Source: Minicystis rosea
Lineage (GTDB): Bacteria > Myxococcota_A > Polyangia > Polyangiales > Polyangiaceae
Direction of reading: 5' to 3'
Assembly: GCA_001931535.1 (NCBI GenBank)
Contig: CP016211.1
Coordinates: 4,503,573-4,567,572, forward strand
Length of the DNA: 64,000 bases
Shown here: piece after piece, positions 1 through 64,000 of the stretch
How positions within the stretch are numbered: the first letter of the stretch is position 1
Layout: each line of letters opens with the position of its first letter
Translations under genes and position numbers: made by a program
The notes under the pieces: generated by a model
What the model was told of the DNA's origin: nothing
What the model saw: the letters and a program-made list of their open reading frames with translations, nothing else
The model's database searches: none

Positions 1-3000
1 ATGGCGCTCAGCGTCGATCTCGGCGACGCGGGCGCAGGCGCGAGCATCGCGACGCTGGCCGATGCGGTGATCGAGGACGGCGGGCGCCTCGTGACGATGC
101 GGCGGAGCGGGTACACGCCGCGGGCGGACTTCCAGCTCGAGGCCGAGATCCGGCGGCAAGCGGTGCCGCTGCGGTTGTCGCGGTTCTCGGCCGGGCACGA
201 TCTCGCGGACTACGTGATGGCGCGGTACACGCCCGACGTCGATTGGGCCGCGCTCAAGGAGCAGCCCGGCGATCTGGTGGTGGTGGTCGACACGTCGGCT
301 TCCGCGGACGATGCGGCGCGCGCGCAGAAGACCGCGGCGACCGAGGCCGTGCTGCGGGCGCTGTCGCCGCAGGATCATTTCGCGCTGGTGGCGCTCGATA
401 CCGCGCCGGCGGTGCTCCATCCGAAGGAGGGGCTGGCCGAGGCGTCCGACAAGGAGATCGCCGTCGCGCTGGAGCGGCTCGCGGAGCATCGGAGCGGCGG
501 CGCGACCGACTTGGGCGCGGTCTTCGACGTGGCCCTCGGGCGCGTGCACGGCAAGGATCAGCCGGCGGTGATTTACATCGGCGATGGGCTGCCGACGTCG
601 GGTGAGATCGCGGGCGAGAAGCTGATCGAGCGGCTCCGGCGATCGCTGTCGACGTCGCGCGCGCGCTTCTTCGGCGTGGCCGTCGGCGCGGACGCGAACC
701 ACGCGCTGCTCCGCGAGCTGTCGCGCGCGGGCGGCGGGCAGATGTTCCGCATCGACGACAACGAGGGCGCCTCCGCGGAGGTGCTCCGGCTCGCGAGCGC
801 GGTGAAGACGCCGACGATCACCGACTTGAGCATCGATCTCGGTGCCGGCCTCGACGAGCCGATGATCACGGCGACCGGCAAGGTCTCGCGCGGCGAGGAC
901 GTGGTGCTCCTGGCGCGCACGCATCACGTGCTACCGGAGCGGGCGGTCGTGAAGGGGCGGCTCGGCGGGCGAGAGTTCGAGAAGGTCTATCCGCTGGTGA
1001 GCGAGCCGGGGGTGGGCGCTTCGCTGGTGCCGCGGCTCTGGGCCGCGGAGAAGATTCGCCGGCTGCTCGGGCAAGCGGCGGATCCGGATGATCAACGCGG
1101 CAAGATCGTGGAGCTCGGGATCGATTACGGGCTCGTGACGCCCTTCACCAGCATCCTCGCGCTGGAGAGCGAGCAGGCGTACGCGCAGCAAGGCATCCGC
1201 CGGCGACGATCGTCGCTCCGCGGGGTGAAGCTCTCCGCGCTCACGCCGGCGGAGGAGCGCCGCGTGGTGGATCGGATGACGCCGCCGTCGCCCGTGGTCG
1301 CGATGGGGTGCTCGATGGAGAAGGCGCCGGCCGCGGAAGAGCGCGCCGCCGCGCCGGCGCAACAACCGATCGCGGCGGCGACGGCCGCAGCGACGGCGAT
1401 GGCGGCTCCACCGGACGAAGCGCAGAGCAACCGCGAGCAGGCTCCGGAAAAGGCCAAGCGGGATGAAGCGCCGGCCGACGACAAGCCGGCATTGGCGAGC
1501 ACGCCGAGAGTCGAGGCCCTCGCGCCCGCGAGCCCGGCGGGCGGCGCGCGGCCTCCGGCTCGAAAGATGGCGCCGACGCCGCAGATGCCGGTGCCCGAGC
1601 CCGCGGTGGCCGATGCGAAGACGATGAATCGGCCGAGCGCGCCGGCCTCACCGCCTCCACCTCCGCCGCCCCTGCAGGCGCTGAATGGGAAGAAGATCGA
1701 GGTCGACCTCGAAGCTCGACCCAAGGCGCCTCCGCCGCCGAAGCCGATTCCGCGGGCGCAGTGCAGCGACAGCTCCAAGCGGCCGCTCGCGGAGCGCATC
1801 GTGATTTGGCGTGGCCGCCTCAAGCGCGCGGCGAGCGCGCCGCAGCTCCTCACGCAATACGAGAACGCGCTGTCCACGTGCGAGCTCGACTCGTTCCGCG
1901 CGAAGGCGGCCATGGTCCAGCTCATTCAAGGCAAGGTGCGCACGGAGGGCGCCGCGGAGATCCTGCTCGCGCGCTTCGCGGGCGAGCGCGAGATGCAGAA
2001 GCTCATCGCGCAGTCGATCCTGCGGCGTACCGTCGACGCGCGCATCGTGGCCGTCGTGCGGCGCGCGCTCTTCGAGGACAAGGTGAAGTGGGCCGAGATC
2101 GACGGCGAGCTCGCGCTGCTCGCGACGCCCGAGGATCGCGTGGCCAAGCTGCGCCAACTGGAGATCTCGTATCCCGACGATCCCGAGGTCCAGATGCGGC
2201 TCGTGCGCGCGCTCGCCGAGGCCAAGCAAAAGGACGAGGCCCTCGCGCTCGGGCGACGGATGCAGGGCCGCGGGCTGATGAGCCCGGCGCTCTCGCTCAC
2301 GCTCGGCGACGTGCTGGCCGAGAGCGGCGAGACCGACGAAGCGGTGCGGACCTATTCCGAGATCGTCGAGTTCGATCCATCGAGCGCCGACTCGCGGCGG
2401 CTCCTCGGCGACGTGTACCTTCGCCACGGCTGGTATCCCGCGGCCTATCGCCAATACAAGACGCTCACCGATGTCGCGGCCGCGGATCCCACGAGCTTCC
2501 TGCGCCTCGCCGCCGCCGCGGCGGGGAGCGGGCGCGTGGACGAAGCGCTGCGTTTGGAGCGGCAGGTGGCGACCGCTGAAGGCACACCGGGTCCGAATGA
2601 TCCGCGGGCCTGGGCGCGCATGCTCTCGGCGGCGCGACTCGGCCGGCTCCTCGCCGACACGAGCGCGCCCGCGAGCCAAGCCGAGAGCGTGTCGCGCAAG
2701 CTGAAGGAGCTCGGCGTGCTGAGCGGGCCGGCCACGCTGGTGATCGTGACGTGGGAGGACTACGCCGCCGCGCTCTCGCTCGCAGCGCTCGACGGCACCA
2801 AGGAGACGCCGATCGGTGAGGCCACCACGGCGCTGCCCATGGGGCTCGTGGCGGTGATCGTTCCGACGGCGGAGGCGGAGCGCTTGCGCTGGGCGGTGCG
2901 TTGGCGCAGTGATGCGCCGGGCCGCGACGTCGCGTTCACGCGCCACACGATCACGTGGGATGGGAAGGCGTTCGCGGTAAAGGTGCAGGCCGGAAAGATC

Positions 3001-3030
3001 GCAGCGAAGGAAAAGGAGAGTCTGCTGTGA
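1..3030 (+). CDS. VIT/vWA-domain protein with Pro-rich linker and C-terminal TPR repeats (possibly 5'-truncated at window edge)
   Basis: ORF 1..3030. 'VVVVDTSASADD' is a vWA/MIDAS-like start, 'VTPFTSILALESEQAY' is the typical VIT-vWA family C-terminal motif, followed by a P/A-rich low-complexity stretch and TPR-like helices. High GC3 codon bias. The ORF begins at base 1, so the true start may lie upstream. Confidence 0.6.
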   Translation: MALSVDLGDAGAGASIATLADAVIEDGGRLVTMRRSGYTPRADFQLEAEIRRQAVPLRLSRFSAGHDLADYVMARYTPDVDWAALKEQPGDLVVVVDTSASADDAARAQKTAATEAVLRALSPQDHFALVALDTAPAVLHPKEGLAEASDKEIAVALERLAEHRSGGATDLGAVFDVALGRVHGKDQPAVIYIGDGLPTSGEIAGEKLIERLRRSLSTSRARFFGVAVGADANHALLRELSRAGGGQMFRIDDNEGASAEVLRLASAVKTPTITDLSIDLGAGLDEPMITATGKVSRGEDVVLLARTHHVLPERAVVKGRLGGREFEKVYPLVSEPGVGASLVPRLWAAEKIRRLLGQAADPDDQRGKIVELGIDYGLVTPFTSILALESEQAYAQQGIRRRRSSLRGVKLSALTPAEERRVVDRMTPPSPVVAMGCSMEKAPAAEERAAAPAQQPIAAATAAATAMAAPPDEAQSNREQAPEKAKRDEAPADDKPALASTPRVEALAPASPAGGARPPARKMAPTPQMPVPEPAVADAKTMNRPSAPASPPPPPPPLQALNGKKIEVDLEARPKAPPPPKPIPRAQCSDSSKRPLAERIVIWRGRLKRAASAPQLLTQYENALSTCELDSFRAKAAMVQLIQGKVRTEGAAEILLARFAGEREMQKLIAQSILRRTVDARIVAVVRRALFEDKVKWAEIDGELALLATPEDRVAKLRQLEISYPDDPEVQMRLVRALAEAKQKDEALALGRRMQGRGLMSPALSLTLGDVLAESGETDEAVRTYSEIVEFDPSSADSRRLLGDVYLRHGWYPAAYRQYKTLTDVAAADPTSFLRLAAAAAGSGRVDEALRLERQVATAEGTPGPNDPRAWARMLSAARLGRLLADTSAPASQAESVSRKLKELGVLSGPATLVIVTWEDYAAALSLAALDGTKETPIGEATTALPMGLVAVIVPTAEAERLRWAVRWRSDAPGRDVAFTRHTITWDGKAFAVKVQAGKIAAKEKESLL

Positions 3031-3398
3031 GTCGCGCGGCGCTGCGATCGTCGCCGTGACGATGGGATGACTCACCCAACAGTGCGCGCCGTCGTTCGTC
3101 GCGACGGCGCGCGCCCACGACACCTCGCGCTACGGCGCATGCCATTCGCCCGACAGCTCGCACGCCGACTGATGCTCGGTCGAGCCCGCTCGATGCGCGC
3201 GGCACGCGCCATTCATCGAACACGGCCTCGCGACAATCCAGCATCGGTCTCGCGCAACGATGCCGCGCGCCGCGCAAACCGTGCGTCTCCCTTCCCCCTC
3301 GGCGATGCGCGAGGCACCGCACATCACGCGGCTGTGCGCCTCGAGCTGCTCGTGGCATACCGGCTGCACGCGCTCCACCGCGCCTTGCTTCGCCTACC

Positions 3399-6182
3399 GT
3401 GAGCGATCCCTCCCAAGACCTCGCCGCCGCGCCCCGAGACGTGGTCCCCGCTGCCTCGCGCTTCGTGCGCTGGGGCTATGCGCTGATCGGCGTCGCGTTG
3501 TTCCTCGCGTACCTGCCCACGCTCGCGCCCGGAGCGACGTTCTCCGATGGGCCCGAGCTGGTGTCGGCCATCCGCGCGCTCGGCGTCGGGCATCCCACGG
3601 GCTATCCGATCTTCATCCTCGTCGGCCACGCGTTCGCGGCGCTGTGGCCGCGATCGGTGCCGTACATCGTTCGCATCGAGATCATGAATGCGCTGTGCGG
3701 CGCCGCCGGGGCCGTCTTCGCGGCGCACACGACGCGCATGGTGACGCGCCTCGCGCAGCGGCCCGACGACGATCCGCGCGCCGCCGACGCCGCGGCGGCC
3801 GCGACCGCGATCCTGCTCGGCGTCGCGCCCATGCTGTGGGGGCAGCTCCACATCCCCGAGGTCTATGCGCTCCACTTCTTCCTGGTCACGTGGGCCGGGT
3901 ACCTGTGGATGCGCTTCGAGGTCACGCGCCGAGAGCGCTACGTGGTGGCCGCGGCGCTGCCGATGGGGCTCGGCCTCGCGCACCACGTGACCATGGTCTA
4001 CATGCTGCCGGCGGCGCTCATCTACCTGCTCGCGCGCCGGCCCACGTTCTTCACGGCGTGGATCACGACGCCCATCCAACGCTTCATTCGCCTGCTCAAA
4101 CCGAGCTTCCGCGAAGGGAAAGTGTTCGCGCCTTGGTGGGGCTTCCCGGCGGCGTGCCTCGTCGGGTTCCTGCCGCTCCTCAGCTACGCGTACCTCATCT
4201 GGGCCAACAACCACTCGGCCGGGGTCCCGTGGGGTGACGTCAACGGTTGGGACAACCTCTACAACCACTTCACCGGCAAGCAGTACCAAGGCTTCATGCG
4301 CAAGCTCGATTGGGCTGCGCATTGGGCACGCATCAAGGTCGTTCCCGACATCTTCGATCAGCAGTTCCTCCCGGCGGGCACGGTGCTCTTCCTCGCGGGC
4401 CTCGTGGTCACGTTCCGGCGCGCGCTGCGGCCGGCGCTGTTCTTCTTCGCGTTCCTGCTCTTCAACACCGCGCACGGCGTGCACTACGCGGTGGGCGATT
4501 ACGGCACGTATTACATCCCCGGCCTCTATGCCTGCGCGGTCCTCATGGGCCCCGGTCTCGCGTGGATGCTCCGCGTCGCTCGCACACGACGGCCGGAGAG
4601 CCGCACGCCCGTGGCGCTCGCCCTCACCTTCGCGACCTTGACCATCACGGCGATCACCATCGCCGTCTACGGCCGCTTCACCAAGCGCTTGCCCGGTCCT
4701 TTCGGCGCACATTCCAAGGGCATCGCGATCACGCTCGGGGTCGTCGCAGCGACAGCGCTGGTCGGCGCCGTCGTGCTCTATCGAAAGCGGCATGCGCTCC
4801 GCGCGGCGCCCGCGTGGGTGCTGCCGGCGCTCCTCGGCGCGGCGGTGCTCGTGCCGACGGCGAGCGCGGCGGTGGCGCGCGGCACCGACATCGCCGGCGA
4901 AGCGACCATCGGCGAGAGCTACGCACGCGAGCTCGGGGAGCGCATCCCGCGGGGATCGATCCTGCTCACGCAGGGCGACGGGTACCTGTTCTCGATGTGG
5001 TACGCGAGCCACGTCCTCGATCTGGGGCGCGACTTCGTCACGCTCGACATCGCCAACGTCCGCACGGGCTGGTTCTCGCGCTACATCCGCACGCATCATC
5101 CTTTGAGCTGCGATCCGCTCGGCCCCGAGGCGCTGCGCGATCCCGCCGCGTGGGCGGCCCGCTGCGGCACGTTCGAGGATCGGATGAAGCTCGGCGATCG
5201 CGAGACGTGGATCTCGCTCGACCTCGCGGGCAACCGCCGCCCCTTCCCCGGCCTCGCCGGGCCCGACGTCACGCCCGCGCGCGGCGCCGATCCACGCTGC
5301 GCCGAGCGCGCCTTCCTCGACACGCACGGCAGCAAGGAGTGCCGCTGCTGGGGCTACGGCAAGCGCGCCGCGGGCCAGGAGGGCATGCTCGAAGAAGACT
5401 GCGTGCCGAGCGCGGAGGAGCACGGCGTCGTCCCGCGCGAGCCGGTGGAGATCTTCCTGCAACGCGTGCTCGAGGACTACCTCGACGAGCGCCCCGTGTT
5501 CGAGCGCAACGTGCTCTCGCGCTGGGACGGCGTGCGCGACAACCCCCGTGGCTGGGATGGCCCGTCGTATCAACGCGTCTCGGCGACCTATGCGACGGTG
5601 AACCGCGGGCGCATGAACCAGCTCGTGTGGGCGGAGGACGTGGACGGCTTCGATCCCTGCGCCGGCGAGACGCTGCGCGAGATCCCGATTCGCGCGTCGG
5701 GCAAGCCCCGCGCGACGCCGCGCGGACAGGACCGGCGGCGCGCCTATCGGCCCAATGAGCGGCCCATGCTCATCAGCTCGAGCTGGCTGATGCGAGCGCC
5801 CAAGGCGCGCGAGGATCAGTCGACCCGCACGTTCGGCGCGGGCGAGGCGGTCCTCGCGCACGTGGACTGGTTCGAGAAGTTTCGCTGGGACGCGGCCAAG
5901 GCGGATCGGCGCGGCCCCGCCATCCACCACGCGGTGCGCTTCTGCGTCTTCGGTCCGGACGGGCGGAAGGTGGCCACGCAGCTCATGAAATCCGGCCCGT
6001 CGCAACACGATCCGGTGCCCCTCTTGCCGGCCGGGCCGCACGCGCCGGGGCGCTTTCGGGTGCAGGCCTGCGACGCAGGCGAGATCGGCACGGCTCCGCT
6101 CGCGACGGCCGAGGGGCGCGCCTGCCAGCGGCCGCTGCTCGACTACGACTTCACCGTCGAGAGCGCACCGGCGACGAAGTGA
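3399..6182 (+). CDS. DUF2723 (TMEM260/GT39-like) polytopic membrane protein, putative glycosyl(mannosyl)transferase
   Basis: ORF 3399..6182 (GTG start). N-terminus 'FLAYLPTLAPGATFSDGPELVSAIRALGVGHPTGYPIF' matches the DUF2723 signature (GV.HPPGYP). Many TM helices and a large C-terminal soluble region. Confidence 0.6.
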   Translation: MSDPSQDLAAAPRDVVPAASRFVRWGYALIGVALFLAYLPTLAPGATFSDGPELVSAIRALGVGHPTGYPIFILVGHAFAALWPRSVPYIVRIEIMNALCGAAGAVFAAHTTRMVTRLAQRPDDDPRAADAAAAATAILLGVAPMLWGQLHIPEVYALHFFLVTWAGYLWMRFEVTRRERYVVAAALPMGLGLAHHVTMVYMLPAALIYLLARRPTFFTAWITTPIQRFIRLLKPSFREGKVFAPWWGFPAACLVGFLPLLSYAYLIWANNHSAGVPWGDVNGWDNLYNHFTGKQYQGFMRKLDWAAHWARIKVVPDIFDQQFLPAGTVLFLAGLVVTFRRALRPALFFFAFLLFNTAHGVHYAVGDYGTYYIPGLYACAVLMGPGLAWMLRVARTRRPESRTPVALALTFATLTITAITIAVYGRFTKRLPGPFGAHSKGIAITLGVVAATALVGAVVLYRKRHALRAAPAWVLPALLGAAVLVPTASAAVARGTDIAGEATIGESYARELGERIPRGSILLTQGDGYLFSMWYASHVLDLGRDFVTLDIANVRTGWFSRYIRTHHPLSCDPLGPEALRDPAAWAARCGTFEDRMKLGDRETWISLDLAGNRRPFPGLAGPDVTPARGADPRCAERAFLDTHGSKECRCWGYGKRAAGQEGMLEEDCVPSAEEHGVVPREPVEIFLQRVLEDYLDERPVFERNVLSRWDGVRDNPRGWDGPSYQRVSATYATVNRGRMNQLVWAEDVDGFDPCAGETLREIPIRASGKPRATPRGQDRRRAYRPNERPMLISSSWLMRAPKAREDQSTRTFGAGEAVLAHVDWFEKFRWDAAKADRRGPAIHHAVRFCVFGPDGRKVATQLMKSGPSQHDPVPLLPAGPHAPGRFRVQACDAGEIGTAPLATAEGRACQRPLLDYDFTVESAPATK

Positions 6183-6226
6183 CGGAAGCTGGTGCGCCGC
6201 GGCGCGGCCTCGGGTAACCCTTGGTC

Positions 6227-7483
6227 ATGGTGGAGGTCTGGCTCTTCGGCCGGCTCCTCGCGGCGCTGTCTTCGGCGTTCGCGCTGGTGCTGGTGATCGT
6301 CGCGCTGACATCGATCACCTACTTGGCCGTGACCCTGGCCCCGGCGCTGCGCCTGCCCATCCACGCGTCGCTCGGCGAGCATGGGTCGGAGCGCGCGGCC
6401 CGTTGGATCGGGATCTCCGCGGCGGTCGCGACCATGGTCGTCGCCGCGATGGGCCTCCGCGTGGGGGCGCCCGGCGCCGGCGGGGAGCTCGTGCCGACCA
6501 TCTCCACGGCGGTGGCGCTCGCGACCGCGCTCGGCGCCTCGAGCGCGTTCCTGATGTTCGGCGGCGCGCGGGCCGCGCTCGTCCTGGGGGGCGCGCGCGT
6601 GCGCCGCAGCCACGCGCTCGAAGGCCGGCGGCAAGGCGAAGCGAAGCGCTTGGCCGAGACGCGGCGCGCCTTCCTCGACGGCGACGATCTGCGCGCCCAG
6701 CTCGCCGCCGCCGACGCCGCGGTCGGCCGCCTGCGCGCGGCGCTCACCAACCTCGAAGCGACGCGCGCCGAGGTCGAGTCGCGCCTCGCCCGGCTCGACG
6801 ACGCGGCGCTCGAAGGCGATCTCGGGGTCGAGCTCCGGCGCGCCCGTGACGAGGTGACGACCAAGCTCGAGCTGGGCGGCAAGATCCTCCATGCCGCGGA
6901 GACGGCTGCCTTTCGCATCGCGACCAGCGCGCCGCTCGCTCGCCTCCTGCGGCAGCGCCCGCGTCACGTGGCGCAGACCCTCACGGGCGCCGAGCCCGCG
7001 GCGCTGCCGGAGAGCCTCGCCGAAGCCGCCGCCGGCATCGACGGCTTCCTCACCCGCGCCGCGGATGCGCGCGCCGAGCTCGAGGCGCTCGCGACACGGC
7101 GCGGCTCCGGTCCGATCGACGACGACGATCCGCTGCAACAAGCGCTGCGCGACGTCGACGCCGTGGAGGAGGCCTATCGCGCGGTGCGCGAGCGGCTCGA
7201 CGTGGTGCGCATGCGGGTGACGGCGCGCGCCGATCTCGACGCCGTCGCCAGCGCGGCCGGCGAGGTCTCCGAGAAGGCCCGAGCTTCCGGCTTGCCCGCG
7301 AGCGAGCTGCAGGATCTCGTGGACGAGGTGATGCGCGCCGAGTCGGCGATCCTCATGGCCACCCCCGCGGACCTCGATCCCAAGGCGCTGGCCGCCACGC
7401 TCTCGCGCGGCACGGCCGCGCTCGGCGCCCACGACGGGGCCTCGCTCGACGAGCTCCTCCGCGCGCTCCGCGAGCTCACCTGA
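6227..7483 (+). CDS. hypothetical membrane protein with long coiled-coil region
   Basis: ORF 6221..7483 with the first ATG at 6227. Two or three N-terminal TM helices then a heptad-rich A/L/E/R segment. Strong GC3 bias in this frame. The overlapping minus ORF 6143..7492 is an R/G-rich shadow. Confidence 0.45.
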   Translation: MVEVWLFGRLLAALSSAFALVLVIVALTSITYLAVTLAPALRLPIHASLGEHGSERAARWIGISAAVATMVVAAMGLRVGAPGAGGELVPTISTAVALATALGASSAFLMFGGARAALVLGGARVRRSHALEGRRQGEAKRLAETRRAFLDGDDLRAQLAAADAAVGRLRAALTNLEATRAEVESRLARLDDAALEGDLGVELRRARDEVTTKLELGGKILHAAETAAFRIATSAPLARLLRQRPRHVAQTLTGAEPAALPESLAEAAAGIDGFLTRAADARAELEALATRRGSGPIDDDDPLQQALRDVDAVEEAYRAVRERLDVVRMRVTARADLDAVASAAGEVSEKARASGLPASELQDLVDEVMRAESAILMATPADLDPKALAATLSRGTAALGAHDGASLDELLRALRELT

Positions 7484-7546
7484 TCGATCCACCCACCAAG
7501 CTGAAGGCGCCGGGCCACCACGGCCGGGCGCCCTCGACCACGCGCG

Positions 7547-8941
7547 TCACTGCAAGCGGATGACGCAGTCGTACTTGCCGTGCTTCGCGTCGAAGTAGTC
7601 CGACGCGAAGACCTTCACGAAGTACGTGCCCGCCTTGCTGATGGCCTCGCTCGACAGCACGTCGAGGTAGCCTTGATCGTCGCTCGGCCCGACCAGCGAG
7701 TTGCCCTGATCGTCGAAGATCTCGATCACGGTGTCGGTGAGCCGATCGAGCCCGGTCGTCTGCACGTAGATCTGCTTGCCGACGTCGGCCGCGGTCACGG
7801 TGACGGCGATCCAATCCGCGTCGGTGCCGCTCGAGAAGCTCGCGCCTTGGATGGCGTACGGCAGAGCGACCGCGCCGTTGGTCTCGGCGGCGGCCTGGCT
7901 GTCGTTGGGCTCCTTCTCGGCGCCGCCCTGCGCCGGCGTCTCCTTCACCTCGAGCCCGATGGAGTAGCCGTCGAGCCCGCCTTGATCGATCGCGACCGCG
8001 TAGATCACGTCGGTCGACGCGATCACCTGCGTGGTGCTCTCGCCCGCGGCGAACGCGTCCGCGAACTTGCCGCTCTTCGGGAGGAAGTAGGCGCCGGGCG
8101 TGGCGTCGGGGTGCGTCCCCGTCGCGGTGAGGTCGACGATGTTGAGCGTCGCGCTCGACGGCGTGTACGCGAAGAGCGCGCTGTCCCCCGGGCTCGCGAG
8201 CATCTCGGTCGCCGCGGCGCTCGGCGTCACGGCCTTGGGCGCGCGCGCCTTGATGGCGAACGCCCCGGGGTACGGATACGCGAGCGTGTCGCCCTCGGGC
8301 CCGCTCGTGAGGTTCACGTCCACGGAGGCGGCGGGCGCGTCGACGTCGACGAGCAGCGTGTAGTCGACGACGTAGTCGGCCACGTTGTCCACCGACGCCG
8401 CGGCGCCCGCGGGCGAATCGACGCTGACGTTGGTGAACTCGAGCGGCGTGAAGAAGCCGTCGCCGGTCGAGGTCGTGTCGAACGGCGTCTCGAAATCGAG
8501 GCCGCGCGCGTGCACCGTGACCACGCTGCCCTGCGCGAGCGAGCCGCGCGTGGTGATCTTCACCGGCGCCTCCACCGCGAACGCGCCCGTGAAGCTCGTG
8601 GTGACGCTGCCTTCGCGCACGGTCACGTCGCGGCGGCCGAGCGCGGCCTTGGGCGCCACGGTGATGGTCGCGACGAGCGCGCTCGGGCTCGCGACCACGA
8701 GGTCGTCGACCGTGATGTCCGGCCCGAAGTCGACGGTCGCGCCCTTCGTCCAGCTCGTGCCCGTGCCGCTGATGGTCACATCCATCGTGCGAGCGAGGAA
8801 CGCCGAGGTCGGCGTCACCGCGCTGACGCTGGGATCGCCCGCGCCCGGCTCACCCTTCTCGCCCTGCGGGCCCGTGCAGGCCGCGAGCGCAATGCTGGCA
8901 AGCGTCATTCCCCATGTGAAACGCGATCCGATTCGCTTCAT
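7547..8941 (-). CDS. secreted lipoprotein with C-terminal pre-peptidase (PPC)-like domain
   Basis: Internal start MKRIGSRFTWGMTLASIALAAC (lipobox LAAC) inside ORF 7547..10591, with a GGAGG RBS about 9 nt upstream. C-terminus 'DADWIAVTV...TYFVKVFASDYFD...KYDCVIRL' resembles a bacterial PPC domain. The upstream part of the long ORF is antisense to kamD and rejected. Confidence 0.55.
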   Translation of the reverse strand: MKRIGSRFTWGMTLASIALAACTGPQGEKGEPGAGDPSVSAVTPTSAFLARTMDVTISGTGTSWTKGATVDFGPDITVDDLVVASPSALVATITVAPKAALGRRDVTVREGSVTTSFTGAFAVEAPVKITTRGSLAQGSVVTVHARGLDFETPFDTTSTGDGFFTPLEFTNVSVDSPAGAAASVDNVADYVVDYTLLVDVDAPAASVDVNLTSGPEGDTLAYPYPGAFAIKARAPKAVTPSAAATEMLASPGDSALFAYTPSSATLNIVDLTATGTHPDATPGAYFLPKSGKFADAFAAGESTTQVIASTDVIYAVAIDQGGLDGYSIGLEVKETPAQGGAEKEPNDSQAAAETNGAVALPYAIQGASFSSGTDADWIAVTVTAADVGKQIYVQTTGLDRLTDTVIEIFDDQGNSLVGPSDDQGYLDVLSSEAISKAGTYFVKVFASDYFDAKHGKYDCVIRLQ

Positions 8942-9079
8942 CGCCAAGCTCCTCTGTTTTCCGAGAGCCCCCCGGCTCCCCCCTTTGGCGATTAGCGAAC
9001 CGCGCCTTTCGCGGTCAACGAAAAGCCGATCGGTCCAGCCTGGTTGACGGCCCCCGTCCCCACCCGCTAGAGCCGCTCC

Positions 9080-10636
9080 ATGGCCCAGGTCCCCGTCGAT
9101 CCCGCCGCCGTCGAAGCCTGCCGCGCCTCCGCGGCCGACATCGCCGACGAGGTGCAGCGCTTCATCGATCGCCACACCACCGTGGGCGTGGAGCGCACCG
9201 TGGCCCGCTCGTACGGCGTCACCGGCGCCGACGGCGAAGGCACGCCGCTCTGCAACACGCTGGTCGATCGCCTGCACGAGAAGGGCTTCACCGGCCGCGG
9301 CGTCGCCTACTTCCTCGGCCGCGCGCTCCTCGACGGCGCCGCCGACGTGCAGGAGGCCGCCGAGTCGATCGCCTGGGGCGAAGGCTCGCTCGACGGCGAT
9401 CCCGCGTCGTGGCCCTCGGCCGCCGCAGCGCGCGGCGCCCTCGAGCGCGCCACGGAGGCCGCCATCGCCCGCATCGATCGCGCCCGGGACGATCGCATGG
9501 CCTTCAAAGCGCAGTTCCCCGCGGAGCCGACGCCGCTCAAGTACGTCATCGTCGCCACGGGCAACATCTACGACGACGCCGTACAGGCCAAGGCCGCGCG
9601 CTTCGCCGGCGCGGACATCGTCGCCGTCATCCGCGCGACGGCCCAGTCGCTCCTCGACTACGTGCCCGAGGGCGCGACCACCGAAGGCTACGGCGGCACC
9701 TTCGCCACGCAGGAGAACTTCAAGATCATCCGCACCGCCTGCGACGAGGCCACCCGCGAGACGGGCCGCTACTGCGCGCAGACCAACTACTCGTCCGGCC
9801 TGTGCATGAGCGAGATCGCCTGGATGGCGGCGGTCGAGCGGCTCGACATGCTCCTCAACGACGCGATGTACGGGATCCTCTTCCGCGACATCAACATGCG
9901 CCGCACCTTCGTCGATCAGTACTTCTCGCGGCGGATCATCGCGCGGAGCGGGATCGTCATCAACACGGGCGAGGACAACTACCTGACCACGGCCGACGCG
10001 GTCGAGCAGGCCCACACGGTGCTCGCCTCGCAGTTCATCAACGAGGCCTTCGCCAAGCGCGCCGGCCTCCGCGAGGAGCAGATGGGGCTCGGCCACGCGT
10101 TCGAGATCAACCCGTGGCTCGAGGACAGCTTCCTCTTCGAGATCGCGCAGGCCCAGCTCATCCGGCAGATCTTCGATCGCCACCCGATCAAGTGGATGCC
10201 GCCGACCAAGTTCAAGACGGGCGACATCCTCCACAGCCACGTGCACGACGCCATGTTCAACCTGGTCGGCGTCGCCACGAACCAATCGATCGAGCTCCTC
10301 GGCATGTTCAGCGAGGCCATCCACACGCCCCTCTTGATGGATCGGTACCTCTCGCTGAAGAGCGCGCGCTACGTCTTCGGAACGGCGCGCCACCTCGGCG
10401 AAGAGATCCACGCCTGGAAGCCGGGCGGCATCGTCGAGACCCGCGCCCGCGACGTGCTCGAGAAGGCGAAGGGTCTGCTCGAAGAGGTGCAGCGCGAGAC
10501 CATCTGGGACGCGATCGGCCGCGGCGCCTTCGCCGACGTGAAGCGCACGCGCACCGGCGGGAAGGGCGCCGCCGGCGTCGTCGAACGGCACCCCGAGTAC
10601 GTGAACCCGATCCTCGAAGCGCTCGAGCGCGGTTAG
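9080..10636 (+). CDS. kamD: D-lysine 5,6-aminomutase alpha subunit
   Basis: Near full-length collinear similarity to Clostridium KamD. Examples: 'YVIVATGNIYDDAVQAKAARFAGADIVAVIRATAQSLLDYVPEGATTEGYGGTFATQENF', 'LNDAMYGILFRDINMRRTFVDQ', 'INTGEDNYLTTADAVEQAHTVLASQFINEAFA', 'KWMPPTKFKTGDI', 'HDAMFNLVG'. Length 518 aa is as expected. Confidence 0.85.
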   Translation: MAQVPVDPAAVEACRASAADIADEVQRFIDRHTTVGVERTVARSYGVTGADGEGTPLCNTLVDRLHEKGFTGRGVAYFLGRALLDGAADVQEAAESIAWGEGSLDGDPASWPSAAAARGALERATEAAIARIDRARDDRMAFKAQFPAEPTPLKYVIVATGNIYDDAVQAKAARFAGADIVAVIRATAQSLLDYVPEGATTEGYGGTFATQENFKIIRTACDEATRETGRYCAQTNYSSGLCMSEIAWMAAVERLDMLLNDAMYGILFRDINMRRTFVDQYFSRRIIARSGIVINTGEDNYLTTADAVEQAHTVLASQFINEAFAKRAGLREEQMGLGHAFEINPWLEDSFLFEIAQAQLIRQIFDRHPIKWMPPTKFKTGDILHSHVHDAMFNLVGVATNQSIELLGMFSEAIHTPLLMDRYLSLKSARYVFGTARHLGEEIHAWKPGGIVETRARDVLEKAKGLLEEVQRETIWDAIGRGAFADVKRTRTGGKGAAGVVERHPEYVNPILEALERG

Positions 10637-10657
10637 TCACCGTCGAGCGCTTGCGAC

Positions 10658-10755
10658 GTCGCGAGCGCGAGGTCGCAAGCGCGAACGACGATGCGCGATG
10701 TCGCACGCACGAGCGACGATGCGCGGTGTCGCGAGCGCGAACGACGATGCGCGGA
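10658..10755. repeat. three and a half copies of an imperfect 28-bp tandem repeat (gtcgcRagcgcgaacgacgatgcgcgNN) overlapping the start codon of the downstream lipoprotein gene
   Basis: Direct reading of 10658..10755. Units begin at about 10658 (partial), 10672, 10700 and 10728. Each contains ...gacgATGcgcg... Confidence 0.6.
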
Positions 10756-11826
10756 ACAGGAGCGTCCCGCGACGTTTTGTGCGCGCCGCGCTGTCCCTTG
10801 CGTGCGCTGGGACACACCCCTACGACCGCGGCCGTGACACACACCATCTCGCGCAAGGGTCTCTTCTCTGCACCTCTCGCTCGCGCGCTCCTCGCGCTCT
10901 CGTTTCCCTGCGTCGTGCTCGCGGCGTGCGGCGGCGGTGGCACGGGTGGATCGGGCGGCGGCACGACGACCGGCAGCGGCGGCAGCGGCGGCACGCCGAG
11001 CGACGCCTGCACGCAATTCGTCGCCTGCGCCGAGACCGCCGAGCCGCAGAGCACGTCCGGCGCGAAGGCCGCGTTCGGCCCCGGCGGCGCGTGCTTTCAG
11101 ACGCAATCCCGCGAAGCGTGCCTGAAGAACTGCACCGACGGCCTCCTCGGCTTGCACCTCACGCACCCGACGGAGCCCGCCTGCGCCCTCTGTCACACCG
11201 ACGCAGACTGCAGCGGCGCGACGCCGGCCTGTGACACGCAGCGCGGCGAGTGCGTCGCCTGTACCAGCGCCGCGCAGTGCCAAGCACCGACCGCGGCCTG
11301 CGACCCGAGCTCGCATACGTGTGTCGCGTGCGCCGCCGACGCGGACTGCAAGGCGCCGCTCGGCGCGTGCGATCTCGAGACCCACACCTGCGTCGCTTGC
11401 ACCAGCGGCGCGCACTGCGCTTCGGGAGCCTGCGAGGCCGACCATACGTGCTGCGAGGCCACGTCACCCTGCGACGCGCCGGCCTGCGGGAGCCACACCA
11501 ACAACTGCGGCAAGTCCGTGTCGTGCGGCAATTGCGGGAGCGGCGATTACTGCGACGAGTTCGGCTGGTGCAAGCCCATCACCACGACGTACACGTGCAA
11601 CCTCAACGGGCACAACAACATGTGCACGAAGGGCCAGGAGCTCTGCCAGTACTACTTCAACCAAGGCGGCTCCACGGCGTGGTGCGACCCGATCCCCGCG
11701 GCTTGCTTGAACCAGCTCACCTGCGCCTGCCTCCTCGCGCAGCACGCCTACTTCCCGCCGGACACGTGCGAGGCGGGCTCGGGCCCCAACGGCGCCGGCA
11801 CGCTCTACGTCACCACGCAGCCCTGA
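10747..11826 (+). CDS. secreted lipoprotein with Myxococcus-type cysteine-rich repeats
   Basis: ATG at 10747 within ORF 9409..11826. Signal and lipobox 'LLALSFPCVVLAAC' then a Gly-rich linker. Four or more repeats of C-x3-DC-x5-CD-x4-CVAC (e.g. 'CHTDADCSGATPACDTQRGECVAC'), typical of the Myxococcales cysteine-rich repeat family. It is inserted between kamD and kamE. Confidence 0.6.
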   Translation: MRGTGASRDVLCAPRCPLRALGHTPTTAAVTHTISRKGLFSAPLARALLALSFPCVVLAACGGGGTGGSGGGTTTGSGGSGGTPSDACTQFVACAETAEPQSTSGAKAAFGPGGACFQTQSREACLKNCTDGLLGLHLTHPTEPACALCHTDADCSGATPACDTQRGECVACTSAAQCQAPTAACDPSSHTCVACAADADCKAPLGACDLETHTCVACTSGAHCASGACEADHTCCEATSPCDAPACGSHTNNCGKSVSCGNCGSGDYCDEFGWCKPITTTYTCNLNGHNNMCTKGQELCQYYFNQGGSTAWCDPIPAACLNQLTCACLLAQHAYFPPDTCEAGSGPNGAGTLYVTTQP

Positions 11827-12097
11827 CGCCATCTCCGACGAACGCAGCCCCGCACCCTCCACGCGCGGAAGCGCTCACCCGCGATCCGCCCCGAGCATGC
11901 CTGCGCTCGCACGTCGCCGCGTGAACGTGCCCGCCGGCAGCTCGGGCGAAGCAGGGCGAGCGCCTTCGTTCTCGCGAAAGGCGCGCGCGCACCGCGGTCA
12001 CGTCGCGCTGCGTCGGGCTCGTCCGTTTCCTCTTCAGCACGCCCGCATGGCAGCGCGGGGTTGGGAACGAGGGGCCTCCTCTGCTAAGAGGCGACGC

Positions 12098-12832
12098 ATG
12101 GCGGAGAGCAAGCAGCTTCGCGCGTACGGCGATCGCCAGGGCGACGGCATGGTGCAGATGTCCTTCACCCTGGAGGTCTTGCCGGGCGACCGGGCGCGGG
12201 AGGCGGCGAAGCGCTTCGCCGAAGCGCATGGCCTACGCGATCCCTTGGTGACGACCATGGAGCAGTGCGCCAAGGAGCACACGTACTTCGTCGTCTACGG
12301 CCACTCGCAGCACAGCGTCGATCTCTCGGCGATCCACGTGGAAGAGCTCTCGGCGCGCCCGCTCCGGCACGACGAGATCGAAGACAAGGCCAAGCCGCTC
12401 GGCCGCAAGATCGTGGTGGTGGGCGCCTGCACCGGCAGCGACGCGCACACGGTCGGCATCGACGCCATCCTCAACTACAAGGGCTTCGCCGGCGAGAAGG
12501 GGCTCGAGAGCTACAAGTGCTTCGACGCCCACAACCTCGGCGCGCAGGTGGAGAACCACGAGCTCCTCGAGCGCTCCAAGGCCCTCGGCGCCGACGCCAT
12601 CCTCGTCAGCCAAGTCATCACCCAGCGCAACTGCCACAAGGAAAACGCCGCGGCCTTCGTCGATCTCCTCCGCCAGGAGAGCCTGCGCGAGCGCTTCATC
12701 ATCCTCCTCGGCGGCCCGCGCATCGACCATCAGCTCGCCGTCGACCTCGGCTTCGACGCCGGCTTCGGCCCCGGCACCAAGCCCGCGACCGTCGCCTCGT
12801 TCCTCGTCGAACGCCTCCTCGGCCGGAACTGA
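12098..12832 (+). CDS. kamE: D-lysine 5,6-aminomutase beta subunit (B12-binding)
   Basis: ATG at 12098 (M68 of ORF 11897..12832). Collinear match to KamE: 'VQMSFTLEV', 'KIVVVGACTGSDAHTVGIDAILNYKGFAG' (DxHxxG-type B12-binding motif), 'ADAILVSQVITQRN', 'ILLGGPRI...LGFDAGFGPGT'. Confidence 0.85.
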   Translation: MAESKQLRAYGDRQGDGMVQMSFTLEVLPGDRAREAAKRFAEAHGLRDPLVTTMEQCAKEHTYFVVYGHSQHSVDLSAIHVEELSARPLRHDEIEDKAKPLGRKIVVVGACTGSDAHTVGIDAILNYKGFAGEKGLESYKCFDAHNLGAQVENHELLERSKALGADAILVSQVITQRNCHKENAAAFVDLLRQESLRERFIILLGGPRIDHQLAVDLGFDAGFGPGTKPATVASFLVERLLGRN

Positions 12833-12894
12833 CAAGCCCGCAGCTTGGTTTTCGCGCGGCATCCCGCGGTCGCGACTATGTTGCGGCCGTAGGC

Positions 12895-14201
12895 ATGCGC
12901 CAACATCTCTTCTCCACGACGCTCGCCCTCGCACTCTTCACGGGCTGCGGAGACTCGCTCTCGCCCGAGGGCGCGACCGCTTCATCGACGAGCGGTTCCG
13001 GTGCGGGGTCGACGACCGGGCCCGGTGTGGGCGGCGCGCTCCCAGCCAGCGGCGATTGTTCCACGATCGCCTTCCGGCCCGCCGTCATCACCCTCGACGA
13101 AGACCCTTCGCACGATGACGACGCTCCGCAGCTCGTCGCGACCGGGAGCGCGGGGCTCATCGCGCTGGCTTTCGAGCGCCGGCTCGCAGCCTCGACGATC
13201 CCGTTCACGGAGGTGGGCCACACGGCTTTCAATCCCTTCAACGTCTGGCCCATCGCCCCGCCTGGGACGCTGGCCACGCCCTCCATCCCGGAGACGCTCC
13301 CCCGGGCCTCCTCGGCGTCCCGACGCACAGCTTCGCGCTCACGGGTACGTCCGAGGCCGCGCTTGGCCTGCTCACGGTCGCCTACGCGGAGCAGGCCGCC
13401 TTCCATCTCGGGCTCGATCCCTTCGAGACCACGGGGAACGTCATCGGGGTCCCGGGAACCACACCCATGTTTGCAGCGCACAACGGCGAGGCCTTCTTGG
13501 TCGCTGCGCAGGATGCCGGCGGCAACTACCTCGACGTCTCTCTCGTTTCCCACACCAACGATGGACCGACCGTGCAGAGTTGGCCGTGGCCCTGCTCGTT
13601 TCTGCCGGATGGGGTCGACCCCTACCCGGCCGGAGCCGTGCCCTTCGGCGACGGCTTCCTCGTCGCCGCGATGAACCTCTTCTCCGCGGATCCCGACTGC
13701 TCCGCGGACACGCTGACCGTGATCCACCGCGTGCGTGCCGGCGAGAGCCCGGTGCTCGTCGGCGGCTTCGACGGGTACGCCGTCGTGGCGCCGCACCCGG
13801 AGGGCCTCTGGGCGGCGTGGCCCAAGCACGTGGACGATGCGCCGCCCCAGCTCGAGCTCCGGAGAATCGACGGCGCAACCGGTGAAGTCGTCGTCTCGAC
13901 GACGCTCGCAGACGTGGACCCAGGCAGCTTCGCCATCGCGTCGATGGGTCGCTCGCTCGCGCTCGCCTGGACACCGATCGGCGTGTCGCTGGACACGGCG
14001 CCGCCCGAGGTCCACGTCCGCGTCCTCACGGAGTCCGGGGCCAAGCTCGGAGAGGCGGTGCTCCCCAATCTCGACGCCCCGGGGCGCATCTCCGTGGCCG
14101 CCTCACCCGACGCGCGGAGCATCGTGGTGGCCTGGGGACAGTGGTGGTCGAACGCGAGCCGCATCTCGATGGCGCGCGCCGACTGTATCGGCGGCTCGTG
14201 A
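12895..14201 (+). pseudogene. lipoprotein gene split by a frameshift near 13290-13310 (C5 run), or a sequencing indel
   Basis: MRQHLFSTTLALALFTGCGDS (lipobox) at 12895 in frame 1 stays protein-like to about 13300 ('...FNPFNVWPIAPPGTLATPSIPE') and then degenerates. Frame 3 is protein-like from about 13263 through ORF 13467..14201 ('GDAPPGLLGVPTHSFALTGTSEAALG...'). The switch maps to 'gacgctcccccgggcc'. Confidence 0.4.
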
Positions 14202-14271
14202 GGCAGGCGGCTCGCCCAACCGGCGAGGCCGCGCAACGCGCTTAGCAGCGTCATTGTCCACGGAGGCGGCT

Positions 14272-14765
14272 CTACCTCTCCCCTTCCCTCGCCCAAAACT
14301 TTGAGGCAGCGGAAGGGGTCCACCCTCCCTTCGCCCAAAACTTTGAGGCAGCGGAAGGGGTTCACCCTCCCTTCGCCCAAAACTTTGAGGCAGCGGAAGG
14401 GGTTCACCCTCCCTTCGCCCAAAACTTTGAGGCAGCGGAAGGGGTTCACCCTCCCTTCGCCCCAAACTTTGAGGCAAGCGGAAGGGGTCCACCCTCCCTT
14501 CGCCCAAAACTTTGGGGCTGCGGAAGGGCTCCACCCTTCCCGCACCCAAACCGTTGAGACAGCGGCAAGGGTTGAAGCCTTCACTCGCCCAAACGGTTCG
14601 CACCGCGACAAGGGTCGAAGCCTTCGCTCGCCCAAACGGTTGGGACCGCGGCAACGCTCGAAGCCTTCGCTCGCCCAAACGGTTGGGACCGCGGCAACGC
14701 TCGAAGCCTTCGCTCGCCCAAACGGTTGAGACCGCGGCAACGCTCGAAGCCTTCACTCGCCCAGA
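14272..14765. repeat. tandem array of about 11 copies of a 42-43 bp repeat in two diverged subfamilies; not CRISPR
   Basis: Units 'cctcccttcgcccaaaactttgaggcagcggaaggggttcac' (about 14272-14573, 7 copies) grade into 'ccttcgctcgcccaaacggttgggaccgcggcaacgctcgaag' (about 14574-14765, 4-5 copies). Each unit holds an imperfect inverted repeat (ccttcgc...gcggaagg). There are no unique spacers. The array lies between two lipoprotein genes. Confidence 0.8.
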
Positions 14766-15057
14766 TGGTTCGAGGCCACGGCGGGGCTGGCGCTCGCGCG
14801 CGCTTCGCCACTTCGTTGGAGCTCAAACGATCGCGGTGATATCGTTTGAGCACCAACGATCGCGATGCCGCCGCGATCGAAGCTGACATCCGCGGTGACC
14901 AGGCCGAGCGACCATCGCGCCGTCGACGGTGGGGCTCGGTGCTTTCATTTGCCTGCTTCCTTCGCTCTTGACGGCGCGAGCGCGGGACTTGCAGAGCGGG
15001 CGCAGAGCAGCAGCTCTCGTCATGGATTCACGGATGATGATGATGATTCGAGGCTCG

Positions 15058-15888
15058 ATGCGCGTCGCGCTTGGGCTCCTCCTCGGTCTGAGCGGTGCGT
15101 GCAGCACGCCGGTTCCTCCGGCGCCGCCGCCGCAGTCCGCGGCTGCGACGTCGGCGGAGGTGGCCGCGGGGCGCGCGCCTCCGCCGGAGAAGGCGCGCCC
15201 GGCGGGGCCGCCGGGGTGCAACAAGGAGGTCATCGCCGAGGTCGTGGGCACGCCGGTGTGGCGCTTGCCGGGGAGCACGGCGTTCGGCTTTCGGACCGGG
15301 ATGAAGACCCGCGCGGCCGGCGCGCCCAAGGCCTATCACCCCGACGACAGCAAGGCGATCGACGACCTCGCCAACGCCGGACGTTCGGGCCGCTGGGCCG
15401 CGATCGCCACCCACAACGGCAAGCCCGACGGCAAGCCGCTCTTGCAGGGGCCGGCGGATCCGGCGCCGGGATACTACGTCTCCACGACGGCGCTCTTCGA
15501 CAAAGCCAAGCCGGCGAAGAGCCCGAAGCGCTACGTGGACGCGAGCAAGGTCCCCTACGTGGCGCTGCCCGAGCAGGCGCGCGAGTGGGGCGCGGAGCTC
15601 GGTGATCTGGCGGTCGTGATGAACGCCAAGAACGGGCGCATCGCGTTCGCCGTCTTCGCGGACTACGCGCCGCCGGCGAAGCTCGGCCAAGGCTCGATCG
15701 CGCTCGCGGACGCCATCAACGTGGCCGCGAGCCCGCGCGACGGCGGCGTGCCCGCGGGCGTCGTCTACGTGGTGTTCCCCAAGTCGGGCAAGGGCGTACC
15801 GCGCTCGATCGACGACATCGATCGCGAAGGCAAGAAGCTCTTCGACGCGGTCGGCGGCCGCGCCACCCTCGGCACCTGCTTCCGCTGA
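15058..15888 (+). CDS. lipoprotein, possibly glycoside hydrolase family 75 (chitosanase)-like
   Basis: ORF 14929..15888. MRVALGLLLGLSGAC lipobox start at 15058 (alternative ATGs at 15022 and 15034). 'KAYHPDD...GKPDGKPL...YVDASKVPYVALP...NAKNGRIAFAVFADYAPPAKLGQGSIALADAINV' is reminiscent of the GH75 fold. Assignment is tentative. Confidence 0.4.
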   Translation: MRVALGLLLGLSGACSTPVPPAPPPQSAAATSAEVAAGRAPPPEKARPAGPPGCNKEVIAEVVGTPVWRLPGSTAFGFRTGMKTRAAGAPKAYHPDDSKAIDDLANAGRSGRWAAIATHNGKPDGKPLLQGPADPAPGYYVSTTALFDKAKPAKSPKRYVDASKVPYVALPEQAREWGAELGDLAVVMNAKNGRIAFAVFADYAPPAKLGQGSIALADAINVAASPRDGGVPAGVVYVVFPKSGKGVPRSIDDIDREGKKLFDAVGGRATLGTCFR

Positions 15889-16092
15889 GCGGCGTCGCCT
15901 CGCGCGGGCCGCCGCGCATCGCGCGCCGCGCTCAGAGCGTGACCGAGAAAGACAACGCGAGGCCCGCGCGGCGCGACGTTCAAAAGGGCGAGGGTGGTTC
16001 GAGGTATGGGGGTACCTAAGTCAAACACCCCCACCATCAGTCAGTAAGTCAATGAAAGTACATACGAAACCGGCGTTTCAGGACCCGCTCAC

Positions 16093-17372
16093 TCACGCCG
16101 CGATCGGGGGCGTTTCCGAATTGTTACCGCGACTCTTGAGCCTTGCCAGCACCCGCTTTCGCAGGAGCCGGATCCGCCCCGTGATGCGGCTGACCCGCTG
16201 CATCCGCCGCACCCGCTTCTGCACGCCCGCCAGCTCGGTCGGTTCGCCCCGATAGACGCGCTCCAGCACGCCGACCGCATCACTGCACTCCGTCGAGCCG
16301 ATCGCTGCGTAGCCCTGCGTGGTCGCGAGGTCCTCGTGGCCAACCAACTCGCGCACAACGTGCACGGGCACGTGGCCACGGAGGAGGATGGTCACGAAGA
16401 ACGCTCGCAGGCCGTGGAGCCGTGCATGCGGCAGCTTCAGCCTGCGGAGCGTCTTCTTAACGACCCAGTACGGGCCGCCGCAGCCCCACGGCTTGCCCGT
16501 CGATGTCAGCGACGCCTCTTGCGCCTTCGGGCGCTCCTGAACGCGCGCCTCGATGAGGGCCGCGCGAAGCTGGGACGAGAGCGGCACCTGCCGCTCGTTC
16601 CCCGACTTCGTCGTCCTCGTGTGGTCGCGATAACGCGAGAGGCGCACGATGAGCCGGTTGTGCTCCAACTCGACGTCCCCGCACCGCAGGGCCCGGATCT
16701 CCCCTTGCGCAGCCCAGCATGCGCCGCGAGCAGGATGACGAGCCGATGCTCGGGGCGGGTAGCGCAGTCGATCATCGCCGCCACGTCCTGGGAACTCGGC
16801 GCGGTCGGCACGCGCTTACCGCACTTGGGCAGCTTGAGGTACTTCGGCTCTTGGGTGAGGATCTTCGCCTCGACCGCGAACCGCGCCACGCTTCGCAGCG
16901 CGAGGAAGACCTGGCGCCGCGTCGAGACCGCACATCCGGCCTCGACCATCGCCACGTCGATCTCGCGCGACTTCGCTACCTCGAACGCCTCCGAGACGGG
17001 GAGGTCGCGGAGGCGCGGGGTGACGTGCGTTCGGAGCTTGCTGCGGTAGCCATCGAGCGTCGACGGCGAGATCGCCGACGGCGCATACTCGGTGAGATAC
17101 CGATCGACGACCACCCCGAACATGGGCTCCGGAGGCGGCTCGGGCGCGGGCGCCTCGGTGGGCCGCAGCGCCACGCCGTTCGGGCCGCACATTCGCTCCG
17201 GGGCGCCGAAGAGGGTCGCCCCGAGCTTACGAGCCGTCTCCTCGGTCTGCGCCGCCGCCATCGTCTGGACGGCGGCGTCCCGACGGTAACGGCCCTCCGT
17301 TCCGTCCGGTTTCGTAAAGGTGAAGTCAATGACCAGGACCCGCTTACCCCGTCGAGTCGTCTTGCGCACCAT
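16093..17372 (-). pseudogene. int: tyrosine recombinase (phage integrase family), frameshifted
   Basis: ORF 16506..17372 (N-terminal SAM-like and core 'ILLAAHAGLRKGE') and ORF 16093..16668 ('HGLRAFFVTILLRGHVPVHVVRELVGHEDLATTQGYA') are the two halves in different frames. The junction reads LRKG|EIRALRCGDVELEHNRL across a GGGG run near 16660-16680, so a single missing G restores the frame. Confidence 0.7.
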
Positions 17373-17477
17373 GATGAGAACTCCTTCTCATGGCGCACGT
17401 GTTCGCTGACGACCGCATAGCAGAAGGAGCACGCGCGCCGCAAGGGCCGGTAAAAATGCCCAAATGAGACCAGATCG

Positions 17478-17696
17478 CTATTTCGACCCCTGCGCGGGGC
17501 TCAGCCATCCAGGCGCCAGCCACACTCGCCACAGGCGCCCAATCTTGCGCGCGGTGAGCCCATCCACTTGCGCGACGGTCCCACCATCTGGCGCCACGCG
17601 TGCGTTGCGCTCAAAGTTGCGACGTAGCGTGACGGGCGTGAGGCCGAGAAACTCCGCCGCTTGCTCTACGGTGGTCCACGAATTGCGTGACAACAT
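17478..17696 (-). CDS. xis: excisionase/AlpA-family helix-turn-helix DNA-binding protein
   Basis: 72-aa ORF. 'TVEQAAEFLGLTPVTLRRNFER' is a typical excisionase-family HTH, immediately upstream of the integrase remnant. Confidence 0.55.
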   Translation of the reverse strand: MLSRNSWTTVEQAAEFLGLTPVTLRRNFERNARVAPDGGTVAQVDGLTARKIGRLWRVWLAPGWLSPAQGSK

Positions 17697-17804
17697 CGGC
17701 GCGCATTCCCGTTGCTGGCGTCTTCGGGCTCAGGGCGGCACCTGCGAATCGCTCCGCGTGGATGCCATACGCGAGAGTGTTGCGAGCGAATCATGGCAGT
17801 CAAC

Positions 17805-18115
17805 CGACGCTGGTCGATACCAATGTCGATATCCGGTATCGAACAACAGGCACCCTCGGATAGCGGGCATCGGATGCCGGGGCATCAATATCGATATCCG
17901 GTACCGAACAACAGGCGCCCGGCGGATACCGGATATCGCGGGTATCCGGTGTCGGGCGCCGGGGGATACCGCGAGTATCGGCTACCGCGGGTATCGGCTA
18001 CCGCGGGTATCGGCTACCGCGGGTATCGGCTACCGCGGGTATCGGCTACAGATGGGATGAAGCCGCTGGCGCCGTGCCGGCTGAACCCACCACGCCGGAG
18101 GAAACCAAGAGGAGG
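17805..18115. repeat. GATATC/GGTATCCG-rich iteron-like repeat cluster (copy A) with a conserved terminal module
   Basis: Two copies of 'tcgatatccggtaYcgaacaacaggc' about 58 bp apart, 'ggataccggatatcgcgggtatccgg', then four and a half tandem copies of 16-bp 'cgcgggtatcggctac' (about 17977-18056). This is followed by 'cagatgggatgaagcCGCTGGCGCC...acccacc'. A homologous module recurs at 61655-61800. Confidence 0.7.
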
Positions 18116-18397
18116 GCGGCGGTGAAACGTCGCGCCAGCACCGCGCCGGTGGAGCGTCGATCGTCCTTGGTTGGCGCCGACGCTGGCGCGGAGGCTCGCG
18201 TCGTGCCGTACCTCTTCTTCTGGGGCTGGGGTGCCACGTAGAGGCGCAGGTTCGCCAGCGTGGCGCCGAGCACGAGACGTTCGCAGGCTTCGCTCGCGGT
18301 GCGCTCCTCGGGAACGCTGCCGGCGAACGGGACGAATACCTTCTGCACGGCGGCGAGCGCGCCGAGCAACGACGACGCGCGAGAGCTCGGTGCGACA

Positions 18398-19249
18398 TCA
18401 GGCGTCCGGTTCTCCTTCACCACCCAGGCGTTGGATGGTGTTGCTAACGACATCGCCCTCGCTGTACACGCGGCCGTTAATGCGCACGACGCGAGCGCCG
18501 GAGCCGACCTTCTCGCGCAGGTCGCCGAAACCATCCTGCGGCACGTGGGGGATGAACTCGGCCCCGCAAGCAAGCAGCACGTCGGCAGATGGCCATCCAC
18601 CGCCTTCGCGCTCTGCTTGGCGCTGGATCAAATCAGGCAGCACGCACACGAACTCGGCGGAGGCGTCTCCCTCGTCGTAGCCCTCCATGTTCTCGTGGAA
18701 CCGCTCGGCCTCCCACGCCGTGCGTGCGATCACGAACCAGTCCTCGTCGCCGTCGCCTGTCTCGCACCAGTAGAGCTTCCACTTCGCCCAGAACACCGGC
18801 ACGGTGCGACCGTCGCCGTCCTCGTCATAGTCCGAAGCGTCCGTCTCGTCATCGTGTGTGTCCGCCTCTTCTCCTTCCTCGTCATCAAGGAAGTGCTCGG
18901 TGGCGCCGGTGGCGCCCTGTTCTGGCAGATAGCTATAGAAGAGCACGTCGCCGAGCTTCTGGTGATTGACGATAAGGCCGCGCGTGAGGTCGCCTGACGC
19001 CGTCTCGATGAAGGCGTTCGCGTAAACCACGACGGGGCCGAGGCTGCCACTCGTGGTCGCGATCTCGTGGAGGCGTGCGCGACACTTGGACACGGCGTCA
19101 TCCACGTCCCGCGCTTCGACGACGATCTGGAAGGTGCCGTCGTCGTCGTCAGCATCGTCTTCGCTGCCGACAAGTTCCTCATCAGGGCTGAACTCGAAGC
19201 AGCAGACGAACAGCTTGGTGAGCTGAGCGCTGTTGGTCTCGTCGGGCAT
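18398..19249 (-). CDS. hypothetical highly acidic protein (candidate immunity/partner protein)
   Basis: ATG at 19249 (M10 of ORF 18398..19276) with a GGAGG RBS. 283 aa, rich in D/E runs ('EDDADDDDG', 'DDEEGEEADTHDDETDASDYDEDGDG'). It is the last gene of the minus-strand vgrG cluster. Confidence 0.45.
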   Translation of the reverse strand: MPDETNSAQLTKLFVCCFEFSPDEELVGSEDDADDDDGTFQIVVEARDVDDAVSKCRARLHEIATTSGSLGPVVVYANAFIETASGDLTRGLIVNHQKLGDVLFYSYLPEQGATGATEHFLDDEEGEEADTHDDETDASDYDEDGDGRTVPVFWAKWKLYWCETGDGDEDWFVIARTAWEAERFHENMEGYDEGDASAEFVCVLPDLIQRQAEREGGGWPSADVLLACGAEFIPHVPQDGFGDLREKVGSGARVVRINGRVYSEGDVVSNTIQRLGGEGEPDA

Positions 19250-19390
19250 CGCAATCCTCCGTCGCCGCGGTAGCACAACACGCCTCTTGAGGTGGCCCTT
19301 TCGTCGAGAAGAGCTGGGCTCGGTCCTGGGGCAGCTCCGGAGTCCGGAGTTCCCAGCCTGTGCCGCGTGCAGCGGCCGAGCTCCCCGACG

Positions 19391-19870
19391 TCAGGGCAGT
19401 TCCACGTTCGCGGCGAGCACCTTTATCGCCTTTGCCGCACGCAGCGCCACCCCCTCGCCCGCGAGCCGAATCGCGCCGCTCTCATCGAGCATCAGCACAG
19501 CCTTTCCGACACGCAACACGATTGCCCGCTCCGCTGCGAGCTCCAGATCCTTCGCATCGAGGCGCAACTTCTCCGGCTTGCCCTCCGCGCTCGGCTGCGT
19601 CTGCAACGCGCCAACGATCACGACGCCGTCGCGCGTCTGCGTTACCAACATCGTCCGCCGGGTCCGCCTGCATTCGTCAGCGAGAGCCGGGGCGACCCCC
19701 TCCGCGAGCTTCGCGCGTACGCGCTCGCCCGCTGCCGTCCGCACGCGGTACGCGCCCCTGGGCCCAGGCTCGATCGTCGCAGCGTGCAAGCCCGGACCGA
19801 GAGCGATGTCCGTCGCAGCGACCCCAGCGCGCGTCTTCCGTCCCACTCTCGCAGATCCCGCTTTCGTCAT
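19391..19870 (-). CDS. hypothetical 159-aa protein with beta-helix-like repeats resembling a VgrG C-terminal region
   Basis: The start codon overlaps the upstream stop (ATGA at 19867-19870). The C-terminal half 'LRLDAKDLELAAERAIVLRVGKAVLMLDESGAIRLAGEGVALRAAKAIKVLAANVEL' alternates hydrophobic/small residues like a spike beta-helix or DUF2345. Confidence 0.45.
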   Translation of the reverse strand: MTKAGSARVGRKTRAGVAATDIALGPGLHAATIEPGPRGAYRVRTAAGERVRAKLAEGVAPALADECRRTRRTMLVTQTRDGVVIVGALQTQPSAEGKPEKLRLDAKDLELAAERAIVLRVGKAVLMLDESGAIRLAGEGVALRAAKAIKVLAANVELP

Positions 19871-22335
19871 CGACGTCTCCTCCGCGCATCATGCCACGAG
19901 CCCGCGCGCCATCGCGCGCTCTGCGTGTTCTCGGTTGCCTCGTGCAGCCTCGTGCCGGCGTCGCTCCCCCACAGGTCGAGATCGACACGGGACCAGAGCC
20001 CGGTCCGCGCCCACAACTCGTCGAGATCGCGCTCCATGTCGCCCTGCGATCCGGCGTCGGTCAACGTCGACATCCGCAAATCGCGCGCGATGGCCACTGG
20101 CGTCCAAGGGGCGCCATGGCGATAGCGTAGCGAAGGATCGAGGTCGCGCTCCGCAAGCGCGGCGCGCCACACGCTGGGCTGTAGACGGGCCTCCGGCTCC
20201 ACGATCGGACCGAACAGCATGAGCAGCGCCTCTCTTGCCGCGTCAGCGAGCTCGGCGTCCGCTAGATGGTGCAGGAGGAACGACCACGTGAGCGGGTTGC
20301 CGAATCGGCCTATCGCGTGGAGTAAATCGGGCGTCATGGGCGTGCTGGCGATGATGTCCTCCAGATGCACCAAATCGTCCGCCGAACCACCCATTACGAA
20401 CAGCTCGGCGGCGCGCGTGCCCAGCGCCGAGACCAGGGGACGCCGCTCGCGTAGGGCACAGAGCGCGGCGTCGTCGCCCCACAACGTCACCGCGCGTGCG
20501 GCTTCCCACGCCACGCCGACGTCGGAATGCGAGAGAAGCGAGCCCACCCGCTCGTCCGCTTCCGGAGGCGGAAGCGGCGCCGCGATCCGCGTGAGCGCTC
20601 GAACCGCCGCGGCAACCCGAGCCGGAGCCTCGTTGTCGAGCAGCGACGATGCCCGCGCTACGTCGAGCGTGCCTCGACGCGACAGCACATCAATGCCGAT
20701 GGCGCTGGCGATCGGGTGATCGCTGTCGAGCAGATCCGCGGCGAAAGCAACCACACCAAGATGAGGCGACGACGCGAGCGCGTTCGTCGCAACGTGCACC
20801 GCATCGCTCGCGTCCACTGGCAAGCGCTCGAACATACGCACGAGCCCGAGGAGTCCGTCAGGACCGTTGACCAGGCCGAGGAGGAAAACTGCGGGCCAGA
20901 GTGCCCACACATGGCCCTCTGCATAGGCTCGCTCGCTCCAGTCGACCACGTCCACGAGCGCGCGCTCGCCCGAAACGAGGATGGCGTCGGCCAGCTTGAG
21001 GATGCGCGCCTCGCGCGTCGCTCGGAGTGCAAACGGACGCGTCACCCGATGCTCGGCGAGCATCGCCATTGTGTCGGCCGCGCTGGCGACGATGCCCTCC
21101 ATGAAGGCCTCGCTGGAGATCGGCGCCGTACGCTGATCGTCGAGATGAACCTCGACGGGGTTCGGCCGCACTGCGCTCGGCTCCTCGTCGCCGAGCGCCG
21201 TGTCTGCGAACTCGCGCGATGGCGCGTCGTGCGGCGGAGCGTGCGCGCACGGTCCCACGAAGGCCACGAGGCGCGGGCGGCCGAGGATCGCATGCTCCGG
21301 CCCCGGCGCGTTCGTCGCCATCGCGGTCATGGCGCACAGCCCCCGCGTACCGTCTCTCGAGACTGCCCAAGCGACGAACGGCGCCGCCCCAGCCGCATGC
21401 TCGCGCGCGGCGTGGTGCCGCTCTGCCGCGAGCCCGTGTGCGATCTGCGCAGCAGCGGAAGCAGCACCGACACGGCCGATCGATCGCTCGACGCACTCGA
21501 TCGTCATCGTCTCGTGCCAGAGCGCCGCGTGCCGCGCGGAGGCGCAGGTCCACTCTGCCATGCGAAGCGAGTCGATCTCGGCCTGGCCGTACACACGTGC
21601 GATCGGGCCGAGCCCGGCCGGCACGCCATCGAGCAGCGCAGCGAGGGCCGTCCCGTCGACGACCAGATCGTCATCGTCGCTGCCCGCGCCTTTCGTCGTC
21701 CCGGCGTAGTGTACAGTGCCGAGCGAGAGCCCGAGCTCGCGGGCGCCCGCGCCCTTCGTCACCACGAGCGCCGCAGCCGCCTCCGAGAGCGGCGGTGGCT
21801 CCCGCGTCCACGATGGCGGGTCGATCTCCAACTCTGCGCGCACGGCGTCGAGCGAGACGAAAGATTCGACCGCGACCAGCACGACCACGCGCACCTCGCC
21901 GGCCTCGAGCAACCGATCAGCCTCGAGCAACGCCGCGAAGAACGACGCGGCCCCCGTGAACACGCGCCGCAGCGGAGCAGGCGTTGCGGTTGCAAGCATG
22001 CTCGCCGCCGCTTGGCGATCGGCCTCAACGAGCCCTGGCCGCGTCGCTCCGAAGTTCATCAGCAGGGCCATGTTACCGGGCGCCACGTGCGGCATCCGCT
22101 CCAACACCTCGCTCGCCGATTGGAGTGCGCGCTCTCCGAGTGCGGCCAGCCGCTCCGCTATGGAGAGCTTCGCGCCGAGCCACGGGCAGTGGAACACCGG
22201 CGCGGGCTCGCCGTCGGTGCCGACGAAGGCCGACGGGGGGCAAAGACCAAGCCCCGCACGCACGAAGCAGGCGTGTTGGAGCGGCGTAAGCCCGATCGGG
22301 GACACCAAGGCCGAGCCGATGATCGCGAGGTTCAC
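19867..22335 (-). CDS. 822-aa protein: N-terminal thiolase/ketosynthase-like fold lacking the catalytic Cys, plus C-terminal HEAT/ARM-like repeats (candidate T6SS cargo)
   Basis: GTG start at 22335 overlaps the vgrG1 stop (GTGA). The N-terminus 'VNLAIIGSALVSPIG...' parallels the KS 'IAIIGMGCRFPG' motif, 'TGAASFFAALLEADRLLEAGEVRVVVLVAVE' aligns to the KS 'TACSSSL...' active-site region without Cys, and 'IGRVGAASAAAQIAHGL' is a KS C-terminal-like Gly motif. The C-terminal 350 aa hold repeated 'xxLLxxxDxxVRxAAxxAL' HEAT-like helices. Confidence 0.5.
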   Translation of the reverse strand: MNLAIIGSALVSPIGLTPLQHACFVRAGLGLCPPSAFVGTDGEPAPVFHCPWLGAKLSIAERLAALGERALQSASEVLERMPHVAPGNMALLMNFGATRPGLVEADRQAAASMLATATPAPLRRVFTGAASFFAALLEADRLLEAGEVRVVVLVAVESFVSLDAVRAELEIDPPSWTREPPPLSEAAAALVVTKGAGARELGLSLGTVHYAGTTKGAGSDDDDLVVDGTALAALLDGVPAGLGPIARVYGQAEIDSLRMAEWTCASARHAALWHETMTIECVERSIGRVGAASAAAQIAHGLAAERHHAAREHAAGAAPFVAWAVSRDGTRGLCAMTAMATNAPGPEHAILGRPRLVAFVGPCAHAPPHDAPSREFADTALGDEEPSAVRPNPVEVHLDDQRTAPISSEAFMEGIVASAADTMAMLAEHRVTRPFALRATREARILKLADAILVSGERALVDVVDWSERAYAEGHVWALWPAVFLLGLVNGPDGLLGLVRMFERLPVDASDAVHVATNALASSPHLGVVAFAADLLDSDHPIASAIGIDVLSRRGTLDVARASSLLDNEAPARVAAAVRALTRIAAPLPPPEADERVGSLLSHSDVGVAWEAARAVTLWGDDAALCALRERRPLVSALGTRAAELFVMGGSADDLVHLEDIIASTPMTPDLLHAIGRFGNPLTWSFLLHHLADAELADAAREALLMLFGPIVEPEARLQPSVWRAALAERDLDPSLRYRHGAPWTPVAIARDLRMSTLTDAGSQGDMERDLDELWARTGLWSRVDLDLWGSDAGTRLHEATENTQSARWRAGSWHDARRRRR

Positions 22336-24917
22336 GGCGTGTCCACCTCTCCGCTCTGTTGCGCTTTGCCATTGATGGTGACGCTGGTCGCCTTGAGCAG
22401 AACGCCGCCCGATGACACCGAGAAGCTCGAACTGCCGCAGTGGAACGTCACGATCCCGCCCGTGAGCGACATCGCGCCACCGACCTTGATGCTGAGCGCG
22501 CTCCCAGACTTGATGCGATGGTCCTTGCCCGCCGTGCTCGTGAATGAGCCGCTGACGGTGCGGTTCAGCGCCGTCTTTACCGCCTTCACGATGTTGCCGC
22601 CCAACGCCGAGATCCGGATGCTGGCAGCCTTGTCGACGGAAGCGCCCAGCGTGCTCGTGGAAACGCTCGTCGCTTGGATGTTGTGATCGCCCCCGACAGC
22701 GAAGACGGAGCGACCCAGCGTGGTCCACCGGACCATGGCCGGCGTCATCACGGCATGGGGACCGCCGATCAACTCGACCATCGCGCCATCAACCTTGGCG
22801 TTGCGATGCCCCGGCCCGGGGCCAGCCGGACCGTTGGCCCCGGCATCCGGGCCAGCGGCGCCGCCGCCTGGCGCGGTGCCGCCTTCGCCGTCGTGGTCAG
22901 GCCGCGGTTCCCACGGAGCGTAGCCAGCACCATACACCGCGGCCATGACCGCATCGGCCCCGGGGATGTGCCCGAGGACTGCTTGAATGGCCGCGTCCTT
23001 GGCGCCCTCCTCGCCGCCGTGGATCGCCCCGGCCGCGACCCCAGCAGCGGTGCCCGCGACATGAGGTACCAACGCGCCGACGGCTGCGACGGTCTTCCCC
23101 CACCTGCCCATGGCCTCGCCGAGCTTGGCACCAGCAGCGGACGCTGCATGAATCGCGGCGGCTTCGGCGAGCGCCACGACACCATCGACGGGGTTGCCGA
23201 CCCTCTCCAAGAGCGCGCCGCCCACAACAACCGATTCGCTCCCTGCCAGGATGCCCATGTCGCCCTTGACGCGAATCGTCTGCGAGCCCCCTACGGCGAG
23301 CGACTGCGAGCCCGCGTCCGTCACGTACTGCAACTTGACGGAGACCTTCTCGCTCGCGCCGATCGAGAACATCTGCGCGCCGCCTACGGCGCAGACTTCG
23401 TTGCCCGCCGTCTGCGTCATCATGTTGTTGGCGACGACGGTGGTCTTTCCCGTGCCCGCGGACCACGCCATGTGCTGACGGCCTGCGACGTCGTCGAAGC
23501 GCACGGCGTTCTTGCGTGCTCCACCTGGCGAGCTCGACGTGGCGAGGCTCGTCACGGTCTTGTTTGCCGGCAGGCTGTGCGGCGGGCCGTGTTTCGCATT
23601 GTACGCGCGACCGACGACTACGGGACGATCGGGATCGCCATCCTCGAACGCGACGGCGACCTCCCAGCCGACGCGCGGGATCAGCATGGATCCAGGGAGG
23701 TTCGGCTGCGCGACGCGGACCGGGAGGCTGCTCGTGTCGTCCGTGGCGCCCTCGCGATCCCAGAAGAAGCGCACCCGCACGCGACCAGCTGCATCGGTGT
23801 GGATCTCCTGCCCGGGAGGCCCCGTCACGACCGCGGTGTGCAGCCCGGCGATTCGCGGGCGCGGCGTCACGCGAGGCAGGCGATACGGGACGTCGAGCGG
23901 GATCGCCGACACCTCCAGCTCGTAGCGAGGCTCGTCTGCGCGCCATCGGTGGTCGATCGCGACGGCTACGTGCGGTCCATTGGGCCGCGCCGCGCCCCGG
24001 TAGTCGCTGCTAGGCTCCATGCGAAATGACAGCCCGGGGGCGAGGGCGAGCGCCGTACTTGCGAAACGTATCGCGCGCGCGTCGGCGCGGAGGCCCTCCA
24101 AGAGCAGCCGTGCGCGCCTTGCCCCCGCGCCGGGCGTCTTGAAACGACCCGGCGCTTCGTAAACCTCCACAGCCTTCTCCGCGCCGAGCCCGTCCAGCCC
24201 GGTGCCTTCGAGCAGGGCCGTGGGGTGCTCTGGGTCGAAATCGCGCAGCGTGACCGTGCCGGCGCGGCGTCGCCGACGCGCCGAACAATCCGACGCGACC
24301 GCGCGATCGGGCACGAGGTGCGACGCGTCCACAAGCGGGAGCGGAGCGGACAGCGCGGGCGGCGCGCTCACGGAGGAGTCTTCCAGCACGAAGGCGTCGA
24401 AGCCGTCGCGCGGCTCGAAGCGGAAGTAGAGTCCCTCGTCTTCGCACAGCCGGCGCACGAACGTGAGATCGTCCTCCGCGTACTGCACGACATACTCGCG
24501 CGGGGAGTGCTTGGTCAGGAGCGAAGATGCCACGTGGTCGGCGTCGAAGCCGGCAGCGCCGAGCACCTTACGAATCACGTCGGGCACGCTCATGTGCTGG
24601 AACACGCGCGTCCGCCTCCGGAGCGAGAGCACGTGGACGGCCGAGCGCACCATCAGCTCGTACCGACGCGCATCCGTCTCCTGCGCCGTCGCGATGGCGA
24701 TGAAGCGCGTGACGATCCCGTGGAACACGCGCTCTCCGGCCGCAGTTGCGCAGAAGACGGCGCACGCCTTGCCGAGCACTGCGCGGGCGTCCACGGGCTC
24801 TGGAGAGACCATCTCCAACTCGGCAACGAGGGGCTCGCCCAGCGCCTCGTGCATGCGCAAGGCGCGGCACTCCAGGGGAACGCGCGCATCCGCCAGCCGA
24901 AACATCACGTGTGCCAT
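22332..24917 (-). CDS. vgrG: type VI secretion spike protein VgrG (paralog 1, 861 aa)
   Basis: Gp27/gp5-like core with 'RPRIAGLHTAVVTGPPGQEIHTD', 'IPRVGWEVAVAFEDGDPDRPVVVGRAYN' and 'GARKNAVRFDD', then a beta-helix of GxxxVxVGG repeats and a Gly/Ala/Pro-rich C-terminal extension. Confidence 0.85.
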   Translation of the reverse strand: MAHVMFRLADARVPLECRALRMHEALGEPLVAELEMVSPEPVDARAVLGKACAVFCATAAGERVFHGIVTRFIAIATAQETDARRYELMVRSAVHVLSLRRRTRVFQHMSVPDVIRKVLGAAGFDADHVASSLLTKHSPREYVVQYAEDDLTFVRRLCEDEGLYFRFEPRDGFDAFVLEDSSVSAPPALSAPLPLVDASHLVPDRAVASDCSARRRRRAGTVTLRDFDPEHPTALLEGTGLDGLGAEKAVEVYEAPGRFKTPGAGARRARLLLEGLRADARAIRFASTALALAPGLSFRMEPSSDYRGAARPNGPHVAVAIDHRWRADEPRYELEVSAIPLDVPYRLPRVTPRPRIAGLHTAVVTGPPGQEIHTDAAGRVRVRFFWDREGATDDTSSLPVRVAQPNLPGSMLIPRVGWEVAVAFEDGDPDRPVVVGRAYNAKHGPPHSLPANKTVTSLATSSSPGGARKNAVRFDDVAGRQHMAWSAGTGKTTVVANNMMTQTAGNEVCAVGGAQMFSIGASEKVSVKLQYVTDAGSQSLAVGGSQTIRVKGDMGILAGSESVVVGGALLERVGNPVDGVVALAEAAAIHAASAAGAKLGEAMGRWGKTVAAVGALVPHVAGTAAGVAAGAIHGGEEGAKDAAIQAVLGHIPGADAVMAAVYGAGYAPWEPRPDHDGEGGTAPGGGAAGPDAGANGPAGPGPGHRNAKVDGAMVELIGGPHAVMTPAMVRWTTLGRSVFAVGGDHNIQATSVSTSTLGASVDKAASIRISALGGNIVKAVKTALNRTVSGSFTSTAGKDHRIKSGSALSIKVGGAMSLTGGIVTFHCGSSSFSVSSGGVLLKATSVTINGKAQQSGEVDTP

Positions 24918-24925
24918 GGCTCGTC

Positions 24926-27118
24926 CTACCCGTCGGTCTTGTCGGTGCCGGTGACCTTGGTCTTCACGCCGCTCTCGAATGGGCCCTGCACGTCGATCGA
25001 CGTCGGCGTCATCTTGACCGTCATGCCCGCGGCCTCGATGGTGAGGCTGCTCTTGGCCTTGACGATCACCTTGCTCCCCCGGAGCGACGCCGAGCCATCG
25101 ATCGAGAGCGATGCCGCTCCCTTGAAGCCATCCTGTACGAAGCCGGCGGCCGAGACCTTGTAGGAACCGAACGACTCATCGAGCGCGATCGCCTTCAGCC
25201 CGTACTGCGGCGCTCGCACGTTGATCGGTCCACCGCTCGCTCGCACGTGCGCACCGGTGACGCCGACCACGGAGGCCACGGTGCCGATCTCGTGCCAACA
25301 CCCGCCCACGACCACGGCGGCGCCGCCGCTCACGTGACGACTGTGCCCCGCGATGGCCGTCTCGATCTTCGCCGCGCCCACGACACGCGCCAGCGTGCTC
25401 GAGACCTCTGTGGCGTAGTCGCCGCCGACCTCGAATAGCCGCGCCCCGCCGACCGAGACCGACTCGGAGCCGAGGCCGAAGGCCATCGCGCCGCCCACGT
25501 TGACGGCGCGGCTCGCGCCAACCGACGTGCTCTGCGCGCCGTCGACCTTCACCGCGCACACCGCGCCGACGATCTGCGTGCGGTTCGCACCGATCTCGTG
25601 CTTGTCGGTGCCCTTGACGTCTACGGTCTTGTCGCTCTCGGTCCGCTCGTTGTAGTCCGACGACGCGTTGAGGAGCATGTCTTCGTGCCCCGCGGCATCG
25701 TCCATACGCAGGGTGTTGGCGCTGCCGCCTCCGGGCGTCGTGCGCGATCCGAACGCGCTTCGGACCTTCTGTGCGGGTAGCGCCTCCGCGGGCCGTGCCG
25801 CGCCGTTGTCGAGCCGGCCGAGCACGTAGGGCTTGTCGGCGGACGCGCCCGAGAACCCGAGCAGAGCCTCCCACCCGACGCGCGGCAAGAACACCGAGCC
25901 GGACGTTTGCGGCTGGAGCGGCCGGATCCAAGTCGAGCTGGTTTCGTCCTTCTTGCGGCGCCGATCCCAGCGCAGGAGCGCGGTCACCTGGCCGTGCGCG
26001 TTGGTGTGGATCTCCGTGCCGGCCGGCCCTGTCACGGTCGCGGTCTGGACTCCGGCGATCGTTGGCGGCTCGGCACGACGCGGGCGGTACGGCGTCTCGG
26101 CCGGGATAGCGATGAATTCGGCATCGAACCGGCGGCCGTCGCGACCAGTTGAGTCGTTGCCCCGCAACTGCCATCGCACGTCGAGCAGGAGCCAGCGCGC
26201 GTTGACATCCTTCCGCGCTGCCCCCGTGAGCTCGAACGTGCGGCCCGGCGCGAATCGTCGGCAATTCGTCTTTCCCGTCAGCAGGACGCGCTCGGCGCGC
26301 GCCTCTTCGAGACGCAGATTGGCGACCACTTCGCCCGCGGCAGGATCGCGGTAGCCACCGGGCATCTCATTGCACGTCAGCGCTCCGACCCCTGCTCTCG
26401 CCTCTGCCCGAAGATCGGCGCGGGGATGCTCGAAATCGTAGTCGCAGAGGCGCACGGCGTCGCGCACGACCGCGCGCCGGAGGCGCACGGCGAATACGCA
26501 GTCCTGCTCGACGAACCCGGCGTCCGCCGCGAAGGGAAGCAGCGCGTCCCCAGCTATCGGCGCGAAGGCGGCAGGGCTGTCCGCGAAGACCACGACATCC
26601 GACCCGCTCTCGTGGTCGACGAACCACGCGATCCCTTCGGCGGCGAGGAGCCGGGAGAAGAAGGCAAGATCGCTCTCGAACGCCTGCACGCACTGCGCAT
26701 GTTTCGGTAGCCGGCGCGACACGCGCACGTCGACGTCCAGGCCGTGCTCCGTCAGCACGGCCCGCGCGATCTCGGCTGCGTCCTGCTGAAGAAAGACCTG
26801 ATGGTCGATCGCGTCCGCGAGCGGAGCGACGCGAGGAGCGATCGTCAGTCGCAGCTCTCCGTAGCGCTGTTCCGCGTCCTCAACGACGCCATGCACGGTC
26901 CGCTCGCCGCCGTCGCCCAACGCCACGGCGAACGTCGCCCGTTGGCCCACCAAACCGTCGAGGTCCACGGCGGCCTTCTCCCCGGAGCCATCGACTGCGC
27001 ACGCCGTGACCACGATCGTGAACGGCTGGCCGAAACCCTCCACGCCGCGCGCGCTCTCCACGAGCAGGCGCTCCGCCGCACCTTCCACGACAAGGCGTCC
27101 GAGTCGTTCGCGTGCCAT
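24926..27118 (-). CDS. vgrG: type VI secretion spike protein VgrG (paralog 2, 730 aa)
   Basis: 'PPTIAGVQTATVTGPAGTEIHTNAHGQV', 'LPRVGWEALLGF...KPYVLGRLDN' and beta-helix repeats. The start ATG directly abuts the vgrG3 stop (TAGATG). Confidence 0.85.
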   Translation of the reverse strand: MARERLGRLVVEGAAERLLVESARGVEGFGQPFTIVVTACAVDGSGEKAAVDLDGLVGQRATFAVALGDGGERTVHGVVEDAEQRYGELRLTIAPRVAPLADAIDHQVFLQQDAAEIARAVLTEHGLDVDVRVSRRLPKHAQCVQAFESDLAFFSRLLAAEGIAWFVDHESGSDVVVFADSPAAFAPIAGDALLPFAADAGFVEQDCVFAVRLRRAVVRDAVRLCDYDFEHPRADLRAEARAGVGALTCNEMPGGYRDPAAGEVVANLRLEEARAERVLLTGKTNCRRFAPGRTFELTGAARKDVNARWLLLDVRWQLRGNDSTGRDGRRFDAEFIAIPAETPYRPRRAEPPTIAGVQTATVTGPAGTEIHTNAHGQVTALLRWDRRRKKDETSSTWIRPLQPQTSGSVFLPRVGWEALLGFSGASADKPYVLGRLDNGAARPAEALPAQKVRSAFGSRTTPGGGSANTLRMDDAAGHEDMLLNASSDYNERTESDKTVDVKGTDKHEIGANRTQIVGAVCAVKVDGAQSTSVGASRAVNVGGAMAFGLGSESVSVGGARLFEVGGDYATEVSSTLARVVGAAKIETAIAGHSRHVSGGAAVVVGGCWHEIGTVASVVGVTGAHVRASGGPINVRAPQYGLKAIALDESFGSYKVSAAGFVQDGFKGAASLSIDGSASLRGSKVIVKAKSSLTIEAAGMTVKMTPTSIDVQGPFESGVKTKVTGTDKTDG

Positions 27119-29326
27119 CTACGCCCCCACCTTCGACGTCGCCTTACGGGCCGTCGTGGCGGCGTCGATCTTCGTCGTCCCGCCGTCCACCATCAGTTTG
27201 CCGCCGATCTTCGCCGTCGAGCCGCCGGTCGCCTTGAGACTGCCCGCGACCTTGATTGTGATTGTCGGCGCCTCGATCTGGATCTTGCCGCCCGCGCTCA
27301 TGCTCACGGTGCCCCCAACCTTGATCCGGCCAACAGCCGCCAACGTCTCGACGTCGCCCGCGGCGGTCTCCGACACCGGACCCGCCGAGACGGCCTTCGC
27401 GCCGGTCACGCTCTCATCACAGCCGCGCCCAGCGACGACGTTGCGCGCGCCGCCGACCAGCTCGATCCGCATGTCGGCCACGCTCTCGTGCGTGCCAAGC
27501 CCCGCGAGCGCCGCCAAGTTGCCGCCGACGAGCTCGGCGTACGCGCCCTGAACAGTGGTCATGGCCTCGTTGCACTGGAGGCCGTAGAGCGCGCCGATCG
27601 CCTCCGTGTAGCTCCCGACCTTCACGTGCCGATTCGCTTTGACGCCGATGTCCTCCACCGCGCCCACCGTCTCGGTGCGCGCGCCTTTGACGAGCGTCTG
27701 TACATCTGCCCCCACGTCGACATTCTGCGAGGCGCCCACGGTGATCGCCTGCGACTTCACGTGCACGCCATAGCCGCCGCTGATGTCGTGCGTCTCGTTC
27801 GCGCCGACCTTCGTGCTCGCGTTCGCACCGACGCTCACGCCTTGGGTGTTCGACGCGTGAACAAACATCTCCTGCCCGCTGGCTGCATCGCCGAAACGGA
27901 TCTCGTTCGACGTTCCGTCGTGCGGCGACGTGTTCGATCGCAGCGCCGAGGTCGCCTTCATCGCCGGCAGCGCATAGGGCGGCGCCGTTATCGCGTTGTA
28001 GACCTGGCCGAGCACCAATGGCTCGTCCGGGTTCCCATCGACGTACGCCACGCCTACCTCCCACCCCACGCGCGGCAGGAGCATCGAGCCGCCCATGTTC
28101 ATTTGCAGCGTGCGCGTCCATCGCGACGACGTGTCGTCGAGGGTGCCCGAGGGATCCCAAGGCAGCGCGAGCTTGACCGAACCGAGATCGTCGACGTGGA
28201 TCTCCTCTCCGCGCGGGCCAGTCACGAACGCGGTCTCGACCCCCTCGATCCTCGGCCGGATTGCCGGGGGCGATGGCCGGAACGTGCGTTCGTTCCCGTC
28301 GAGCGAGCGCGGCACGAGCAGGACGCGGTTGCGATAGGGCCAAGCCGTCGTGGTGCTGTCCGCTGCCTGCTCGAGCGCGTGCTCAACCTCCACGATTAGC
28401 CAGTGGCCGTTGAACGCAGCGTCAGCGGCGCCGTGGATCCCCACCACACGGCCGGGTTGAAGCCGCGTGCACCCGCTCTCTCCGCGCGCTGAGACCTGGA
28501 GCCGTTGAAGCTGTGCCAGGCGCACGCGCGCGCGGGCCTCCGCGGCGTCGGCGTGCAGCACACAGGCCGGGAACTCGAACCATTCGCACGCGCCGTCGCC
28601 GGCCCGACCTTCGATCAGCACGTCCGGCTGGTGCACGTCGTAGTCGCGCACGTGGACCGCGTCGTGCGCCAGCTCGTCGGCGCGCGCGAGCGAGAAGAAG
28701 GACGACACCGTGCCTGACATCCCGCTCGCGTCGGCGAAGGGCACGCGCACGTCGCCGAGGATGCCGTCGTAAGAGCCTGGGGCGTCACCGAAGACGATGC
28801 GCGGCTCGCCCTCGTGCGCGTCGAACCAGTACGAAATGCCCTCTTCGGCGAGTAGCCGCTCGATGAACGTCCATTCGCTCTCGTCGTACTGCACGCACTG
28901 CATGCGGCGGGCGTAGCGGCCCGCGAGCCGCCAAGTTACGTGCATCGCGGGCACGCACGCATCGCGGAGCACCTCGTCCACGATCTCCTGCGTCGTCTTC
29001 TTCTGGAAGATGCGATAGCCGCTCCGGAGGCTAAGCGGCCACACCTCGACGGACAGCTCGAGAACGTAGCGGTGCTCGTCGCGGTACGGCCCATCGTAGG
29101 CCGCGTGCGTGACCACGAGAGGGATGTCCCGCTCCGGTCCGTCGCCGTCGTCGGCGAGCCGCAGCGCGGCTTGCGCGAGGCCAAGCCCGTCGAGGTCCAC
29201 GTCGGCGTCCTCCGTGAGCACGTCTACGGTCCAGTTCGGAAGCGCGTTCATCGCTTCGAGCCCGCGGACGTGGACCACGCGGCAGGCGCCGAGCCCTTCG
29301 CACGACAGCGACACGTACTTGCTCAT
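27119..29326 (-). CDS. vgrG: type VI secretion spike protein VgrG (paralog 3, about 735 aa)
   Basis: ATG at 29326 (M20 of ORF 27119..29383) with a GGAGAG RBS. 'RPRIEGVETAFVTGPRGEEIHVDDLGSVK', 'LPRVGWEVGVAYVDGNPDEPLVLGQVYN' and C-terminal beta-helix repeats. Overlaps the upstream gene stop (ATGA). Confidence 0.85.
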   Translation of the reverse strand: MSKYVSLSCEGLGACRVVHVRGLEAMNALPNWTVDVLTEDADVDLDGLGLAQAALRLADDGDGPERDIPLVVTHAAYDGPYRDEHRYVLELSVEVWPLSLRSGYRIFQKKTTQEIVDEVLRDACVPAMHVTWRLAGRYARRMQCVQYDESEWTFIERLLAEEGISYWFDAHEGEPRIVFGDAPGSYDGILGDVRVPFADASGMSGTVSSFFSLARADELAHDAVHVRDYDVHQPDVLIEGRAGDGACEWFEFPACVLHADAAEARARVRLAQLQRLQVSARGESGCTRLQPGRVVGIHGAADAAFNGHWLIVEVEHALEQAADSTTTAWPYRNRVLLVPRSLDGNERTFRPSPPAIRPRIEGVETAFVTGPRGEEIHVDDLGSVKLALPWDPSGTLDDTSSRWTRTLQMNMGGSMLLPRVGWEVGVAYVDGNPDEPLVLGQVYNAITAPPYALPAMKATSALRSNTSPHDGTSNEIRFGDAASGQEMFVHASNTQGVSVGANASTKVGANETHDISGGYGVHVKSQAITVGASQNVDVGADVQTLVKGARTETVGAVEDIGVKANRHVKVGSYTEAIGALYGLQCNEAMTTVQGAYAELVGGNLAALAGLGTHESVADMRIELVGGARNVVAGRGCDESVTGAKAVSAGPVSETAAGDVETLAAVGRIKVGGTVSMSAGGKIQIEAPTITIKVAGSLKATGGSTAKIGGKLMVDGGTTKIDAATTARKATSKVGA

Positions 29327-30486
29327 GAGCTCTCTCCCGAGCGTGCGAGGCGCGCGCGTGCCTCCTCGAACGCCTGCATCCATCGGCGCTGGAGCTCCGG
29401 AGCGCGATTCAGCGCGCGCCCCCAGCGCTCGTCCTCGCTCTGCTTCGCTTCGGGCGTCAGGCCGTGCCGGGCGAGCAGATCATTGACCTCGGCGCCCGTC
29501 GTGAGCTCCGCGACGAGCCGCGCGTGAAGCTCGATCGTCAGCATCGGCTCAGCGGTCGCGGGTGCACGCTCGAACGCCTCCGCGAGCGGGATGATCTTCC
29601 CGCTCGGCATCTCCAGCACCGTCGTTGCATCGGGATCGACGACAACCGGCACCGGAGCGGCATGATCGGCTTCGTGTCGTGCCACCCACGCGGGCGGCAC
29701 AGGCTCGTTTGACACGAGAGCAGCGTCGACCGGAGCCGCCGGCGCCCCGCTCACGAAGAACGCGGACGCCGTGAACGGCAGCGCGGCGTCGGCTTCCTGC
29801 ACGCCTCCCAGACGCGTCTCGTCGAGCCCGGGCGCCGTGGCATGCGCACGCTTGCGTCTCGGGAGCGGGACCGCAAGCGGCGGCGGGAGCGGCCCCGGCT
29901 CGCCCTCGCCGAACGGGAGCGCCCGTGTGCGCGGGCTCACGACCGTGGCGGTCTTCCCATCGCGCCCGCGCGGCGTCGGCCCCGTTTGGATGAGCCGCGG
30001 TCGCTCGGGCGCCGGCACGGGCGGTTCGCGGCGCTCGCCCTGAAGGAGCTCGAGCGCATCCGCGCGCAGCTTCGCATCCTCGGCGAGGCGGTCGGACCAG
30101 AGGCGGTGCAAGTGCGCCAGATCCGCGACGCCGAGCTTCATCTCTTCGAGGAACGCGACCGGATCCGGATGGGCCAGCCACGCTTGCAGGAAGTCGAACC
30201 ACGAGCGCAGATCCTCATCGAGCGGCGGGATTCGTCGTGTCCAGTGCGTGCGCGCCTCGGCCGTCGCCGCTTCGAGCGCATCGAAGAACGACGGATCGTC
30301 CTCGATCGCGTCGAGCACATGCTCATCCCACGCTTCCTCCGCGGCCTCCCACGTACGCGCATCGAGCCGCAAGAAACCAAGGAGCTCGCCCAGCCCGAGC
30401 CCATCCGTGAGCCCGGCCCGCACGAACGCGAACTGCGCGAGCGTCACGCCGTCGAGAGCCATCTCCGTCACGTCAGCCATCGGCAT
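29323..30486 (-). CDS. hypothetical protein between DUF2169 and vgrG3 (possible adaptor)
   Basis: ATG at 30486 (MPMADVTEMALDG...) within ORF 29323..30537. The stop overlaps the vgrG3 start. No recognisable domain. Acidic, helical N-terminus and a Pro-rich middle. Confidence 0.45.
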   Translation of the reverse strand: MPMADVTEMALDGVTLAQFAFVRAGLTDGLGLGELLGFLRLDARTWEAAEEAWDEHVLDAIEDDPSFFDALEAATAEARTHWTRRIPPLDEDLRSWFDFLQAWLAHPDPVAFLEEMKLGVADLAHLHRLWSDRLAEDAKLRADALELLQGERREPPVPAPERPRLIQTGPTPRGRDGKTATVVSPRTRALPFGEGEPGPLPPPLAVPLPRRKRAHATAPGLDETRLGGVQEADAALPFTASAFFVSGAPAAPVDAALVSNEPVPPAWVARHEADHAAPVPVVVDPDATTVLEMPSGKIIPLAEAFERAPATAEPMLTIELHARLVAELTTGAEVNDLLARHGLTPEAKQSEDERWGRALNRAPELQRRWMQAFEEARARLARSGESS

Positions 30487-31465
30487 CCACCCGGATCTCG
30501 CGCAGCGCGGTCTTGCCGCGTCCCATCGGGAACGCATGGCGCACGGTGAGCTCGATGCGATCGTCGAGTGGCTCGATCAGCACCGTGTCGACGGTGGGCC
30601 GCACCCCCACCGACCGCCCGTCGTTGTAGCGCCCGTGCAGCGAGACGGGCAGCGACGGAAGCTCCGCCTTCCAGAGACCGTCGAGTGTCATCCCGACGAG
30701 CGCGATTGGATCACCCGCGCCGAGCGGCGGATCAAACTGCAACGCGACCGGGGCCACGTTGTTGTGCCGCACGTCGAAGTCGGCGGGCATGCGCGGCATC
30801 CGCGTCCTCCGCCATATGTCATCGAAGGTGCCGGCGAGCTCCGCGCGCGGCGACCAGTGCGCGCTGATGGCGCCGAAGCCGACTGGCTCGGGTCGGTCGG
30901 CGGCGCTCGTGATTGGGAATGCGGGGTCCTCGATTTGCGGCGCGGGCATGTCGACCAACTCGGCCGCGCTCCGACCGAAGCCGCGCCCCACGGGGTTGCG
31001 CCGCTCCACGACGCTCTTGTCCAAGCTCGTACCGCCGTACGCGCGCTCCCACACGATCGGCTTGCGCTCGAAGGACGCGGCCGGGCCCACTGTCACGCCG
31101 AGCGCGCCGCGGTAGTAGACGCGCTCGCCGTGGACCCGCAGGTGGATTTTGCGGTCGCGCACGAGGGCGCCGACGTCCACCGCGAGCACGGGACGCTGCG
31201 ACACCGCCGCACCGACAATCACGACGTCCGTGCCACGCTTCTCTACGCAGATGTCGCCGGGGTAGCGGATGCAACTGTCCTCGGCGTTGGGGAAGTATGA
31301 GATGTCGCCGGCGCGCACCGGAACCTGCTCATCCGCGAGCGCGAGGCGCCCGCGCGCGTCCCGGCGGAAGGTCGCCTTCACGACGGCAAGCACGACGTCG
31401 CGGCCGTCGGGAGCGGCAAGGGGCGCGGCGAGCGCGGCGAAGGATGTCGCGTTGGCGAGGGCCAT
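30473..31465 (-). CDS. DUF2169-family T6SS-associated protein
   Basis: ATG at 31465 (M64 of ORF 30473..31654). N-terminus 'LANATSFAALAAPLAAPDGRDVVLAVVKATFRRD' fits the DUF2169 N-terminal pattern (N.T.f......vvvKaTf). About 330 aa in the typical position beside vgrG. Confidence 0.55.
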   Translation of the reverse strand: MALANATSFAALAAPLAAPDGRDVVLAVVKATFRRDARGRLALADEQVPVRAGDISYFPNAEDSCIRYPGDICVEKRGTDVVIVGAAVSQRPVLAVDVGALVRDRKIHLRVHGERVYYRGALGVTVGPAASFERKPIVWERAYGGTSLDKSVVERRNPVGRGFGRSAAELVDMPAPQIEDPAFPITSAADRPEPVGFGAISAHWSPRAELAGTFDDIWRRTRMPRMPADFDVRHNNVAPVALQFDPPLGAGDPIALVGMTLDGLWKAELPSLPVSLHGRYNDGRSVGVRPTVDTVLIEPLDDRIELTVRHAFPMGRGKTALREIRVDADG

Positions 31466-31469
31466 GGGG

Positions 31470-32117
31470 CTAGGTCGAGTCCTGGTGCCCGCGCAACCGA
31501 CCGCAAGTGGAGCATCGGAAGACGTAGGTTGATACGGTGTCCGCTTCGACCCACTCGGCAAGATCGGCCGCTTCATCGGCGCGGAAGTCGAGAACCTCTC
31601 CCACCAGAGTGACAACCTCGACCCTGCGCTCGGCCGCCGCTCGCGCCCAATCATCGATATCCCAGCTACCTACGAAGATCGCGGGACGATGGCAGCAGAA
31701 CTGCCATTGCTCACCCTGCCACGTGCTGTAGTTTGGAGTTCGCAGGAGTTCTTCGAGGTGCTCTGGCGCGATCCGGACGCTGTACCACTCCTCGTCGTCC
31801 TCGGTGCGGGGCACCACCTCGTATCCCAGCGACGGCCACGGCGGGGAGTCCGTGCCGTGCGTGATACCCTTCGCAGCATGCTCCGCATCCACGATACCAA
31901 ACTCGGTATCTTTCATCCACGATGCGCGCCCCCCACGCAGACACGTGTAGCAGGCCACAAGCCTGTCCTTGTGTACGATCTCGAAGATGGGAACGCCACG
32001 GACGCCGCACATGGCGCAGTTGCCCGTCAACTTGAAGCCTTCCGCATCGGCGACACGCGCCTCAAACAGCGGGAATGGCATCCCGAGTTCCGCAAACGTT
32101 GACGTGTCAGAGCCCAT
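31470..32117 (-). CDS. cbrC: CbrC-family (UPF0167) protein
   Basis: 215 aa with an AAGGAG RBS. N-terminus 'FPLFEARVADAEGFKLTGNCAMCGVRG' and C-terminus 'YVFRCSTCGRL' parallel the CbrC/UPF0167 pattern (LPxFxYHPDPxxTG...CxxC ... FxCxxCG). Confidence 0.55.
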   Translation of the reverse strand: MGSDTSTFAELGMPFPLFEARVADAEGFKLTGNCAMCGVRGVPIFEIVHKDRLVACYTCLRGGRASWMKDTEFGIVDAEHAAKGITHGTDSPPWPSLGYEVVPRTEDDEEWYSVRIAPEHLEELLRTPNYSTWQGEQWQFCCHRPAIFVGSWDIDDWARAAAERRVEVVTLVGEVLDFRADEAADLAEWVEADTVSTYVFRCSTCGRLRGHQDST

Positions 32118-32132
32118 GGCAGTCTCCTTTGG

Positions 32133-32357
32133 TCAGAGCGGGATCGGTTTGTAGTTGAGGAGTTCGTCCACGATCTCCTCATCGCTGGCGTTCGTAAATC
32201 GACTGTCCCAGAAGATGACGTTGATGGGCATGGGGTGGACGACGGCTTCGTCCAGGCGATCGACTAGCGCGTCAATCTCCTCCTCCGTCCCCTCTGCGTT
32301 GCGGATCTTGTGCACCATGATCACGAGTTCGTCTCGCGAAAGCTGGCGTTGGGACAT
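32133..32357 (-). CDS. colicin/pyocin DNase-type immunity protein (Im family)
   Basis: 74 aa. 'LSRDELVIMVHKIRNAEGTEEEIDALVDRLDEAVVHPMPINVIFWD...SDEEIVDELLNYKP' parallels Im9 ('EFLQLVTTICNA...[27 protein letters not shown]'). AAGGAG RBS. Sits 16 nt downstream of the Rhs stop. Confidence 0.7.
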   Translation of the reverse strand: MSQRQLSRDELVIMVHKIRNAEGTEEEIDALVDRLDEAVVHPMPINVIFWDSRFTNASDEEIVDELLNYKPIPL

Positions 32358-32372
32358 CGTGCGCTCCTTGCT

Positions 32373-35300
32373 TCAGAAGTGATAGCCGCGATCGAGAATG
32401 CTCTGATGAAACCGCGGGGTGACCACAGCCAAGTTGCCCATATCGTAAACCCCGCCACCGTGCTGAATCGGCGTCAGGTGATGGATCACGTATCGTTTTT
32501 GCCCCTTGTACTGTTGCTCCCACGTGGTGAATGGTGATTCTCCGCGCCTCATCGTTTTGACCTGTCCCTCGTCGAACCGCGCAGATGCCTTTGGATCAGC
32601 GGCAACGGCCCTCCAAAACGCCTCGCGAAAGTCGTCAAAGGTCCTGAACCAACGTCCCTTGAGAGCTTCTGCGACGGACTTCGGAATGCGGCCAGCGTTA
32701 CGCTCTGTTCCCTTCATCCAGTTCTCAGGATCCGGGTGATTCTCCCCCATGTATGCCTTCCCCGGGCTATTCCGAAGCAGCCCCCAGGGATCGACGTCCG
32801 CCGCGGGACTCCCGTCAAACGCGAACAGGTTTCGCCCACCACGCACGCCCAGCGGATCCGGGCTAATCCACCTTCCCACCTCCGGGTCGAAGTACCGGAA
32901 GCGCGTGTAACAGAGCCCCGTCTCTTCATCGAGGAACTGCCCCATGAGCCGGAACGGCGTCGAGACCGCGCGCTTCGCCTGCGGATCTCTCCACGTCTCG
33001 ATCACCTGGCCCCACGCCGAGTGCATCGCGGCCCAGGCCACGCGGCCGTCCTGATCGACGAGCTCCTTCGGAATCCCGAGGTGGTCGTTGATGTACGTGA
33101 ACACCTCGCCCTGCTCCTGGTGGAGCATCGGCTCGAAAGTGCCGGGCTCGTGAACGAAGAACCGTGCTCCCTTCTCCGGATCGAGCTCGCCCGCGAGCAC
33201 GTTGCCGTCCCACAGGTATTCGACGACGCCGATCGGCGGCAGCGCCTCCGGCCCCTTCTCGTAGGCGAGCACGACCATCTTCTTGATGTCGCGCCGCTCG
33301 GCGGGGACGATCTGCTTCCGGACGCGGCGCCCGAACGCATCATACGTGTAGAGGACACGACGGCCGTCCGAGAGGCGGGTCTCGCGTAGCCGATCGCGGC
33401 AGTCCCAAAGGTACTCCGTCGACACGCCGGTCCGCTTCTTCGTGTGCTTCGTCCGCCGGCCCTGGCCGTCGTTCTCATAGCGCGCGCTCGGCGTCTCCGT
33501 CAGCAGATCGCCCTCGCGCGTGTGGAACGGGTGGATGCGATCGACATCGGCCAGGTCACGCAGCATGTTGAATAGGCCGCCGGTGCCGTCGTAGTCGAAG
33601 ACCTCCCGATGCCTGCCGAGCGCCGCCTCGATGAGTTGACCTAGCGGATCGTGCTGATAGGTCGTCGTGCCGTGTCGCGCGTCGGCGACGGTGCGCACGC
33701 GGCTGGCGTTGTCGTACTGGAGTTGGCGGCGCGAGAGGAGCGTCGCGGCGCCGACCCCCGTGGGCGCTGGCGCCGTGACTTGCTGGTCGACGAGCCGGTC
33801 CATGGCGTCATATGCGCGAAGAATGTCGACGCCTCCCGCGTACACGTGACGCCGCACGTCGCGGCCGAGGACGTCGCGCTGGATGGCGACGCGATGCCCG
33901 TCGTGCTCGACGCCGACGATGTCCCCCTGCGCGTCATAGTGGTAGTGCGTCGTGGCTCCGTTCGGCAGCGTGCGCGCGGTGCGACGTCCCTGCTCGTCGT
34001 AGGCGAACGTGATCGTCCGCTCGTCCTGCGTCTCCTTGATCACGCGGCCGAATGTGTCGCGCTCGAAGCTCGTCACGACCTTGCCGTTGTACTCGGTGAG
34101 CACCGCCTTCTTGACAAGTCCCAAGCGGTCGCGCTCGACCTTGATGGTGCCGTGCGGCGACAGGTCTGCGATCACGTTGCCCAGCGGATCATAAGCCAGG
34201 TTGCGGAACGTCCGGTCCGGGTAGTCGATACGCGAGAGGTTCTCCGCGAGCGAGTACGTGTACCGCAGCGTTCGGCCGTGGAAGCTCGTCTCCTCAATCA
34301 CACGGCCGGCGTCGTCGTAGTGCAGGCGGTACTCCTCGGCGCGCGGATCGGTGATGCTCCGCAGGCGTTCGAGCTCGTCGTACTTGAAGTGCCACTCCTG
34401 CTCCGTCGGATCGATGAGCTTCACGAGCGCATGCTGGCCCGCGTACTCCATGCGCGTCGTGTGGCCCTCCTCGTCGGTGACGGCAACGGCCCGCCCAATC
34501 GCGTCGTACTCGCACCGTGCCGTGGTGCGATCGGGCCGGTGGAGAGCGATCCTGCGCCCGAGCCGATCGTACTCGACACGGGTCACGCGGCCGAGCGCGT
34601 CCGTGCGCGTGAGCGGGCGCCCGAGAACGTCGTAGGTGCACCGCGTGACCGCCCCTCGGCCATCGGTCTCCTGCACGAGATTGTGCTGCTCGTCATACGT
34701 GAACGACGCGACGAGGCCAGCGTTCCCGTGCATCGCGGTCACACGGCCCCGGCCGTCGTACGTGAGCGTGAACCGCTCCCCGGTCGGGTGCGTCACCTCC
34801 TCGAGGGCGCCGCGGCCATCGTACGCGTACGTGGTGGCGTGGCCGCGCGGATCCACGTGCGCGACGAGCCGGTCGTCGTCGTACTCGAATGTCGTGGTGT
34901 TGCCCGCTTGGTCGATGCGCTCGACGAGGTTGGCGCGCGCGTCGTAGCGCAGCTTGATCTTCTCGCCCGCGGCGTTCGCCTCGGAGAGCAGGTGGTGGTC
35001 CTCGTCGTACTCGCGCACGCGGGCCCACTGGCCGTCGAGCGTCTCCTCGCGGACCACCAGCCCGTCCTCGGTCCAGGTGAACTTGAGAGGCTCCTGGTTG
35101 CCGGAGGTGAACGTGACCCGCTTTTCGAGATCGAAGTGCAGATCGGCCTCGTAGATCCCGCGGTCGCCGATGGTGCGCACGCAGCGGCCCGTGGCGTCAT
35201 CGTACGTGTAGCGAAAGCTCACCCCAACCTGCGTCGTGCGCTTCGTGAGGCGGTGCCAGCCGTCGTACTCGTAGCGGAGCACGCCGCCGAGCGCGTCGGT

Positions 35301-36431
35301 TGCGGTCGCAAGCTCGCCCTCCGGATGGTATGTGTAATCGACCCACTGGCAGAGTTCGGACCGCTCTCCAGCGCTCCAGACCTCGACGCGCCGGATTCGT
35401 CCCTTGTCATCGGAGAGCACGCGCAGCTCGCGTCCAGCTGTGTCGACCACGCGCGCGAGCTTCCCGGCCTCGTAGTGAAGCTCTACGCGGTTGCCCCACG
35501 CGTCGCGCACGAGGCGGAGCACCGCGCGTCCACCGGCATCGAGCGGCGCGAACACACGCACAAGCCGGCTCTCGGCGCTCTCGACCTCGAACGCGCCCGC
35601 CGACGTCACGCGGAGCGTGAGCTGGTCGCGCCGGTGGAATGTGGTCTCACCCGGCGCGATCTTCTTGAAGTGGACAGCGCGGCCTTCCTCGATGCGCAGG
35701 CGCCAGACGTCGTCCCCGGGCTCGATCCACTGCGCGAAGCAGTGCGTCCACCCGCCTTTACCGAACGGGCCGCCGCGCTCATTGGAACGCGCCGAGGAGT
35801 AGAAGCGCTGCCATTCGACCAGGATCATGCCTGGGAGCGTGAGTTCCGTTGTGTCGTCAACGACGAAGCCCGTGGCGACGGTCACGGGCTCGCCGGCCGT
35901 GGGCGTCTTGGAGGCGTTTTGGGGAAGGAGCGCAATCGGCTTCCGCTCGTCGTCGCCGCCGCCATCCGCTGTCGACGCGCCCGACGATCCGGCGCCTCCC
36001 CCCTCGACCAGCGCGCCAGTCTGCTGCGCAACACCGCCCTTCGGAGAGGGCTTGTTCATCGCGACTGTGTCGCCCGTCGTCGCTACGCCCTTGCCGTCCA
36101 CCAGCGTGCGCGAGGAGCCGCTCGTCACCTCGACGTTGCCGGCGACGCCCGCAATGCCATGCGACACGATATCTCCCCCGAGCACCTGCGAAGGCGCGTT
36201 GCCCGGCGAATCGGTGGCCATGTAGCTACCCTTGACCACGACCTCCGCCCCGGCAATCGTGGTCGCCGATTCGGTGCCCGATGCCTTCGAGGTGTCTGCG
36301 GTGGTCACGACGGGAGTGGGCACAGGGGCGCCGGGCGGCGTCGGCGGGTAAAGGCTCGTCTGCGGCGCCGCGACGGCCTTGTGTTTCGTCTTCTTGGTCG
36401 CGACCTTTTTGCCGCCCGACGTCGTACCCAT
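32373..36431 (-). CDS. rhs: Rhs/YD-repeat polymorphic toxin: N-terminal PAAR-like region, Rhs core, C-terminal colicin-E9-type HNH DNase domain
   Basis: 1352 aa with dozens of YD repeats ('RYEYDGWHRL', 'YTYDDATGR', 'YDPLGN') and the Rhs core terminus 'PFRLMGQFLDEETGLCYTRFRYFDPEVGRWISPDPLG...DPWGL'. The last 134 aa (about 32373-32777) match the colicin E9 DNase: 'KRYVIHHLTPIQHGGGVYDMGNLAVVTPRFHQSI' against E9 '[32 protein letters not shown]'. N-terminus 'GGDIVSHG...VEVTSGSSRTLVDGKGVATTGD' is PAAR-like (tentative). Confidence 0.85.
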   Translation of the reverse strand: MGTTSGGKKVATKKTKHKAVAAPQTSLYPPTPPGAPVPTPVVTTADTSKASGTESATTIAGAEVVVKGSYMATDSPGNAPSQVLGGDIVSHGIAGVAGNVEVTSGSSRTLVDGKGVATTGDTVAMNKPSPKGGVAQQTGALVEGGGAGSSGASTADGGGDDERKPIALLPQNASKTPTAGEPVTVATGFVVDDTTELTLPGMILVEWQRFYSSARSNERGGPFGKGGWTHCFAQWIEPGDDVWRLRIEEGRAVHFKKIAPGETTFHRRDQLTLRVTSAGAFEVESAESRLVRVFAPLDAGGRAVLRLVRDAWGNRVELHYEAGKLARVVDTAGRELRVLSDDKGRIRRVEVWSAGERSELCQWVDYTYHPEGELATATDALGGVLRYEYDGWHRLTKRTTQVGVSFRYTYDDATGRCVRTIGDRGIYEADLHFDLEKRVTFTSGNQEPLKFTWTEDGLVVREETLDGQWARVREYDEDHHLLSEANAAGEKIKLRYDARANLVERIDQAGNTTTFEYDDDRLVAHVDPRGHATTYAYDGRGALEEVTHPTGERFTLTYDGRGRVTAMHGNAGLVASFTYDEQHNLVQETDGRGAVTRCTYDVLGRPLTRTDALGRVTRVEYDRLGRRIALHRPDRTTARCEYDAIGRAVAVTDEEGHTTRMEYAGQHALVKLIDPTEQEWHFKYDELERLRSITDPRAEEYRLHYDDAGRVIEETSFHGRTLRYTYSLAENLSRIDYPDRTFRNLAYDPLGNVIADLSPHGTIKVERDRLGLVKKAVLTEYNGKVVTSFERDTFGRVIKETQDERTITFAYDEQGRRTARTLPNGATTHYHYDAQGDIVGVEHDGHRVAIQRDVLGRDVRRHVYAGGVDILRAYDAMDRLVDQQVTAPAPTGVGAATLLSRRQLQYDNASRVRTVADARHGTTTYQHDPLGQLIEAALGRHREVFDYDGTGGLFNMLRDLADVDRIHPFHTREGDLLTETPSARYENDGQGRRTKHTKKRTGVSTEYLWDCRDRLRETRLSDGRRVLYTYDAFGRRVRKQIVPAERRDIKKMVVLAYEKGPEALPPIGVVEYLWDGNVLAGELDPEKGARFFVHEPGTFEPMLHQEQGEVFTYINDHLGIPKELVDQDGRVAWAAMHSAWGQVIETWRDPQAKRAVSTPFRLMGQFLDEETGLCYTRFRYFDPEVGRWISPDPLGVRGGRNLFAFDGSPAADVDPWGLLRNSPGKAYMGENHPDPENWMKGTERNAGRIPKSVAEALKGRWFRTFDDFREAFWRAVAADPKASARFDEGQVKTMRRGESPFTTWEQQYKGQKRYVIHHLTPIQHGGGVYDMGNLAVVTPRFHQSILDRGYHF

Positions 36432-36529
36432 GATTCGAATCCTCGCGCGCGGGGCAAATCTCCGCCGTAGACGCGCTTCGCGCGTCGTAAATACCGCTCT
36501 TTCCGCTGCGGCTTGCTATCGCATGAACG

Positions 36530-38116
36530 TCAATCGAATGACCGCGTGTTGGCCGTCACGCCGTCAGCGCCCTTGCCGTTGTCTGTAGTGGTATTGCCGT
36601 TGCCGCCGCCGCCCCCCTTGCCGAAGTTCGCTGGATCGATCTGGAACACACCCCCCGTGGGTGCCTTACCCTTGAAGGCGACACCGAGCGAGTGGCCGCC
36701 TTGACCGCCACCACCCGGACCGCCATTGCCGCCTTTGCCTCCATCACCGCCGCGGCAACTATCGTTGGCAGAACCGCCGGAACCGGGGGTTCCGCCGAAC
36801 CCTTTGGTACCGCCGCTCTGCCCATCACCACCCTTGCCACCATCCCCAGCCAGGCTCGACTTGAGCGTCGTTTGGCCAAGGGAAATAGTCGCGTTCAGGC
36901 TCACCAGCGCGATACTGGAGCCGCCCGGGTATCCTCCACCGCCGAGGGCTCCACCGCAGCCACCCGTCCCGCCGCCGCCACCGCTGGCACCCACACGATC
37001 CTGGGTGACGGCGTTGCAGGTGATCGACTTCGCGCCTTTGGCACCGCCACCGCCACCGCCGCCCTGGCCGGGCTTGCCGTTGGTCCCATCAGCACCCTTG
37101 TTGCCGGCGTAGCCGCTCGCCGAGAGCGCACCCGCGCCCATGGCTCCTACACCCGAATTGCCACTCGCGCCGGGCGCGCCAGTTGTGCCGTCATCGCACG
37201 TTGCCGTCGCAGGAGTGCCTTGTCCTTCGCCAATACCCCCTTTGCCTTTCGTCGGCTGGGAGATGTCTGTAGGAGTGCCGTCAGTGCCGCTCCCTGCCGG
37301 ATTGGGATTGCCGGCGGTGAAGTCTCCGCCGTCACCACCATTGCCCGCGTTCGACCCATCGCCAGTTGAGCACACCTTCGTCTTGCCCTTCGGCCCCGGG
37401 TTGCTCGCGCCTGAATCGCAGATGCCCACGCCCGGGTCTCCCTGCTCCCCATCAAGCGCGATGTCGTCAGCCGGATGCGTCCCGGGATCTCCCGCCTTCG
37501 CCGCCTTCGCCTCCAAGGTGCCATTGAGCATGTCGAGCGCCCCACCATTTACGAGCACCGCGATCGACGACGCCCCCGCCATCACCGCGTCAGCAGCGAT
37601 GATATTGAGGTTCTCGATGCGATTCGCTCCTCCATCGAGCACCAGCGCGGGCACATCAGACGCTCCGTTCAACGTGGCGAACGCCGAAGCCTGCCACGTC
37701 CACCCCTTCTCCGAAGTGCAGTTGCCGAACCCTCCGTAGACCTCCACTCCATCGGAGAAGCTCACCTGCATCGTCTCCGAGTACGTCTCCGCGCACGCGA
37801 AGACGCGCGCCGGCGTCGCCGCAGCGGCTTCTGCGAAGGTCCGGAAAGGCTTCGCCTTCCTTCCGTCGCCCCCCGGCGCCGCGCTCGCGCTCACGAACAC
37901 GCCGCACCCATCGCGTACGAGCGCGGGGTCCTTGGTGGGATCGCCTTCGCAATCCGGGTCCCCTCCGTCACCATCCGTCCCCGCATCCGTTGCGAGCTTC
38001 GGGTCCGTGAGCGGCAAGTAGTAGTCGTCCCACGTCGTTCCGCAGGCGATGGCGAGCGTCGCGAGCGCCGGCCCGAAGATGGCCGCCAGAACCGCACCGT
38101 AGCGTCGATTGCTCAT
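36530..38116 (-). CDS. secreted Gly-rich (collagen/GGxGxD-like repeat) lipoprotein
   Basis: ATG at 38116 (MSNRRYGAVLAAIFGPALATLAIACG lipobox). The C-terminal 300 aa are runs of GxGG/GGxG ('GKGGDGQSGGTKGFGGTPGSGG', 'GGGGGGGAKG'). It sits immediately upstream of rhs. Confidence 0.5.
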   Translation of the reverse strand: MSNRRYGAVLAAIFGPALATLAIACGTTWDDYYLPLTDPKLATDAGTDGDGGDPDCEGDPTKDPALVRDGCGVFVSASAAPGGDGRKAKPFRTFAEAAAATPARVFACAETYSETMQVSFSDGVEVYGGFGNCTSEKGWTWQASAFATLNGASDVPALVLDGGANRIENLNIIAADAVMAGASSIAVLVNGGALDMLNGTLEAKAAKAGDPGTHPADDIALDGEQGDPGVGICDSGASNPGPKGKTKVCSTGDGSNAGNGGDGGDFTAGNPNPAGSGTDGTPTDISQPTKGKGGIGEGQGTPATATCDDGTTGAPGASGNSGVGAMGAGALSASGYAGNKGADGTNGKPGQGGGGGGGAKGAKSITCNAVTQDRVGASGGGGGTGGCGGALGGGGYPGGSSIALVSLNATISLGQTTLKSSLAGDGGKGGDGQSGGTKGFGGTPGSGGSANDSCRGGDGGKGGNGGPGGGGQGGHSLGVAFKGKAPTGGVFQIDPANFGKGGGGGNGNTTTDNGKGADGVTANTRSFD

Positions 38117-38142
38117 GTGAATCCCTTGCAAGCTGGACACGA

Positions 38143-39132
38143 CTAGAACGCTCCCGAGAGATGCAGGCCGGCGCCCGTCGTCGACACGATGGGCGTGACG
38201 TGGAATGCGCTCGGACGGCTCGGCGCGGAGGATGGCCAGAGGAAGTAGGCCGCCGTCCCAGCAGCAGCAGCGCCCGCCACAACGAGGAGTCCGACACCGG
38301 CATCATGAAGCCTGTCCGCCGTACGGGCCGTGCTGTCGAGCTGCGAGCAGCGAGCGTCGAAGTTCCCTGCGCCGGCAACGCAGCTATGGTGCGCAGCCTG
38401 GATCGCGTCGCTCGTGGTGCGCGCATCCCCTCGCTTGGCAGCGCCCACCCCCAGGAGCACCGCGCCAGTGATGAGCGTCGCGCCCGCGACGCTGCCCAAC
38501 ACCGCGCCGGGGACAACACTGCGGGGCGTAGGCTGCGGCGTTGGCGGTGTGCGGACCTCTTCGACCTTGAGCGGGATCGTCTTGGACTGGCCGCCGATGA
38601 CCGAGACGCGTTGAGTGACATCGGGCCGCCCTGAAGCTCGCACCAGCAAGACGTGCTCTCCGGGGTCGACGTAGAGAGGGTCGCGCAGCGGCGCCTGGCC
38701 GACGAGAACGCCGTCGAGGTGCACGTCCGCGCCCGCGGGTTCTGCATCCACCGTGATCACGCCGATCTTCGGCTTTGCGCGCTCCAGCAGGAGCTCGGCC
38801 TTCGCACGGCGGTCGGCGGGCGCGTTCTGCAAATAGAACCGCGCGTGCTCCGCCGCTTCGCGGAACTTCCCGAGCTCGAGCTCGCAGCCCGCGAGGTTCG
38901 CCGCGATCTGCCAGTGCTTGGCGAGGCTCCACGCCGCAAGGAGCGACGCGCGGGCCTCCAGCCACTTGGACTTCTGGATGGCGGCGAGACCGTCCTCGTA
39001 GAGCTGTCGGGCCTTGTCGGTCATGACCGCGGTTTCAGGGGCGGAGGGCGATGGGCCGGCGGCTCGCGTCGTCGCGGGGAGCGCGAGGAGCAGCGCGGCG
39101 AGGCACAGGGCTGAACGGGTGGCGTTGCTCAT
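38143..39132 (-). CDS. secreted TPR-like/PEGA-domain protein
   Basis: Signal peptide 'ALCLAALLLALPATTRAAG'. 'GVITVDAEPAGADVHLDGVLVGQAPLRDPLYVDPGEHVLLVRASG' is a PEGA domain, followed by a C-terminal TM segment. PEGA proteins commonly accompany Ser/Thr kinases in Myxococcales. Confidence 0.5.
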   Translation of the reverse strand: MSNATRSALCLAALLLALPATTRAAGPSPSAPETAVMTDKARQLYEDGLAAIQKSKWLEARASLLAAWSLAKHWQIAANLAGCELELGKFREAAEHARFYLQNAPADRRAKAELLLERAKPKIGVITVDAEPAGADVHLDGVLVGQAPLRDPLYVDPGEHVLLVRASGRPDVTQRVSVIGGQSKTIPLKVEEVRTPPTPQPTPRSVVPGAVLGSVAGATLITGAVLLGVGAAKRGDARTTSDAIQAAHHSCVAGAGNFDARCSQLDSTARTADRLHDAGVGLLVVAGAAAAGTAAYFLWPSSAPSRPSAFHVTPIVSTTGAGLHLSGAF

Positions 39133-39138
39133 GGGACC

Positions 39139-40034
39139 TCAGAAGACGGCCTTGCCCTCGAAGGGCGTGGTGGACGTGGACGATGGAGCGGGTGGCGACG
39201 GCGGCGTAGGTGGCAGGGCAACAGGCTCCGCACTCTTCGCCGGGGTCGGCGGCGTCGCGCTGCCGTACGGATCGTCGGACATGCCCTGCGGTCGCGCTCC
39301 CAGCGGCGCCCCCGTCGCGCCCGGCTTCGCGGGCGCGCGCTGTGGTGCGGGCGCGGTCGTGGGCAGGGCCGACGGACCAGGTGGCTGTTCGGCGGACGGC
39401 GCCGCGGGGGGCGTCGGCGCGCTCGCCGGGGGCATCGGCACGCTCGCGGACGAGGTCACGGGGACGGCCCGAACGCTGGCGGTGGCGATCCCCCTCCTTG
39501 TTCGACCGGCGCCCGCATGCGCCCCGCCATCAGCATCAGGAGCGGTCCTACCACGGCGACCACCGTGCAAACCGCGACGATGATCCACGTGTGGCGGCGG
39601 CTACCGGCGCCCGGTGGCGCGGGCTTGTGGTCCTGGGTTGGCTCAAGGTCCGAGGGGCTCGACGTGCGAGCCGGCATCGTCGCGGAGGGCAGCGCGGCCT
39701 TGTCGATCTCGAACCCCGTCCGCTGCGCCCAAGGACTCGGGCCGCTCGTACGCTCCGCCGCCGGCATGTCCACCGCGGGCGGGCCGCCGGCAGTCTTCTG
39801 CACCCCAGCCGGCACCGGCGTCACGCGCCCGAAGTTCTCGCGCGCCTTGCGCCGTCGCTCTGCGATGGCTTCCGGCGACATGTACCGGATCATCGTTGAG
39901 AGGCTTGGCCCCCTGGCGCGCGTCGTCTCCATACCGCGATCAACCGCCCCTCGATCGACAGTGCTCTCGTCGAGGGAGTCTTCGCTCAGGTCGATCGGAG
40001 TCTTGCGCGTCGTCGCCATGGGCGTAGTCCTCAT
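39139..40034 (-). CDS. membrane protein with Pro-rich C-terminal tail; apparent frameshift near 39460-39590
   Basis: ORF 39456..40034 (N-terminal cytoplasmic part plus TM 'HTWIIVAVCTVVAVVGPLLMLMAG') and ORF 39139..39588 (Pro-rich 'PMPPASAPTPPAAPSAEQPPGPS...') overlap in different frames. The downstream ORF ends 6 nt before the PEGA gene RBS, which suggests one gene with an indel. Confidence 0.35.
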
Positions 40035-42106
40035 TGGTCGGTTCCGAACATGCGGTGCGGTGCTGTCGTTGCCACAGGCGCTTCGGGCTTCTTTTGCGAC
40101 TCGGGCGCCGCCGGCTGCGGAGCCGGAGACGTCGGCTTGCTGCTGGATTGCCCGCGCGGTGCCGCACTCGGGGTAGGGCTGCGAGGTGCCATGCGCCGTG
40201 GCACCTCAACCTGTGCGAGAGTCGGTGCGCTCGGTGCCGCCGGAGGCGGGGGTTCGCCGGGGGTAGTGGCCACGGGAGGGATTGCCGAGGCCGGAGGCGT
40301 GGCGAGCGAGGTCCCCTCCGATGCGGGCGGCGCTGGCTCCTCGGTGTGCGACCGAGCCGAGGCCGTCGTTGCTGCGAGCTGGCCCGCGTCCGACATCGTG
40401 GCCGACATCGTCGCGGACCACCGTCCACGGAAAAGGACGACCGCCAGGCCGACGGCCAAGGCGACGCCAATGGACACCGCAGCGGCGAGCTGCCGTACGT
40501 ACGGGGTGGCGGCGGAGGAGATGGGCTCCTCGCGCGCTGCACCCGGCCGCTCCCGCTCCCATCCGGGGTTCGTCGACGACGTGGATGGCGCCGATGGCCG
40601 GGGCGTCGCTGGCAACGCACGCGGAGCGGTTAGTAGTGCCGTCGGAGCACTAGAACCCGGCGTCGACGCACCCGCGCGGACGACGGGCGCGGCAATCGGC
40701 TTGACCGCCACTCCTGAACCCAAGGCCGGAGCCTGGACGACCGACGCCACGGCTGCTCCTGGCCGCGTCGCGGTGAGCACGGGTGACGACGTCGCAACGG
40801 GTGCGGCCGGGGCCGGTGCTTGGTGCGCTGGGGCCTCGGTCCCTGCCGCGGGATAGGTCGCACGACCGTTGGGGTTGTTGTTGTCAATGAAACAGGGACT
40901 CGACACGGAGGTAGTGCCAGGTGCGCCCATTGGCACTGTCGAACGCTCATTACCCCAGGCTTCCTGCACGTCGGTCGAATGGGAGGTCGGGCTCGGGGCA
41001 ACGAAGTCCGGCGGAAGCCGTTTGGTTGGCTGCGGTATTCGCGCCTCTCTATCGGTGCTCGCGCGTGCTTCGACCGGCGTGTCTTCACCGAACCCCGAGA
41101 TCTGCGTGTGTCGGGACGCCTCCGCGCGCGCCACGTGCTTGGCAAAGGCCGCCTTTCTGGCCTTCTGCTCACGATCACGAAGGAGCTTCTTCGCGATCGG
41201 ATCGTCTGGAGGCAGCGAGCCGCGGACCAGCATACTCAGGTCCGTGATGGCCTCCTCGGCGGATTGATAACGGTGGTCGGGATTTTTGGCGAGCAGCTTG
41301 GAGACGATGGTGTCTATTGCGCCTTCGCAATCCTTACGGAGTTCAGAAATCGGAGTTGGCTCGAGGTGGACATGCGCGGCCAAAATGCCCGTCTCGTTAT
41401 TGTCGTCGATTCCCGGGTGCGGGAAGTCGCCTGTCAGCGTGTGGTAAAGCATGACGCCCACGGAATAGAGATCGCTGCGGTTGTCGCTCCGCCCGTGCTC
41501 GATGAGCTCGGGGGCCATGTACCGAGCTGTCCCGAGCACGGCGGACTGCTTTGGGGTCTCCGCCTTCTTCTTTCCGATCTCGCCGGTGATTTGCCGCCGC
41601 GTCGCGACGCCGAAGTCCACGAGCCATACGTGCCCGTCCTCGTGAGTGATCACGTTCTCGGGCTTGATGTCGCGGTGCTGGATGCCCTGCTCGTGAGCTT
41701 CCTGCACCGCCTCCAACACTTGAATGGTGAAGAAGGCCGCGCGAACGATGTCGAACGGCTCGCTGGGAGGCTGAGTGTCGAGCACTTGACGCAGCGATTC
41801 GCCTTCCAGCAGCTCCATGATCATTGCGAGCCGCCCATCCGACGATCGCTGGGTTCCATAGACGCGGCCGATGTTCGGATGCCGGAACTTGGCGACGGTC
41901 TTCATCTCGTTGAAGAACCGATCGGCGAACTCGGGATCGTCCGCGAGCTCCTGCCTAATGAGCTTCACCGCAACCTGACGCCCGAGCGTCACGTCGGTCG
42001 CAAGCCATACCTCGCCCATGCCGCCGCGCCCTAAGAGCCGGTGGAAGCGGTAGCCATCAAGGGAAGGGTGTGTGCGCTTGCTGCGGTCGCCCATGGTCGC
42101 GATCAC
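40031..42106 (-). CDS. Ser/Thr protein kinase with C-terminal TM segment and Pro/Ala-rich extracellular tail
   Basis: Hanks kinase motifs: 'LGRGGMGEVWLA', 'VAVKLI', 'HRDIKPENV', 'DFGVA', 'GTARYMAPE'. TM 'VSIGVALAVGLAVVLF'. The GTG start at 42106 overlaps the upstream stop (GTGA). Alternative ATG at 42094. Confidence 0.8.
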   Translation of the reverse strand: MIATMGDRSKRTHPSLDGYRFHRLLGRGGMGEVWLATDVTLGRQVAVKLIRQELADDPEFADRFFNEMKTVAKFRHPNIGRVYGTQRSSDGRLAMIMELLEGESLRQVLDTQPPSEPFDIVRAAFFTIQVLEAVQEAHEQGIQHRDIKPENVITHEDGHVWLVDFGVATRRQITGEIGKKKAETPKQSAVLGTARYMAPELIEHGRSDNRSDLYSVGVMLYHTLTGDFPHPGIDDNNETGILAAHVHLEPTPISELRKDCEGAIDTIVSKLLAKNPDHRYQSAEEAITDLSMLVRGSLPPDDPIAKKLLRDREQKARKAAFAKHVARAEASRHTQISGFGEDTPVEARASTDREARIPQPTKRLPPDFVAPSPTSHSTDVQEAWGNERSTVPMGAPGTTSVSSPCFIDNNNPNGRATYPAAGTEAPAHQAPAPAAPVATSSPVLTATRPGAAVASVVQAPALGSGVAVKPIAAPVVRAGASTPGSSAPTALLTAPRALPATPRPSAPSTSSTNPGWERERPGAAREEPISSAATPYVRQLAAAVSIGVALAVGLAVVLFRGRWSATMSATMSDAGQLAATTASARSHTEEPAPPASEGTSLATPPASAIPPVATTPGEPPPPAAPSAPTLAQVEVPRRMAPRSPTPSAAPRGQSSSKPTSPAPQPAAPESQKKPEAPVATTAPHRMFGTDQ

Positions 42107-43707
42107 CCCACGTGCTTCACGGCAAGCGTAATGAGGCCCAACACGGCGAGTGCCGTTAAGAGGGTCACCAGCACAAGGGTGCGCAGGGAGAGTCCCACGC
42201 GTCGTGAGCCCGCCAAGGCCAGAATAGGCGGGGCCGCGACGTGCTCGCGCGATGCGCGCGGACCCTCGGGAACGGGTTGAGGCACTGGGATGGTCTTCTC
42301 AGTCTCATCCTCGCCACGTGGCGAAGACGTCGGCGCGGAGCCCTCCTCAATCGCCTGCGGCACCAGGAAGGTCTCCTCGGTGTCGTCATCGCGCCCCAAG
42401 ACCGCGACCGCTATCCGGCGCAGCTCCGATGCAAAGGTAGCCGCCGACGGGAAGCGGTCCGCAGGCTTCTTGGCGAGCGCTCTTAGGACCGCTGCGTCAA
42501 GCTCCGCGGGGATCGCCTGCCGCGCGTGCTTGGACGGTGGCACCGGCGGCTCGGTCAGGTGGGCCTTCATGATCGCACGTGCCTCTTCGAGGTGCGCGAA
42601 CGGACCGCGCCCGGCAACGAGCGTGTAGAGCACGAGCGCCGCTGCGTAGACATCCGTCCGCGCGTCGATCTGGCCGGTGCCCATCTGCTCGGGAGCCGTG
42701 AAACGGGGGGTTCCCAAAAACGCCCCCTTCTTGGTGGCGTACTCGGGGGCCGTGCGTTGAAGCGACTGGCTACCGATGATCTTGGCAACTCCGAAGTCCA
42801 GCACTTTGGCGAGCCTGGGGCTGGTGGGGGTCGCGTCGCAGAGGAAGATGTTTGCGGGCTTGACGTCGCGGTGCACGATGCCCTGCTGATGAGCGGCTTC
42901 GAGGCCCGCCAGCACCTGAACGACGATGTCGACCGCCTCGGCCACGGGGAGGAAGCCCCGCGCGCGCAGTTCTTCGGTCAGGGTGCGCCCCCGGAGCCGC
43001 TCGGTCACGAGGAACGGTCGGCCGGCGCGCGTGCGACCGAAGTCGGCGACAGCAACCACGTTGGGGTGCTCCACGAGCGCGAGGGTTCGCGCCTCGACTC
43101 GCAAGCGGTCGGCGACCGGTGCATTGTCAGCGAACTGCTCGTGCAGCAACTTCACCACCACGCGGCGGCCGAGCGGTAGGTGCTCGGCTTCGACGACCTC
43201 TCCCATCGCGCCCCGGCCCAGCATGGCGATGGTCCTGTATGCGGTTCCCTCAAGCGGATCCTGCGTAGAGGCCGCGGGGGTCTCGTTGGTCTCGTCCAAG
43301 GTCGAAGCCCTCCTCACGGATGCGACGCTCGGGGCTCGCCTGCACCCGAGCTCCTGCGCTGGCGACCGCAGAACGCGGGCCGAAGGTACATCCGACCACC
43401 CGCAGGTGGTCAGCAAAGGCAAACGGAGCCCCGTGGCGTGTGCAATGGCTGGGGCAGCCATGTCCAAGGACTCGGCCACGATCTCGGCCCTCCTGATAGT
43501 TCCATCCGCCGTTTGCAGCGGACCCGGCGGCCGTTGGGCGACGAATTTGAAAAAAAGTGCCGAGGCGACGCGCGTAGAGCGGCATAGATATGCTCGGGAC
43601 AGAGCTACAATTCCTTTGCGGACGTTCTTTACGCTCCCATCAGCAGATCCACAGCGTCGATCTCCTCGTATCCAACCATCTAAGATCACTACGCTTATTG
43701 GCCGCAT
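42103..43707 (-). CDS. Ser/Thr protein kinase with C-terminal TM anchor
   Basis: 'LGRGAMGEVVEA', 'VVKLL', 'HRDVKPANIFL', 'DFGVAK', 'GTPRFTAPEQ'. C-terminal TM 'LVLVTLLTALAVLGLITLAV'. The true start is possibly the ATG at 43461 (MAAPAIAHA...). Confidence 0.75.
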   Translation of the reverse strand: MRPISVVILDGWIRGDRRCGSADGSVKNVRKGIVALSRAYLCRSTRVASALFFKFVAQRPPGPLQTADGTIRRAEIVAESLDMAAPAIAHATGLRLPLLTTCGWSDVPSARVLRSPAQELGCRRAPSVASVRRASTLDETNETPAASTQDPLEGTAYRTIAMLGRGAMGEVVEAEHLPLGRRVVVKLLHEQFADNAPVADRLRVEARTLALVEHPNVVAVADFGRTRAGRPFLVTERLRGRTLTEELRARGFLPVAEAVDIVVQVLAGLEAAHQQGIVHRDVKPANIFLCDATPTSPRLAKVLDFGVAKIIGSQSLQRTAPEYATKKGAFLGTPRFTAPEQMGTGQIDARTDVYAAALVLYTLVAGRGPFAHLEEARAIMKAHLTEPPVPPSKHARQAIPAELDAAVLRALAKKPADRFPSAATFASELRRIAVAVLGRDDDTEETFLVPQAIEEGSAPTSSPRGEDETEKTIPVPQPVPEGPRASREHVAAPPILALAGSRRVGLSLRTLVLVTLLTALAVLGLITLAVKHVG

Positions 43708-43852
43708 CGCTGCCTCGCCCGAACTTTGTTCCGCCGGGTTCGGGCCAAAGCGGGGATGGTACTATCGAGCGCGGCGTCATACGGCTCCGCTCCAAGGCCG
43801 CTCCCGCGCGGCCTGTTCACGTTCGGGCTGCCCAAGCCCGGGAAGGTGAAGC

Positions 43853-44215
43853 ATGTCGACCAAGCGTCCGAAGCCCCCGAGCGGGGATCCGAGCCTGGAG
43901 GCCATCCTGCGCCTCGCTCAAGAGGTCCCGCGCGACCAAGTGGCTGCCGACTTCGACGATCCCGAGCTCCAGGCATTGATCGAGCGAACGTTGGCTTCCT
44001 ACATCGGCGTCCTCACGCCGAAAGCGCTCGAGCGGGCCCGCGCGACTCTGGCGCTGGTGTTCACCACCCATCCGCACGCCGTCGCCATGCTAGAGCGCCA
44101 GCGGCGGCAACCGCCCGCGGGGGGCAGCGGCGTCGTCGTCAAGCGCGGGGCGGAGTCGCTCGCGGAGGCGGCGGAGGAGCTCCGGCGCGCCGGGAACCGG
44201 AGGACGAAGCGATGA
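43853..44215 (+). CDS. hypothetical protein co-transcribed with sigma factor
   Basis: ATG at 43853 with a GGAAGGTG RBS. 120 aa, helical. The stop overlaps the next ATG (ATGA). Confidence 0.4.
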   Translation: MSTKRPKPPSGDPSLEAILRLAQEVPRDQVAADFDDPELQALIERTLASYIGVLTPKALERARATLALVFTTHPHAVAMLERQRRQPPAGGSGVVVKRGAESLAEAAEELRRAGNRRTKR

Positions 44216-44850
44216 ACGCGCCGGAGCCGCTCGAGGCTCTCGTGCGATGGGCTCGGAGGATCGCCATCGGTATCACGCGCGCCAGGCACGTGTTCCACCT
44301 CGCGGATCTCGCGGAATCGGCGGCACTGGAAGCGCTCAGCAGCGCGCTCAACGGGTTCGACGCGGAGCGGGGCACCTTCCGGACGTACGCCGTCAAGGGC
44401 ATCGTCGGCGCGGTCCTCGACGAGATTGGGCCCGAGGCTCAACGGCTCGCGGTCGAGGTAGCCTTCGACGCCGCGGACGCCGACGCCGTTGCAGCGGGGG
44501 ACGGCGCCGACGACGCGCCGCTATCGGACGCGCCCGCGGACGCGCTCGCTGCGGAGGTGATGGACGCGCTCGTCGCCGCTTACATCGGGGAGGAGCACCG
44601 CCTCAACGGCGAGGCCGGGCTCCTCGCCCAAGAGGCCATCAAGACGCTCCACGAGCACATCGACAAATTAGAAGAGCAAGACCGCCGGCTGGTCACGTTG
44701 CGGTATTGGGAGGAGCGCACCTGGGAGGAAGTCGGCGCCGCCCTCGAGATCTCCGACCGAAGGGCACGCGAGCACGATCTCAGGATTCGTAGGCACCTCA
44801 AGGCCGCTCTGCTCGCGCACACGACTCGCACCGTACGGGATTGCGCTTAG
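44212..44850 (+). CDS. sigma-70 family RNA polymerase sigma factor (sigma-28/ECF-like, regions 2 and 4)
   Basis: ATG at 44212 with a GGAGG RBS. Region 2-like 'ADLAESAALEALSSALNGFDAERGTFRTYAVKGIVGAV' and region 4 'LVTLRYWEERTWEEVGAALEISDRRAREHDLRIRRHL'. Confidence 0.65.
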   Translation: MNAPEPLEALVRWARRIAIGITRARHVFHLADLAESAALEALSSALNGFDAERGTFRTYAVKGIVGAVLDEIGPEAQRLAVEVAFDAADADAVAAGDGADDAPLSDAPADALAAEVMDALVAAYIGEEHRLNGEAGLLAQEAIKTLHEHIDKLEEQDRRLVTLRYWEERTWEEVGAALEISDRRAREHDLRIRRHLKAALLAHTTRTVRDCA

Positions 44851-45025
44851 CCTGTTGGACTGAGCTTCCTCTGGCGTGATGGCGAGTCGTCGAAGCCGCG
44901 CTCGACCATAACGGGCTTCACCGCTGTTTCTTGAGCGGCGCACCGCGCCGCATCGATGCTGGTTGCCCGCGAGATGGCATTGCCGTTGTCAGCGGGATCG
45001 CTCTTGCGATCCCCAGGAGGGATCC

Positions 45026-45868
45026 GTGTCTACGATGTTCGCCACCGAGTCGTCCCCTTCGTCTTCTGCGCGTCCTTCGGCCATCTCACGCACATCCGTG
45101 CGCGTGGCGCTGGCCAATGCGTTCGGGCTCTCCCATCGTGGCCTCGTCAGGCCGGACAACGAGGACGCCTTCCTCATCGCACAGGATCTCTGTCTATATG
45201 CGGTCGCGGACGGGATGGGCGGCGCAGCTGCGGGGGAGGTCGCGTCGCGCTTGGCCATCGACGCCGTGCGCGCGGTGTTCCATGACCCCGATGCCACGTG
45301 CCCCACGGGCGTCGATCCGAACTCCGTGGCCACGGATCTGCCGTTGCTTGTCGCGGGCGTCGAACGCGCGAATGCCCAAGTGCATGCGATGGCGAAGGCG
45401 GACTCGAGCAAAGCCGGGATGGGGACCACGTTCACCGGCCTGCTGTTGCTCAAGGGACACGCCGCCATCGCCCACGTCGGCGACTCGAGGGCCTACCGTC
45501 TGCGCAACGGGGGACTGGAGCTCCTGACGCATGACCACACGCTTGTCGACGAGTTGGTTCGCACCGGCACGATGTCGCATGAAGACGCGGAGCGCTCGAC
45601 GATTCGCCACATCCTCTCGCGCGCGGTGGGCACACACCCGACCGTCGAAGTCGACAGCCGATTCGTCGCGATCGAGCCTGGAGATACGTTTCTTCTCTGC
45701 TCCGACGGCCTCCACGGCGTTGTCGGCGACGACGACATCCGCGCAACTCTCCTGAGCGCTGGCGATCTCACCCGAGCGGCGGCGCAGCTCATCGAGGCCG
45801 CGAACGACGCAGGCGCGCCCGACAACGTTACCGTGGTCTTGGTGCGCGTGGGCGATCCGGTCGCCTGA
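45026..45868 (+). CDS. PP2C-family Ser/Thr protein phosphatase
   Basis: 'GLVRPDNEDAF', 'AVADGMGGAAAGEVAS', 'GTTFTGLLL...HVGDSRAYR', 'LTHDHT', 'LLCSDGL' and C-terminal 'DNVTVVLV'. GTG at 45026 with an AGGAGGG RBS (ATG alternative at 45035). Confidence 0.75.
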   Translation: MSTMFATESSPSSSARPSAISRTSVRVALANAFGLSHRGLVRPDNEDAFLIAQDLCLYAVADGMGGAAAGEVASRLAIDAVRAVFHDPDATCPTGVDPNSVATDLPLLVAGVERANAQVHAMAKADSSKAGMGTTFTGLLLLKGHAAIAHVGDSRAYRLRNGGLELLTHDHTLVDELVRTGTMSHEDAERSTIRHILSRAVGTHPTVEVDSRFVAIEPGDTFLLCSDGLHGVVGDDDIRATLLSAGDLTRAAAQLIEAANDAGAPDNVTVVLVRVGDPVA

Positions 45869-45982
45869 TAGGCGCAATCGCGGGACCACCATACGTCGTA
45901 GTGAAGGATCACTCGCCTTTGGCGAGCTGCTGCACCAACGCCCGCGTGCGCGCAGGCGGGGTGGACACAGGAGGGGCTGAAC

Positions 45983-46666
45983 GTGTCGAGACGAGAATCG
46001 CCGTACTACCTGGAAGTCGCTGGTGCGACGCATCTCGGTGGGAGGCTCGCGAACGAGGACTTCCACGGCTACGACCGAGCGCTGGGTATACTCGCGGTGG
46101 CAGACGGCGTGTCGAGCCGGCCTGCACCGCGCATCGCTGCGGAGACGGCCATCACGGCGCTCTTCGACTACCTCACCGACTCCAATGTAACATCACCGGT
46201 CGAGGCTCGCGAGCGCGTGGAGCGCGCTTTAGCGCATGTCCACCGTCACATTCGCGACCAGGCAGCGGCGGACGAGCAACTCCGGGGAATGGCGAGCACT
46301 CTCGCCTTCGTGGTGGAGCGAGGTAAGACGCTCCTTGTCGGCCAAGTCGGCGATGGCCGCGTGATCCGCTTTCGCGATGGCCAACTGGAGCCTCTTACTA
46401 TCGATCAGCAACCGGAGACGAGCGCGCTCGGTCTCCACGAGAGCATCATCACGAACGTCTGCGTCGAGAGTCTGCGCCCAAACGACGGCGTGCTTTTGAC
46501 CACCCGTGGCCTCACGGCTGCTCTCGACGTCGACGCAATCGTGGCCGCGCTTCAGCTCCTCGAGCCGCGTGCCGTCGTCAACGAGCTCGTCCGACGCGCC
46601 ATCGCACGTGGTGATTCCGACAATGTGACCTGCGTGTATGGCCGTTGGCGGCCGATTCTGCTGTAG
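45983..46666 (+). CDS. PP2C-like Ser/Thr phosphatase (second paralog)
   Basis: GTG start with a GGAGGGG RBS. 'GGRLANEDF', 'AVADGVSS', 'STLAFVVERGKTLLVGQVGDGRV' and C-terminal 'GDSDNVTCV'. Confidence 0.65.
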   Translation: MSRRESPYYLEVAGATHLGGRLANEDFHGYDRALGILAVADGVSSRPAPRIAAETAITALFDYLTDSNVTSPVEARERVERALAHVHRHIRDQAAADEQLRGMASTLAFVVERGKTLLVGQVGDGRVIRFRDGQLEPLTIDQQPETSALGLHESIITNVCVESLRPNDGVLLTTRGLTAALDVDAIVAALQLLEPRAVVNELVRRAIARGDSDNVTCVYGRWRPILL

Positions 46667-46697
46667 CGGACACGATAGCGACGCAAAAGGGGGAGAG

Positions 46698-47120
46698 ATG
46701 GAGAAACCGCGCGGGCACGTCCTCGTCGTCGACGACGACGTGCTGTTAGGGAAGATGTTGAAGCGTGCACTTGAGCCGGAGCACGAGGTGCGCGTGCTGA
46801 CGAGCGGGCGAGAGGCACTTGACCTTGTCGCCAGCGGAGAGCGGTTCGACCTCATTCTATGTGATCTGATGTTGCCCGCCGTGACGGGCATCGACGTCTA
46901 CGAGGGCATCGGTTCGATCGCGCCTGAGCAACTGGACCACGTCGTTTTCCTCACGGGGGGCGCGTGCTCGGCGCGTTCCAAGGCGTTTCTCGAACAGGCC
47001 ATCATCGCGTGGATCGAGAAGCCATTGCCCTCGGTCGCTGGATTGCGAGATGTGGTCCGGGAGCACATCTGTCGCGCACGCACCGGCCGGGTACCTGGAT
47101 GCGCACGGCCGAGCTCGTGA
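46698..47120 (+). CDS. single-domain response regulator (CheY-like receiver)
   Basis: ATG at 46698 (M21 of ORF 46638..47120) with a GGGGGAGAG RBS. 'HVLVVDDD', phospho-acceptor context 'DLILCDLMLP' and 'VVFLTGG'. Confidence 0.7.
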   Translation: MEKPRGHVLVVDDDVLLGKMLKRALEPEHEVRVLTSGREALDLVASGERFDLILCDLMLPAVTGIDVYEGIGSIAPEQLDHVVFLTGGACSARSKAFLEQAIIAWIEKPLPSVAGLRDVVREHICRARTGRVPGCARPSS

Positions 47121-47147
47121 ACGGGGCCAGGGGACGAGAGGATTGAC

Positions 47148-47519
47148 ATGGATCCAACTGAGCGGCGGAGATTGACGATGCGTTCTGACGAGCCGAGGGG
47201 TTCGGCCGCCGCGCCCGCGAGCGCACCGCTGTCTGCGCCTGGTTCGGGCGCGCAGGCGTCGTGCTTTGTTGTCCCCGAGAGAGAGGCCATGCGACGGCTG
47301 CGGCAGGGTCTCGCACGCCACTCCTCGGCCCGCGATGCGGATAGCCCTGAAAACAGCGTGCGCGTTGCGGCGTTCTACGTGCTCGTCGACCTTCTCCGCC
47401 TCCTCGATGAGCTCAAGCGGAGAGTCGACAGCGGCCAGCGCTGCCGCCTGGTCGTCGTAAAGCGCAGTGACGAGTCGGGGCGCTTCTCGACTGAGATTGC
47501 CATCGAGTTGAAGCAATAA
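47148..47519 (+). CDS. hypothetical protein
   Basis: ORF 47148..47519 with good GC3 bias. No recognisable domain. Confidence 0.3.
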   Translation: MDPTERRRLTMRSDEPRGSAAAPASAPLSAPGSGAQASCFVVPEREAMRRLRQGLARHSSARDADSPENSVRVAAFYVLVDLLRLLDELKRRVDSGQRCRLVVVKRSDESGRFSTEIAIELKQ

Positions 47520-47744
47520 GAATCGAGCGAGGGGCGAATGGCCACGTTCTATCGGGTAACCGCAGCCGCTCTCTTCGTCGGTCGGCCGTCTGCCGCCCCC
47601 AAATTTCGAGCGGACGTATCACGAGCATCTTAGCAAGCGCACGAGGCAATAGCTCGTGACGTTCTGCCGGCGCGGCGAGCGAGTGCCAGCCGGGCCGAAG
47701 AGACGGACACGGTAGGTTGGGCGGCCATCGCAGGAGATGAGACA

Positions 47745-48215
47745 ATGGGCGACGATCGATGTGCTGGACCCCAAGATGCCGCGATCTCGCGTGCCATGCG
47801 GGAGGAGTATCGACACTTCCTCGCGATGTTGGACGGAAACACGGGAACAAGGCGGAATGGAGAACGTGCGCAACGCATGCTGAACGAATGCGCTGCGGCC
47901 ATGTTTGGCGCCGGCGTCGGAGAAGCGAAGCGGCTGCTCCGTGAGCGTGGCGAGGGGCTCGACGCGGAAATTCGCCGACTCGCCGCGGTGGCGGACGCCA
48001 TCGAGAGCAGGCTGCCCCACGGGCTGTACCTGGCGTGGCGGACACACTTCGTCGATGGACGAGCTCTGTGCGAGTACGCGAGGGTGGCCGGATTGAGCGA
48101 TACCACTGCCCGAGCGAACTACCGCGAGCTGGTTAGTGCGCTTGTCCGCATCGTTGAGCGTCTGGCCCCTGGAGCACAGGCAAGGCCCCTCGAGGGCAAA
48201 GAGGTCAGAGCATGA
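47745..48215 (+). CDS. hypothetical protein
   Basis: ORF 47745..48215, helical. No recognisable domain. Confidence 0.3.
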   Translation: MGDDRCAGPQDAAISRAMREEYRHFLAMLDGNTGTRRNGERAQRMLNECAAAMFGAGVGEAKRLLRERGEGLDAEIRRLAAVADAIESRLPHGLYLAWRTHFVDGRALCEYARVAGLSDTTARANYRELVSALVRIVERLAPGAQARPLEGKEVRA

Positions 48216-48455
48216 ATCACCGATGACGTCGGAGGTCGCGAAGGCGTTGGTAGCGCACCCGCGTGGACCGATGACGGCGTCCGGAGCGCGAAGAATGGCA
48301 ATCGCACCTACAGGCGAGGAATGTGAGGAGCACCGATCGAGCCGTGGGGGCTGGGCGAAGAGCCGGATACCTGCCGAGGGGAGCGGGCAACGGCGTGTAT
48401 CAGTTTGAGCCGAGAACGAGTAGCGGCGATCGAGGCCAACAGGCAGCCCTGTTTC

Positions 48456-48917
48456 CTACCGCTGGTGGCCGTAGCGCTTGAATAGCGCATTCTTGTATTT
48501 CTCGTTGGCTTGGTTGATGTGGTGACCGAGCACCTTTTGCTGGTGCCTAGTGAGTCCGCCGGCCACAATCTTCGTTCGCTGTTGCTCGGCCCAGCCCAGC
48601 TCGTAGGTAGCCGGGCGGCAGTCAGGATAATTGCGCTCCCATGCGGACAGCCTCTCCAGCGTGAGCAGATGACGAAGACTCGTGTGGAAGGGCGCCGTCA
48701 CCGTGTCCCAGAGCTCCTCGGAGACCATTTCGAGGGTCGGTCCACAAGTGGAGCCAATCCTCCAGGTTTCCTTGGGCTCGATCTGCTTCTCCATGACCCA
48801 AACGTAGCGGATGCTCTCGCCGCAACGCTGGCAGTGCTCGTCCCCACGTCGGTCAAGGACGTCGATGTGGGTTAGGATCCACGGTCCCATCTCAGCCATG
48901 GCGCGAATGGTCAGCAT
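48456..48917 (-). CDS. hypothetical Cys-containing protein
   Basis: ORF 48456..48917 with a CxxC pair ('HCQRCGE'). No family assigned. Confidence 0.35.
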   Translation of the reverse strand: MLTIRAMAEMGPWILTHIDVLDRRGDEHCQRCGESIRYVWVMEKQIEPKETWRIGSTCGPTLEMVSEELWDTVTAPFHTSLRHLLTLERLSAWERNYPDCRPATYELGWAEQQRTKIVAGGLTRHQQKVLGHHINQANEKYKNALFKRYGHQR

Positions 48918-48998
48918 CCGGGGAGCCTACTCGCCCTCGGGCCTGGCCGGAAGTCCACGCCAATGCGAGCGTGAGCACTGATCCTCCCCCGATCCGGT

Positions 48999-50490
48999 CT
49001 CGGCATTCATCGCAATTTGCCCTCTTCCCGAAGGCGCGCGAGCGCCATGGCGACGGGAAGCACGAAGTCCAGACCGCGCTTGATGGTGATCGAGCCCGGC
49101 GGGCCTCCCGCGGACTTTCCCGTATAGCCACCGAGCTCGGCCAACCAGAGCGTGACCTGCGCGATGGTGGGCATCCCCGTCGGCAGCTGCTCATTCCGCT
49201 TCTTGGACTCGCGCTTCATCAGCATCGTGGCCTCGATCTCGTGTGCCTCGAACTCGATGGAGGCAGGTTGGTCTGGCTTGGTGCGCGCGAGATGCTTGAT
49301 GCGCTCGATGCGGGCAGCGGTCGCGATCATCAGAATGGCCCATCGTACAACTCGATCGGTTGAGCGCAGCTGCGTGTCCTCAACACGGCACGCACCAGAC
49401 TTCCACGTCCGATGCAGGTCCTCGATGCGCCAGCGCTGGGCATACCCGAACAAGACGCGCTCGACGTCGGCATCGGTGTTGAGGGGGTGATTGGTCAGCA
49501 GCCGCCAGTGGATCGGCTCTTCGCCGCGAGGGGTCGTGCCGACTTCCTGCACGTCAACCACGTTCACGGCGATTGTTGCGCGCTCGCCGGTCGGGCGCTC
49601 GAGCATGTCCAGGACCACGCTCGTCGTCCGAACGCGCAGCTTCGCGACTCGCTCGTCACCACCGTTGCGAGCTCGCACCTGAATCGAACGGTAGCCGCGC
49701 GGGTCGGCGTTGCGCACGGCTTGGGAGAGTCGATATCTGCGCGCGCCACGGCGAACGAAGCGGTGGCTGTACGTTGATCGAACGGTGAACCACTGCCCGC
49801 ACTCTTGAAGCGCCTTCAGGGTTGCATAACGATCTCCCTCTCGGTCGATCTGAAACCACGCCATGGAGCCCTGCTCTGTCAGCCGCTCCGTGCTCGCGGC
49901 AATGGTGCTCAACCAGTAACGCGTCTCCTTGTCTTGAACCCGCCGACGATGGCAGTCGTGCCGCTTCTTCTGACGCGCGCGGCTCCACCATTGTTGGTCC
50001 AGGATTCCCAAGGGAATCCCTGCCGACGAGATCGCATAGGCGTGGATGACCTTTAGGCCGCTCGCCCCGTTGCTCGTCGAACCGATGGCGCCGAAGTCCT
50101 TCTTTCGCGCTCGATCCGTCAGCCTGAGGCTCGTGCCGTCGACCGCGACGAACACGAAGTCGGCCCCGTCGCACCGCATCGCGGTGGCCGTAGATGTGGC
50201 GATCAGAAGCTTTTCAGGCTGGACCTCCGGGTTGGCGAGAAAGTCGTACGCCGCCTGCCGCTCCGCGCTGCTGCGGAACACCTCGGGGACCTTGCCGCCA
50301 GGACAACGCGCCGCCGCAGCTGCCATATGCACCAGCCGCCGCGTCCGACGAGCATCTCCCAGCTCCGCGTGCCCGAACTCCTCATGCGCCCACCGGCGGG
50401 CCTCGTCCTGACCGAGGTTTGTCATGAGAGCGGAACCGCTCCCTCGCCCTACAAATTCCCGTCGATGGCTGAGATCCGATCAATGACGAG
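48999..50490 (-). mobile_element. IS4-family (Tn5/IS50-like) insertion sequence, copy 1 (1492 bp) with 9-10 bp target-site duplication
   Basis: Terminal inverted repeats 'ctcggcattcatcg' and rc 'ctcgtcattgatcg' (12 of 14 match). Flanked by direct repeat 'c(c)gatccggt' at 48989-48998 and 50491-50500. 100% identical to copy 2 at 51730-53221 (offset 2731 bp). Confidence 0.85.
49007..50425 (-). CDS. tnp: IS4-family DDE transposase (Tn5-like, 472 aa)
   Basis: Long DDE transposase with a Tn5-type N-terminal DNA-binding region and C-terminal dimerisation-like end. The ORF is duplicated verbatim at 51738..53156. Confidence 0.85.
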   Translation of the reverse strand: MTNLGQDEARRWAHEEFGHAELGDARRTRRLVHMAAAAARCPGGKVPEVFRSSAERQAAYDFLANPEVQPEKLLIATSTATAMRCDGADFVFVAVDGTSLRLTDRARKKDFGAIGSTSNGASGLKVIHAYAISSAGIPLGILDQQWWSRARQKKRHDCHRRRVQDKETRYWLSTIAASTERLTEQGSMAWFQIDREGDRYATLKALQECGQWFTVRSTYSHRFVRRGARRYRLSQAVRNADPRGYRSIQVRARNGGDERVAKLRVRTTSVVLDMLERPTGERATIAVNVVDVQEVGTTPRGEEPIHWRLLTNHPLNTDADVERVLFGYAQRWRIEDLHRTWKSGACRVEDTQLRSTDRVVRWAILMIATAARIERIKHLARTKPDQPASIEFEAHEIEATMLMKRESKKRNEQLPTGMPTIAQVTLWLAELGGYTGKSAGGPPGSITIKRGLDFVLPVAMALARLREEGKLR

Positions 50491-50511
50491 CCGATCCGGT
50501 GGACGGTCTGA

Positions 50512-51387
50512 CTATGCCGCCTTCACCATCATCTGTCTCTTCAATTCAAACTCCATCGGACTGACGTAGCCCAAGTACGAGTGCCGCCGAGCGGGGTTGT
50601 AGAAGCGCTCGAGGTAGTCTCCGATCGATGCCCTGGCGGCAGCGCGTGTCGGGTAGTGCTCATGCTCGACGAGCTCGGCCTTGAGCGTTGCGAAAAAGCT
50701 CTCGGCAACGGCGTTGTCCCAGCAGTCTCCCGTGCGGCTCATGCTCGTGGTGATGCCATGACGAGCCAGCGCCGCGCGGTAGTCCTCGCTCGCGTAGGGG
50801 CTTCCGCGATCGGAGTGGTGCAAGAGGCCAACGGGTGGCCGCCGCGTGCGCAGCGCCCTCTCGAGCGCTTCGAGGGCAAGAGCACGGTCATTGGTGGCGC
50901 TCGTCGCCCAGCCCACCACGCGACGCGAGAACAGGTCGAGGATCGCCGCGAGGTACAGCCAACCCTCGGCGGTCGGGATGTACGTCACGTCGGTGACCCA
51001 GGCCTGATTCGGCGCCGGCGTGCGGAACTGGCGATCGAGCACGTTCGGCGCGATCGGCTGCGTGTGGTTCGAGTCCGTCGTGCGCCGGAACGGGCGCTTG
51101 CGGCGCGCCTCGAGCCCGCTCTCGCGCATGAGCCGTTCGACCCGCTTCTTACCGACCCGCACGCTCTTGGCGCGCAGCTCCGCGTGTACGCGTGGGCTGC
51201 CGTAGGTGCCGCGGCTCGTGCGGTGGATGGTGGCGATCTCCGCCCGGAGCCGCGCATCCGAGAGCATGCGGTCAGAGGGCATGCGCTTCGTCCAAGCGTA
51301 GTAGCCACTGCGCGAGACCTCGAGCGCGTGACAGAGCACGTCCACGGGATAGAAGGCCTTCTCCGCGGCGATGAAGGCGAACTTCAC
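50512..51387 (-). CDS. IS3-family transposase OrfB (integrase core, DDE)
   Basis: 'rve'-type core: 'WVTDVTYIPT', 'YLAAILDLFSRRVVGW', 'HSDRGSPYAS' and C-terminal 'SYLGYVSPMEFE'. Confidence 0.85.
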   Translation of the reverse strand: MKFAFIAAEKAFYPVDVLCHALEVSRSGYYAWTKRMPSDRMLSDARLRAEIATIHRTSRGTYGSPRVHAELRAKSVRVGKKRVERLMRESGLEARRKRPFRRTTDSNHTQPIAPNVLDRQFRTPAPNQAWVTDVTYIPTAEGWLYLAAILDLFSRRVVGWATSATNDRALALEALERALRTRRPPVGLLHHSDRGSPYASEDYRAALARHGITTSMSRTGDCWDNAVAESFFATLKAELVEHEHYPTRAAARASIGDYLERFYNPARRHSYLGYVSPMEFELKRQMMVKAA

Positions 51388-51680
51388 CTGCTCTCCTTCG
51401 CGAAGAAGGCCGCGGCTTTTTTCAAGATCTCGCGCTCCATCTCCAGCCGCTTCACCTCACGTCGCAGCCTGGAGAGCTCCTCGCGCTCCGCGCTCGTGAG
51501 CGCGTCCGCGGGCCCCTTGCCGGCCTCGACCTCCGCTCGCCGCACCCACTCCCGCAGCGCCGTCTCGGTCAGGTCGAGATCCTTGGCCACCTGCGCGATC
51601 GTGCGATCGCCCGCCTGCACCAGCCGCACCGCATCCGCTTTGAACTCGGGCGTGAACGCCCTGCGCTTCCTCTTCGCCAT
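51384..51680 (-). CDS. IS3-family transposase OrfA (HTH)
   Basis: MAKRKRRAFTPEFKADAVRLV... within ORF 51384..51737. Leucine-zipper-like C-terminus ending at the frameshift window. Confidence 0.8.
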   Translation of the reverse strand: MAKRKRRAFTPEFKADAVRLVQAGDRTIAQVAKDLDLTETALREWVRRAEVEAGKGPADALTSAEREELSRLRREVKRLEMEREILKKAAAFFAKESR

Positions 51681-51729
51681 CCGTGTGTCCTCGCGCATTC
51701 TCGCGCCTTCGGGGTGTCCACGGAAGCGG

Positions 51730-53221
51730 CTCGGCATTCATCGCAATTTGCCCTCTTCCCGAAGGCGCGCGAGCGCCATGGCGACGGGAAGCACGAAGTC
51801 CAGACCGCGCTTGATGGTGATCGAGCCCGGCGGGCCTCCCGCGGACTTTCCCGTATAGCCACCGAGCTCGGCCAACCAGAGCGTGACCTGCGCGATGGTG
51901 GGCATCCCCGTCGGCAGCTGCTCATTCCGCTTCTTGGACTCGCGCTTCATCAGCATCGTGGCCTCGATCTCGTGTGCCTCGAACTCGATGGAGGCAGGTT
52001 GGTCTGGCTTGGTGCGCGCGAGATGCTTGATGCGCTCGATGCGGGCAGCGGTCGCGATCATCAGAATGGCCCATCGTACAACTCGATCGGTTGAGCGCAG
52101 CTGCGTGTCCTCAACACGGCACGCACCAGACTTCCACGTCCGATGCAGGTCCTCGATGCGCCAGCGCTGGGCATACCCGAACAAGACGCGCTCGACGTCG
52201 GCATCGGTGTTGAGGGGGTGATTGGTCAGCAGCCGCCAGTGGATCGGCTCTTCGCCGCGAGGGGTCGTGCCGACTTCCTGCACGTCAACCACGTTCACGG
52301 CGATTGTTGCGCGCTCGCCGGTCGGGCGCTCGAGCATGTCCAGGACCACGCTCGTCGTCCGAACGCGCAGCTTCGCGACTCGCTCGTCACCACCGTTGCG
52401 AGCTCGCACCTGAATCGAACGGTAGCCGCGCGGGTCGGCGTTGCGCACGGCTTGGGAGAGTCGATATCTGCGCGCGCCACGGCGAACGAAGCGGTGGCTG
52501 TACGTTGATCGAACGGTGAACCACTGCCCGCACTCTTGAAGCGCCTTCAGGGTTGCATAACGATCTCCCTCTCGGTCGATCTGAAACCACGCCATGGAGC
52601 CCTGCTCTGTCAGCCGCTCCGTGCTCGCGGCAATGGTGCTCAACCAGTAACGCGTCTCCTTGTCTTGAACCCGCCGACGATGGCAGTCGTGCCGCTTCTT
52701 CTGACGCGCGCGGCTCCACCATTGTTGGTCCAGGATTCCCAAGGGAATCCCTGCCGACGAGATCGCATAGGCGTGGATGACCTTTAGGCCGCTCGCCCCG
52801 TTGCTCGTCGAACCGATGGCGCCGAAGTCCTTCTTTCGCGCTCGATCCGTCAGCCTGAGGCTCGTGCCGTCGACCGCGACGAACACGAAGTCGGCCCCGT
52901 CGCACCGCATCGCGGTGGCCGTAGATGTGGCGATCAGAAGCTTTTCAGGCTGGACCTCCGGGTTGGCGAGAAAGTCGTACGCCGCCTGCCGCTCCGCGCT
53001 GCTGCGGAACACCTCGGGGACCTTGCCGCCAGGACAACGCGCCGCCGCAGCTGCCATATGCACCAGCCGCCGCGTCCGACGAGCATCTCCCAGCTCCGCG
53101 TGCCCGAACTCCTCATGCGCCCACCGGCGGGCCTCGTCCTGACCGAGGTTTGTCATGAGAGCGGAACCGCTCCCTCGCCCTACAAATTCCCGTCGATGGC
53201 TGAGATCCGATCAATGACGAG
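51730..53221 (-). mobile_element. IS4-family insertion sequence, copy 2 (identical to copy 1; no target-site duplication)
   Basis: Same 1492 bp as 48999-50490. The left flank 'cggaagcgg' separates it from the IS3 end. The right flank 'tcgcttcggtgg' does not repeat the left flank. Confidence 0.85.
51738..53156 (-). CDS. tnp: IS4-family DDE transposase (identical second copy)
   Basis: Protein identical to ORF 49007..50425. Confidence 0.85.
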   Translation of the reverse strand: MTNLGQDEARRWAHEEFGHAELGDARRTRRLVHMAAAAARCPGGKVPEVFRSSAERQAAYDFLANPEVQPEKLLIATSTATAMRCDGADFVFVAVDGTSLRLTDRARKKDFGAIGSTSNGASGLKVIHAYAISSAGIPLGILDQQWWSRARQKKRHDCHRRRVQDKETRYWLSTIAASTERLTEQGSMAWFQIDREGDRYATLKALQECGQWFTVRSTYSHRFVRRGARRYRLSQAVRNADPRGYRSIQVRARNGGDERVAKLRVRTTSVVLDMLERPTGERATIAVNVVDVQEVGTTPRGEEPIHWRLLTNHPLNTDADVERVLFGYAQRWRIEDLHRTWKSGACRVEDTQLRSTDRVVRWAILMIATAARIERIKHLARTKPDQPASIEFEAHEIEATMLMKRESKKRNEQLPTGMPTIAQVTLWLAELGGYTGKSAGGPPGSITIKRGLDFVLPVAMALARLREEGKLR

Positions 53222-53439
53222 TCGCTTCGGTGGAGTCCTCGCTTGCATGGTAGGTCTGGCGGATTGGCGGGGCTCGGCGGCGGGATGAGCCACGAAGAAC
53301 ACCCAGGGGGCCATCGCGCTCCCCGCCTCGCTGTGGGCGCATCTCGAGACCGTACGCGCACAGCACGAGGCCGACGTAGCGGTGGGCGCGGGATGGGTGG
53401 AGCCGAGCAGACGCACGAACGCACGTCCCATCTCGCCCC

Positions 53440-54510
53440 GTGCCCGCGCGTTCCATCAGTAGCAGGCATTGCCTCGCCGCGGCGATCGCGGTCGAATCGC
53501 ACCTCGTGAAAGTCCCGACCCAGCTCGTCGCCGGAGCGTCGCTCGCAGCGATCGCGCTGCGCTGCGCTTCGCCGCCTCCGCCGATCGCCGTCGCCCCTGC
53601 GCCGCCGCCTTCGGCCGCGCCCACCGCGACGGCCACGGCCAGCGCAGCGGTCTCGCTGCCGCCGCAGGCACCGATCGATCCGGCCGCGGATCAGGAAAAG
53701 CTCGCATTGGTGACGTCGATCTGCCGAGCAGCCATCCAGCACCACGAGGGGAAGGTGCGAGTCGGCTGCCGCGCATGTCCGCCGTTCGAGGGCGACGACG
53801 CGAAGCCCGATGGGCGCGTCGCGATCGATCCCCCGCACCTGTTTCCGGTGGAGGAGCTGTATCGCGGCTCGTTCTCCCGGCCGGGCGCCGACGAGGTTGC
53901 CGCGGTCTTCGAGGGCTGCGAGCCGCACGCGGCCAATTACGGAGGCACGCTGTTCGCCGAGAAGACGGAGAGCGGTTATCGCATGATCACCTATGCTTCG
54001 GGCTTGCACCCCGCGTCCTGCCGAGTTTACCGGCGCAAGGACGGGCGGGACGTGCTCGTATGTCGTTGGTCCGACGCGCACCAGTCGACGGCGTTCACGC
54101 AGGTGTTCGTCTACGATCTCGCGCGCGCCACGGCGGACGATCCGCTGAAGGGCTGGGACGCGCTCGCGACGGTGAGCGACAACAGCTATTCGGTGTGCTG
54201 GGGCATCGATCCGGAGGGGGGCATCATGCAGGGGAGCGTGATCGACTTCCGCTTCGAGGATCGCAACGGCGACCACGTGCCCGACATCGTCGTCGACGTG
54301 ATGCACCGCTGGACGCCGTACTCGGCCGCGGTGAACAAGGTTATCCAGAAGCGGTGCGCCGAGGCCTCGGCCGAGAGGCCCGACGACGTGCCGACGATCG
54401 ACGTGCCCAAGCTCCTCGGAGAGCCGGCGAAGGCAACGCTGGAGCTCATCGCCGACGGACAGGGCTTCAAGCCGACGGCGAAGACGGCGAGGCTGTTCCC
54501 GCGAAAGTGA
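53440..54510 (+). CDS. hypothetical secreted/membrane-anchored protein
   Basis: ORF 53440..54510 (GTG start). N-terminal hydrophobic segment, Pro/Ala-rich linker and Cys-containing globular part. Start is uncertain. Confidence 0.4.
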   Translation: MPARSISSRHCLAAAIAVESHLVKVPTQLVAGASLAAIALRCASPPPPIAVAPAPPPSAAPTATATASAAVSLPPQAPIDPAADQEKLALVTSICRAAIQHHEGKVRVGCRACPPFEGDDAKPDGRVAIDPPHLFPVEELYRGSFSRPGADEVAAVFEGCEPHAANYGGTLFAEKTESGYRMITYASGLHPASCRVYRRKDGRDVLVCRWSDAHQSTAFTQVFVYDLARATADDPLKGWDALATVSDNSYSVCWGIDPEGGIMQGSVIDFRFEDRNGDHVPDIVVDVMHRWTPYSAAVNKVIQKRCAEASAERPDDVPTIDVPKLLGEPAKATLELIADGQGFKPTAKTARLFPRK

Positions 54511-54909
54511 GCCGCCGAACTCGGCCGACGCGGGCTCGTCAGCGCCCGCGCCTTCGTCCGTCGGAGCAGGCGTCGTCAGCGACGCCACGAACGGTCACAA
54601 GAAGGAGGGGCTCGGCGCGACGCGGCGCTCTCACCCCTCGGCCGCGTCCCTTCGCGTCCGCCGCACGTCCAGCCCGATCCCGAGCAGCACGAGGAGCCCC
54701 ACGCCCGCGATCTTCCACGCCCCCCGAGCCGCCTCGATCGCTCCGCGGCGTCCTGGGCCCGCTGCACGTGTCGCGAGCCCCACCTCCGCCGAGCAGCTCG
54801 CCATGTGCTCAAGGCCTGTCGGGATGTGGTTGATCTTCCCCCGCTTCCGTACCGAATCGGGGGAGGTTCAGCTCCGTCGTCTCTCCCGATGGAGGAGGCG
54901 CGGTCAGCC

Positions 54910-55842
54910 CTACTCGAAGGCCCAGAACTCTGGGTTGGACACCGAGCGAGGCAGGATCGCCTCCGGGCCGGAGTTGAGCACGCACTGACCGCTGATGGCC
55001 TCTACGTACTCGCAGCCCGACTTGGGGTTGCCCCAGCGACCGGTGTAGTTGAGCCAGACCGGAGCGCCCGTCTGCACCCCCGGACTGAACTGGATCACGC
55101 TCGCCTGGGTGTCCCACATGGTACCAGCGCCGGTGTCGTCGTTGAGGGTATCGCCGGTGGGGATTTGATCATAGGTGTGGCGGGCCGCGTCCGGGTAAAG
55201 CCCGTGCGAGCCGAGCGCCGCGAAGACCATGGGGCGGCCGTCCGAGAGGGGCAGAGCCGGATCACCGTAGTTGAAGATCTGGCCGTTTTCATGCTGGCTC
55301 AAGTAGACTTGTGACGGCTTCCCATCGACGAAGCGAATCGTCACGTGCTCCCAGTCGCCGACGTGGTTTCCGAACGTCGAGTATCCGCCGAGGCAACCCA
55401 AGGGTTCCTGGTACACACCGACGCAGACGCGTTTGCCGTTGTTGTACGGGTAGAAGGCCCAGTAGATCACGTCGGTCACGTTCGTTGCCTGCCCGTTCTG
55501 GGTGCGATTCACGATCTCGGCGTATACGGGCACCCGGCTCTGCGAGGGGTTCTGGCCATCGAGGAACAGCGGATCGGTGCACGAGTCGCAGCCGAGCGAC
55601 TGGTTGGTGACGTAGTAGTGCGTGCCCCCTTGCTCCTCTTCATGCACGTTGGGGAGGAAGGCGTCGGTCGACGAGGGAAAGTAGCTTTCCTCGCCGTGCA
55701 GCCAGATCTTGGGCGCGTACTGCAGCTGCTGACGGAGGGTCGGGTGCGTCGGGACGATGAAGCTCAGCACGCTCACGCGCACCGTCTCGCAGGCCATGAG
55801 GGCGTCGAACTCCACGGTGGCCGAGGCGAGCACGCAGCTCAT
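54910..55842 (-). CDS. Vps62/DUF946-family protein
   Basis: ATG at 55842 (M3 of ORF 54910..55848). 'YWAFYPYNNGK...VGDWEHVTIRFVDGKPSQVYLSQHENGQIF' matches the Vps62/DUF946 signature (GDWEHV...S.H..G). Confidence 0.45.
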   Translation of the reverse strand: MSCVLASATVEFDALMACETVRVSVLSFIVPTHPTLRQQLQYAPKIWLHGEESYFPSSTDAFLPNVHEEEQGGTHYYVTNQSLGCDSCTDPLFLDGQNPSQSRVPVYAEIVNRTQNGQATNVTDVIYWAFYPYNNGKRVCVGVYQEPLGCLGGYSTFGNHVGDWEHVTIRFVDGKPSQVYLSQHENGQIFNYGDPALPLSDGRPMVFAALGSHGLYPDAARHTYDQIPTGDTLNDDTGAGTMWDTQASVIQFSPGVQTGAPVWLNYTGRWGNPKSGCEYVEAISGQCVLNSGPEAILPRSVSNPEFWAFE

Positions 55843-55873
55843 CGCCAACCGGGCGGCTCAGGGCCGGCGCCCG

Positions 55874-56306
55874 CTAGCCAGGCTTCGGAGCCGCGCGCTT
55901 GTCGACGACCTCCTTCACGACTGGCAGACTGGTGAAGACGCTCGGCCAGCCGCTGATGAAGGCCAACTGCGTGAGCGCCTCGGAGACCTGCGTCTGCGTC
56001 AGCCCGTGATCCATTGCGCGATTGAGGTGATAGGTGAGTTGCGCGGATTGCCCGGTGGCGATCAAGGCGCCGACCGTGACGAGACTCCGGTCGCGCGGTG
56101 CCAACGCGGCGCGGAAGGTCGGGACGCTTCCAGAGGTCGCCGCGCACCGTATCGACCGTGTATCGCGCGAGCGCCGGCGAAACGGCGGCGACGTCCTGCG
56201 GCGTGAGAGTCGACATGCCTCTCCCAGCGACGGGCGCAGCCCCCGACCGCGTGCACGCTACAAGCCCGACGGAGAACGCCAGGGCAACGATCTTGAGCCT
56301 CTTCAT
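55874..56306 (-). pseudogene. carboxymuconolactone decarboxylase (CMD/AhpD-like) family lipoprotein, frameshifted
   Basis: [18 protein letters not shown] signal plus '[30 protein letters not shown]' in ORF 55839..56471. It continues in another frame as ORF 55874..56104 ('[16 protein letters not shown]...LTQTQVSEALTQLAFISGWP', CMD hallmark). The junction is about 56090-56125. Confidence 0.5.
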
Positions 56307-56332
56307 CTCGAGCTCCCTTCGCGCGAGGTTGG

Positions 56333-56833
56333 TCACTGCCCGTACTGCTCGTCGCTGACCTGCTCCATCCACGTCCCCACCTTGCCGTCGACCATCTGCT
56401 GGACTGCGAGGTGGGTCATGCGTTCGGTGCGCGTCGCGCCGTGCCAGTGCTTCACGCCGGGCGGTGTCCACACGACGTCACCGGGCTTGATCGCCCGCTT
56501 CGCGCCGCCCCACTCCTGCACCCAGCCGGCGCCCGCGGTGACGATCAAGGTCTGACCGGCGGGGTGCGAGTGCCACGCGGAGCGCGCCCCCGGTTCGAAC
56601 GTGACGGATCCTCCGGACACGTTGCTCGGCTCGGTCGCCGCGAAGAGCGACGCAATGGTCACCGCGCCGGTGAAGTTCGCGGGAGCGCCCGTGGTTGGCG
56701 GTCGAGCGCTGGCGGGCGAGATTTCGATATGCCCCACGCCGGCCGAAGCGTTCGCGACGGGTGCATGCGCGCGCACACACCCCGCGATCGAGAGAGCGAC
56801 GCACGCGAAGACGACGCCTCGAGCTCGTATCAT
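56333..56833 (-). CDS. cupin-domain lipoprotein
   Basis: M83 of ORF 56333..57079 ([19 protein letters not shown] lipobox) with a GAGGTG RBS. Cupin motifs '[20 protein letters not shown]' and '[17 protein letters not shown]'. Confidence 0.6.
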
Positions 56834-56847
56834 GACGCACCTCTTCT

Positions 56848-57079
56848 CAGCGAAACGGGTCGTAGCCGGGCTTCTTGTAGATCTGGTTGCTCTTCCGGAC
56901 GATATCCGGCTCGTAGACGTCCTCTGCCCAGCGCTCGGGGCGATGTCTTCGATCGCGACCGACACGGACTCATCGCCGCAGTTCAGCGTCGACGTGACCG
57001 CGTGGGTCACCGCCTCCGCGAGCTTCTCCTTCTGCTGCTCCGACTTCCCTGCGTAGAGCTTCACGATGACATGGGGCAT
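56848..57079 (-). pseudogene. tautomerase (4-oxalocrotonate tautomerase superfamily) with an internal frameshift
   Basis: '[49 protein letters not shown]' then a frame switch. The -1 frame gives '[27 protein letters not shown]', the conserved tautomerase C-terminus. The shift is near 'gccccgagcgctggg' (about 56930-56950). Confidence 0.55.
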
Positions 57080-57088
57080 GGCTCCTCC

Positions 57089-58424
<1,336 letters not shown>

Positions 58425-58428
<4 letters not shown>

Positions 58429-58823
58429 GATCGTTTCTCCTCTCCCGCGGCCGCTCTCGGCACGATCCTCATGGTTGCAGCGCGCGCACGTGGCCCGATC
58501 ATCGGGGCGAGATATTCGCTGCTCGCGTATTTGGACCGGTACGCCTCGTCGATGCGCGCTTGAAGGGGACCTTCCACCGGCTCGAAAGAGACCTCCTTCA
58601 TCATCCCTGCGGCCGTGATCCGGCCCGCCTTCTGTCGCAGCGCGGCCTGATACCAGCGCGATTGTTTCCCGTTATACGCGCGGACGTAAAGAGCGCCGTC
58701 GACCACGACGGACCAGACCCACGTGAGCGTGCCGTACGTCGCCCCGTCGTCGCGGAAGGGCGCGACACGAAGGTCGTCACTCTCCGCAATCTTCTTCAGA
58801 TCATCCTTCGCCCAAGTGTTCAT
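58425..58823 (-). CDS. small conserved hypothetical protein (DUF2255-like)
   Basis: 132 aa. 'LRVAPFRDDGATYGTLTWVWSVVVDGALYVRAYNGKQSRWYQAA' fits the DUF2255-type pattern. Low certainty. Confidence 0.4.
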
Positions 58824-58830
58824 AGTGTCC

Positions 58831-59274
58831 TCAGTATCGTTCCCACGTGACTCGCCAGTGCTCGTCCGCGGTGGGCGGCGTCACGACGAGCTGCATGCCA
58901 TTTCGCTCGTAGAGGCGCTTCATGTCCTTGCCGATGAGCGATCGGACGAGCGCGCCTTCGACGTGGTACGTGAACGCGTGCGCCTGCTCGTCGATCTCGT
59001 AACGGCCGAACGACGCTTCGTAGCCGCCCTGCGCATACTGCACGGGCCCACCAGGCGGTGATCCCGAGTCGCGATACATCACGTGCACGGACATGCGACC
59101 GTCGCGCGTGAGGATCAGCGAACCGGTGGCGTCGGCCCGATGGGGCGTGCCATCGACGCTCACCTCGTCGAGCGCCGCGAGCTTGTAGGCCCCGACGATC
59201 TCGTTCTCGTCGCGACCGCGATGGCAAGAGAGCGCGGTCGACGCGAGGAGCACTCCGATCGTGATCCGGTTCAT
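58831..59274 (-). CDS. secreted lipocalin-like/DUF-type small protein
   Basis: Signal 'MNRITIGVLLASTALSC'. 'GAYKLAALDEVSVDGT...SLILTRDGRMSVHVM' resembles lipocalin-like domains. Confidence 0.4.
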   Translation of the reverse strand: MNRITIGVLLASTALSCHRGRDENEIVGAYKLAALDEVSVDGTPHRADATGSLILTRDGRMSVHVMYRDSGSPPGGPVQYAQGGYEASFGRYEIDEQAHAFTYHVEGALVRSLIGKDMKRLYERNGMQLVVTPPTADEHWRVTWERY

Positions 59275-59289
59275 CGTGTCGTCCGCAGG

Positions 59290-60306
59290 TCACGGCCGAA
59301 GCAGCGCCTTGATGGCTCGGCGCTCGTCCATCGCACGGTAGCCCTCGGCCACCTTCTCGAGCGGCAGGGTGAGGTCGAAGACCTTGCCCGGGTCGATCGC
59401 CCCCGTTTCGATCATCTCGATGAGGCGCGGAAGGTAGCGGCGCACCGGCGCCGGCCCGCCGTGCAGATGCACGTGCGTGAAGAACAGCTTTTGGACGTCG
59501 AGCTGCACGCCGTGCGGGACGCCGACGTAGCTCACGTAGCCACCCGGACGAGCGGCGCCGATGGCCTGCTTCATCGACTCGGCAGTGCCCACGCACTCGA
59601 GGACCGAATCGGCGCCGACACCCTTCGTCAGCTCCTTGATGCGCGCGATGCCGTCGTCGTCGCGTTCGGCGACGATGTCCGTCGCACCGAATTCGCGCGC
59701 GAGCTTCTGGCGTCGCTCGTGGCGGCTCATCGCGATGATCCGCTCCGCGCCCTTCTGCTTAGCGGAGAGGATCGCGAGCAGACCGACGGCGCCGTCGCCG
59801 ACGATCACGACCGTCGAACCCGATTTGACGTTCGCGGCGTCGGCGGCGAACCAACCCGTGCCGAGGACATCGGACGCGGCGAGCATGCTCGGAACGAGAT
59901 CGGCCGGAGGCACCTCCCGCGTCGCTACGAGCGTCCCATCGGCGAGCGGCACGCGCAGGAAGGGCGCCTGCGCGCCGCCGACGAGCTCGCGGTGCTGGCA
60001 CGACGTCTGGTAGCCCGCCTTGCAGTGCGGGCAGGTGTTGTCGGAGGCGAAGAACGAGCCGACGACGAACTGACCCGGCCTGACGGACGTGACGGAGCTT
60101 CCGACCTCCTCGACGATGCCGCAGTACTCGTGACCCATCGGGGTCGGCTGCCCGACAGCCTGGATGCCTCGATAGGGCCAGAGGTCCGAGCCGCAGACGC
60201 AGGTGGCCGAGAGCCGGAGGATGGCGTCGGTCGCTTCGAGAAGCTTCGGGTCTTCGCGCTCCTCGAAGCGCACATCGTGGGGCCTGTGCAGGACGGTGGC
60301 TCGCAT
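59290..60306 (-). CDS. zinc-dependent alcohol dehydrogenase (MDR superfamily)
   Basis: 338-aa internal start MRATVLHRP with an AAGGAGAC RBS. 'CGSDLW', 'GHEYCGIVEEVG' (Zn ligands) and NAD-binding 'VVIVGDGAVGL'. Confidence 0.85.
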   Translation of the reverse strand: MRATVLHRPHDVRFEEREDPKLLEATDAILRLSATCVCGSDLWPYRGIQAVGQPTPMGHEYCGIVEEVGSSVTSVRPGQFVVGSFFASDNTCPHCKAGYQTSCQHRELVGGAQAPFLRVPLADGTLVATREVPPADLVPSMLAASDVLGTGWFAADAANVKSGSTVVIVGDGAVGLLAILSAKQKGAERIIAMSRHERRQKLAREFGATDIVAERDDDGIARIKELTKGVGADSVLECVGTAESMKQAIGAARPGGYVSYVGVPHGVQLDVQKLFFTHVHLHGGPAPVRRYLPRLIEMIETGAIDPGKVFDLTLPLEKVAEGYRAMDERRAIKALLRP

Positions 60307-60394
60307 CGGTTCGTCTCCTTTGACTGACCGAAGCTTGCGCCCACCCTGCCCGACGCAGAAGGGATCCAGCGCTGGACGCCTTGGTAAGCTGGTC

Positions 60395-60425
60395 TTGACA
60401 ATTGAGCCCGCGTGGGTCGACTGCT
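60395..60425 (+). promoter_or_regulatory. possible promoter (-35 TTGACA) for the LysR gene in the divergent ADH-LysR intergenic region
   Basis: 'ggtcTTGACAattgagcccgcgtgggtcgac' lies about 35 nt upstream of the LysR ATG. The -10 is weak. Speculative. Confidence 0.2.
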
Positions 60426-60432
60426 GGTCGCC

Positions 60433-61335
60433 ATGCACGACGTCCCCATCGCTCAGCTCCAAGCGTTCCTGGCCGTCGCCCGTGCCAAGAGCTTCACCGG
60501 AGCAGCTCGCGCGCTCGGCATCTCGCGCTCGGCCGTGAGCCAGTCGGTGCAGCAGCTCGAAGAGCGGGTCCGCGTCGTGCTCGTTCAGCGGACGACGCGC
60601 AGCGTCTCGCTCACGGACGCCGGGCGGCATCTCGTGGAGAGGGTCGGCCCTGCGCTCGCCCAGGCGGCGGCGGCGCTGGCCGAGGTCTCGGCAAAGCCTG
60701 GTGAGGTCGTCGGACGGCTCAGGCTCTCGGTGCCGCACCTGGCGGTGCCGCTGATCGTCGAGCCCGTGCTGCCGACGTTCCGCGAGCGGTACCCGCGCGT
60801 CGAATTGGAGGTCGTCCTCGACGAGCGGCTCGTCGACATCGTTGCGGGCGGGTTCGACGCTGGCCTTCGCCTCAGCGAGAGCATCGAGCGCGACATGGTA
60901 CAGGTGCGGCTCACCGAAGCCTTCCGCTTCCTCGTTGTCGGCACGCCCTCGTACCTCGCCAAGCGCGGTCGCCCTCAGCGCCCCAAGGACCTGCTCGAGC
61001 ACGAGTGCATCACGTTCCGGTCTCCGACGAACGGCGCGCTCTACGCGTGGGAGTTCGAGCGCGGCAGCAAAGCCTGGCGCGTGCCGGTCCGGGGCGGTGT
61101 CGTCACGAACGACGGCCTGTTGTGCGCGACGCTGGCCAAGCGGGGGATGGGGCTCGCGTACACGCCGGAGACCTGGGTTCGCGAGGAGCTGCGTCGTGGT
61201 GACCTCGAGGTCGTGCTCGGAGCCTACGCGCCGACAGTACCTGGCTTCTTCCTCTACTATCCGAGCCGCGGTCAGCGGTCAGAGCCCCTGCGCCTCTTCA
61301 TCGAGACCGCGAAGGAGCTGCTCCTCGTGCGGTAG
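60433..61335 (+). CDS. LysR-family transcriptional regulator
   Basis: ATG at 60433. HTH 'LQAFLAVARAKSFTGAARALGISRSAVSQSVQQLEERV' and LysR substrate-binding fold. Divergently transcribed from the ADH. Confidence 0.8.
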   Translation: MHDVPIAQLQAFLAVARAKSFTGAARALGISRSAVSQSVQQLEERVRVVLVQRTTRSVSLTDAGRHLVERVGPALAQAAAALAEVSAKPGEVVGRLRLSVPHLAVPLIVEPVLPTFRERYPRVELEVVLDERLVDIVAGGFDAGLRLSESIERDMVQVRLTEAFRFLVVGTPSYLAKRGRPQRPKDLLEHECITFRSPTNGALYAWEFERGSKAWRVPVRGGVVTNDGLLCATLAKRGMGLAYTPETWVREELRRGDLEVVLGAYAPTVPGFFLYYPSRGQRSEPLRLFIETAKELLLVR

Positions 61336-61654
61336 CGCGCTGACGTCGGCTTGCCCGGTCTCGGCCTCGAGCGATCCGACGATGATCACCGCCCCTCACT
61401 GGCTGCACTCCGCTGCCCGAAATGGACGGGCAGGATGCGGGTGATGGAGGACCTCCCTGCGGGCGAGTCCCCGGCCACGCGCGAGGAGTGCGAGCAGGCT
61501 GCGCGCGAGAAGCTGACTCTATCTATTTGTGATGAGCCCGAGGACCGGGCGCGCCGACGACGCAGCCCGTGCGGGATGTCAGGCACCCTCGCGCCGCGCT
61601 TGGGGAGGCAGGCGACGCCCACCTCGAACGCCTTGGTCCTGCGCACGGGATCGC

Positions 61655-61800
61655 TTGGTGTGCATCCGATACCGCGGGTATCCGATATCCGAAGCCACGC
61701 GGATATCTGATACCGCGGATATCCGATATCCGAAGCTGACTGGGTGCAGATGGGATGAAGCGCCAGCGACGCGCCAGTTGTACCCACCGTGCCCGAGCCG
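61655..61800 (+). repeat. GATATC-rich repeat cluster (copy B) with the same terminal module as copy A
   Basis: 'ccgataccgcgggtatccgatatccgaagc' occurs twice (contains the perfect palindrome cggatatccg) and is followed by 'cagatgggatgaagcGCCAGCGACGC...acccacc', homologous to 18048-18110. Confidence 0.65.
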
Positions 61801-62049
61801 AGGAAGATGACGGCGGTGAACCAACGGAGGACGTCATGGTGATCGCGAATTTCGTGAGCACGGGATATCCACCTACAATATCGCGGTGCCGGCGGCGGGG
61901 GCGTGGAAGGTGCGGCTGGACACGGAATGGAAGGCCTGGGCTACGCACCGCGTTGACGCCGCGCATCCCGAGAGGAGTGCTAGACCGAACACTGCGGCAA
62001 CTGTTCGATCTTCCTCGTGATTCATCGTCGGCGTACGAACCTACCATAA

Positions 62050-62600
62050 TCCGCCCACCAGGGGTGCGGCGCCCCCAAAGTCCTCTCTCGCACGGCGGCA
62101 CCGTGTGGGTGGAGAGCGAGGGCGTGGGGCGCGGCGCGACGTTCACGGTCAGCCTCGCCATCACAGCGATCCACGCCGCAGGCTCGTGGTGGACGACGAG
62201 GAGGACACCCGCAAGATGGTGCGGTGCCACCTCGCCGACTGCCACGCGGAGATCGTCGCAGTTGATTAGGCGAGCGCGGCGCTCGACGCCGTGCAGCGGT
62301 TCCGCCCCGACGTGCTCGTGAGCGACATCGGGATGCCGGACCAGGACGGCTATCAGCTCCTCCACTCAGTGCATGCGCTCGATGGGAGCCGCGGCGGGCG
62401 TACACCGGCCGCCGCGCTCACCGCCTACGCGCGGCCCGAGGACCGCATTCAGGCCCTGCGCGCCGGCTATCAGGTCCACGGTCCACATGGCCAAGCCGGT
62501 CAACGCGCAGGAGCTCGACAAGGCTCGCGACGTCTTGGTGGAGCCTCAGCCCAGCAGCCTCCCGGACCTTGGCGTCGCCCTCCGCGCTCGAGAGCGCGAA
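62050..62600 (+). pseudogene. remnant of a hybrid sensor histidine kinase (HATPase tail plus receiver) with frameshifts and an in-frame stop
   Basis: 'HGGTVWVESEGVGRGATFTVSLAI' (HATPase_c end) and then receiver-domain pieces in three frames: 'RRLVVDDEEDTRKMVRCHLADCHAEIVAVD*', 'FRPDVLVSDIGMPDQDGYQLL' and 'VAKPVNAQELDKARDVL'. Upstream kinase domains are absent and replaced by repeat copy B. Confidence 0.5.
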
Positions 62601-63082
62601 GCTGATGGGCGTCGATGCTGCGGAGTACCTGCGGCGCACCGTTGCGGCCGCGTTCGCGGGCGAAGAGGTGCCGCTGCCACACGAGCTCGCGGCGGTGGGC
62701 TGACGACGGCTGCCCTCTCCGCGCCGGTCCCGCGGTCCACCACCGCCGCCTTCGCCAGCGACGAGGACGACATCTGACCTGAACGAGAGAACGATTTCGA
62801 TCTGAGTTTTTCGGCCACGCTTCGGCGACGCGAAGACGCTCCCCGGAGCGCGCAGGGGCGCGTCAGGGGCTGCGCTTGTTCCCTGGGCACGCGCATTCTC
62901 CGCGAGGAGTCGCTCGTGATGGCCGCCTGCCGCGCGGAACGTAGTAGAGAAGGGCCCCGTTGAGCGGCGCGCGACGTCGCCAGGCGGGACTACCAAGCCT
63001 GCTTGTCCGCCACCGTCACTCCCAAGACTGCAAAGAGGGCTGGCGCCACCCCGCGCTCGATACCTAGGCTCTGCGAGCCAGA

Positions 63083-63481
63083 ATGGCCGATCTGCTCGTG
63101 GTCGACGACAACGAAGACACCAGTGAATGTGTGGCGTCAGTGCTGTCGCTCGAAGGTCATCGCGTGCGTCTGGGTTCGAATGGCGAACAAGGGTTGGCCG
63201 CGCTAAACGACCGGCTGCCCGATCTCGTGATCTTGGACGTCGACATGCCAGTTCTCGACGGCCCCGGGATGGCCTATCGAATGTTCCTCGAGAACTGCAG
63301 ACGCGAGTTGATACCGATCGTCCTCAGCTCCGCCGCGGTGTGGTTGTCCGAGATCGCGACTCGGATCGGCACGCCCTATTACATCGGAAAACCGTTCGAC
63401 CCGACCGAGCTCATGAGTCTCGTCACGCGCGCCCTCGAGAAAGGACGCCTCCCCGTCCATCTCCCAGGGGTTTCGCGATGA
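63083..63481 (+). CDS. response regulator receiver protein (CheY-like)
   Basis: 'LLVVDDNEDT', 'DLVILDVDMPVLDG' and 'YYIGKPFDP'. The stop overlaps the next ATG. Confidence 0.7.
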   Translation: MADLLVVDDNEDTSECVASVLSLEGHRVRLGSNGEQGLAALNDRLPDLVILDVDMPVLDGPGMAYRMFLENCRRELIPIVLSSAAVWLSEIATRIGTPYYIGKPFDPTELMSLVTRALEKGRLPVHLPGVSR

Positions 63482-64000
63482 GACTTCCGCCGATTCCCAA
63501 CGGTGCTCGCTATCCGATCGATTCCTCCTTCCGGTACGGCATCGCGGTGGCCCTCGGAGCGCTCGCGTTGATTCTCGGCATGGTGATCCCGACCCATTGG
63601 AGTTTCAAGGTGGCCACGACCGCCTTCTACACCGTGCTGGTCCTCGCCAGCGCGGCGCTCGGCGGCTTCGGGCCCGGTGTCCTCTCCACGCTGCTGTGCG
63701 CCGCCGCGGTCGCTTACTGGGTGGAGCCCCCGGGCCACTTCTACGTCGAAGAGCCGGCCGAGGCTTTTGGTGTCGCGCTCTTTGTCGCGAGCGGCCTGAT
63801 CGTGAGCGGCATCTGCGAGCGGATGCACCGCGCAATGCTGGTCGAGCGAGCTGCGCGGGGGCTTGCCGAGCGGACCGCCAGAGCGGAGCGGGAGGCTCAC
63901 GAAGCCACTCGGCGGGCAGAGCGGGCGCGCGAGGAGATGCTTAGCCTGGTCGCGCACGATCTGCGGGATCCGCTCGGGGTCATCGATATGAACGCCGGCT
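63478..64000 (+). CDS. sensor histidine kinase (DUF4118-like membrane N-terminus plus HisKA), 3'-partial at window end
   Basis: ATG at 63478. TM helices 'IAVALGALALILGMVI' and 'FYTVLVLASAALGG', then the HisKA H-box 'LSLVAHDLRDPLGVI'. Runs off the window end. Confidence 0.6.
   Translation, partial: MRLPPIPNGARYPIDSSFRYGIAVALGALALILGMVIPTHWSFKVATTAFYTVLVLASAALGGFGPGVLSTLLCAAAVAYWVEPPGHFYVEEPAEAFGVALFVASGLIVSGICERMHRAMLVERAARGLAERTARAEREAHEATRRAERAREEMLSLVAHDLRDPLGVIDMNAG

Follow-up and report, generated by a model that had tools for sequence, protein, structure and literature searches.

The DNA analysed here is a 64-kb stretch of the Minicystis rosea genome, referred to below as the window. 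It carries the genes for the two subunits of a lysine 5,6-aminomutase on the same strand, and the distance between them was measured as 1461 nt, in agreement with the 1.46 kb given in an earlier note on this sequence. The interval is occupied by a gene for a Cys-rich lipoprotein, and the features of the locus are as follows.

7547-9001, minus strand: gene for a secreted lipoprotein of 484 aa, divergent and upstream of kamD
[quoted passage not shown]
10647-10682, plus strand: hairpin with 17-nt arms (94% complementary) and a 2-nt loop, 11 nt after the kamD stop codon
10665-10753, plus strand: 28-bp tandem repeat, 3.2 copies, 85% matches, TRF score 136
10834-11826, plus strand: Cys-rich lipoprotein gene, 330 aa with 40 Cys, between kamD and kamE
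11827-12097, plus strand: 271-nt spacer between the lipoprotein gene and kamE
[quoted passage not shown]

Both aminomutase ORFs are full length and all conserved blocks are kept. KamD matched the Pfam family Lys-AminoMut_A (PF09043) with 786 bits and the NCBIfam equivalog NF052384 with 738.2 bits, above its cut-off of 600. The closest solved structures were 8t0v_A, 9q1a_C and 1xrs_A, aligned over residues 6-518 with E = 2e-175 to 2e-164; at full length, 8t0v_A and 1xrs_A gave 2e-175 and 2e-164, respectively, whereas the match to the OraE structure was weaker (5e-23). KamE exceeded the cut-off of its own equivalog, NF052385 (333.7 bits against 280), contained the OAM_dimer (PF16554) and B12-binding (PF02310) domains, and matched 9q1a_A and 1xrs_B in the PDB with E of about 1e-71. 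It carries DAHTVG, which is the DxHxxG base-off/His-on cobalamin motif, and its segment ..GSDAHTVGIDAILNYKG.. was aligned to ..GTDAHTVGLDAIMNMKG.. of 9q1a_A. Shortly after this motif, the Lys in ..NYKG.. of KamE was aligned to that in ..NMKG.., which we take to be the PLP lysine (Lys144 beta in 1XRS). We also considered whether the pair could be an ornithine aminomutase, and this identity was rejected: the scores against the OraE model were 115.5 and 111.6 bits with a cut-off of 800, and the M. rosea proteins are two separate chains. The GC3 values are 0.95 for kamD and 0.94 for kamE with no signs of decay, and identity to the Sorangium orthologues is 82% and 81%. Judged from their sequences, kamD and kamE are genuine and intact lysine 5,6-aminomutase genes, as the earlier note had proposed.

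In the product of the interposed gene, a signal peptide with a lipobox (VLAAC) and a Gly/Ser linker are accompanied by a helical N-domain, about 3.5 copies of a 23-aa repeat and a C-domain of Cys-rich beta structure. By inspection, its N-terminus, MTHTISRKGLFSAPLARALLALSFPCVVLAAC, agrees with the lipobox pattern [LVI][ASTVI][GAS]C. The lipobox Cys was invariant in 10 homologues, and when the lipoprotein was aligned with nine homologues at least 36 Cys, the lipobox Cys included, were invariant. The public M. rosea protein P0001 is identical to the 330-aa translation from GTG 10834 (100% identity and coverage), and in the nine homologues the distance from the start to the invariant lipobox Cys is 20-35 residues, which fits the same codon. 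It had been suggested that the start codon sits inside the 28-bp repeat; the repeat does exist, but the start is probably GTG 10834, 81 nt downstream of the array. An in-frame ATG at 10747 does lie inside the array, and the length of the public protein and the alignment of the homologues both contradict it, so that its use appears unlikely.

An AlphaFold model of the lipoprotein (pLDDT 78, core 85-95) predicted a helical fold with Cys-rich beta-hairpins, for which Foldseek found no relative in the PDB at E < 1. The signal peptide, the lipobox, the 40 Cys and the 23-aa Cys repeats bear out the description of this gene in the earlier note, but its assignment to a "Myxococcales-type" repeat family does not hold: in searches at E <= 10, no curated Cys-repeat family was found in Pfam, and NCBIfam gave one irrelevant match (E = 0.35). 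Among the distant homologues, PF27011 or the JGI label "Cys-rich repeat protein" is found in some. Publicly the gene is annotated as "internalin, putative"; no LRR or other Pfam match was found and the predicted fold is without a PDB match, and this label is unfounded. The gene has a GC3 of 0.90 and a native-like composition, and it has no paralogue in the window. Of its homologues, P0004, P0007 and P0008 are full length; each has a different neighbourhood, all three without kam genes. The gene itself is unrelated to kam.

In the MFE fold of 10630-10840 (z = -2.24), no stem is stronger than the hairpin behind kamD, which may act as a terminator without a U-tract or as a stabiliser of the mRNA end. 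The 28-bp repeat gave three matches compared with none expected in shuffles, and no other copy of it exists in the window. A spacer of 271 bp after the lipoprotein gene, already pointed out in the earlier note, extends over 11827-12097; it presumably holds a kamE promoter, or kamE is read through from upstream. The kamE ATG is preceded, 7 nt upstream, by the Shine-Dalgarno-like sequence AAGAGG. A consensus scan for sigma-70 promoters and intrinsic terminators found nothing above shuffle expectation, and no significant fold was seen in the 271-nt spacer (z = -0.35). Neither spacer contained a riboswitch or other known RNA (Rfam, E <= 1), the only matches being chance ones in the 14.3-kb repeats, and neither could be aligned to the Sorangium kamD-kamE spacer above background (about 63-65% column identity). 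The flanks of the insert showed no target-site duplication or terminal inverted repeats, only weak short repeats. There is no transposase or recombinase inside it, and the closest remnant of an integrase lies at 16.1-17.4 kb.

The view that kamD and kamE are normally adjacent was confirmed by comparison with other genomes. In 68 of the 75 loci carrying both genes the gap is at most about 126 nt, and among the closest Polyangiales loci it is at most 97 nt in 12 of 17. A homologue of the M. rosea lipoprotein gene was found in none of the 80 kam loci compared, and an ancestral arrangement with this gene in place is thus not supported. Since the gap is short in most loci, the lipoprotein gene is in none of those compared and its homologues occupy unrelated neighbourhoods, the M. 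rosea split is a derived, lineage-specific insertion and not an ancestral state.

A few other junctions are also open. A gene for an M48 peptidase lies between kamD and kamE in L004, one for a DUF882/M15 peptidase, on the opposite strand, in L008, and a 188-aa ORF in the Bacteroidales locus L078. In each of these a single unrelated gene separates an otherwise intact kamD and kamE, as in M. rosea; the inserted genes, however, are different and non-homologous and none is a Cys-rich lipoprotein gene, and the insertions were therefore independent events. In addition, the Sorangium junctions hold spacers of 357-393 nt, and in L015 there is no kamE within 10 kb of kamD. An interposed gene or a missing kamE was seen in 7/24 Myxococcota-type loci compared with 2/57 others (rough Fisher test, p = 0.002, on loci that are not phylogenetically independent). 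The kamD-kamE junction is loosely constrained, or permissive, in Polyangiales. The other lipoprotein gene of the locus, for the 484-aa protein, encodes an MKRIGSRF...LAAC signal and gave only a weak Pfam match. It is absent from the conserved neighbour clusters of kamD in relatives and is unrelated to kam.

As the earlier note had stated for kamA, kdd and kce, the remaining genes of the pathway are not nearby: none of kamA, kamB, kamC, kdd, kce and kal was found in the 64-kb window (tblastn, E <= 1e-3). The canonical clustering of kamDE with kdd, kamA and kamB/kamC is thus lacking in M. rosea, and in the Polyangiales-type loci examined kdd, kamA and kamB/kamC do not occur in the 10 kb around kamD either, whereas Kdd, KamA, KamB and KamC are each present in 38-40 of 55 non-myxobacterial loci. 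At a locus outside the window, on the 16.04-Mb contig, M. rosea encodes a bifunctional Kal-Kce of 443 aa (P0216; 872 bits against NF052389, cut-off 725), and in Polyangiaceae such a fusion stands at separate loci in M. rosea, Sorangium and Polyangium. In the Myxococcales loci L013, L072 and L089, kamD, kamE, kal and kce are found together, and in L076 kdd and kal lie near the kam genes. A single fused ORF of 443 aa was considered for L013 and rejected; Kal and Kce are in different frames there and therefore represent two genes. A candidate Kce in L079 proved to be SleB. Literature searches on lysine 5,6-aminomutase or 3-keto-5-aminohexanoate in myxobacteria yielded nothing beyond the listing of Myxococcus xanthus MXAN4388 in a table.

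Taken together, the data are best explained by an intact KamD and KamE whose genes were split by an unrelated lipoprotein gene in the Minicystis lineage, the enzyme being a step of a scattered lysine catabolism; we put the probability of this reading at roughly 0.72. The ancestral state would have been a tight two-gene kamD-kamE unit, into which the lipoprotein gene was inserted in the same orientation. The lipoprotein would be exported and have no role in the cytoplasmic B12/PLP enzyme, while kamE, with its own ribosome-binding site, would be expressed from a promoter in the 271-nt spacer or by read-through. We infer that the most likely substrate of the aminomutase is L-beta-lysine, giving 3,5-diaminohexanoate, or else D-lysine, giving 2,5-diaminohexanoate, and that this reaction would be one step of a lysine-catabolic route with its genes dispersed over the 16-Mb genome and Kal-Kce at another locus.

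A further possibility, which we regard as rather unlikely, is that Polyangiales possess a distinct "orphan" KamDE clade, aerobic and without a linked KamB/KamC reactivase, KamA or Kdd, in which the alpha and beta genes are transcribed independently. Such independent transcription would be the reason why unrelated genes, once on the opposite strand, have repeatedly settled between kamD and kamE. If this were true, KamDE of this clade could differ from the clostridial enzyme in substrate or physiological role, or could be intrinsically resistant to suicide inactivation.

The earlier note had raised the supply of beta-lysine or a diamino acid for a natural product. In that case 3,5-diaminohexanoate derived from beta-lysine, or 2,5-diaminohexanoate, would be the beta-amino or diamino acid that the aminomutase provides for a secondary metabolite. 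The isolated position of kamDE, with none of kamA, kdd and kamBC within 10 kb, both in the window and in Polyangiales-type loci, would be in keeping with this. M. rosea is also described as a secondary-metabolite producer in a passage of PMC8436480. However, no NRPS/PKS or tailoring genes were found among the window ORFs scanned, where the neighbours are envelope proteins, a frameshifted integrase remnant and a T6SS VgrG/Rhs island, and the conserved neighbours in relatives (ferritin, bactofilin, ABC-2, DAGK) are of a housekeeping type. The M. rosea genome moreover encodes Kal-Kce, which is sensible only for the catabolism of 3-keto-5-aminohexanoate, and other Myxococcales cluster kal and kce with kamDE. 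Supply for a natural product thus seems improbable, and a dispersed lysine-catabolic pathway is the more likely of the two.

Alternatively, the split might mark the onset of decay: M. rosea would be losing kamDE, and the two subunits would no longer be made in stoichiometric amounts or be functional. Translational coupling has been lost, some relatives have a kamD without a nearby kamE, and next to the locus lies a plastic region with arrays of tandem repeats, a lipoprotein ORF that may be frameshifted, the frameshifted integrase and the T6SS island. The genes themselves argue otherwise: the ORFs are complete, with the conserved blocks, the DxHxxG motif and the aligned PLP lysine in place, their GC3 is very high, the identity to Sorangium is about 81-82%, and kamE has kept its Shine-Dalgarno site. 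We consider decay a poor candidate.

It seems very doubtful that selection keeps the lipoprotein gene as a working member of the kam unit, for example as a co-regulated link of lysine or B12 availability to the cell surface. Its orientation is that of kamDE, its codon usage is native, its conserved cysteines are intact, and a structured repeat region lies upstream of it, all of which would suit such a partner. On the other side, its homologues in other Myxococcota never adjoin kam genes, no other kamDE locus compared contains it, other lineages hold different unrelated genes at the junction, and there is no obvious physical link between a secreted lipoprotein and a cytoplasmic radical enzyme. 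That the gene was wrongly joined between kamD and kamE during assembly is hardly credible: the region is GC-rich with short repeats, with nothing specific in favour of an error, whereas the public record, one contig of 16.04 Mb, contains the identical 330-aa gene, the sequence at the junctions is unique, the 28-bp repeat has no other copy in the window, and the composition is continuous across the junctions.

The locus indicates that, in large myxobacterial genomes, a heteromeric B12/PLP radical enzyme can have its subunit genes apart from each other. In Polyangiaceae, the enzymes of the classical 3,5-diaminohexanoate route of lysine degradation appear to be retained as scattered genes, which calls for caution with pathway prediction tools that rely on gene clustering. 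The value of these results lies mainly in annotation and genome organisation; they add no new mechanism and settle no long-standing question.

Among known systems, KamD/KamE of Clostridium (Acetoanaerobium) sticklandii and relatives (PDB 1XRS, 8T0V, 9Q1A) likewise consist of two subunits of about 518 aa and 244 aa, and their conserved TIM-barrel blocks, DxHxxG B12 motif and aligned Rossmann-domain Lys are all present in M. rosea, at about 53-55% identity to the Firmicutes proteins. The M. rosea genes differ in not being adjacent and in lying outside a cluster such as kal-kce-atoDA-kdd-kamA-kamB-kamC-kamD-kamE of Alkalithermobacter and Anaerosalibacter, and M. rosea is an aerobic soil myxobacterium, in contrast to the clostridial hosts. 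D-ornithine 4,5-aminomutase OraS/OraE (PDB 3KOW) belongs to the same superfamily of PLP/B12 aminomutases and shares the TIM barrel, the dimerisation domain and the B12 Rossmann domain, but OraE combines the barrel and the B12 domain in a single chain of about 730-760 aa, whereas KamD and KamE of M. rosea are separate. The Myxococcales loci L013, L072 and L089 belong to the same KamDE clade as M. rosea, with an identity of 58-69% for L013 and L072, and resemble it in having no adjacent kamA, kamB or kamC. In L089 the kamD and kamE ORFs share 4 nt, with kal and kce directly behind them, while in M. rosea the two genes are 1.46 kb apart and the fused kal-kce lies elsewhere.

The genes for the alpha and beta subunits of lysine 5,6-aminomutase, kamD and kamE, and the lipoprotein gene between them were all found on one strand, in the following arrangement:

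9080-10636, plus strand: kamD, 518 aa
between kamD and 10834, plus strand: kamD-lipoprotein spacer, 197 nt
10647-10682, plus strand: hairpin with 17-nt arms, inside the 197-nt spacer, just after kamD
10665-10753, plus strand: 28-bp tandem repeat, 3.2 copies, inside the 197-nt spacer, after the hairpin
10834-11826, plus strand: cysteine-rich lipoprotein gene
between 11826 and 12098, plus strand: lipoprotein-kamE spacer, 271 nt
12098-12832, plus strand: kamE, 244 aa

It is clear that the kam pair is split by a lipoprotein gene, as the earlier note had described, with a gap of 1461 nt from the stop codon of kamD to the start of kamE. The sequence AAGAGG was found 7 nt 5' of the kamE ATG. The window has an overall G+C content of 68%. 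At 9045-9079 we also noticed a TTGACG hexamer, 29-34 nt 5' of the kamD ATG and within the 78-nt divergent intergenic region; given its proximity, the kamD leader might, speculatively, be very short or absent.

To both proteins we assigned the identity that had been claimed for them. KamD scored 786 bits against Pfam Lys-AminoMut_A and 738 bits against the NCBIfam equivalog 'lysine 5,6-aminomutase subunit alpha' (cut-off 600), and KamE, in which both the OAM_dimer and B12-binding domains were found, scored 334 bits against the beta-subunit equivalog (cut-off 280). Among solved structures, 8T0V, 9Q1A and 1XRS gave the best matches, their KamD and KamE chains aligning along the entire length. KamE retains the DxHxxG motif as DAHTVG, and the lysine of its ..NYKG.. 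segment, aligned to ..NMKG.. of the structure, is presumably the PLP lysine known from 1XRS. GC3 values (kamD, 0.95; kamE, 0.94) are typical of native genes and the reading frames are intact. Judged by sequence, this is a bona fide kamD-kamE pair. The suggestion that they might be ornithine aminomutase homologs was rejected, as the model of OraE, D-ornithine 4,5-aminomutase, gave about 112-116 bits for both proteins against a cut-off of 800.

We then retrieved 80 loci with KamD relatives and sought KamE and the interposed lipoprotein in each, the kamD-kamE gaps being measured between aligned ends. Both kam genes were present in 75 loci, with a gap of at most 126 nt in 68 of them, which bears out the claim that the genes are normally adjacent or overlapping. 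The 17 closest loci (Polyangiaceae, Polyangiales and other Myxococcales; KamD identity 65-82%) included 12 tight ones, with a gap of at most 97 nt. A homologue of the interposed lipoprotein was absent from all 80 loci, contrary to the possibility that relatives share the same interposed gene as an ancestral arrangement. Tight gaps in most loci and no lipoprotein in any thus indicate that adjacency is ancestral and the M. rosea order derived. Two Sorangium genomes have kamD-kamE spacers of 357-393 nt, and that of the Sorangium locus L001 was read as non-coding. The junction is altered in other ways in further loci of the comparison, among them:

L004, Polyangiaceae MAG: the gap holds the gene of a 408-aa M48-peptidase membrane protein
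L008, Myxococcales MAG: the gap holds, in opposite orientation, a DUF882/M15 peptidase gene
L015: kamD is followed by a convergent secreted-protein gene, with no kamE within 10 kb
L078, Bacteroidales MAG: the gap holds a 188-aa ORF

An interposed gene or a missing kamE was seen in 7 of 24 Myxococcota-type loci versus 2 of 57 others (Fisher p = 0.002, a rough value, given that the loci lack phylogenetic independence). The opposite orientation of the L008 insert implies that kamE has its own promoter, at least in that lineage. In addition, three loci from Myxococcales and Pseudomonadota MAGs (L020, L036 and L041) encode a longer KamD-like protein of about 534 aa with 59-60% identity, and no kamE was detectable near these genes within the available flanks; they may form a subclade of their own, whose B12 subunit is unlinked or different.

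All 330 aa of the interposed product are identical (100%) to those of a public M. rosea protein, which is encoded on a contig of 16.04 Mb. The product begins with a signal peptide ending in the lipobox VLAAC, followed by a Gly/Ser linker, a helical domain, about 3.5 copies of the repeat C-x2-D-x2-C-x5-6-C-x6-7-C-V-x-C and a Cys-rich beta domain, with 40 Cys in total. The start codon had been placed inside the tandem repeat (ATG 10747). The annotated product starts at GTG 10834, and this start fits nine homologues of 321-372 aa, whose N-termini lie 20-35 residues ahead of an invariant lipobox cysteine; the tandem repeat is therefore upstream and intergenic. The protein gave no meaningful Pfam or NCBIfam family match even at E = 10, and its AlphaFold model (mean pLDDT 78, core confident) had no PDB relatives at E < 1. 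The public annotation as 'internalin, putative' has no support. The family seems to be limited to Myxococcota-type sequences. Three homologues examined in context had unrelated neighbours in each case and none adjoined kam: P0004 adjoins a DUF2378 gene, P0007 is flanked by a VWA gene and a DUF4082 gene, and P0008 by an ABC ATPase gene and a MopE-like gene. On these comparisons, the interposed gene is a lipoprotein gene unrelated to kam that was inserted in the Minicystis lineage.

As to expression, we infer that read-through across kamD, the lipoprotein gene and kamE is possible because they share a strand, and that the strong hairpin just 3' of kamD (z = -2.24 for the fold of this region) could end or stabilise the kamD message; kamE has a ribosome-binding site of its own. 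A consensus scan found no promoter or terminator, neither spacer contained a known RNA family, and the 271-nt spacer showed no significant structure. The M. rosea spacers had no recognisable homology to the Sorangium kamD-kamE spacer, and no transposon signatures flank the insert.

The kam locus borders a plastic region, which fits lineage-specific rearrangement. Upstream are genes for a VWA/TPR protein and a TMEM260-like glycosyltransferase, an unknown ORF of 420 aa and a divergent gene for a lipoprotein; downstream are a lipoprotein-like ORF, two 42/43-nt repeat arrays, a GH75-like gene and a two-frame integrase. Farther along, a T6SS effector island (24926-36515, minus strand) includes two genes for VgrG (Phage_GPD/Gp5), one DUF2169 gene and the gene of a 1380-aa Rhs/PAAR-like toxin, whose N-terminus is PAAR-like and whose C-terminus is a colicin/pyocin DNase. 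No tRNA genes were found in the window, nor any of the kam neighbours conserved in other Polyangiales (ferritin, bactofilin, ABC-2, DAGK-like, GCV_T-like).

Several further features of these surroundings were observed. The lipoprotein-like ORF (MRQHLFSTTLALALFTGC...; 12937-14201), without a Pfam match, appears to shift at about 13.2-13.4 kb into the frame of 13119-14201; a sequencing error may explain this, or the gene may be a pseudogene with a frameshift. Between it and the GH75-like ORF lie the intergenic arrays (14281-14770), adjoining 42-nt and 43-nt tandem repeats of 6.9 and 5.3 copies, about 90% identical, with chance-level Rfam matches only. The tyrosine integrase (16093-17387, minus strand) is spread over two frames that overlap: 16093-16815 encodes its Phage_integrase catalytic part and 16506-17387 its SAM-like N-terminal part, both on the minus strand. 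It looks degraded. A stretch of at least 300 nt recurs exactly and in the same orientation (48999-49298 and 51730-52029, spacing 2731 nt); together with ORF pairs of identical composition statistics (49007-49309/51738-52040 and 50040-50411/52771-53142), this suggests that about 2.7 kb was duplicated in tandem.

The gene set of the classical lysine pathway was taken as defined in PMC3149608. In Firmicutes, Bacteroidales, Thermotogae and Asgard loci kamDE is embedded in this cluster (Anaerosalibacter, kdd-kamA-kamB-kamC-kamD-kamE; Alkalithermobacter, kal-kce-atoDA-kdd-kamA-kamB-kamC-kamD-kamE-crt-hbd). With proteins of these two organisms as queries, no Kdd, KamA, KamB or KamC was found in the 64-kb window, in agreement with the reported lack of kamA and kdd, and the absence extends to the Polyangiales-type loci. 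Among Myxococcales, two compared loci (L013, L072) have kal and kce immediately 3' of kamE, in L076 kamDE lies between an upstream kdd and a downstream kal, and in L089, from a 9.5-Mb Myxococcales genome, kamD and kamE overlap by 4 nt and are followed by kal and kce. This compact cluster in some Myxococcales is without kamA, kamB and kamC. In Polyangiaceae kal and kce form one fused gene (about 445 aa), which does not lie with kamDE but in unrelated surroundings. The loci and proteins of both arrangements are as follows:

L089 7194-10849; L013 10001-13561: kamD-kamE-kal-kce cluster
L088 10001-11341; L090 10001-11338: kal-kce fusion
P0216 (M. rosea); P0236 (Sorangium); P0229 (Polyangium): kal-kce fusion proteins

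Since the only steps at which Kce and Kal act come after 3,5-diaminohexanoate, these genes point to a putative dispersed lysine-catabolic route, and the simplest reading is that the M. rosea aminomutase belongs to it. That aerobic Polyangiales hold an orphan, reactivase-independent KamDE clade with independently transcribed subunit genes seems unlikely. The idea of supply for a natural product is unsupported, as nothing near kamDE points to natural-product biosynthesis.

Apart from the detail of the start codon, what the earlier note observed is real. M. rosea, whose genome is publicly annotated, has a well-known enzyme system in a variant gene order.

Follow-up and report, generated by a model that had tools for sequence, protein, structure and literature searches.

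Layout and edges of the island

The window analysed here, a stretch of 64,000 nucleotides from Minicystis rosea, contains an island of twelve genes at 18398-38116. A preliminary description of this DNA had placed twelve minus-strand genes here, and we found all 12 ORFs at those positions and all 12 on the minus strand. From the upstream end, they are:

36530..38116, minus strand: Gly-rich putative lipoprotein, 528-536 aa, with a lipobox-like signal at the N-terminus (...LAIAC)
32373..36431, minus strand: Rhs polymorphic toxin, 1352 aa, from its Pfam domains
32133..32357, minus strand: putative Im-type DNase immunity protein, 74 aa, with weak Colicin_Pyocin and Im9 matches
31470..32117, minus strand: CbrC-like protein (UPF0167, colicin E2 tolerance family), 215 aa, PF03691
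30473..31465, minus strand: TvpA, predicted DUF2169 chaperone for PIPY/PAAR-like domains, 330 aa when read from the ATG at 31465, PF09937
29323..30480, minus strand: unk385 (A7982_03860), conserved protein with 23 homologs and an AF2 model
27119..29326, minus strand: VgrG-A (vgrG3 of the preliminary description), 735 aa, Pfam and NCBIfam domains, clade A in the tree
24926..27118, minus strand: VgrG-B (earlier vgrG2), 730 aa, Pfam and NCBIfam domains
22332..24917, minus strand: VgrG-C (earlier vgrG1), 861 aa, Pfam and NCBIfam domains
19867..22335, minus strand: TvpD-like fusion (A7982_03856) of a thiolase/KS-like domain (aa 1-340, PRK06147) and an ARM/HEAT domain (aa 345-822, TIGR02270)
19391..19870, minus strand: p159, small protein with a predicted OB fold and short beta-prism, from AF2 and Foldseek
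18398..19276, minus strand: acidic 292-aa ORF, outside the conserved module

This arrangement supports reading the locus as a VgrG/effector island of a T6SS whose accessory genes are tightly coupled. The four stop-start junctions reported before were exact (ATGA at 19867-19870, GTGA at 22332-22335, ATGA at 29323-29326 and TAG|ATG at 27119|27118). Gaps of 0-20 bp were likewise found within the run, but not between the lipoprotein gene and rhs (98 nt) or between p159 and the acidic gene (114-141 nt). Terminator-like hairpins were not commoner than in shuffled sequence (12 compared with 7.7 +/- 2.6), and none fell in an intergenic gap.

The edges of the island were drawn differently from the earlier account. 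The run of co-directional genes extends upstream beyond the lipoprotein gene, over 38143-43761, where the gene for a PEGA protein, a small ORF and the genes for two Ser/Thr kinases lie. The upstream flank of a related locus, L006, is syntenic and holds a kinase, a small ORF and a PEGA protein. The lipoprotein itself has no Pfam or NCBIfam match. A 35%-identical homolog occupies the same position in L006, and a 541-aa gene lies there in L005. Its linkage to rhs, on the upstream side, is confined to the closest relatives, and a role for it in the module is doubtful. At the other end, the acidic ORF had been counted as a member of the island; it has no family match, no homolog was found in any related locus with a readable downstream side, and we place it outside the conserved module. 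A frameshifted integrase adjoins the island.

None of the approximately 50 ORFs scanned in the window is a T6SS core gene, as had been noted before, and no sheath, tube or baseplate gene, of whatever kind, lies near the island. M. rosea carries 61 vgrG paralogs (PMC5801462), and T6SS genes have been reported in Minicystis MAGs and bins (PMC11821767). The firing machinery (TssA-M, Hcp) would have to be encoded elsewhere in the genome.

Effector, immunity and chaperone genes

Pfam domain matches confirmed the earlier rhs, cbrC and DUF2169 gene calls. From N- to C-terminus, the Rhs protein consists of a probable PAAR-like domain (DUF4150/PIPY-type), DUF6531, an RHS-repeat shell, the RHS core and a colicin E9/pyocin-type HNH DNase. 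The E-values were 4e-77 for RHS_repeat (10 stretches), 9e-33 for Col-Pyo_DNase (PF21431), 1.5e-14 for DUF6531 and 3e-12 for RHS; the Tox-PAAR-like match (PF13665, aa 31-128, E 7.2e-6) scored 26.5 bits where 31 is the cut-off. The PIPY motif, canonically P(I/V)P(Y/F), reads PVPTPV in M. rosea, PVPAPY in L012 and PVAPF in L011. A DPxGL-type cleavage motif in the RHS core (DPLGVRG...DPWGLL) precedes the toxin tip, which matched the DNases of colicin E9 and pyocin S8 (E 1e-27) with its HNH residues (HH...N...H) in alignment. Up to about residue 1261, the Rhs protein shares 72-77% identity with its orthologs in L005 and L006. The tip is swappable, being a Col-Pyo DNase in M. rosea and L006 and Ntox30 in L005.

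The Im immunity gene proposed earlier gave weak matches in M. rosea itself (Colicin_Pyocin PF01320, E 1.4e-3, its 19.1 bits falling short of the cut-off of 21.2; Im9, E 1.1e-3), but it has orthologs in L006, one of which carries a recorded PF01320 match. Its GC content is 0.57, like that of the toxin tip, compared with 0.68-0.71 in the remaining module. The adjacent CbrC-like protein matched PF03691 with E 1.4e-16 (61 bits; cut-off 25) and NF040891 below its cut-off (E 1.8e-10), and a 63%-identical ortholog lies at the same position in L006. The DNase tip, the Im-like gene next to it and the UPF0167/CbrC gene that follows have their closest known counterparts in colicin E9 and pyocins S2-S8 with Im immunity and in CbrC of E. 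coli. Judged from sequence, the colicin-E9-type HNH DNase would be the toxin, and the Im-like protein, perhaps together with CbrC, would protect the producer. The toxin is predicted to be delivered inside an Rhs cage carried on the spike of a T6SS, whereas colicins enter by receptor-mediated uptake.

The DUF2169 protein (PF09937, E 3.8e-76) also matched a DUF2169 crystal structure (PDB 8vth, E 7.8e-19). It is a single-domain protein without a pentapeptide extension, and its orthologs in L001 and L003-L006 have 329-330 aa. The next gene, unk385, has no Pfam match and no PDB fold match. All of its 23 homologs with a readable context lie between DUF2169 and VgrG-A. In the AF2 model (mean pLDDT 72), residues 10-160 and 310-380 reach about 90 and residues 170-285 are disordered, which predicts two helical domains and, connecting them, a Pro-rich linker that is disordered and has LPF motifs.

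The earlier KS-like/HEAT call agrees with two matches, both below the curated equivalog cut-offs: NF004798/PRK06147 over aa 2-312 (E 1.4e-14, 54 bits; cut-off 342) and TIGR02270 (E 2.7e-12, 46 bits; cut-off 207). The TvpD-like domain has no Pfam or PDB sequence match, and orthologs of the HEAT part have recorded HEAT_2 matches. Two adjacent genes encode the KS-like (approximately 340 aa) and HEAT proteins in L001, L003, L004, L006, L008 and L009; P0002 and P0003, the nearest relatives, carry the fusion. Fusions of the KS-like/HEAT type make up 3.8% of PRK06147 proteins (PMC7714669).

In all loci the conserved module ends with the gene for p159. Its AF2 model (pLDDT 68) has a five-strand OB-like core followed by C-terminal strands, and the best Foldseek matches, all to central spike proteins, were the phage P1 baseplate (chain 9vzk_q), the R2 pyocin spike (4s37) and P2 gpV (3qr8), all weak (E 3e-3 to 2e-2). 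Weak DUF2345 matches, with a DUF2345-like C-terminus, were found in 15 of 20 p159 homologs. DUF6484 was absent from p159, from 19 close homologs and from 10 distant family members; p159 is not DUF3540 by sequence either, and hhalign detected no similarity to the VgrG OB region. The model makes p159 a candidate TvpC-type mimic of the VgrG tip.

Together, these matches identify 19391-36431, at the level of sequence, as a probable spike-assembly cluster of the DUF2169 synteny type A or Class II Tvp kind. The KS-like/HEAT protein, the 159-aa protein and DUF2169 are an accessory set that has already been described (PMC11883445; PMC13373197) and that the preliminary description had missed. Synteny type A comprises VgrG, DUF6484, DUF2169, a thiolase-like protein, a DUF4150 effector and an armadillo-like repeat protein (PMC11883445); Class II Tvp, the TvpC pre-complex and TvpD as PRK06147 were defined in PMC13373197 (bioRxiv 10.64898/2026.02.23.707444). 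The closest known system is the vgrG1b cluster of P. aeruginosa, PA0095-PA0101, and P. mirabilis pef and V. parahaemolyticus VP1395-VP1415 are of the same class. Like PA0095-PA0101, the M. rosea cluster has DUF2169 (TvpA) near VgrG, together with probable counterparts of the PRK06147/thiolase-like protein (TvpD), the ARM/HEAT protein and the small OB-fold protein, and its effector joins a probable DUF4150/PIPY cone at the N-terminus to a nuclease at the C-terminus. They differ in several respects. The M. rosea cluster has its TvpD-like domain and HEAT in one fusion protein, unk385 is an additional conserved gene, and the order is rearranged with the effector first and the OB-fold protein last. 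Instead of Tse7, M. rosea has as its effector a complete Rhs cage ending in an HNH DNase of the colicin type, and the small OB-fold protein, unlike TvpC of Class II Tvp, is not DUF6484 by sequence. The VgrG2-Tap2(DUF2169)-Tde2 system of A. tumefaciens (Class I Tvp) likewise places a DUF4150-fused nuclease with a DUF2169 chaperone on a specific VgrG, but it has a single VgrG and lacks TvpC, TvpD and HEAT.

Three VgrG genes co-inherited as a fixed set

The new feature of the M. rosea cluster is its VgrG triplet, three genes that are co-inherited as a fixed set, whereas described Class II Tvp clusters have one. All three of the proposed VgrGs contain gp27 and gp5 domains. Phage_GPD (the gp27-like hub) was matched over the full model with E 1e-59 to 1e-69, and Phage_base_V and Gp5_trimer_C (OB fold and beta-prism) scored above their cut-offs in each; DUF2345 was undetected in the three. 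The T6SS-specific family TIGR03361 gave 363-375 bits in VgrG-A, -B and -C against a cut-off of 186.

These scores bear on whether the genes belong to a T6SS at all. A module of a non-T6SS contractile injection system (eCIS or phage-tail-like) would fit the lack of T6SS core genes among the ORFs scanned in the window and the frameshifted integrase next door. We regard this as barely credible, given the TIGR03361 scores, the strict co-occurrence of DUF2169 with T6SS VgrG-DUF4150 spikes (PMC11883445), the lack of nearby sheath, tube and baseplate genes, and an upstream flank that is syntenic chromosomal DNA in L006.

The paralogs had been said to differ at a divergent N-terminus. We found instead that they are 32-35% identical across nearly their full length, and that the biggest difference lies in the C-terminal prism region, where VgrG-C has about 130 extra residues (about aa 575-708). 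This insertion includes an Ala/Gly-rich segment, hydrophobic in the hydropathy profile, and a Gly/Pro linker; it is conserved in orthologs, with the motifs GHIPGxDA, APW and PAGPGPGHR. The C-terminal tails are distinct between the clades and conserved within each. Following the OB fold, A has a prism of 288-293 aa and B one of 287-292 aa; the two differ by no more than 2 aa in any one locus, and L010 has shorter prisms in both.

In seven related metagenomic loci, all three paralogs were present in unchanged order and in 1:1:1 orthology. The order DUF2169, unk, VgrG-A, VgrG-B, VgrG-C, KS-like, HEAT, p157 was found in L001/L005, L003, L004/L009, L006 and L008, and L010, from a distant Polyangiaceae MAG, keeps it up to HEAT, where the locus ends. 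L011 has A and B alone, followed by p159 and Rhs, with no C, TvpD, HEAT or DUF2169 within 10 kb. The phylogeny suggested earlier, built as an NJ tree, resolved three monophyletic clades with the same internal topology in each. Identity to the orthologs was 72-74% in L001, L003 and L004, 44% in L010 and 50% in L011 for VgrG-A; 67-71% in close loci and 40-42% in L010 and L011 for VgrG-B; and 66-69% in close loci and 37% in L010 for VgrG-C. The junctions were conserved as well. In M. rosea the ATG of VgrG-B follows the TAG of VgrG-A with no nucleotide between them, and in 8 loci the B start codon touches or overlaps the stop codon of A, which carries a GGAGG within its 3' end. The spacing from B to C is 2-8 nt, and C overlaps the KS-like gene at (A/G)TGA, also in 8 loci.

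Orthologs are thus 37-74% identical, compared with 28-35% (about 33%) between paralogs, indicating long-term purifying selection on each vgrG copy. One might suppose that a single VgrG is functional and that the other two are drifting duplicates, in keeping with the many paralog expansions of large myxobacterial genomes (61 vgrG here). This is very improbable: besides the retained ortholog identity, all three ORFs are intact in 8 loci, and their GC3 of 0.83-0.88 is typical of expressed genes in the M. rosea genome.

Proposed assembly of the spike

Each conserved module has one PAAR-like effector (Rhs) and one chaperone set (DUF2169, thiolase-like/HEAT and p159), and no cargo or adaptor gene lies between the VgrG genes. 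The preliminary description had proposed alternative spikes that each load a different effector. With a single effector and a single chaperone set per triplet, three alternative spikes with three effectors are not supported, and the lack of interleaved cargo and the fixed-order 1:1:1 co-inheritance also speak against them. Because the triplet is passed on as a fixed set, its three genes probably work as one unit; co-inheritance in fixed order is the pattern expected of subunits of one assembly or one pathway. The reading that we favour, with a probability of roughly 0.55, is a T6SS spike/effector module in which VgrG-A, -B and -C are one set for the single Rhs effector, most likely forming mixed trimers.

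A possible course of assembly is as follows. The N-terminal PAAR-like cone of Rhs is predicted from its sequence to cap a VgrG trimer. By analogy with P. aeruginosa and S. marcescens, TvpA (DUF2169) and the TvpD domain would chaperone the hydrophobic PIPY cone, p159 would take the place of the VgrG tip, as a trimer, in a pre-complex, and the cone would then be handed from this pre-complex to the real spike. VgrG-A, -B and -C, as one translationally coupled set, would co-assemble as mixed (A/B/C) trimers, and chain C would contribute its approximately 130-aa internal hydrophobic insertion domain, giving an asymmetric spike.

Some points weigh against co-assembly. A complete gp27, OB fold and prism are found in each paralog, so that each could form a homotrimer, and the matched A/B lengths could be simple inheritance from a common ancestor. 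Three independent homotrimeric spikes, in essence the preliminary proposal, would either all use the same Rhs cone or carry separate cargo from elsewhere among the many M. rosea effector loci. They would agree with the full VgrG architecture above family cut-offs in all three, with the retention of A and B only in L011, and with the 61 vgrG paralogs of M. rosea (PMC5801462). They would agree, too, with the clade-specific C-terminal tails, such tails being known to set effector specificity (PMC8668125). We consider homotrimers possible but rather unlikely, since each triplet has one PAAR-like effector and one chaperone set with no cargo interleaved, the A/B prism lengths match within a locus, and strict co-inheritance, fixed order and conserved stop-start coupling would be unexpected for interchangeable parts.

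Among the mixed trimers that we prefer, a stricter form can be put forward tentatively, at somewhat below even odds: an obligate heterotrimer encoded by one operon, with one chain each of A, B and C, asymmetric through C, whose assembly is aided by unk385 and TvpD-HEAT. With matched prism lengths, the three chains would stay in register beneath a single PIPY-Rhs cone, and unk385 and the TvpD-HEAT pair would help to assemble the mixed trimer in the right composition. If so, this T6SS spike would be intrinsically asymmetric, only chain C having the Ala/Gly-rich hydrophobic domain. The presence of only A and B in L011 indicates that an obligatory A+B+C stoichiometry is not universal.

So far as is known, the vgrG genes of V. 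cholerae and A. dhakensis are scattered, each beside its own effector or adaptor. In these species several paralogs (VgrG1/2/3 and VgrG1-3, respectively) enter one spike and more than one VgrG is needed (PMC8668125). The heterotrimer requirement in A. dhakensis turned out to reflect effector loading (PMC8668125), and M. xanthus needs two non-redundant VgrGs (PMC5801462). In contrast to those of V. cholerae and A. dhakensis, the three vgrG genes of M. rosea are contiguous, translationally coupled and co-diverging, and they accompany a single effector.

Gene order and cluster type

Reading-frame GC3 and an ORF listing gave the following series of genes, all on the minus strand.

Genes of the island, by position in the window
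38116-36530, minus strand, lipoprotein
36431-32373, minus strand, Rhs
32357-32133, minus strand, immunity gene
32117-31470, minus strand, CbrC
31465-30473, minus strand, DUF2169
30480-29323, minus strand, unk385, a conserved protein between DUF2169 and VgrG-A
29326-27119, minus strand, VgrG-A (vgrG3 of the preliminary description)
27118-24926, minus strand, VgrG-B (vgrG2 of the preliminary description)
24917-22332, minus strand, VgrG-C (vgrG1 of the preliminary description)
22335-19867, minus strand, KS-like/HEAT protein
19870-19391, minus strand, p159, a 159-aa protein
19276-18398, minus strand, acidic ORF

We found that the four stop-start junctions quoted in the preliminary description (29323-29326, 27118/27119, 22332-22335 and 19867-19870) are exact in position. 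Gaps of 0-20 bp were said to hold throughout; two are longer, at 98 nt (between the lipoprotein and rhs) and 114-141 nt (between p159 and the acidic ORF). The acidic ORF had been taken as an island gene, and it has no counterpart in any related locus. A scan of about 50 ORFs across the window gave no match to a T6SS core family, in line with the preliminary description. The M. rosea genome is 16.04 Mb, and the GC content of the window averages 63-74%; a promoter and terminator scan of this 68% GC DNA was uninformative. In a protein search, A7982_03856 of M. rosea was the KS-like/HEAT protein with 100% identity, and A7982_03860 was unk385.

The three VgrGs are genuine, with Pfam and TIGR03361 scores well above the cut-offs, and every Pfam match to DUF2169, UPF0167/CbrC, RHS repeats, RHS core and Col-Pyo DNase was significant. 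In the 822-aa KS-like/HEAT protein the N-terminal 340 aa match PRK06147 and the C-terminal part matches TIGR02270; a PDB sequence search with the KS-like domain gave no relative. PRK06147 has been proposed as a T6SS adaptor, and PRK06147-TIGR02270 fusions have been noted (Liu et al. 2020, PMC7714669). Sachar et al. (2025, PMC11883445) described synteny type A, which comprises VgrG, DUF6484, DUF2169, a thiolase-like protein, a DUF4150 (PIPY) effector and an armadillo-like repeat protein, and showed that the PAAR-like PIPY cone is chaperoned by DUF2169. Monlezun et al. (2026, PMC13373197) named the T6SS spike-assembly (Tvp) parts TvpA (DUF2169), TvpC (a small VgrG mimic with an OB fold and a short prism) and TvpD (PRK06147), with P. 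aeruginosa PA0095-PA0099 as their Class II example, and reported that in Serratia a TvpC pre-complex comes before hand-over to VgrG.

The accessory genes identify the cluster type. The window has a candidate for each of these functional slots, and the island is a real example of this recently described kind of spike-loading cluster, with its parts well supported. This extends Class II Tvp, or synteny type A, to Myxococcota. What is new here is the fixed VgrG triplet, the extra conserved gene (unk385) and a TvpC-like protein that is not DUF6484. Published surveys report T6SS genes in Minicystis bins (PMC11821767) and 61 vgrG paralogs in M. rosea (PMC5801462).

A co-inherited VgrG triplet

Homolog look-ups revealed seven independent related loci. 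In its full form the module runs from DUF2169 through p159, with an Rhs gene beside it.

Gene order of the module in related loci (L numbers; p157 is the counterpart of p159, unk that of unk385)
L001/L005, L003, L004/L009, L006, L008: DUF2169, unk, three VgrGs, KS-like, HEAT, p157
L010 (Polyangiaceae MAG): same order up to HEAT, where the locus ends; identity much lower
L012, L014: DUF2169-unk convergent with ...VgrG-KS-HEAT(-p159-Rhs)
L011: VgrG-A and VgrG-B only, then p159 and Rhs

In the first group, DUF2169 is about 330 aa, unk 380-474 aa, the VgrGs about 736, 729 and 860 aa, KS-like about 340 aa and HEAT about 475-512 aa. Clean 1:1:1 orthology was seen by BLAST. In close loci VgrG-A is 72-74%, VgrG-B 67-71% and VgrG-C 66-69% identical, and in L010 the orthologs are 37-44% identical. 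Any two paralogs are 28-35% identical; an N-terminus of special divergence had been described, and we found instead that the paralogs are 32-35% identical over nearly their full length. In a neighbour-joining tree of 24 VgrGs, with an unrelated VgrG from the neighbourhood as root, there were three monophyletic clades, each with the same branching order of loci, indicating that the triplication is older than the split of the lineages and that A, B and C have stayed together ever since.

The junctions are also kept across loci. At A|B a TAG stop abuts ATG, or the two overlap as ATGA, with GGAGG inside the end of A; the B-C spacing is 2-8 nt, and the KS-like start overlaps C at (A/G)TGA. In 6/8 loci (window 27116-27121 and orthologous junctions) A and B lie in the same frame with only TAG between them, and read-through there would yield an A-B fusion. 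The junction more likely means termination-reinitiation than read-through. Coupling of this sort favours equal synthesis of VgrG-A, -B and -C.

The preliminary description had suggested that the VgrGs are alternative spikes, each loading its own effector. Against this, the triplet is co-inherited and coupled, the VgrG genes are not separated by any adaptor or effector gene, and each triplet has one PIPY effector as its single cone-bearing cargo, with one chaperone set. Co-inheritance, coupling and the single cargo and chaperone set fit one functional unit, and we infer that its simplest physical form would be a mixed A/B/C trimer. In such a trimer the chains would stand in register, with chain C adding an extra domain. 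Beyond the conserved OB-fold end, 288-293 residues follow in A and 287-292 in B, with prism-side lengths at most 2 residues apart in each locus and both shortest in L010. C has 409-425 residues after the OB fold, and its surplus includes a conserved, moderately hydrophobic segment rich in Ala/Gly and a Gly/Pro linker in which PAGPGPGHR is invariant. Two observations speak against a mixed trimer, namely that every paralog is architecturally complete and that L011 is without C.

VgrG spikes are usually taken as homotrimers, and mixed trimers as opportunistic combinations of scattered paralogs. Mixed trimers are known in V. cholerae and Aeromonas, where their requirement reflects effector loading (PMC8668125); the vgrG genes concerned are scattered there, whereas the three of M. 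rosea are contiguous. In M. xanthus, two non-redundant VgrGs are required (PMC5801462). No description of a contiguous, co-diverging VgrG triplet was found in the literature searched. A fixed, translationally coupled set of three diverged vgrGs, with a single effector and a single chaperone kit alongside, is a natural case for asking whether there are dedicated heterotrimeric spikes. It could also reveal how a cone of the PAAR/PIPY type, which is three-fold, is seated on a non-symmetric tip and how Tvp-type chaperones cope with it. The importance of the island would grow if a heterotrimer were confirmed; should the VgrGs prove to be simple alternatives, this is an ordinary vgrG-Rhs island.

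Rhs effector and the small module proteins

The Rhs N-terminus matches Tox-PAAR-like (formerly DUF4150) with an E-value of 7e-6, just under the cut-off, and carries PVPTPV, a variant of the P(I/V)P(Y/F) motif. On this sequence evidence, the Rhs N-terminus is the predicted occupant of the PIPY slot. The tip, its C-terminal toxin domain, aligns with the pyocin S8 and colicin E9 DNases (E 1e-27) with HNH residues conserved. A small ORF does lie downstream of rhs, where an Im immunity gene had been described, and it matches Im only weakly.

An Rhs ortholog stands beside the module in each locus where this is visible. In the window, L005 and L006 it lies upstream, and in L003, L011 and L012 it comes after p157, on the downstream side. 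Over the Rhs body, L005 and L006 show 72-77% identity. The window and L006 have the DNase, Im and CbrC set in common, and the L005 Rhs ends in an Ntox30 tip, followed by downstream genes of its own. The tip and immunity gene (32133-32779) have a GC content of 0.57, versus 0.68-0.71 for the Rhs body and other module genes. Such a contrast usually marks a toxin-immunity cassette that has been swapped, and the low GC here fits a recent replacement. The interval from the Ntox30 Rhs to DUF2169 in L005 (4246-8960) contains several small genes, among them an orphan RHS-core fragment (135 aa) and one for a DUF1266 protein; the arrangement resembles an array of toxin tips and immunity genes that have been displaced.

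We also considered the HEAT protein as the cognate immunity protein and rejected it: it does not vary with the tip, and every tip comes with a small immunity gene of its own. This constancy indicates that it is an accessory protein here. In the split module of L014, a minus-strand 1849-aa ORF (11155-16704) with peptidase C39-like, TPR, DUF1266 and right-handed beta-helix domains lies at the effector position; tblastn detected neither Rhs nor p159 in this locus.

The AF2 model of p159 (pLDDT 68) is an OB-like barrel with C-terminal strands, and its best structural matches were to proteins of the central spike (phage P1, R2 pyocin, P2 gpV), with generic OB folds next. Weak DUF2345 matches were seen in 15/20 homologs. 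A Pfam scan found no DUF6484 in p159 or in 10 distant family members, and when the p159 family, which has 313 clusters at 50% identity, was compared by hhalign with the VgrG-C family, no similarity to the VgrG OB region emerged with either a 5-sequence or a 118-sequence profile. Given these two null results, p159 is TvpC-like by position, size and predicted fold only; as such it would fill the TvpC slot and represent a new TvpC-like sequence family. The protein search gave no 100% match for p159, in contrast to A7982_03856 and A7982_03860 nearby, and its gene may be absent from the deposited M. rosea annotation.

All full modules carry unk385 in the same place. In its model, a disordered Pro-rich linker containing LPF motifs connects two helical domains of high confidence, and a Foldseek search of the PDB gave no fold match, only noise (E >= 1). 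Distant relatives of its N-terminal domain sit in unrelated housekeeping contexts, as in L007. These 578-aa relatives (L007 10001-11737 and protein-search matches P0029-P0031) share with unk385 the N-terminal helical domain, the repeated LPF motifs and the C-terminal helical domain, and adjoin housekeeping genes (cysS, transaldolase) with no T6SS genes nearby.

Flanks of the module

The co-directional run had been thought to begin at the lipoprotein, and it goes on upstream to 43761 through a PEGA protein and two Ser/Thr kinases. Within 38143-46666, the minus-strand run comprises the PEGA-domain protein, a small ORF and the kinases (40031-42106 and 42103-43761), and two PP2C phosphatases lie on the plus strand (44912-46666). 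A PpkA/PppA-like regulatory link of these kinases and phosphatases to T6SS is conceivable by analogy. Synteny with L006 covers the kinase, small ORF, PEGA, lipoprotein and Rhs genes, in that order. The lipoprotein is linked to the module in the closest loci only, and we do not count it in the proposed mechanism.

Just past the acidic ORF, at the module's downstream edge, a tyrosine recombinase/phage integrase is split over two overlapping minus-strand frames (16093-17372); the 16506-17372 frame holds a SAM-like N-terminus and the 16093-16815 frame the catalytic domain. It is a frameshifted pseudogene or a sequencing error. The adjacent integrase led us to consider a mobile-island origin for the module, which was set aside, as L006 shows synteny over the upstream flank (kinase, PEGA). 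Downstream, the flank varies from locus to locus and carries recombinases, so the look of an insertion hot-spot is confined to the downstream boundary. In L015 (3552-9819), the closest relative (p159 87% identical), a pair of serine recombinases comes after the module, and next to them stands a Class III Tvp cluster of DUF2169 with pentapeptide repeats, DUF3540, a PAAR-like protein and a truncated VgrG, indicating that different Tvp classes adjoin one another in these genomes.

Farther out in the window, 48999-53210 holds two identical Tn5/IS4-like transposase genes of 490 aa each (100% identical over 300 nt aligned; spacing 2731 nt) around an IS3-family rve transposase (50512-51737). Unrelated to the island are the plus-strand genes for the alpha and B12-binding beta subunits of D-lysine 5,6-aminomutase (9071-12832) and a minus-strand gene for a Vps62-domain protein (PF06101; 54910-55857).

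Follow-up and report, generated by a model that had tools for sequence, protein, structure and literature searches.

Two genes downstream of vgrG in Minicystis rosea probably encode accessory components of an orphan vgrG island related in plan to the Pseudomonas vgrG1b island

The genes for an 822-aa and a 159-aa protein that follow a vgrG gene in Minicystis rosea probably encode accessory (adaptor or chaperone) components, not toxins, of an orphan vgrG island with a vgrG1b-type plan, and the gene for an acidic 283-aa protein next to them is probably an unrelated neighbour. By analogy with the Pseudomonas vgrG1b island, of which this locus would be a myxobacterial version, the two proteins most likely act as conserved helpers in the loading of a PAAR-RHS toxin onto the T6SS spike. 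The window, which is the whole stretch of DNA analysed, is 64,000 nucleotides long.

A single minus-strand cluster at 19391-36515 of the window encodes three VgrGs, an OB-fold mini protein, a DUF2169 protein, PRK06147-like and HEAT domains, a PAAR-like RHS DNase and an immunity-like protein. From its upstream end, this cluster contains the gene for the PAAR-like RHS protein with a C-terminal colicin/pyocin DNase domain (32373-36515), followed by the genes for a 79-aa protein (32133-32372), which is presumed to be the immunity protein of the RHS DNase and gives a weak, below-cutoff colicin/pyocin immunity match, a UPF0167/CbrC-like protein of the colicin E2 tolerance family (31470-32132), and a DUF2169 protein of the TvpA/PA0097 type (stop-to-stop frame 30473-31669, with the domain starting at aa 88). 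These genes are followed by those for a conserved protein of ~417 aa without a family match ('unk417', 29323-30576), which consistently adjoins DUF2169 in related loci, VgrGa (stop-to-stop frame 27119-29479, with a start probably near 29330 that gives about 736 aa as in its relatives), VgrGb (24926-27118, 730 aa) and VgrGc (22332-24917, 861 aa). VgrGc has a long C-terminal extension and is the paralogue that precedes the thiolase-like gene. The PAAR-like match of the RHS protein (Tox-PAAR-like/DUF4150, PF13665) is weak and below the cut-off (26.5 versus 31 bits). The effector that the accessory genes serve is probably the RHS-DNase protein. Its gene is located ~10 kb upstream of the gene for the 822-aa protein in the window and is not adjacent to it.

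The three ORFs that follow vgrGc are present at the positions given in the earlier note on this DNA. All are located on the minus strand and have a coding-type GC3 of 0.79-0.81. The start codon of the ORF for the 822-aa protein (A7982_03856), GTG at 22335, shares nucleotides with the TGA stop of vgrGc as GTGA, an overlap that had also been described previously, and a stretch of GGAGAGGTGG is located shortly before this GTG. The stop codon of the same ORF overlaps the ATG start of the gene for the 159-aa protein as ATGA. The GTGA and ATGA overlaps suggest that vgrGc and these two genes are translationally coupled.

The 822-aa protein consists of an N-terminal domain (aa 1-345, 21300-22335) and a C-terminal part (aa ~401-822, 19867-21135). 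The N-terminal half matches PRK06147 (NCBIfam NF004798) with 54.1 bits (E 1.4e-14, model positions 5-322 of 349), and the C-terminal half matches TIGR02270 with 46.4 bits (E 2.7e-12). Both scores are far below the curated cut-offs of these families (342 and 206.8 bits respectively), indicating that the two halves are distant relatives, not orthologues, of the family members. PRK06147 is matched by all 47 homologous N-domains (best E 2.4e-27) and TIGR02270 by 33 of the 39 homologous C-domains (best E 1.9e-19). When the profile of the 47 N-domains is compared with the PDB, it matches almost exclusively thiolases, KAS II, KAS III and other thiolase-fold proteins (best E 2e-4). The sole odd match is a de novo protein at chance level (E 0.31). 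The HEAT-like character that had been proposed for the C-terminal half is confirmed by the match of the C-domain profile to alphaRep/HEAT proteins (E 7e-25), and Pfam HEAT_2 is matched by relatives of this half. The AF2 model of the 822-aa protein, which had been proposed as a check, contains a helical solenoid at aa 440-740 (pLDDT 60-90), but its N-terminal half has a pLDDT of <50, so that the evidence for a thiolase fold in this half comes from sequence profiles, whose E-values are modest. Among the relatives without the fusion, the closest ones have a separate gene of 475-510 aa for the HEAT part. Family-model searches detect no toxin domain in the 822-aa protein.

In the vgrG1b island, the thiolase-like protein is PRK06147, which was proposed in 2020 to be a T6SS adaptor, and 3.8% of PRK06147 proteins are on record as fusions with TIGR02270 (PMC7714669). 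The assumption that none of the proteins matches a known T6SS family is thus not tenable, because the halves of the 822-aa protein match this proposed adaptor and TIGR02270. As judged from these matches, the 822-aa protein appears to combine two accessory proteins in a single chain, one of the PRK06147/TvpD type (PA0098) and the other a HEAT protein of the TIGR02270 type, which takes the position of PA0101.

The 159-aa protein (19391-19870, minus strand) is basic, with a pI of 10.5. Its AF2 model consists of an unstructured tail at aa 1-20, an OB fold at aa 28-89 (pLDDT 74-87) and a prism region in which three short strands are predicted with low confidence. This protein had been described as a beta-helix mini-protein, a label that is too simple: in the model, a few short strands come after the OB fold, and an 8-residue beta-helix periodicity is not supported. 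The best full-length Foldseek matches of the model are the spikes P1 gp5, R2 pyocin and P2 gpV (E 2.6e-3 to 1.6e-2, probability 0.90-0.99). When the mini protein is compared with the three VgrGs by hhalign, its top local match to each of them is the extreme C-terminal tip. HMMER searches with three members of the mini-protein family give no match to Pfam DUF6484 or DUF3540 at E-values up to 10, and only weak matches to DUF2345 (E 0.015-0.1). As predicted from these models, the 159-aa protein is most likely a small protein resembling a spike, in which an OB fold leads into a short beta tail, and a counterpart of PA0096/TvpC.

The gene order was compared among about 30 Polyangiales loci, of which 29 have visible upstream sequence. 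The thiolase-like gene is directly preceded by vgrGc in 28 of these 29 loci, a result that upholds the proposed link to T6SS; the exception is locus L014, in which no vgrG precedes the thiolase-like gene. The HEAT gene always follows the thiolase-like gene or is fused to it, and such fusions account for 29 of the best 150 cluster representatives. In one protein (P0152), VgrG itself is fused to the thiolase-like domain. The mini gene is located either after vgrGb, as in most related loci, or after the HEAT gene, and the PAAR-like RHS gene is located directly after the mini gene or after the HEAT gene. In their levels of identity, the thiolase-like and mini proteins follow the VgrGs. The C-terminal tips of 18 RHS proteins, by comparison, form seven groups that are unrelated to one another. 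The gene that varies in the module and bears the toxin is that for the PAAR-like RHS protein, and the two accessory genes are conserved.

By analogy with the published systems, the DUF4150-type PAAR domain of the RHS-DNase toxin would first be assembled on the mini-spike, where it may be shielded by DUF2169 and the thiolase-like domain, and the toxin would then be passed to the real spike built from the three VgrG paralogues. The HEAT solenoid may add a binding surface, probably for the C-terminal extension of VgrGc, because the gene is consistently coupled to vgrGc. The name TvpD and the roles of TvpC, TvpA and TvpD come from a 2026 preprint by Monlezun, Earl & Coulthurst, in which the role of TvpD is only modelled and PA0101 is unmentioned (bioRxiv 10.64898/2026.02.23.707444). 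TvpC is proposed to form a trimer that mimics the tip of VgrG, and TvpC and VgrG are mutually exclusive in complexes (bioRxiv 10.64898/2026.02.23.707444). This exclusion bears on another explanation, in which the thiolase-like+HEAT and mini proteins are stable parts of the spike that fill the baseplate cavity or extend the tip and are fired with the spike. TvpAB and TvpB do stay in the final VgrG1 complex of the Serratia Tvp system (bioRxiv 10.64898/2026.02.23.707444), the natural fusion of VgrG with the thiolase-like domain indicates that a spike can carry this domain, and the gene for the 822-aa protein is strictly coupled to vgrGc. However, a TvpC-like mini spike would not be fired according to the published model, in which it and VgrG exclude each other, and this explanation is unlikely.

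The helper role is also favoured over the possibility that VgrG carries the 822-aa protein as a new effector, as cargo, with the 159-aa and acidic proteins as its chaperone and immunity protein, as the earlier note had suggested. The gene for the 822-aa protein is large, directly follows vgrG and is apparently coupled to it in translation, and the homologous domain in P0152 is fused to the C-terminus of VgrG, where effector domains are located in 'evolved' VgrGs. However, the 822-aa protein matches no toxin family, and the catalytic residues of its fold are lost. Across genera, its conservation keeps pace with that of the VgrGs, and within the module it is the RHS tip that is polymorphic. The PRK06147 family is documented as adaptor-like (PMC7714669). 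As for an immunity gene, none is conserved downstream of the mini gene in the relatives, where nothing, unrelated genes or the RHS gene are located, and homologues of the acidic protein are encoded without vgrG in six other contexts. Thus, the 822-aa protein behaves unlike the effector of an effector-immunity pair, in that its conservation is like that of the VgrGs and its downstream neighbour is not conserved, and a cargo role for it is quite improbable.

The acidic protein (A7982_03854, 18398-19249, minus strand) is indeed very acidic, as had been reported, with 65 Asp and Glu residues in 283 aa and a pI of 4.06; a GTG at 19276 would extend it to 292 aa. Its gene adjoins the T6SS module and is separated from the gene for the 159-aa protein by 114-141 nt on the same strand. 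This location, together with the opposite charges of the two proteins (pI 4.1 versus 10.5), might suggest that the acidic protein is a functional partner of the module in Minicystis, such as an immunity protein or a chaperone whose charge complements that of the basic mini protein. This possibility is slight, however. No vgrG or T6SS gene is located near its homologues in the six other contexts, in two of which a tyrosine integrase gene directly precedes the homologue; islands and integrases are the setting in which its relatives occur. In addition, the acidic gene is absent after the mini gene from all loci of the closest relatives of the module, and a broken integrase is located just beyond it in the window. 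The three genes do not form the single unit previously proposed, given this spacing and the occurrence of the homologues without vgrG. The acidic gene is most likely a neighbour from a different, integrase-associated context and lies outside the T6SS module.

The N-terminal half of the 822-aa protein shares with KAS II, KAS III and thiolases (FabF and FabH) the signature of the thiolase superfamily, including the Gly-rich 'GxxGAAxA' C-terminal motif, but it is without the residues of an active ketosynthase, namely the nucleophilic Cys and either the His-His pair of KAS I/II or the His-Asn pair of KAS III. Cys112 of FabH is aligned to Ala129 in the 'TGAASFF' segment, in support of the earlier observation that a ketosynthase-like half is present without its nucleophile. 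Among the 47 homologues, this position is Ala in 22, Glu in 14, Asp in 6, Pro in 2, Cys in 1 and Ser in 1, so that Ala, Glu or Asp is present in 42 of them. His340 of FabF is aligned to Arg288, in a column occupied by Arg in 23, Ser in 6, Ala in 6 and others, and never by His among the residues listed. Lys335 of FabF is aligned to the invariant Glu283, and His303 of FabF is opposite a gap. These alignments are weak (E 0.01), yet mutually consistent. As read from these alignments, the N-terminal half is a thiolase-like relative of PRK06147 (PA0098/TvpD) that has lost catalysis, not an enzyme of the KAS/thiolase class and not the ordinary ketosynthase with an intact active site that had been considered as a counter-case. 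An active fatty-acid or polyketide ketosynthase that merely adjoins vgrG, as the name of the best-matching NCBIfam family ('3-oxoacyl-ACP synthase') might suggest, is contradicted by these replacements and hardly credible, because neither ACP genes nor other fatty-acid or polyketide genes are found nearby and the linkage to vgrG is conserved.

Among the known systems, the gpV-type spikes (P2 gpV 3qr8, R2 pyocin 4s37 and P1 gp5 9vzk) resemble the 159-aa protein in size (range 157-207 aa) and in the order of an OB fold and a beta tail. However, the identity is only 13-15% (E 2.6e-3 to 1.6e-2), a recognisable apex domain is absent from the 159-aa protein, and its gene belongs to a T6SS island instead of a cluster of tail genes. 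TvpC, which occurs in a short form (DUF6484, PA0096) and a long form (DUF3540, Serratia), is similar to the 159-aa protein, as modelled, in its small size and in its unstructured N-terminal tail, OB fold and short beta region. Both are encoded in DUF2169/PAAR islands, where the PAAR gene often comes immediately next. The 159-aa protein differs from TvpC in that it is recognised by neither HMMER model and in that its beta-prism and trimer are not modelled confidently. PRK06147/TvpD (PA0098) and the N-terminal half of the 822-aa protein are both thiolase-like and encoded near vgrG, DUF2169 and PAAR toxin genes, the N-terminal half in the window and in about 30 related loci. The gene for the N-terminal half directly follows vgrG, whereas DUF2169 is encoded in the vicinity of 74% of PRK06147 genes, in most cases by the gene immediately upstream (PMC7714669).

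The Minicystis island differs from the P. aeruginosa vgrG1b island in several respects. It contains three conserved VgrG paralogues instead of one, its thiolase-like and HEAT proteins are fused, its toxin is a 1380-aa RHS protein instead of a short PAAR-GHH2 protein, its mini protein is not recognised by DUF6484, and it contains the additional conserved 417-aa protein. The gene order is also permuted, in that the toxin and DUF2169 genes precede the vgrGs and vgrGc is directly followed by the thiolase-like gene. The parts list of the vgrG1b island, PA0095-PA0101 (PMC7970981; bioRxiv 10.1101/2023.12.14.571490), which belongs to Tvp class II and is also represented in P. fluorescens F113 and S. 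fredii USDA257, is nevertheless common to both islands: a VgrG, a small OB-fold protein, a DUF2169 protein, a PRK06147-like protein, a DUF4150-type PAAR toxin with an immunity gene, and a HEAT-repeat protein.

The three ORFs at 18398-22335 are real, as judged from their positions, coding-type G+C contents and overlaps. They are all located on the minus strand and show third-position G+C contents of 0.79-0.81, which are of the coding type; the G+C content of the window is ~70%. The 822-aa ORF (19867-22335) starts with a GTG at 22335, which closely follows GGAGAGGTGG and forms a GTGA overlap with the TGA stop codon of the vgrG gene upstream. The stop codon (TGA) of the 822-aa ORF likewise overlaps with the start codon (ATG) of the 159-aa ORF (19391-19870) as ATGA, and 114-141 nt, depending on the choice of the start codon, separate the 159-aa ORF from the ORF of an acidic protein (18398-19276). 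The 822-aa product is identical to the hypothetical protein A7982_03856 of Minicystis rosea, and the acidic protein is A7982_03854 of this organism. The same strand encodes VgrGc (22332-24917), which has a C-terminal extension at aa ~600-861, VgrGb (24926-27118), VgrGa (27119-29479), a 417-aa protein without family match (29323-30576), a DUF2169 protein (30473-31669), a UPF0167/CbrC-like protein (31470-32132), a 79-aa colicin-immunity-like protein (32133-32372) and a PAAR-like RHS protein (32373-36515), which matches Tox-PAAR-like/DUF4150 below the cut-off (PAAR-like domain, residues 1-170) and has a C-terminal colicin/pyocin DNase domain. T6SS core genes are not found within the window, and therefore this cluster represents an orphan vgrG island. 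Downstream of the RHS DNase gene (31470-32372), the CbrC/UPF0167 (colicin E2 tolerance) homologue adjoins the small colicin-immunity-like gene, and may act as a second safeguard against the DNase.

The N-terminal half of the 822-aa protein is thiolase-like. Residues 2-312 match PRK06147 ('3-oxoacyl-ACP synthase') of NCBIfam with an E-value of 1.4e-14 and a score far below the curated cut-off. A HMMER search against 1.8 billion cluster representatives gives 379 relatives with E ≤ 1e-3, of which 223 reach E ≤ 1e-30. A single-sequence search against PDB sequences gives chance matches only, and a profile of 47 stand-alone N-domains, all of which match PRK06147, is therefore necessary. Nearly all PDB matches of this profile are members of the thiolase superfamily, namely thiolases, KAS II, KAS III and PKS KS domains (best E-value, 2e-4). 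Ala129 of the 'TGAASFF' segment is aligned to Cys112 of FabH, and the nucleophile column among the 47 homologues is occupied by A (22), E (14), D (6), P (2), C (1) and S (1). Arg288 and the invariant Glu283 are aligned to His340 and Lys335 of FabF, respectively, and His303 falls in a gap. The earlier note, in which this half is regarded as KS-like without the nucleophile, is right because of these replacements. AlphaFold2 models the N-terminal half of the full 822-aa protein with a pLDDT of <50 from an 8-sequence alignment, because only three aligned sequences cover this half. A tblastn search of PLSDB plasmids with the N-domain, for annotated proteobacterial islands, gives no match.

The C-terminal half is HEAT-like, as had been proposed from the sequence. 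Residues 441-713 match TIGR02270 with an E-value of 2.7e-12 and a score that is again below the cut-off, and 33 of 39 C-domains match this family. The profile of these 39 C-domains matches alphaRep/HEAT proteins (E-value, 7e-25), and residues 440-740 are modelled by AlphaFold2 as a helical solenoid with a pLDDT of 60-90.

For the 159-aa protein, termed the mini protein, 20 close relatives (153-165 aa) and no family match in Pfam, NCBIfam and PHROGs are found. In the AlphaFold2 model, a disordered tail (aa 1-20) is followed by an OB fold with a pLDDT of 74-87 (strands 28-34, 41-45, 50-55, 73-79 and 82-89, and helix 61-70) and by three short strands at aa 116-137. The top-ranked Foldseek alignments span the whole protein, and are those with the phage P1 gp5, R2 pyocin and P2 gpV spikes (E-values, 2.6e-3 to 1.6e-2), which are small spikes composed of an OB fold plus a beta-helix. 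DUF2345 matches are detected in all three members searched; they are weak and not significant (E-values, 0.015-0.1) and point in the same direction. The best local hhalign match of the mini-protein family is the extreme C-terminal tip of each VgrG of the window, again not significant (E-values, 0.005-0.013). A gp5-like periodicity of eight residues in the tail is dropped, because its lag-8 autocorrelation of 0.02 is reached by 1996 of 5000 shuffles. The designation as simply a beta-helix protein is not confirmed: the periodicity is unsupported, and the modelled fold is an OB fold followed by short strands. By sequence, the mini protein belongs to neither DUF6484 nor DUF3540. By analogy with the T6SS spike-loading (Tvp) proteins, it is somewhat more probably TvpC-like than otherwise.

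In the closest relatives, whose HEAT parts show 51-55% identity, the genes for DUF2169, for a protein of ~425-470 aa and for three VgrGs are followed by separate genes for a thiolase-like protein (310-341 aa) and a HEAT protein (475-510 aa), and then by the gene for a mini protein (~156-157 aa). The mini gene is followed by nothing, by unrelated genes or by an IS-disrupted RHS gene. In one related locus (L003, 12009-15548), the RHS gene after the mini gene is a disrupted toxin gene, because its N-terminal part includes a transposase segment of the IS1634/IS4 type. A scan of one genome per species adds 25 loci, which belong exclusively to Polyangiales: they come from Sorangium (So ce56 and So0157-2), Polyangium, Byssovorax and MAGs. 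The So ce56 locus (L035) contains the same genes as that of M. rosea. The window proteins were mapped onto all loci by phmmer. As to whether homologues elsewhere always follow vgrG, vgrGc directly precedes the thiolase-like gene in 28 of the 29 loci with visible upstream sequence, the sole exception being locus L014. In the surveyed loci, the HEAT gene is always next to, or fused to, the thiolase-like gene that precedes it, the mini gene is located after vgrGb (22 loci) or after the HEAT gene (6 loci), a PAAR-like RHS gene comes next after the mini or HEAT gene, and the genes for DUF2169 and the 417-aa protein lie near the module.

The best 150 cluster representatives comprise 29 thiolase-like-HEAT fusions, 48 thiolase-like proteins without HEAT and 73 HEAT-only proteins. 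The recurrence of these fusions and the strict adjacency of the two genes are arguments for a physical cooperation of TvpD/PA0098 with the HEAT-repeat protein that occupies the PA0101 position in vgrG1b-type islands. One of the 48 proteins without HEAT (P0152, 1183 aa) consists of a complete VgrG, with Phage_GPD, OB and Gp5_trimer_C domains, and a thiolase-like domain at 848-1179. This natural fusion points to direct contact of the adaptor with the VgrG spike.

The sequence description in the earlier note is largely correct; its interpretation of these genes as novel cargo is not, because the accessory genes are conserved like the VgrGs, whereas the RHS toxin tips are variable, and because the parts list is that of the vgrG1b spike-loading island. 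Among relatives, the thiolase-like and mini proteins are conserved in parallel with the VgrGs (67-69% identity versus 68-73% for VgrG, and ~40% versus 37-46%). In contrast, the C-terminal tips of 18 RHS proteins fall into seven unrelated groups, although their cores are 41-59% identical. The 822-aa protein is probably an accessory protein of this type, and not a toxin.

The acidic gene, proposed as the third member of the cargo set, does not belong to it. Its product contains 65 D+E in 283 residues (pI 4.06), and has two conserved domains with a variable acidic linker between them. Neither vgrG nor any other T6SS gene is found near its homologues in six other genomic contexts, and no closely related T6SS module has the gene downstream of its mini gene. 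These gene contexts place it, probably, outside the module and unrelated to it. In Sorangium So ce693 (L007, 8976-10786) and So ce321 (L041, 6769-8777), both with complete genomes, the homologue lies 155 nt after an intact tyrosine integrase at an island edge, surrounded by island-type genes (VapE-like, DUF3987, nSTAND NTPases and Mrr); another context contains an nSTAND NTPase and DUF559. An anti-restriction or DNA-mimic role remains pure speculation, because a PHROGs scan gives no matches. The tyrosine integrase of the window (16093-17387) is split over two overlapping frames, with a SAM-like N-domain at 16506-17387 and a catalytic domain at 16093-16815, and is probably a frameshifted pseudogene. 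Non-coding tandem arrays lie on either side of this remnant (14281-14770 and 17967-18049), with units of 42-43 bp (~7 and 5 copies, 90% matches) and 16 bp (5 copies, 98%). A tRNA scan of the window detects no tRNA gene as an integration site. Elsewhere, two transposase ORFs of the Tn5 type, which are identical in length and in codon-position composition (49007-50479 and 51738-53210), flank 50512-51737, and may form a composite transposon with it.

The VgrGs form three orthogroups (a, b and c), with E-values of ~1e-45 to 1e-82 between groups and 1e-111 to 0 within groups. All three are present in 19 of ~30 Polyangiales loci, including the window (22332-29479) and the related loci L001, L003, L004, L009 and L025-L035, and the others are cut by contig ends. 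That the three orthogroups are kept together across loci suggests an obligate heterotrimeric spike. The 417-aa protein, which always adjoins DUF2169 in related loci, has helical ends and a Pro-rich middle, and matches no Pfam or NCBIfam family. It was considered as a second thiolase-like protein because it occupies the position of TvpD in the Pseudomonas gene order; hhalign similarity to the thiolase-like domain is not found, nor is similarity to the HEAT domain.

By analogy with Tvp loading, the mini protein would form a trimeric stand-in for the VgrG tip, on which DUF2169, the thiolase-like domain and the PAAR domain of the RHS toxin would first assemble. This assembly would then be passed on to the VgrG spike, of which VgrGc would be bound by the HEAT solenoid. 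It is rather unlikely that Polyangiales possess a distinct, more elaborate Tvp-type loading class, in which VgrGa/b/c form an obligate asymmetric heterotrimer, the thiolase-like-HEAT adaptor reads VgrGc only, the TIGR02270 HEAT protein is a fifth, hitherto unassigned Tvp component physically associated with TvpD, and the 159-aa protein is a third TvpC family beyond DUF6484 and DUF3540. The new points are modest. The thiolase-like (TvpD) and HEAT (TIGR02270) proteins are strongly linked genetically, and a VgrG-thiolase-like fusion exists in nature; the mini protein could be a third TvpC family, and the conserved triple-VgrG arrangement could form a heterotrimeric spike. The locus does not reveal a new kind of system, and the interactions are proposed by analogy. 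For two 'hypothetical proteins' from a 16-Mb myxobacterial genome, and for several hundred relatives, the label 'unknown cargo' gives way to a defined accessory role, and the thiolase-like-HEAT and mini genes are usable as markers for polymorphic PAAR-RHS toxins of myxobacteria.

PRK06147 has been proposed from gene neighbourhoods as a fourth T6SS adaptor class, with TIGR02270 as its commonest fused domain (3.8%) (Liu et al., PMC7714669). Each half of the 822-aa protein is only distantly related to its family and scores below the curated cut-off. In Serratia, TvpC has been shown experimentally to form a pre-complex with TvpAB, TvpB and Paar1, and to be replaced later by VgrG1 (Monlezun, Earl, Coulthurst; bioRxiv 10.64898/2026.02.23.707444). 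The same preprint predicts TvpC by AlphaFold as an OB fold plus beta-prism that mimics VgrG without gp27, models the Pseudomonas class II complex, names PA0098 TvpD as a predicted PAAR-domain co-chaperone, and does not mention PA0101. The vgrG1b island of P. aeruginosa encodes VgrG1b (PA0095), an OB-fold protein (PA0096), DUF2169 (PA0097), a thiolase-like protein (PA0098), a PAAR toxin (PA0099), its immunity protein (PA0100) and a HEAT-repeat protein (PA0101) (PMC7970981; bioRxiv 10.1101/2023.12.14.571490; PMC4067218). Every one of these parts is present in the Minicystis cluster, which differs from the vgrG1b island in five respects: its VgrGs belong to three orthogroups (the vgrG1b island has one VgrG), its thiolase-like and HEAT genes are fused and directly follow vgrGc, its gene order is permuted, its toxin is of the RHS type, and it encodes an additional 417-aa protein. 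The Minicystis locus is thus probably a myxobacterial variant of this known spike-loading island.
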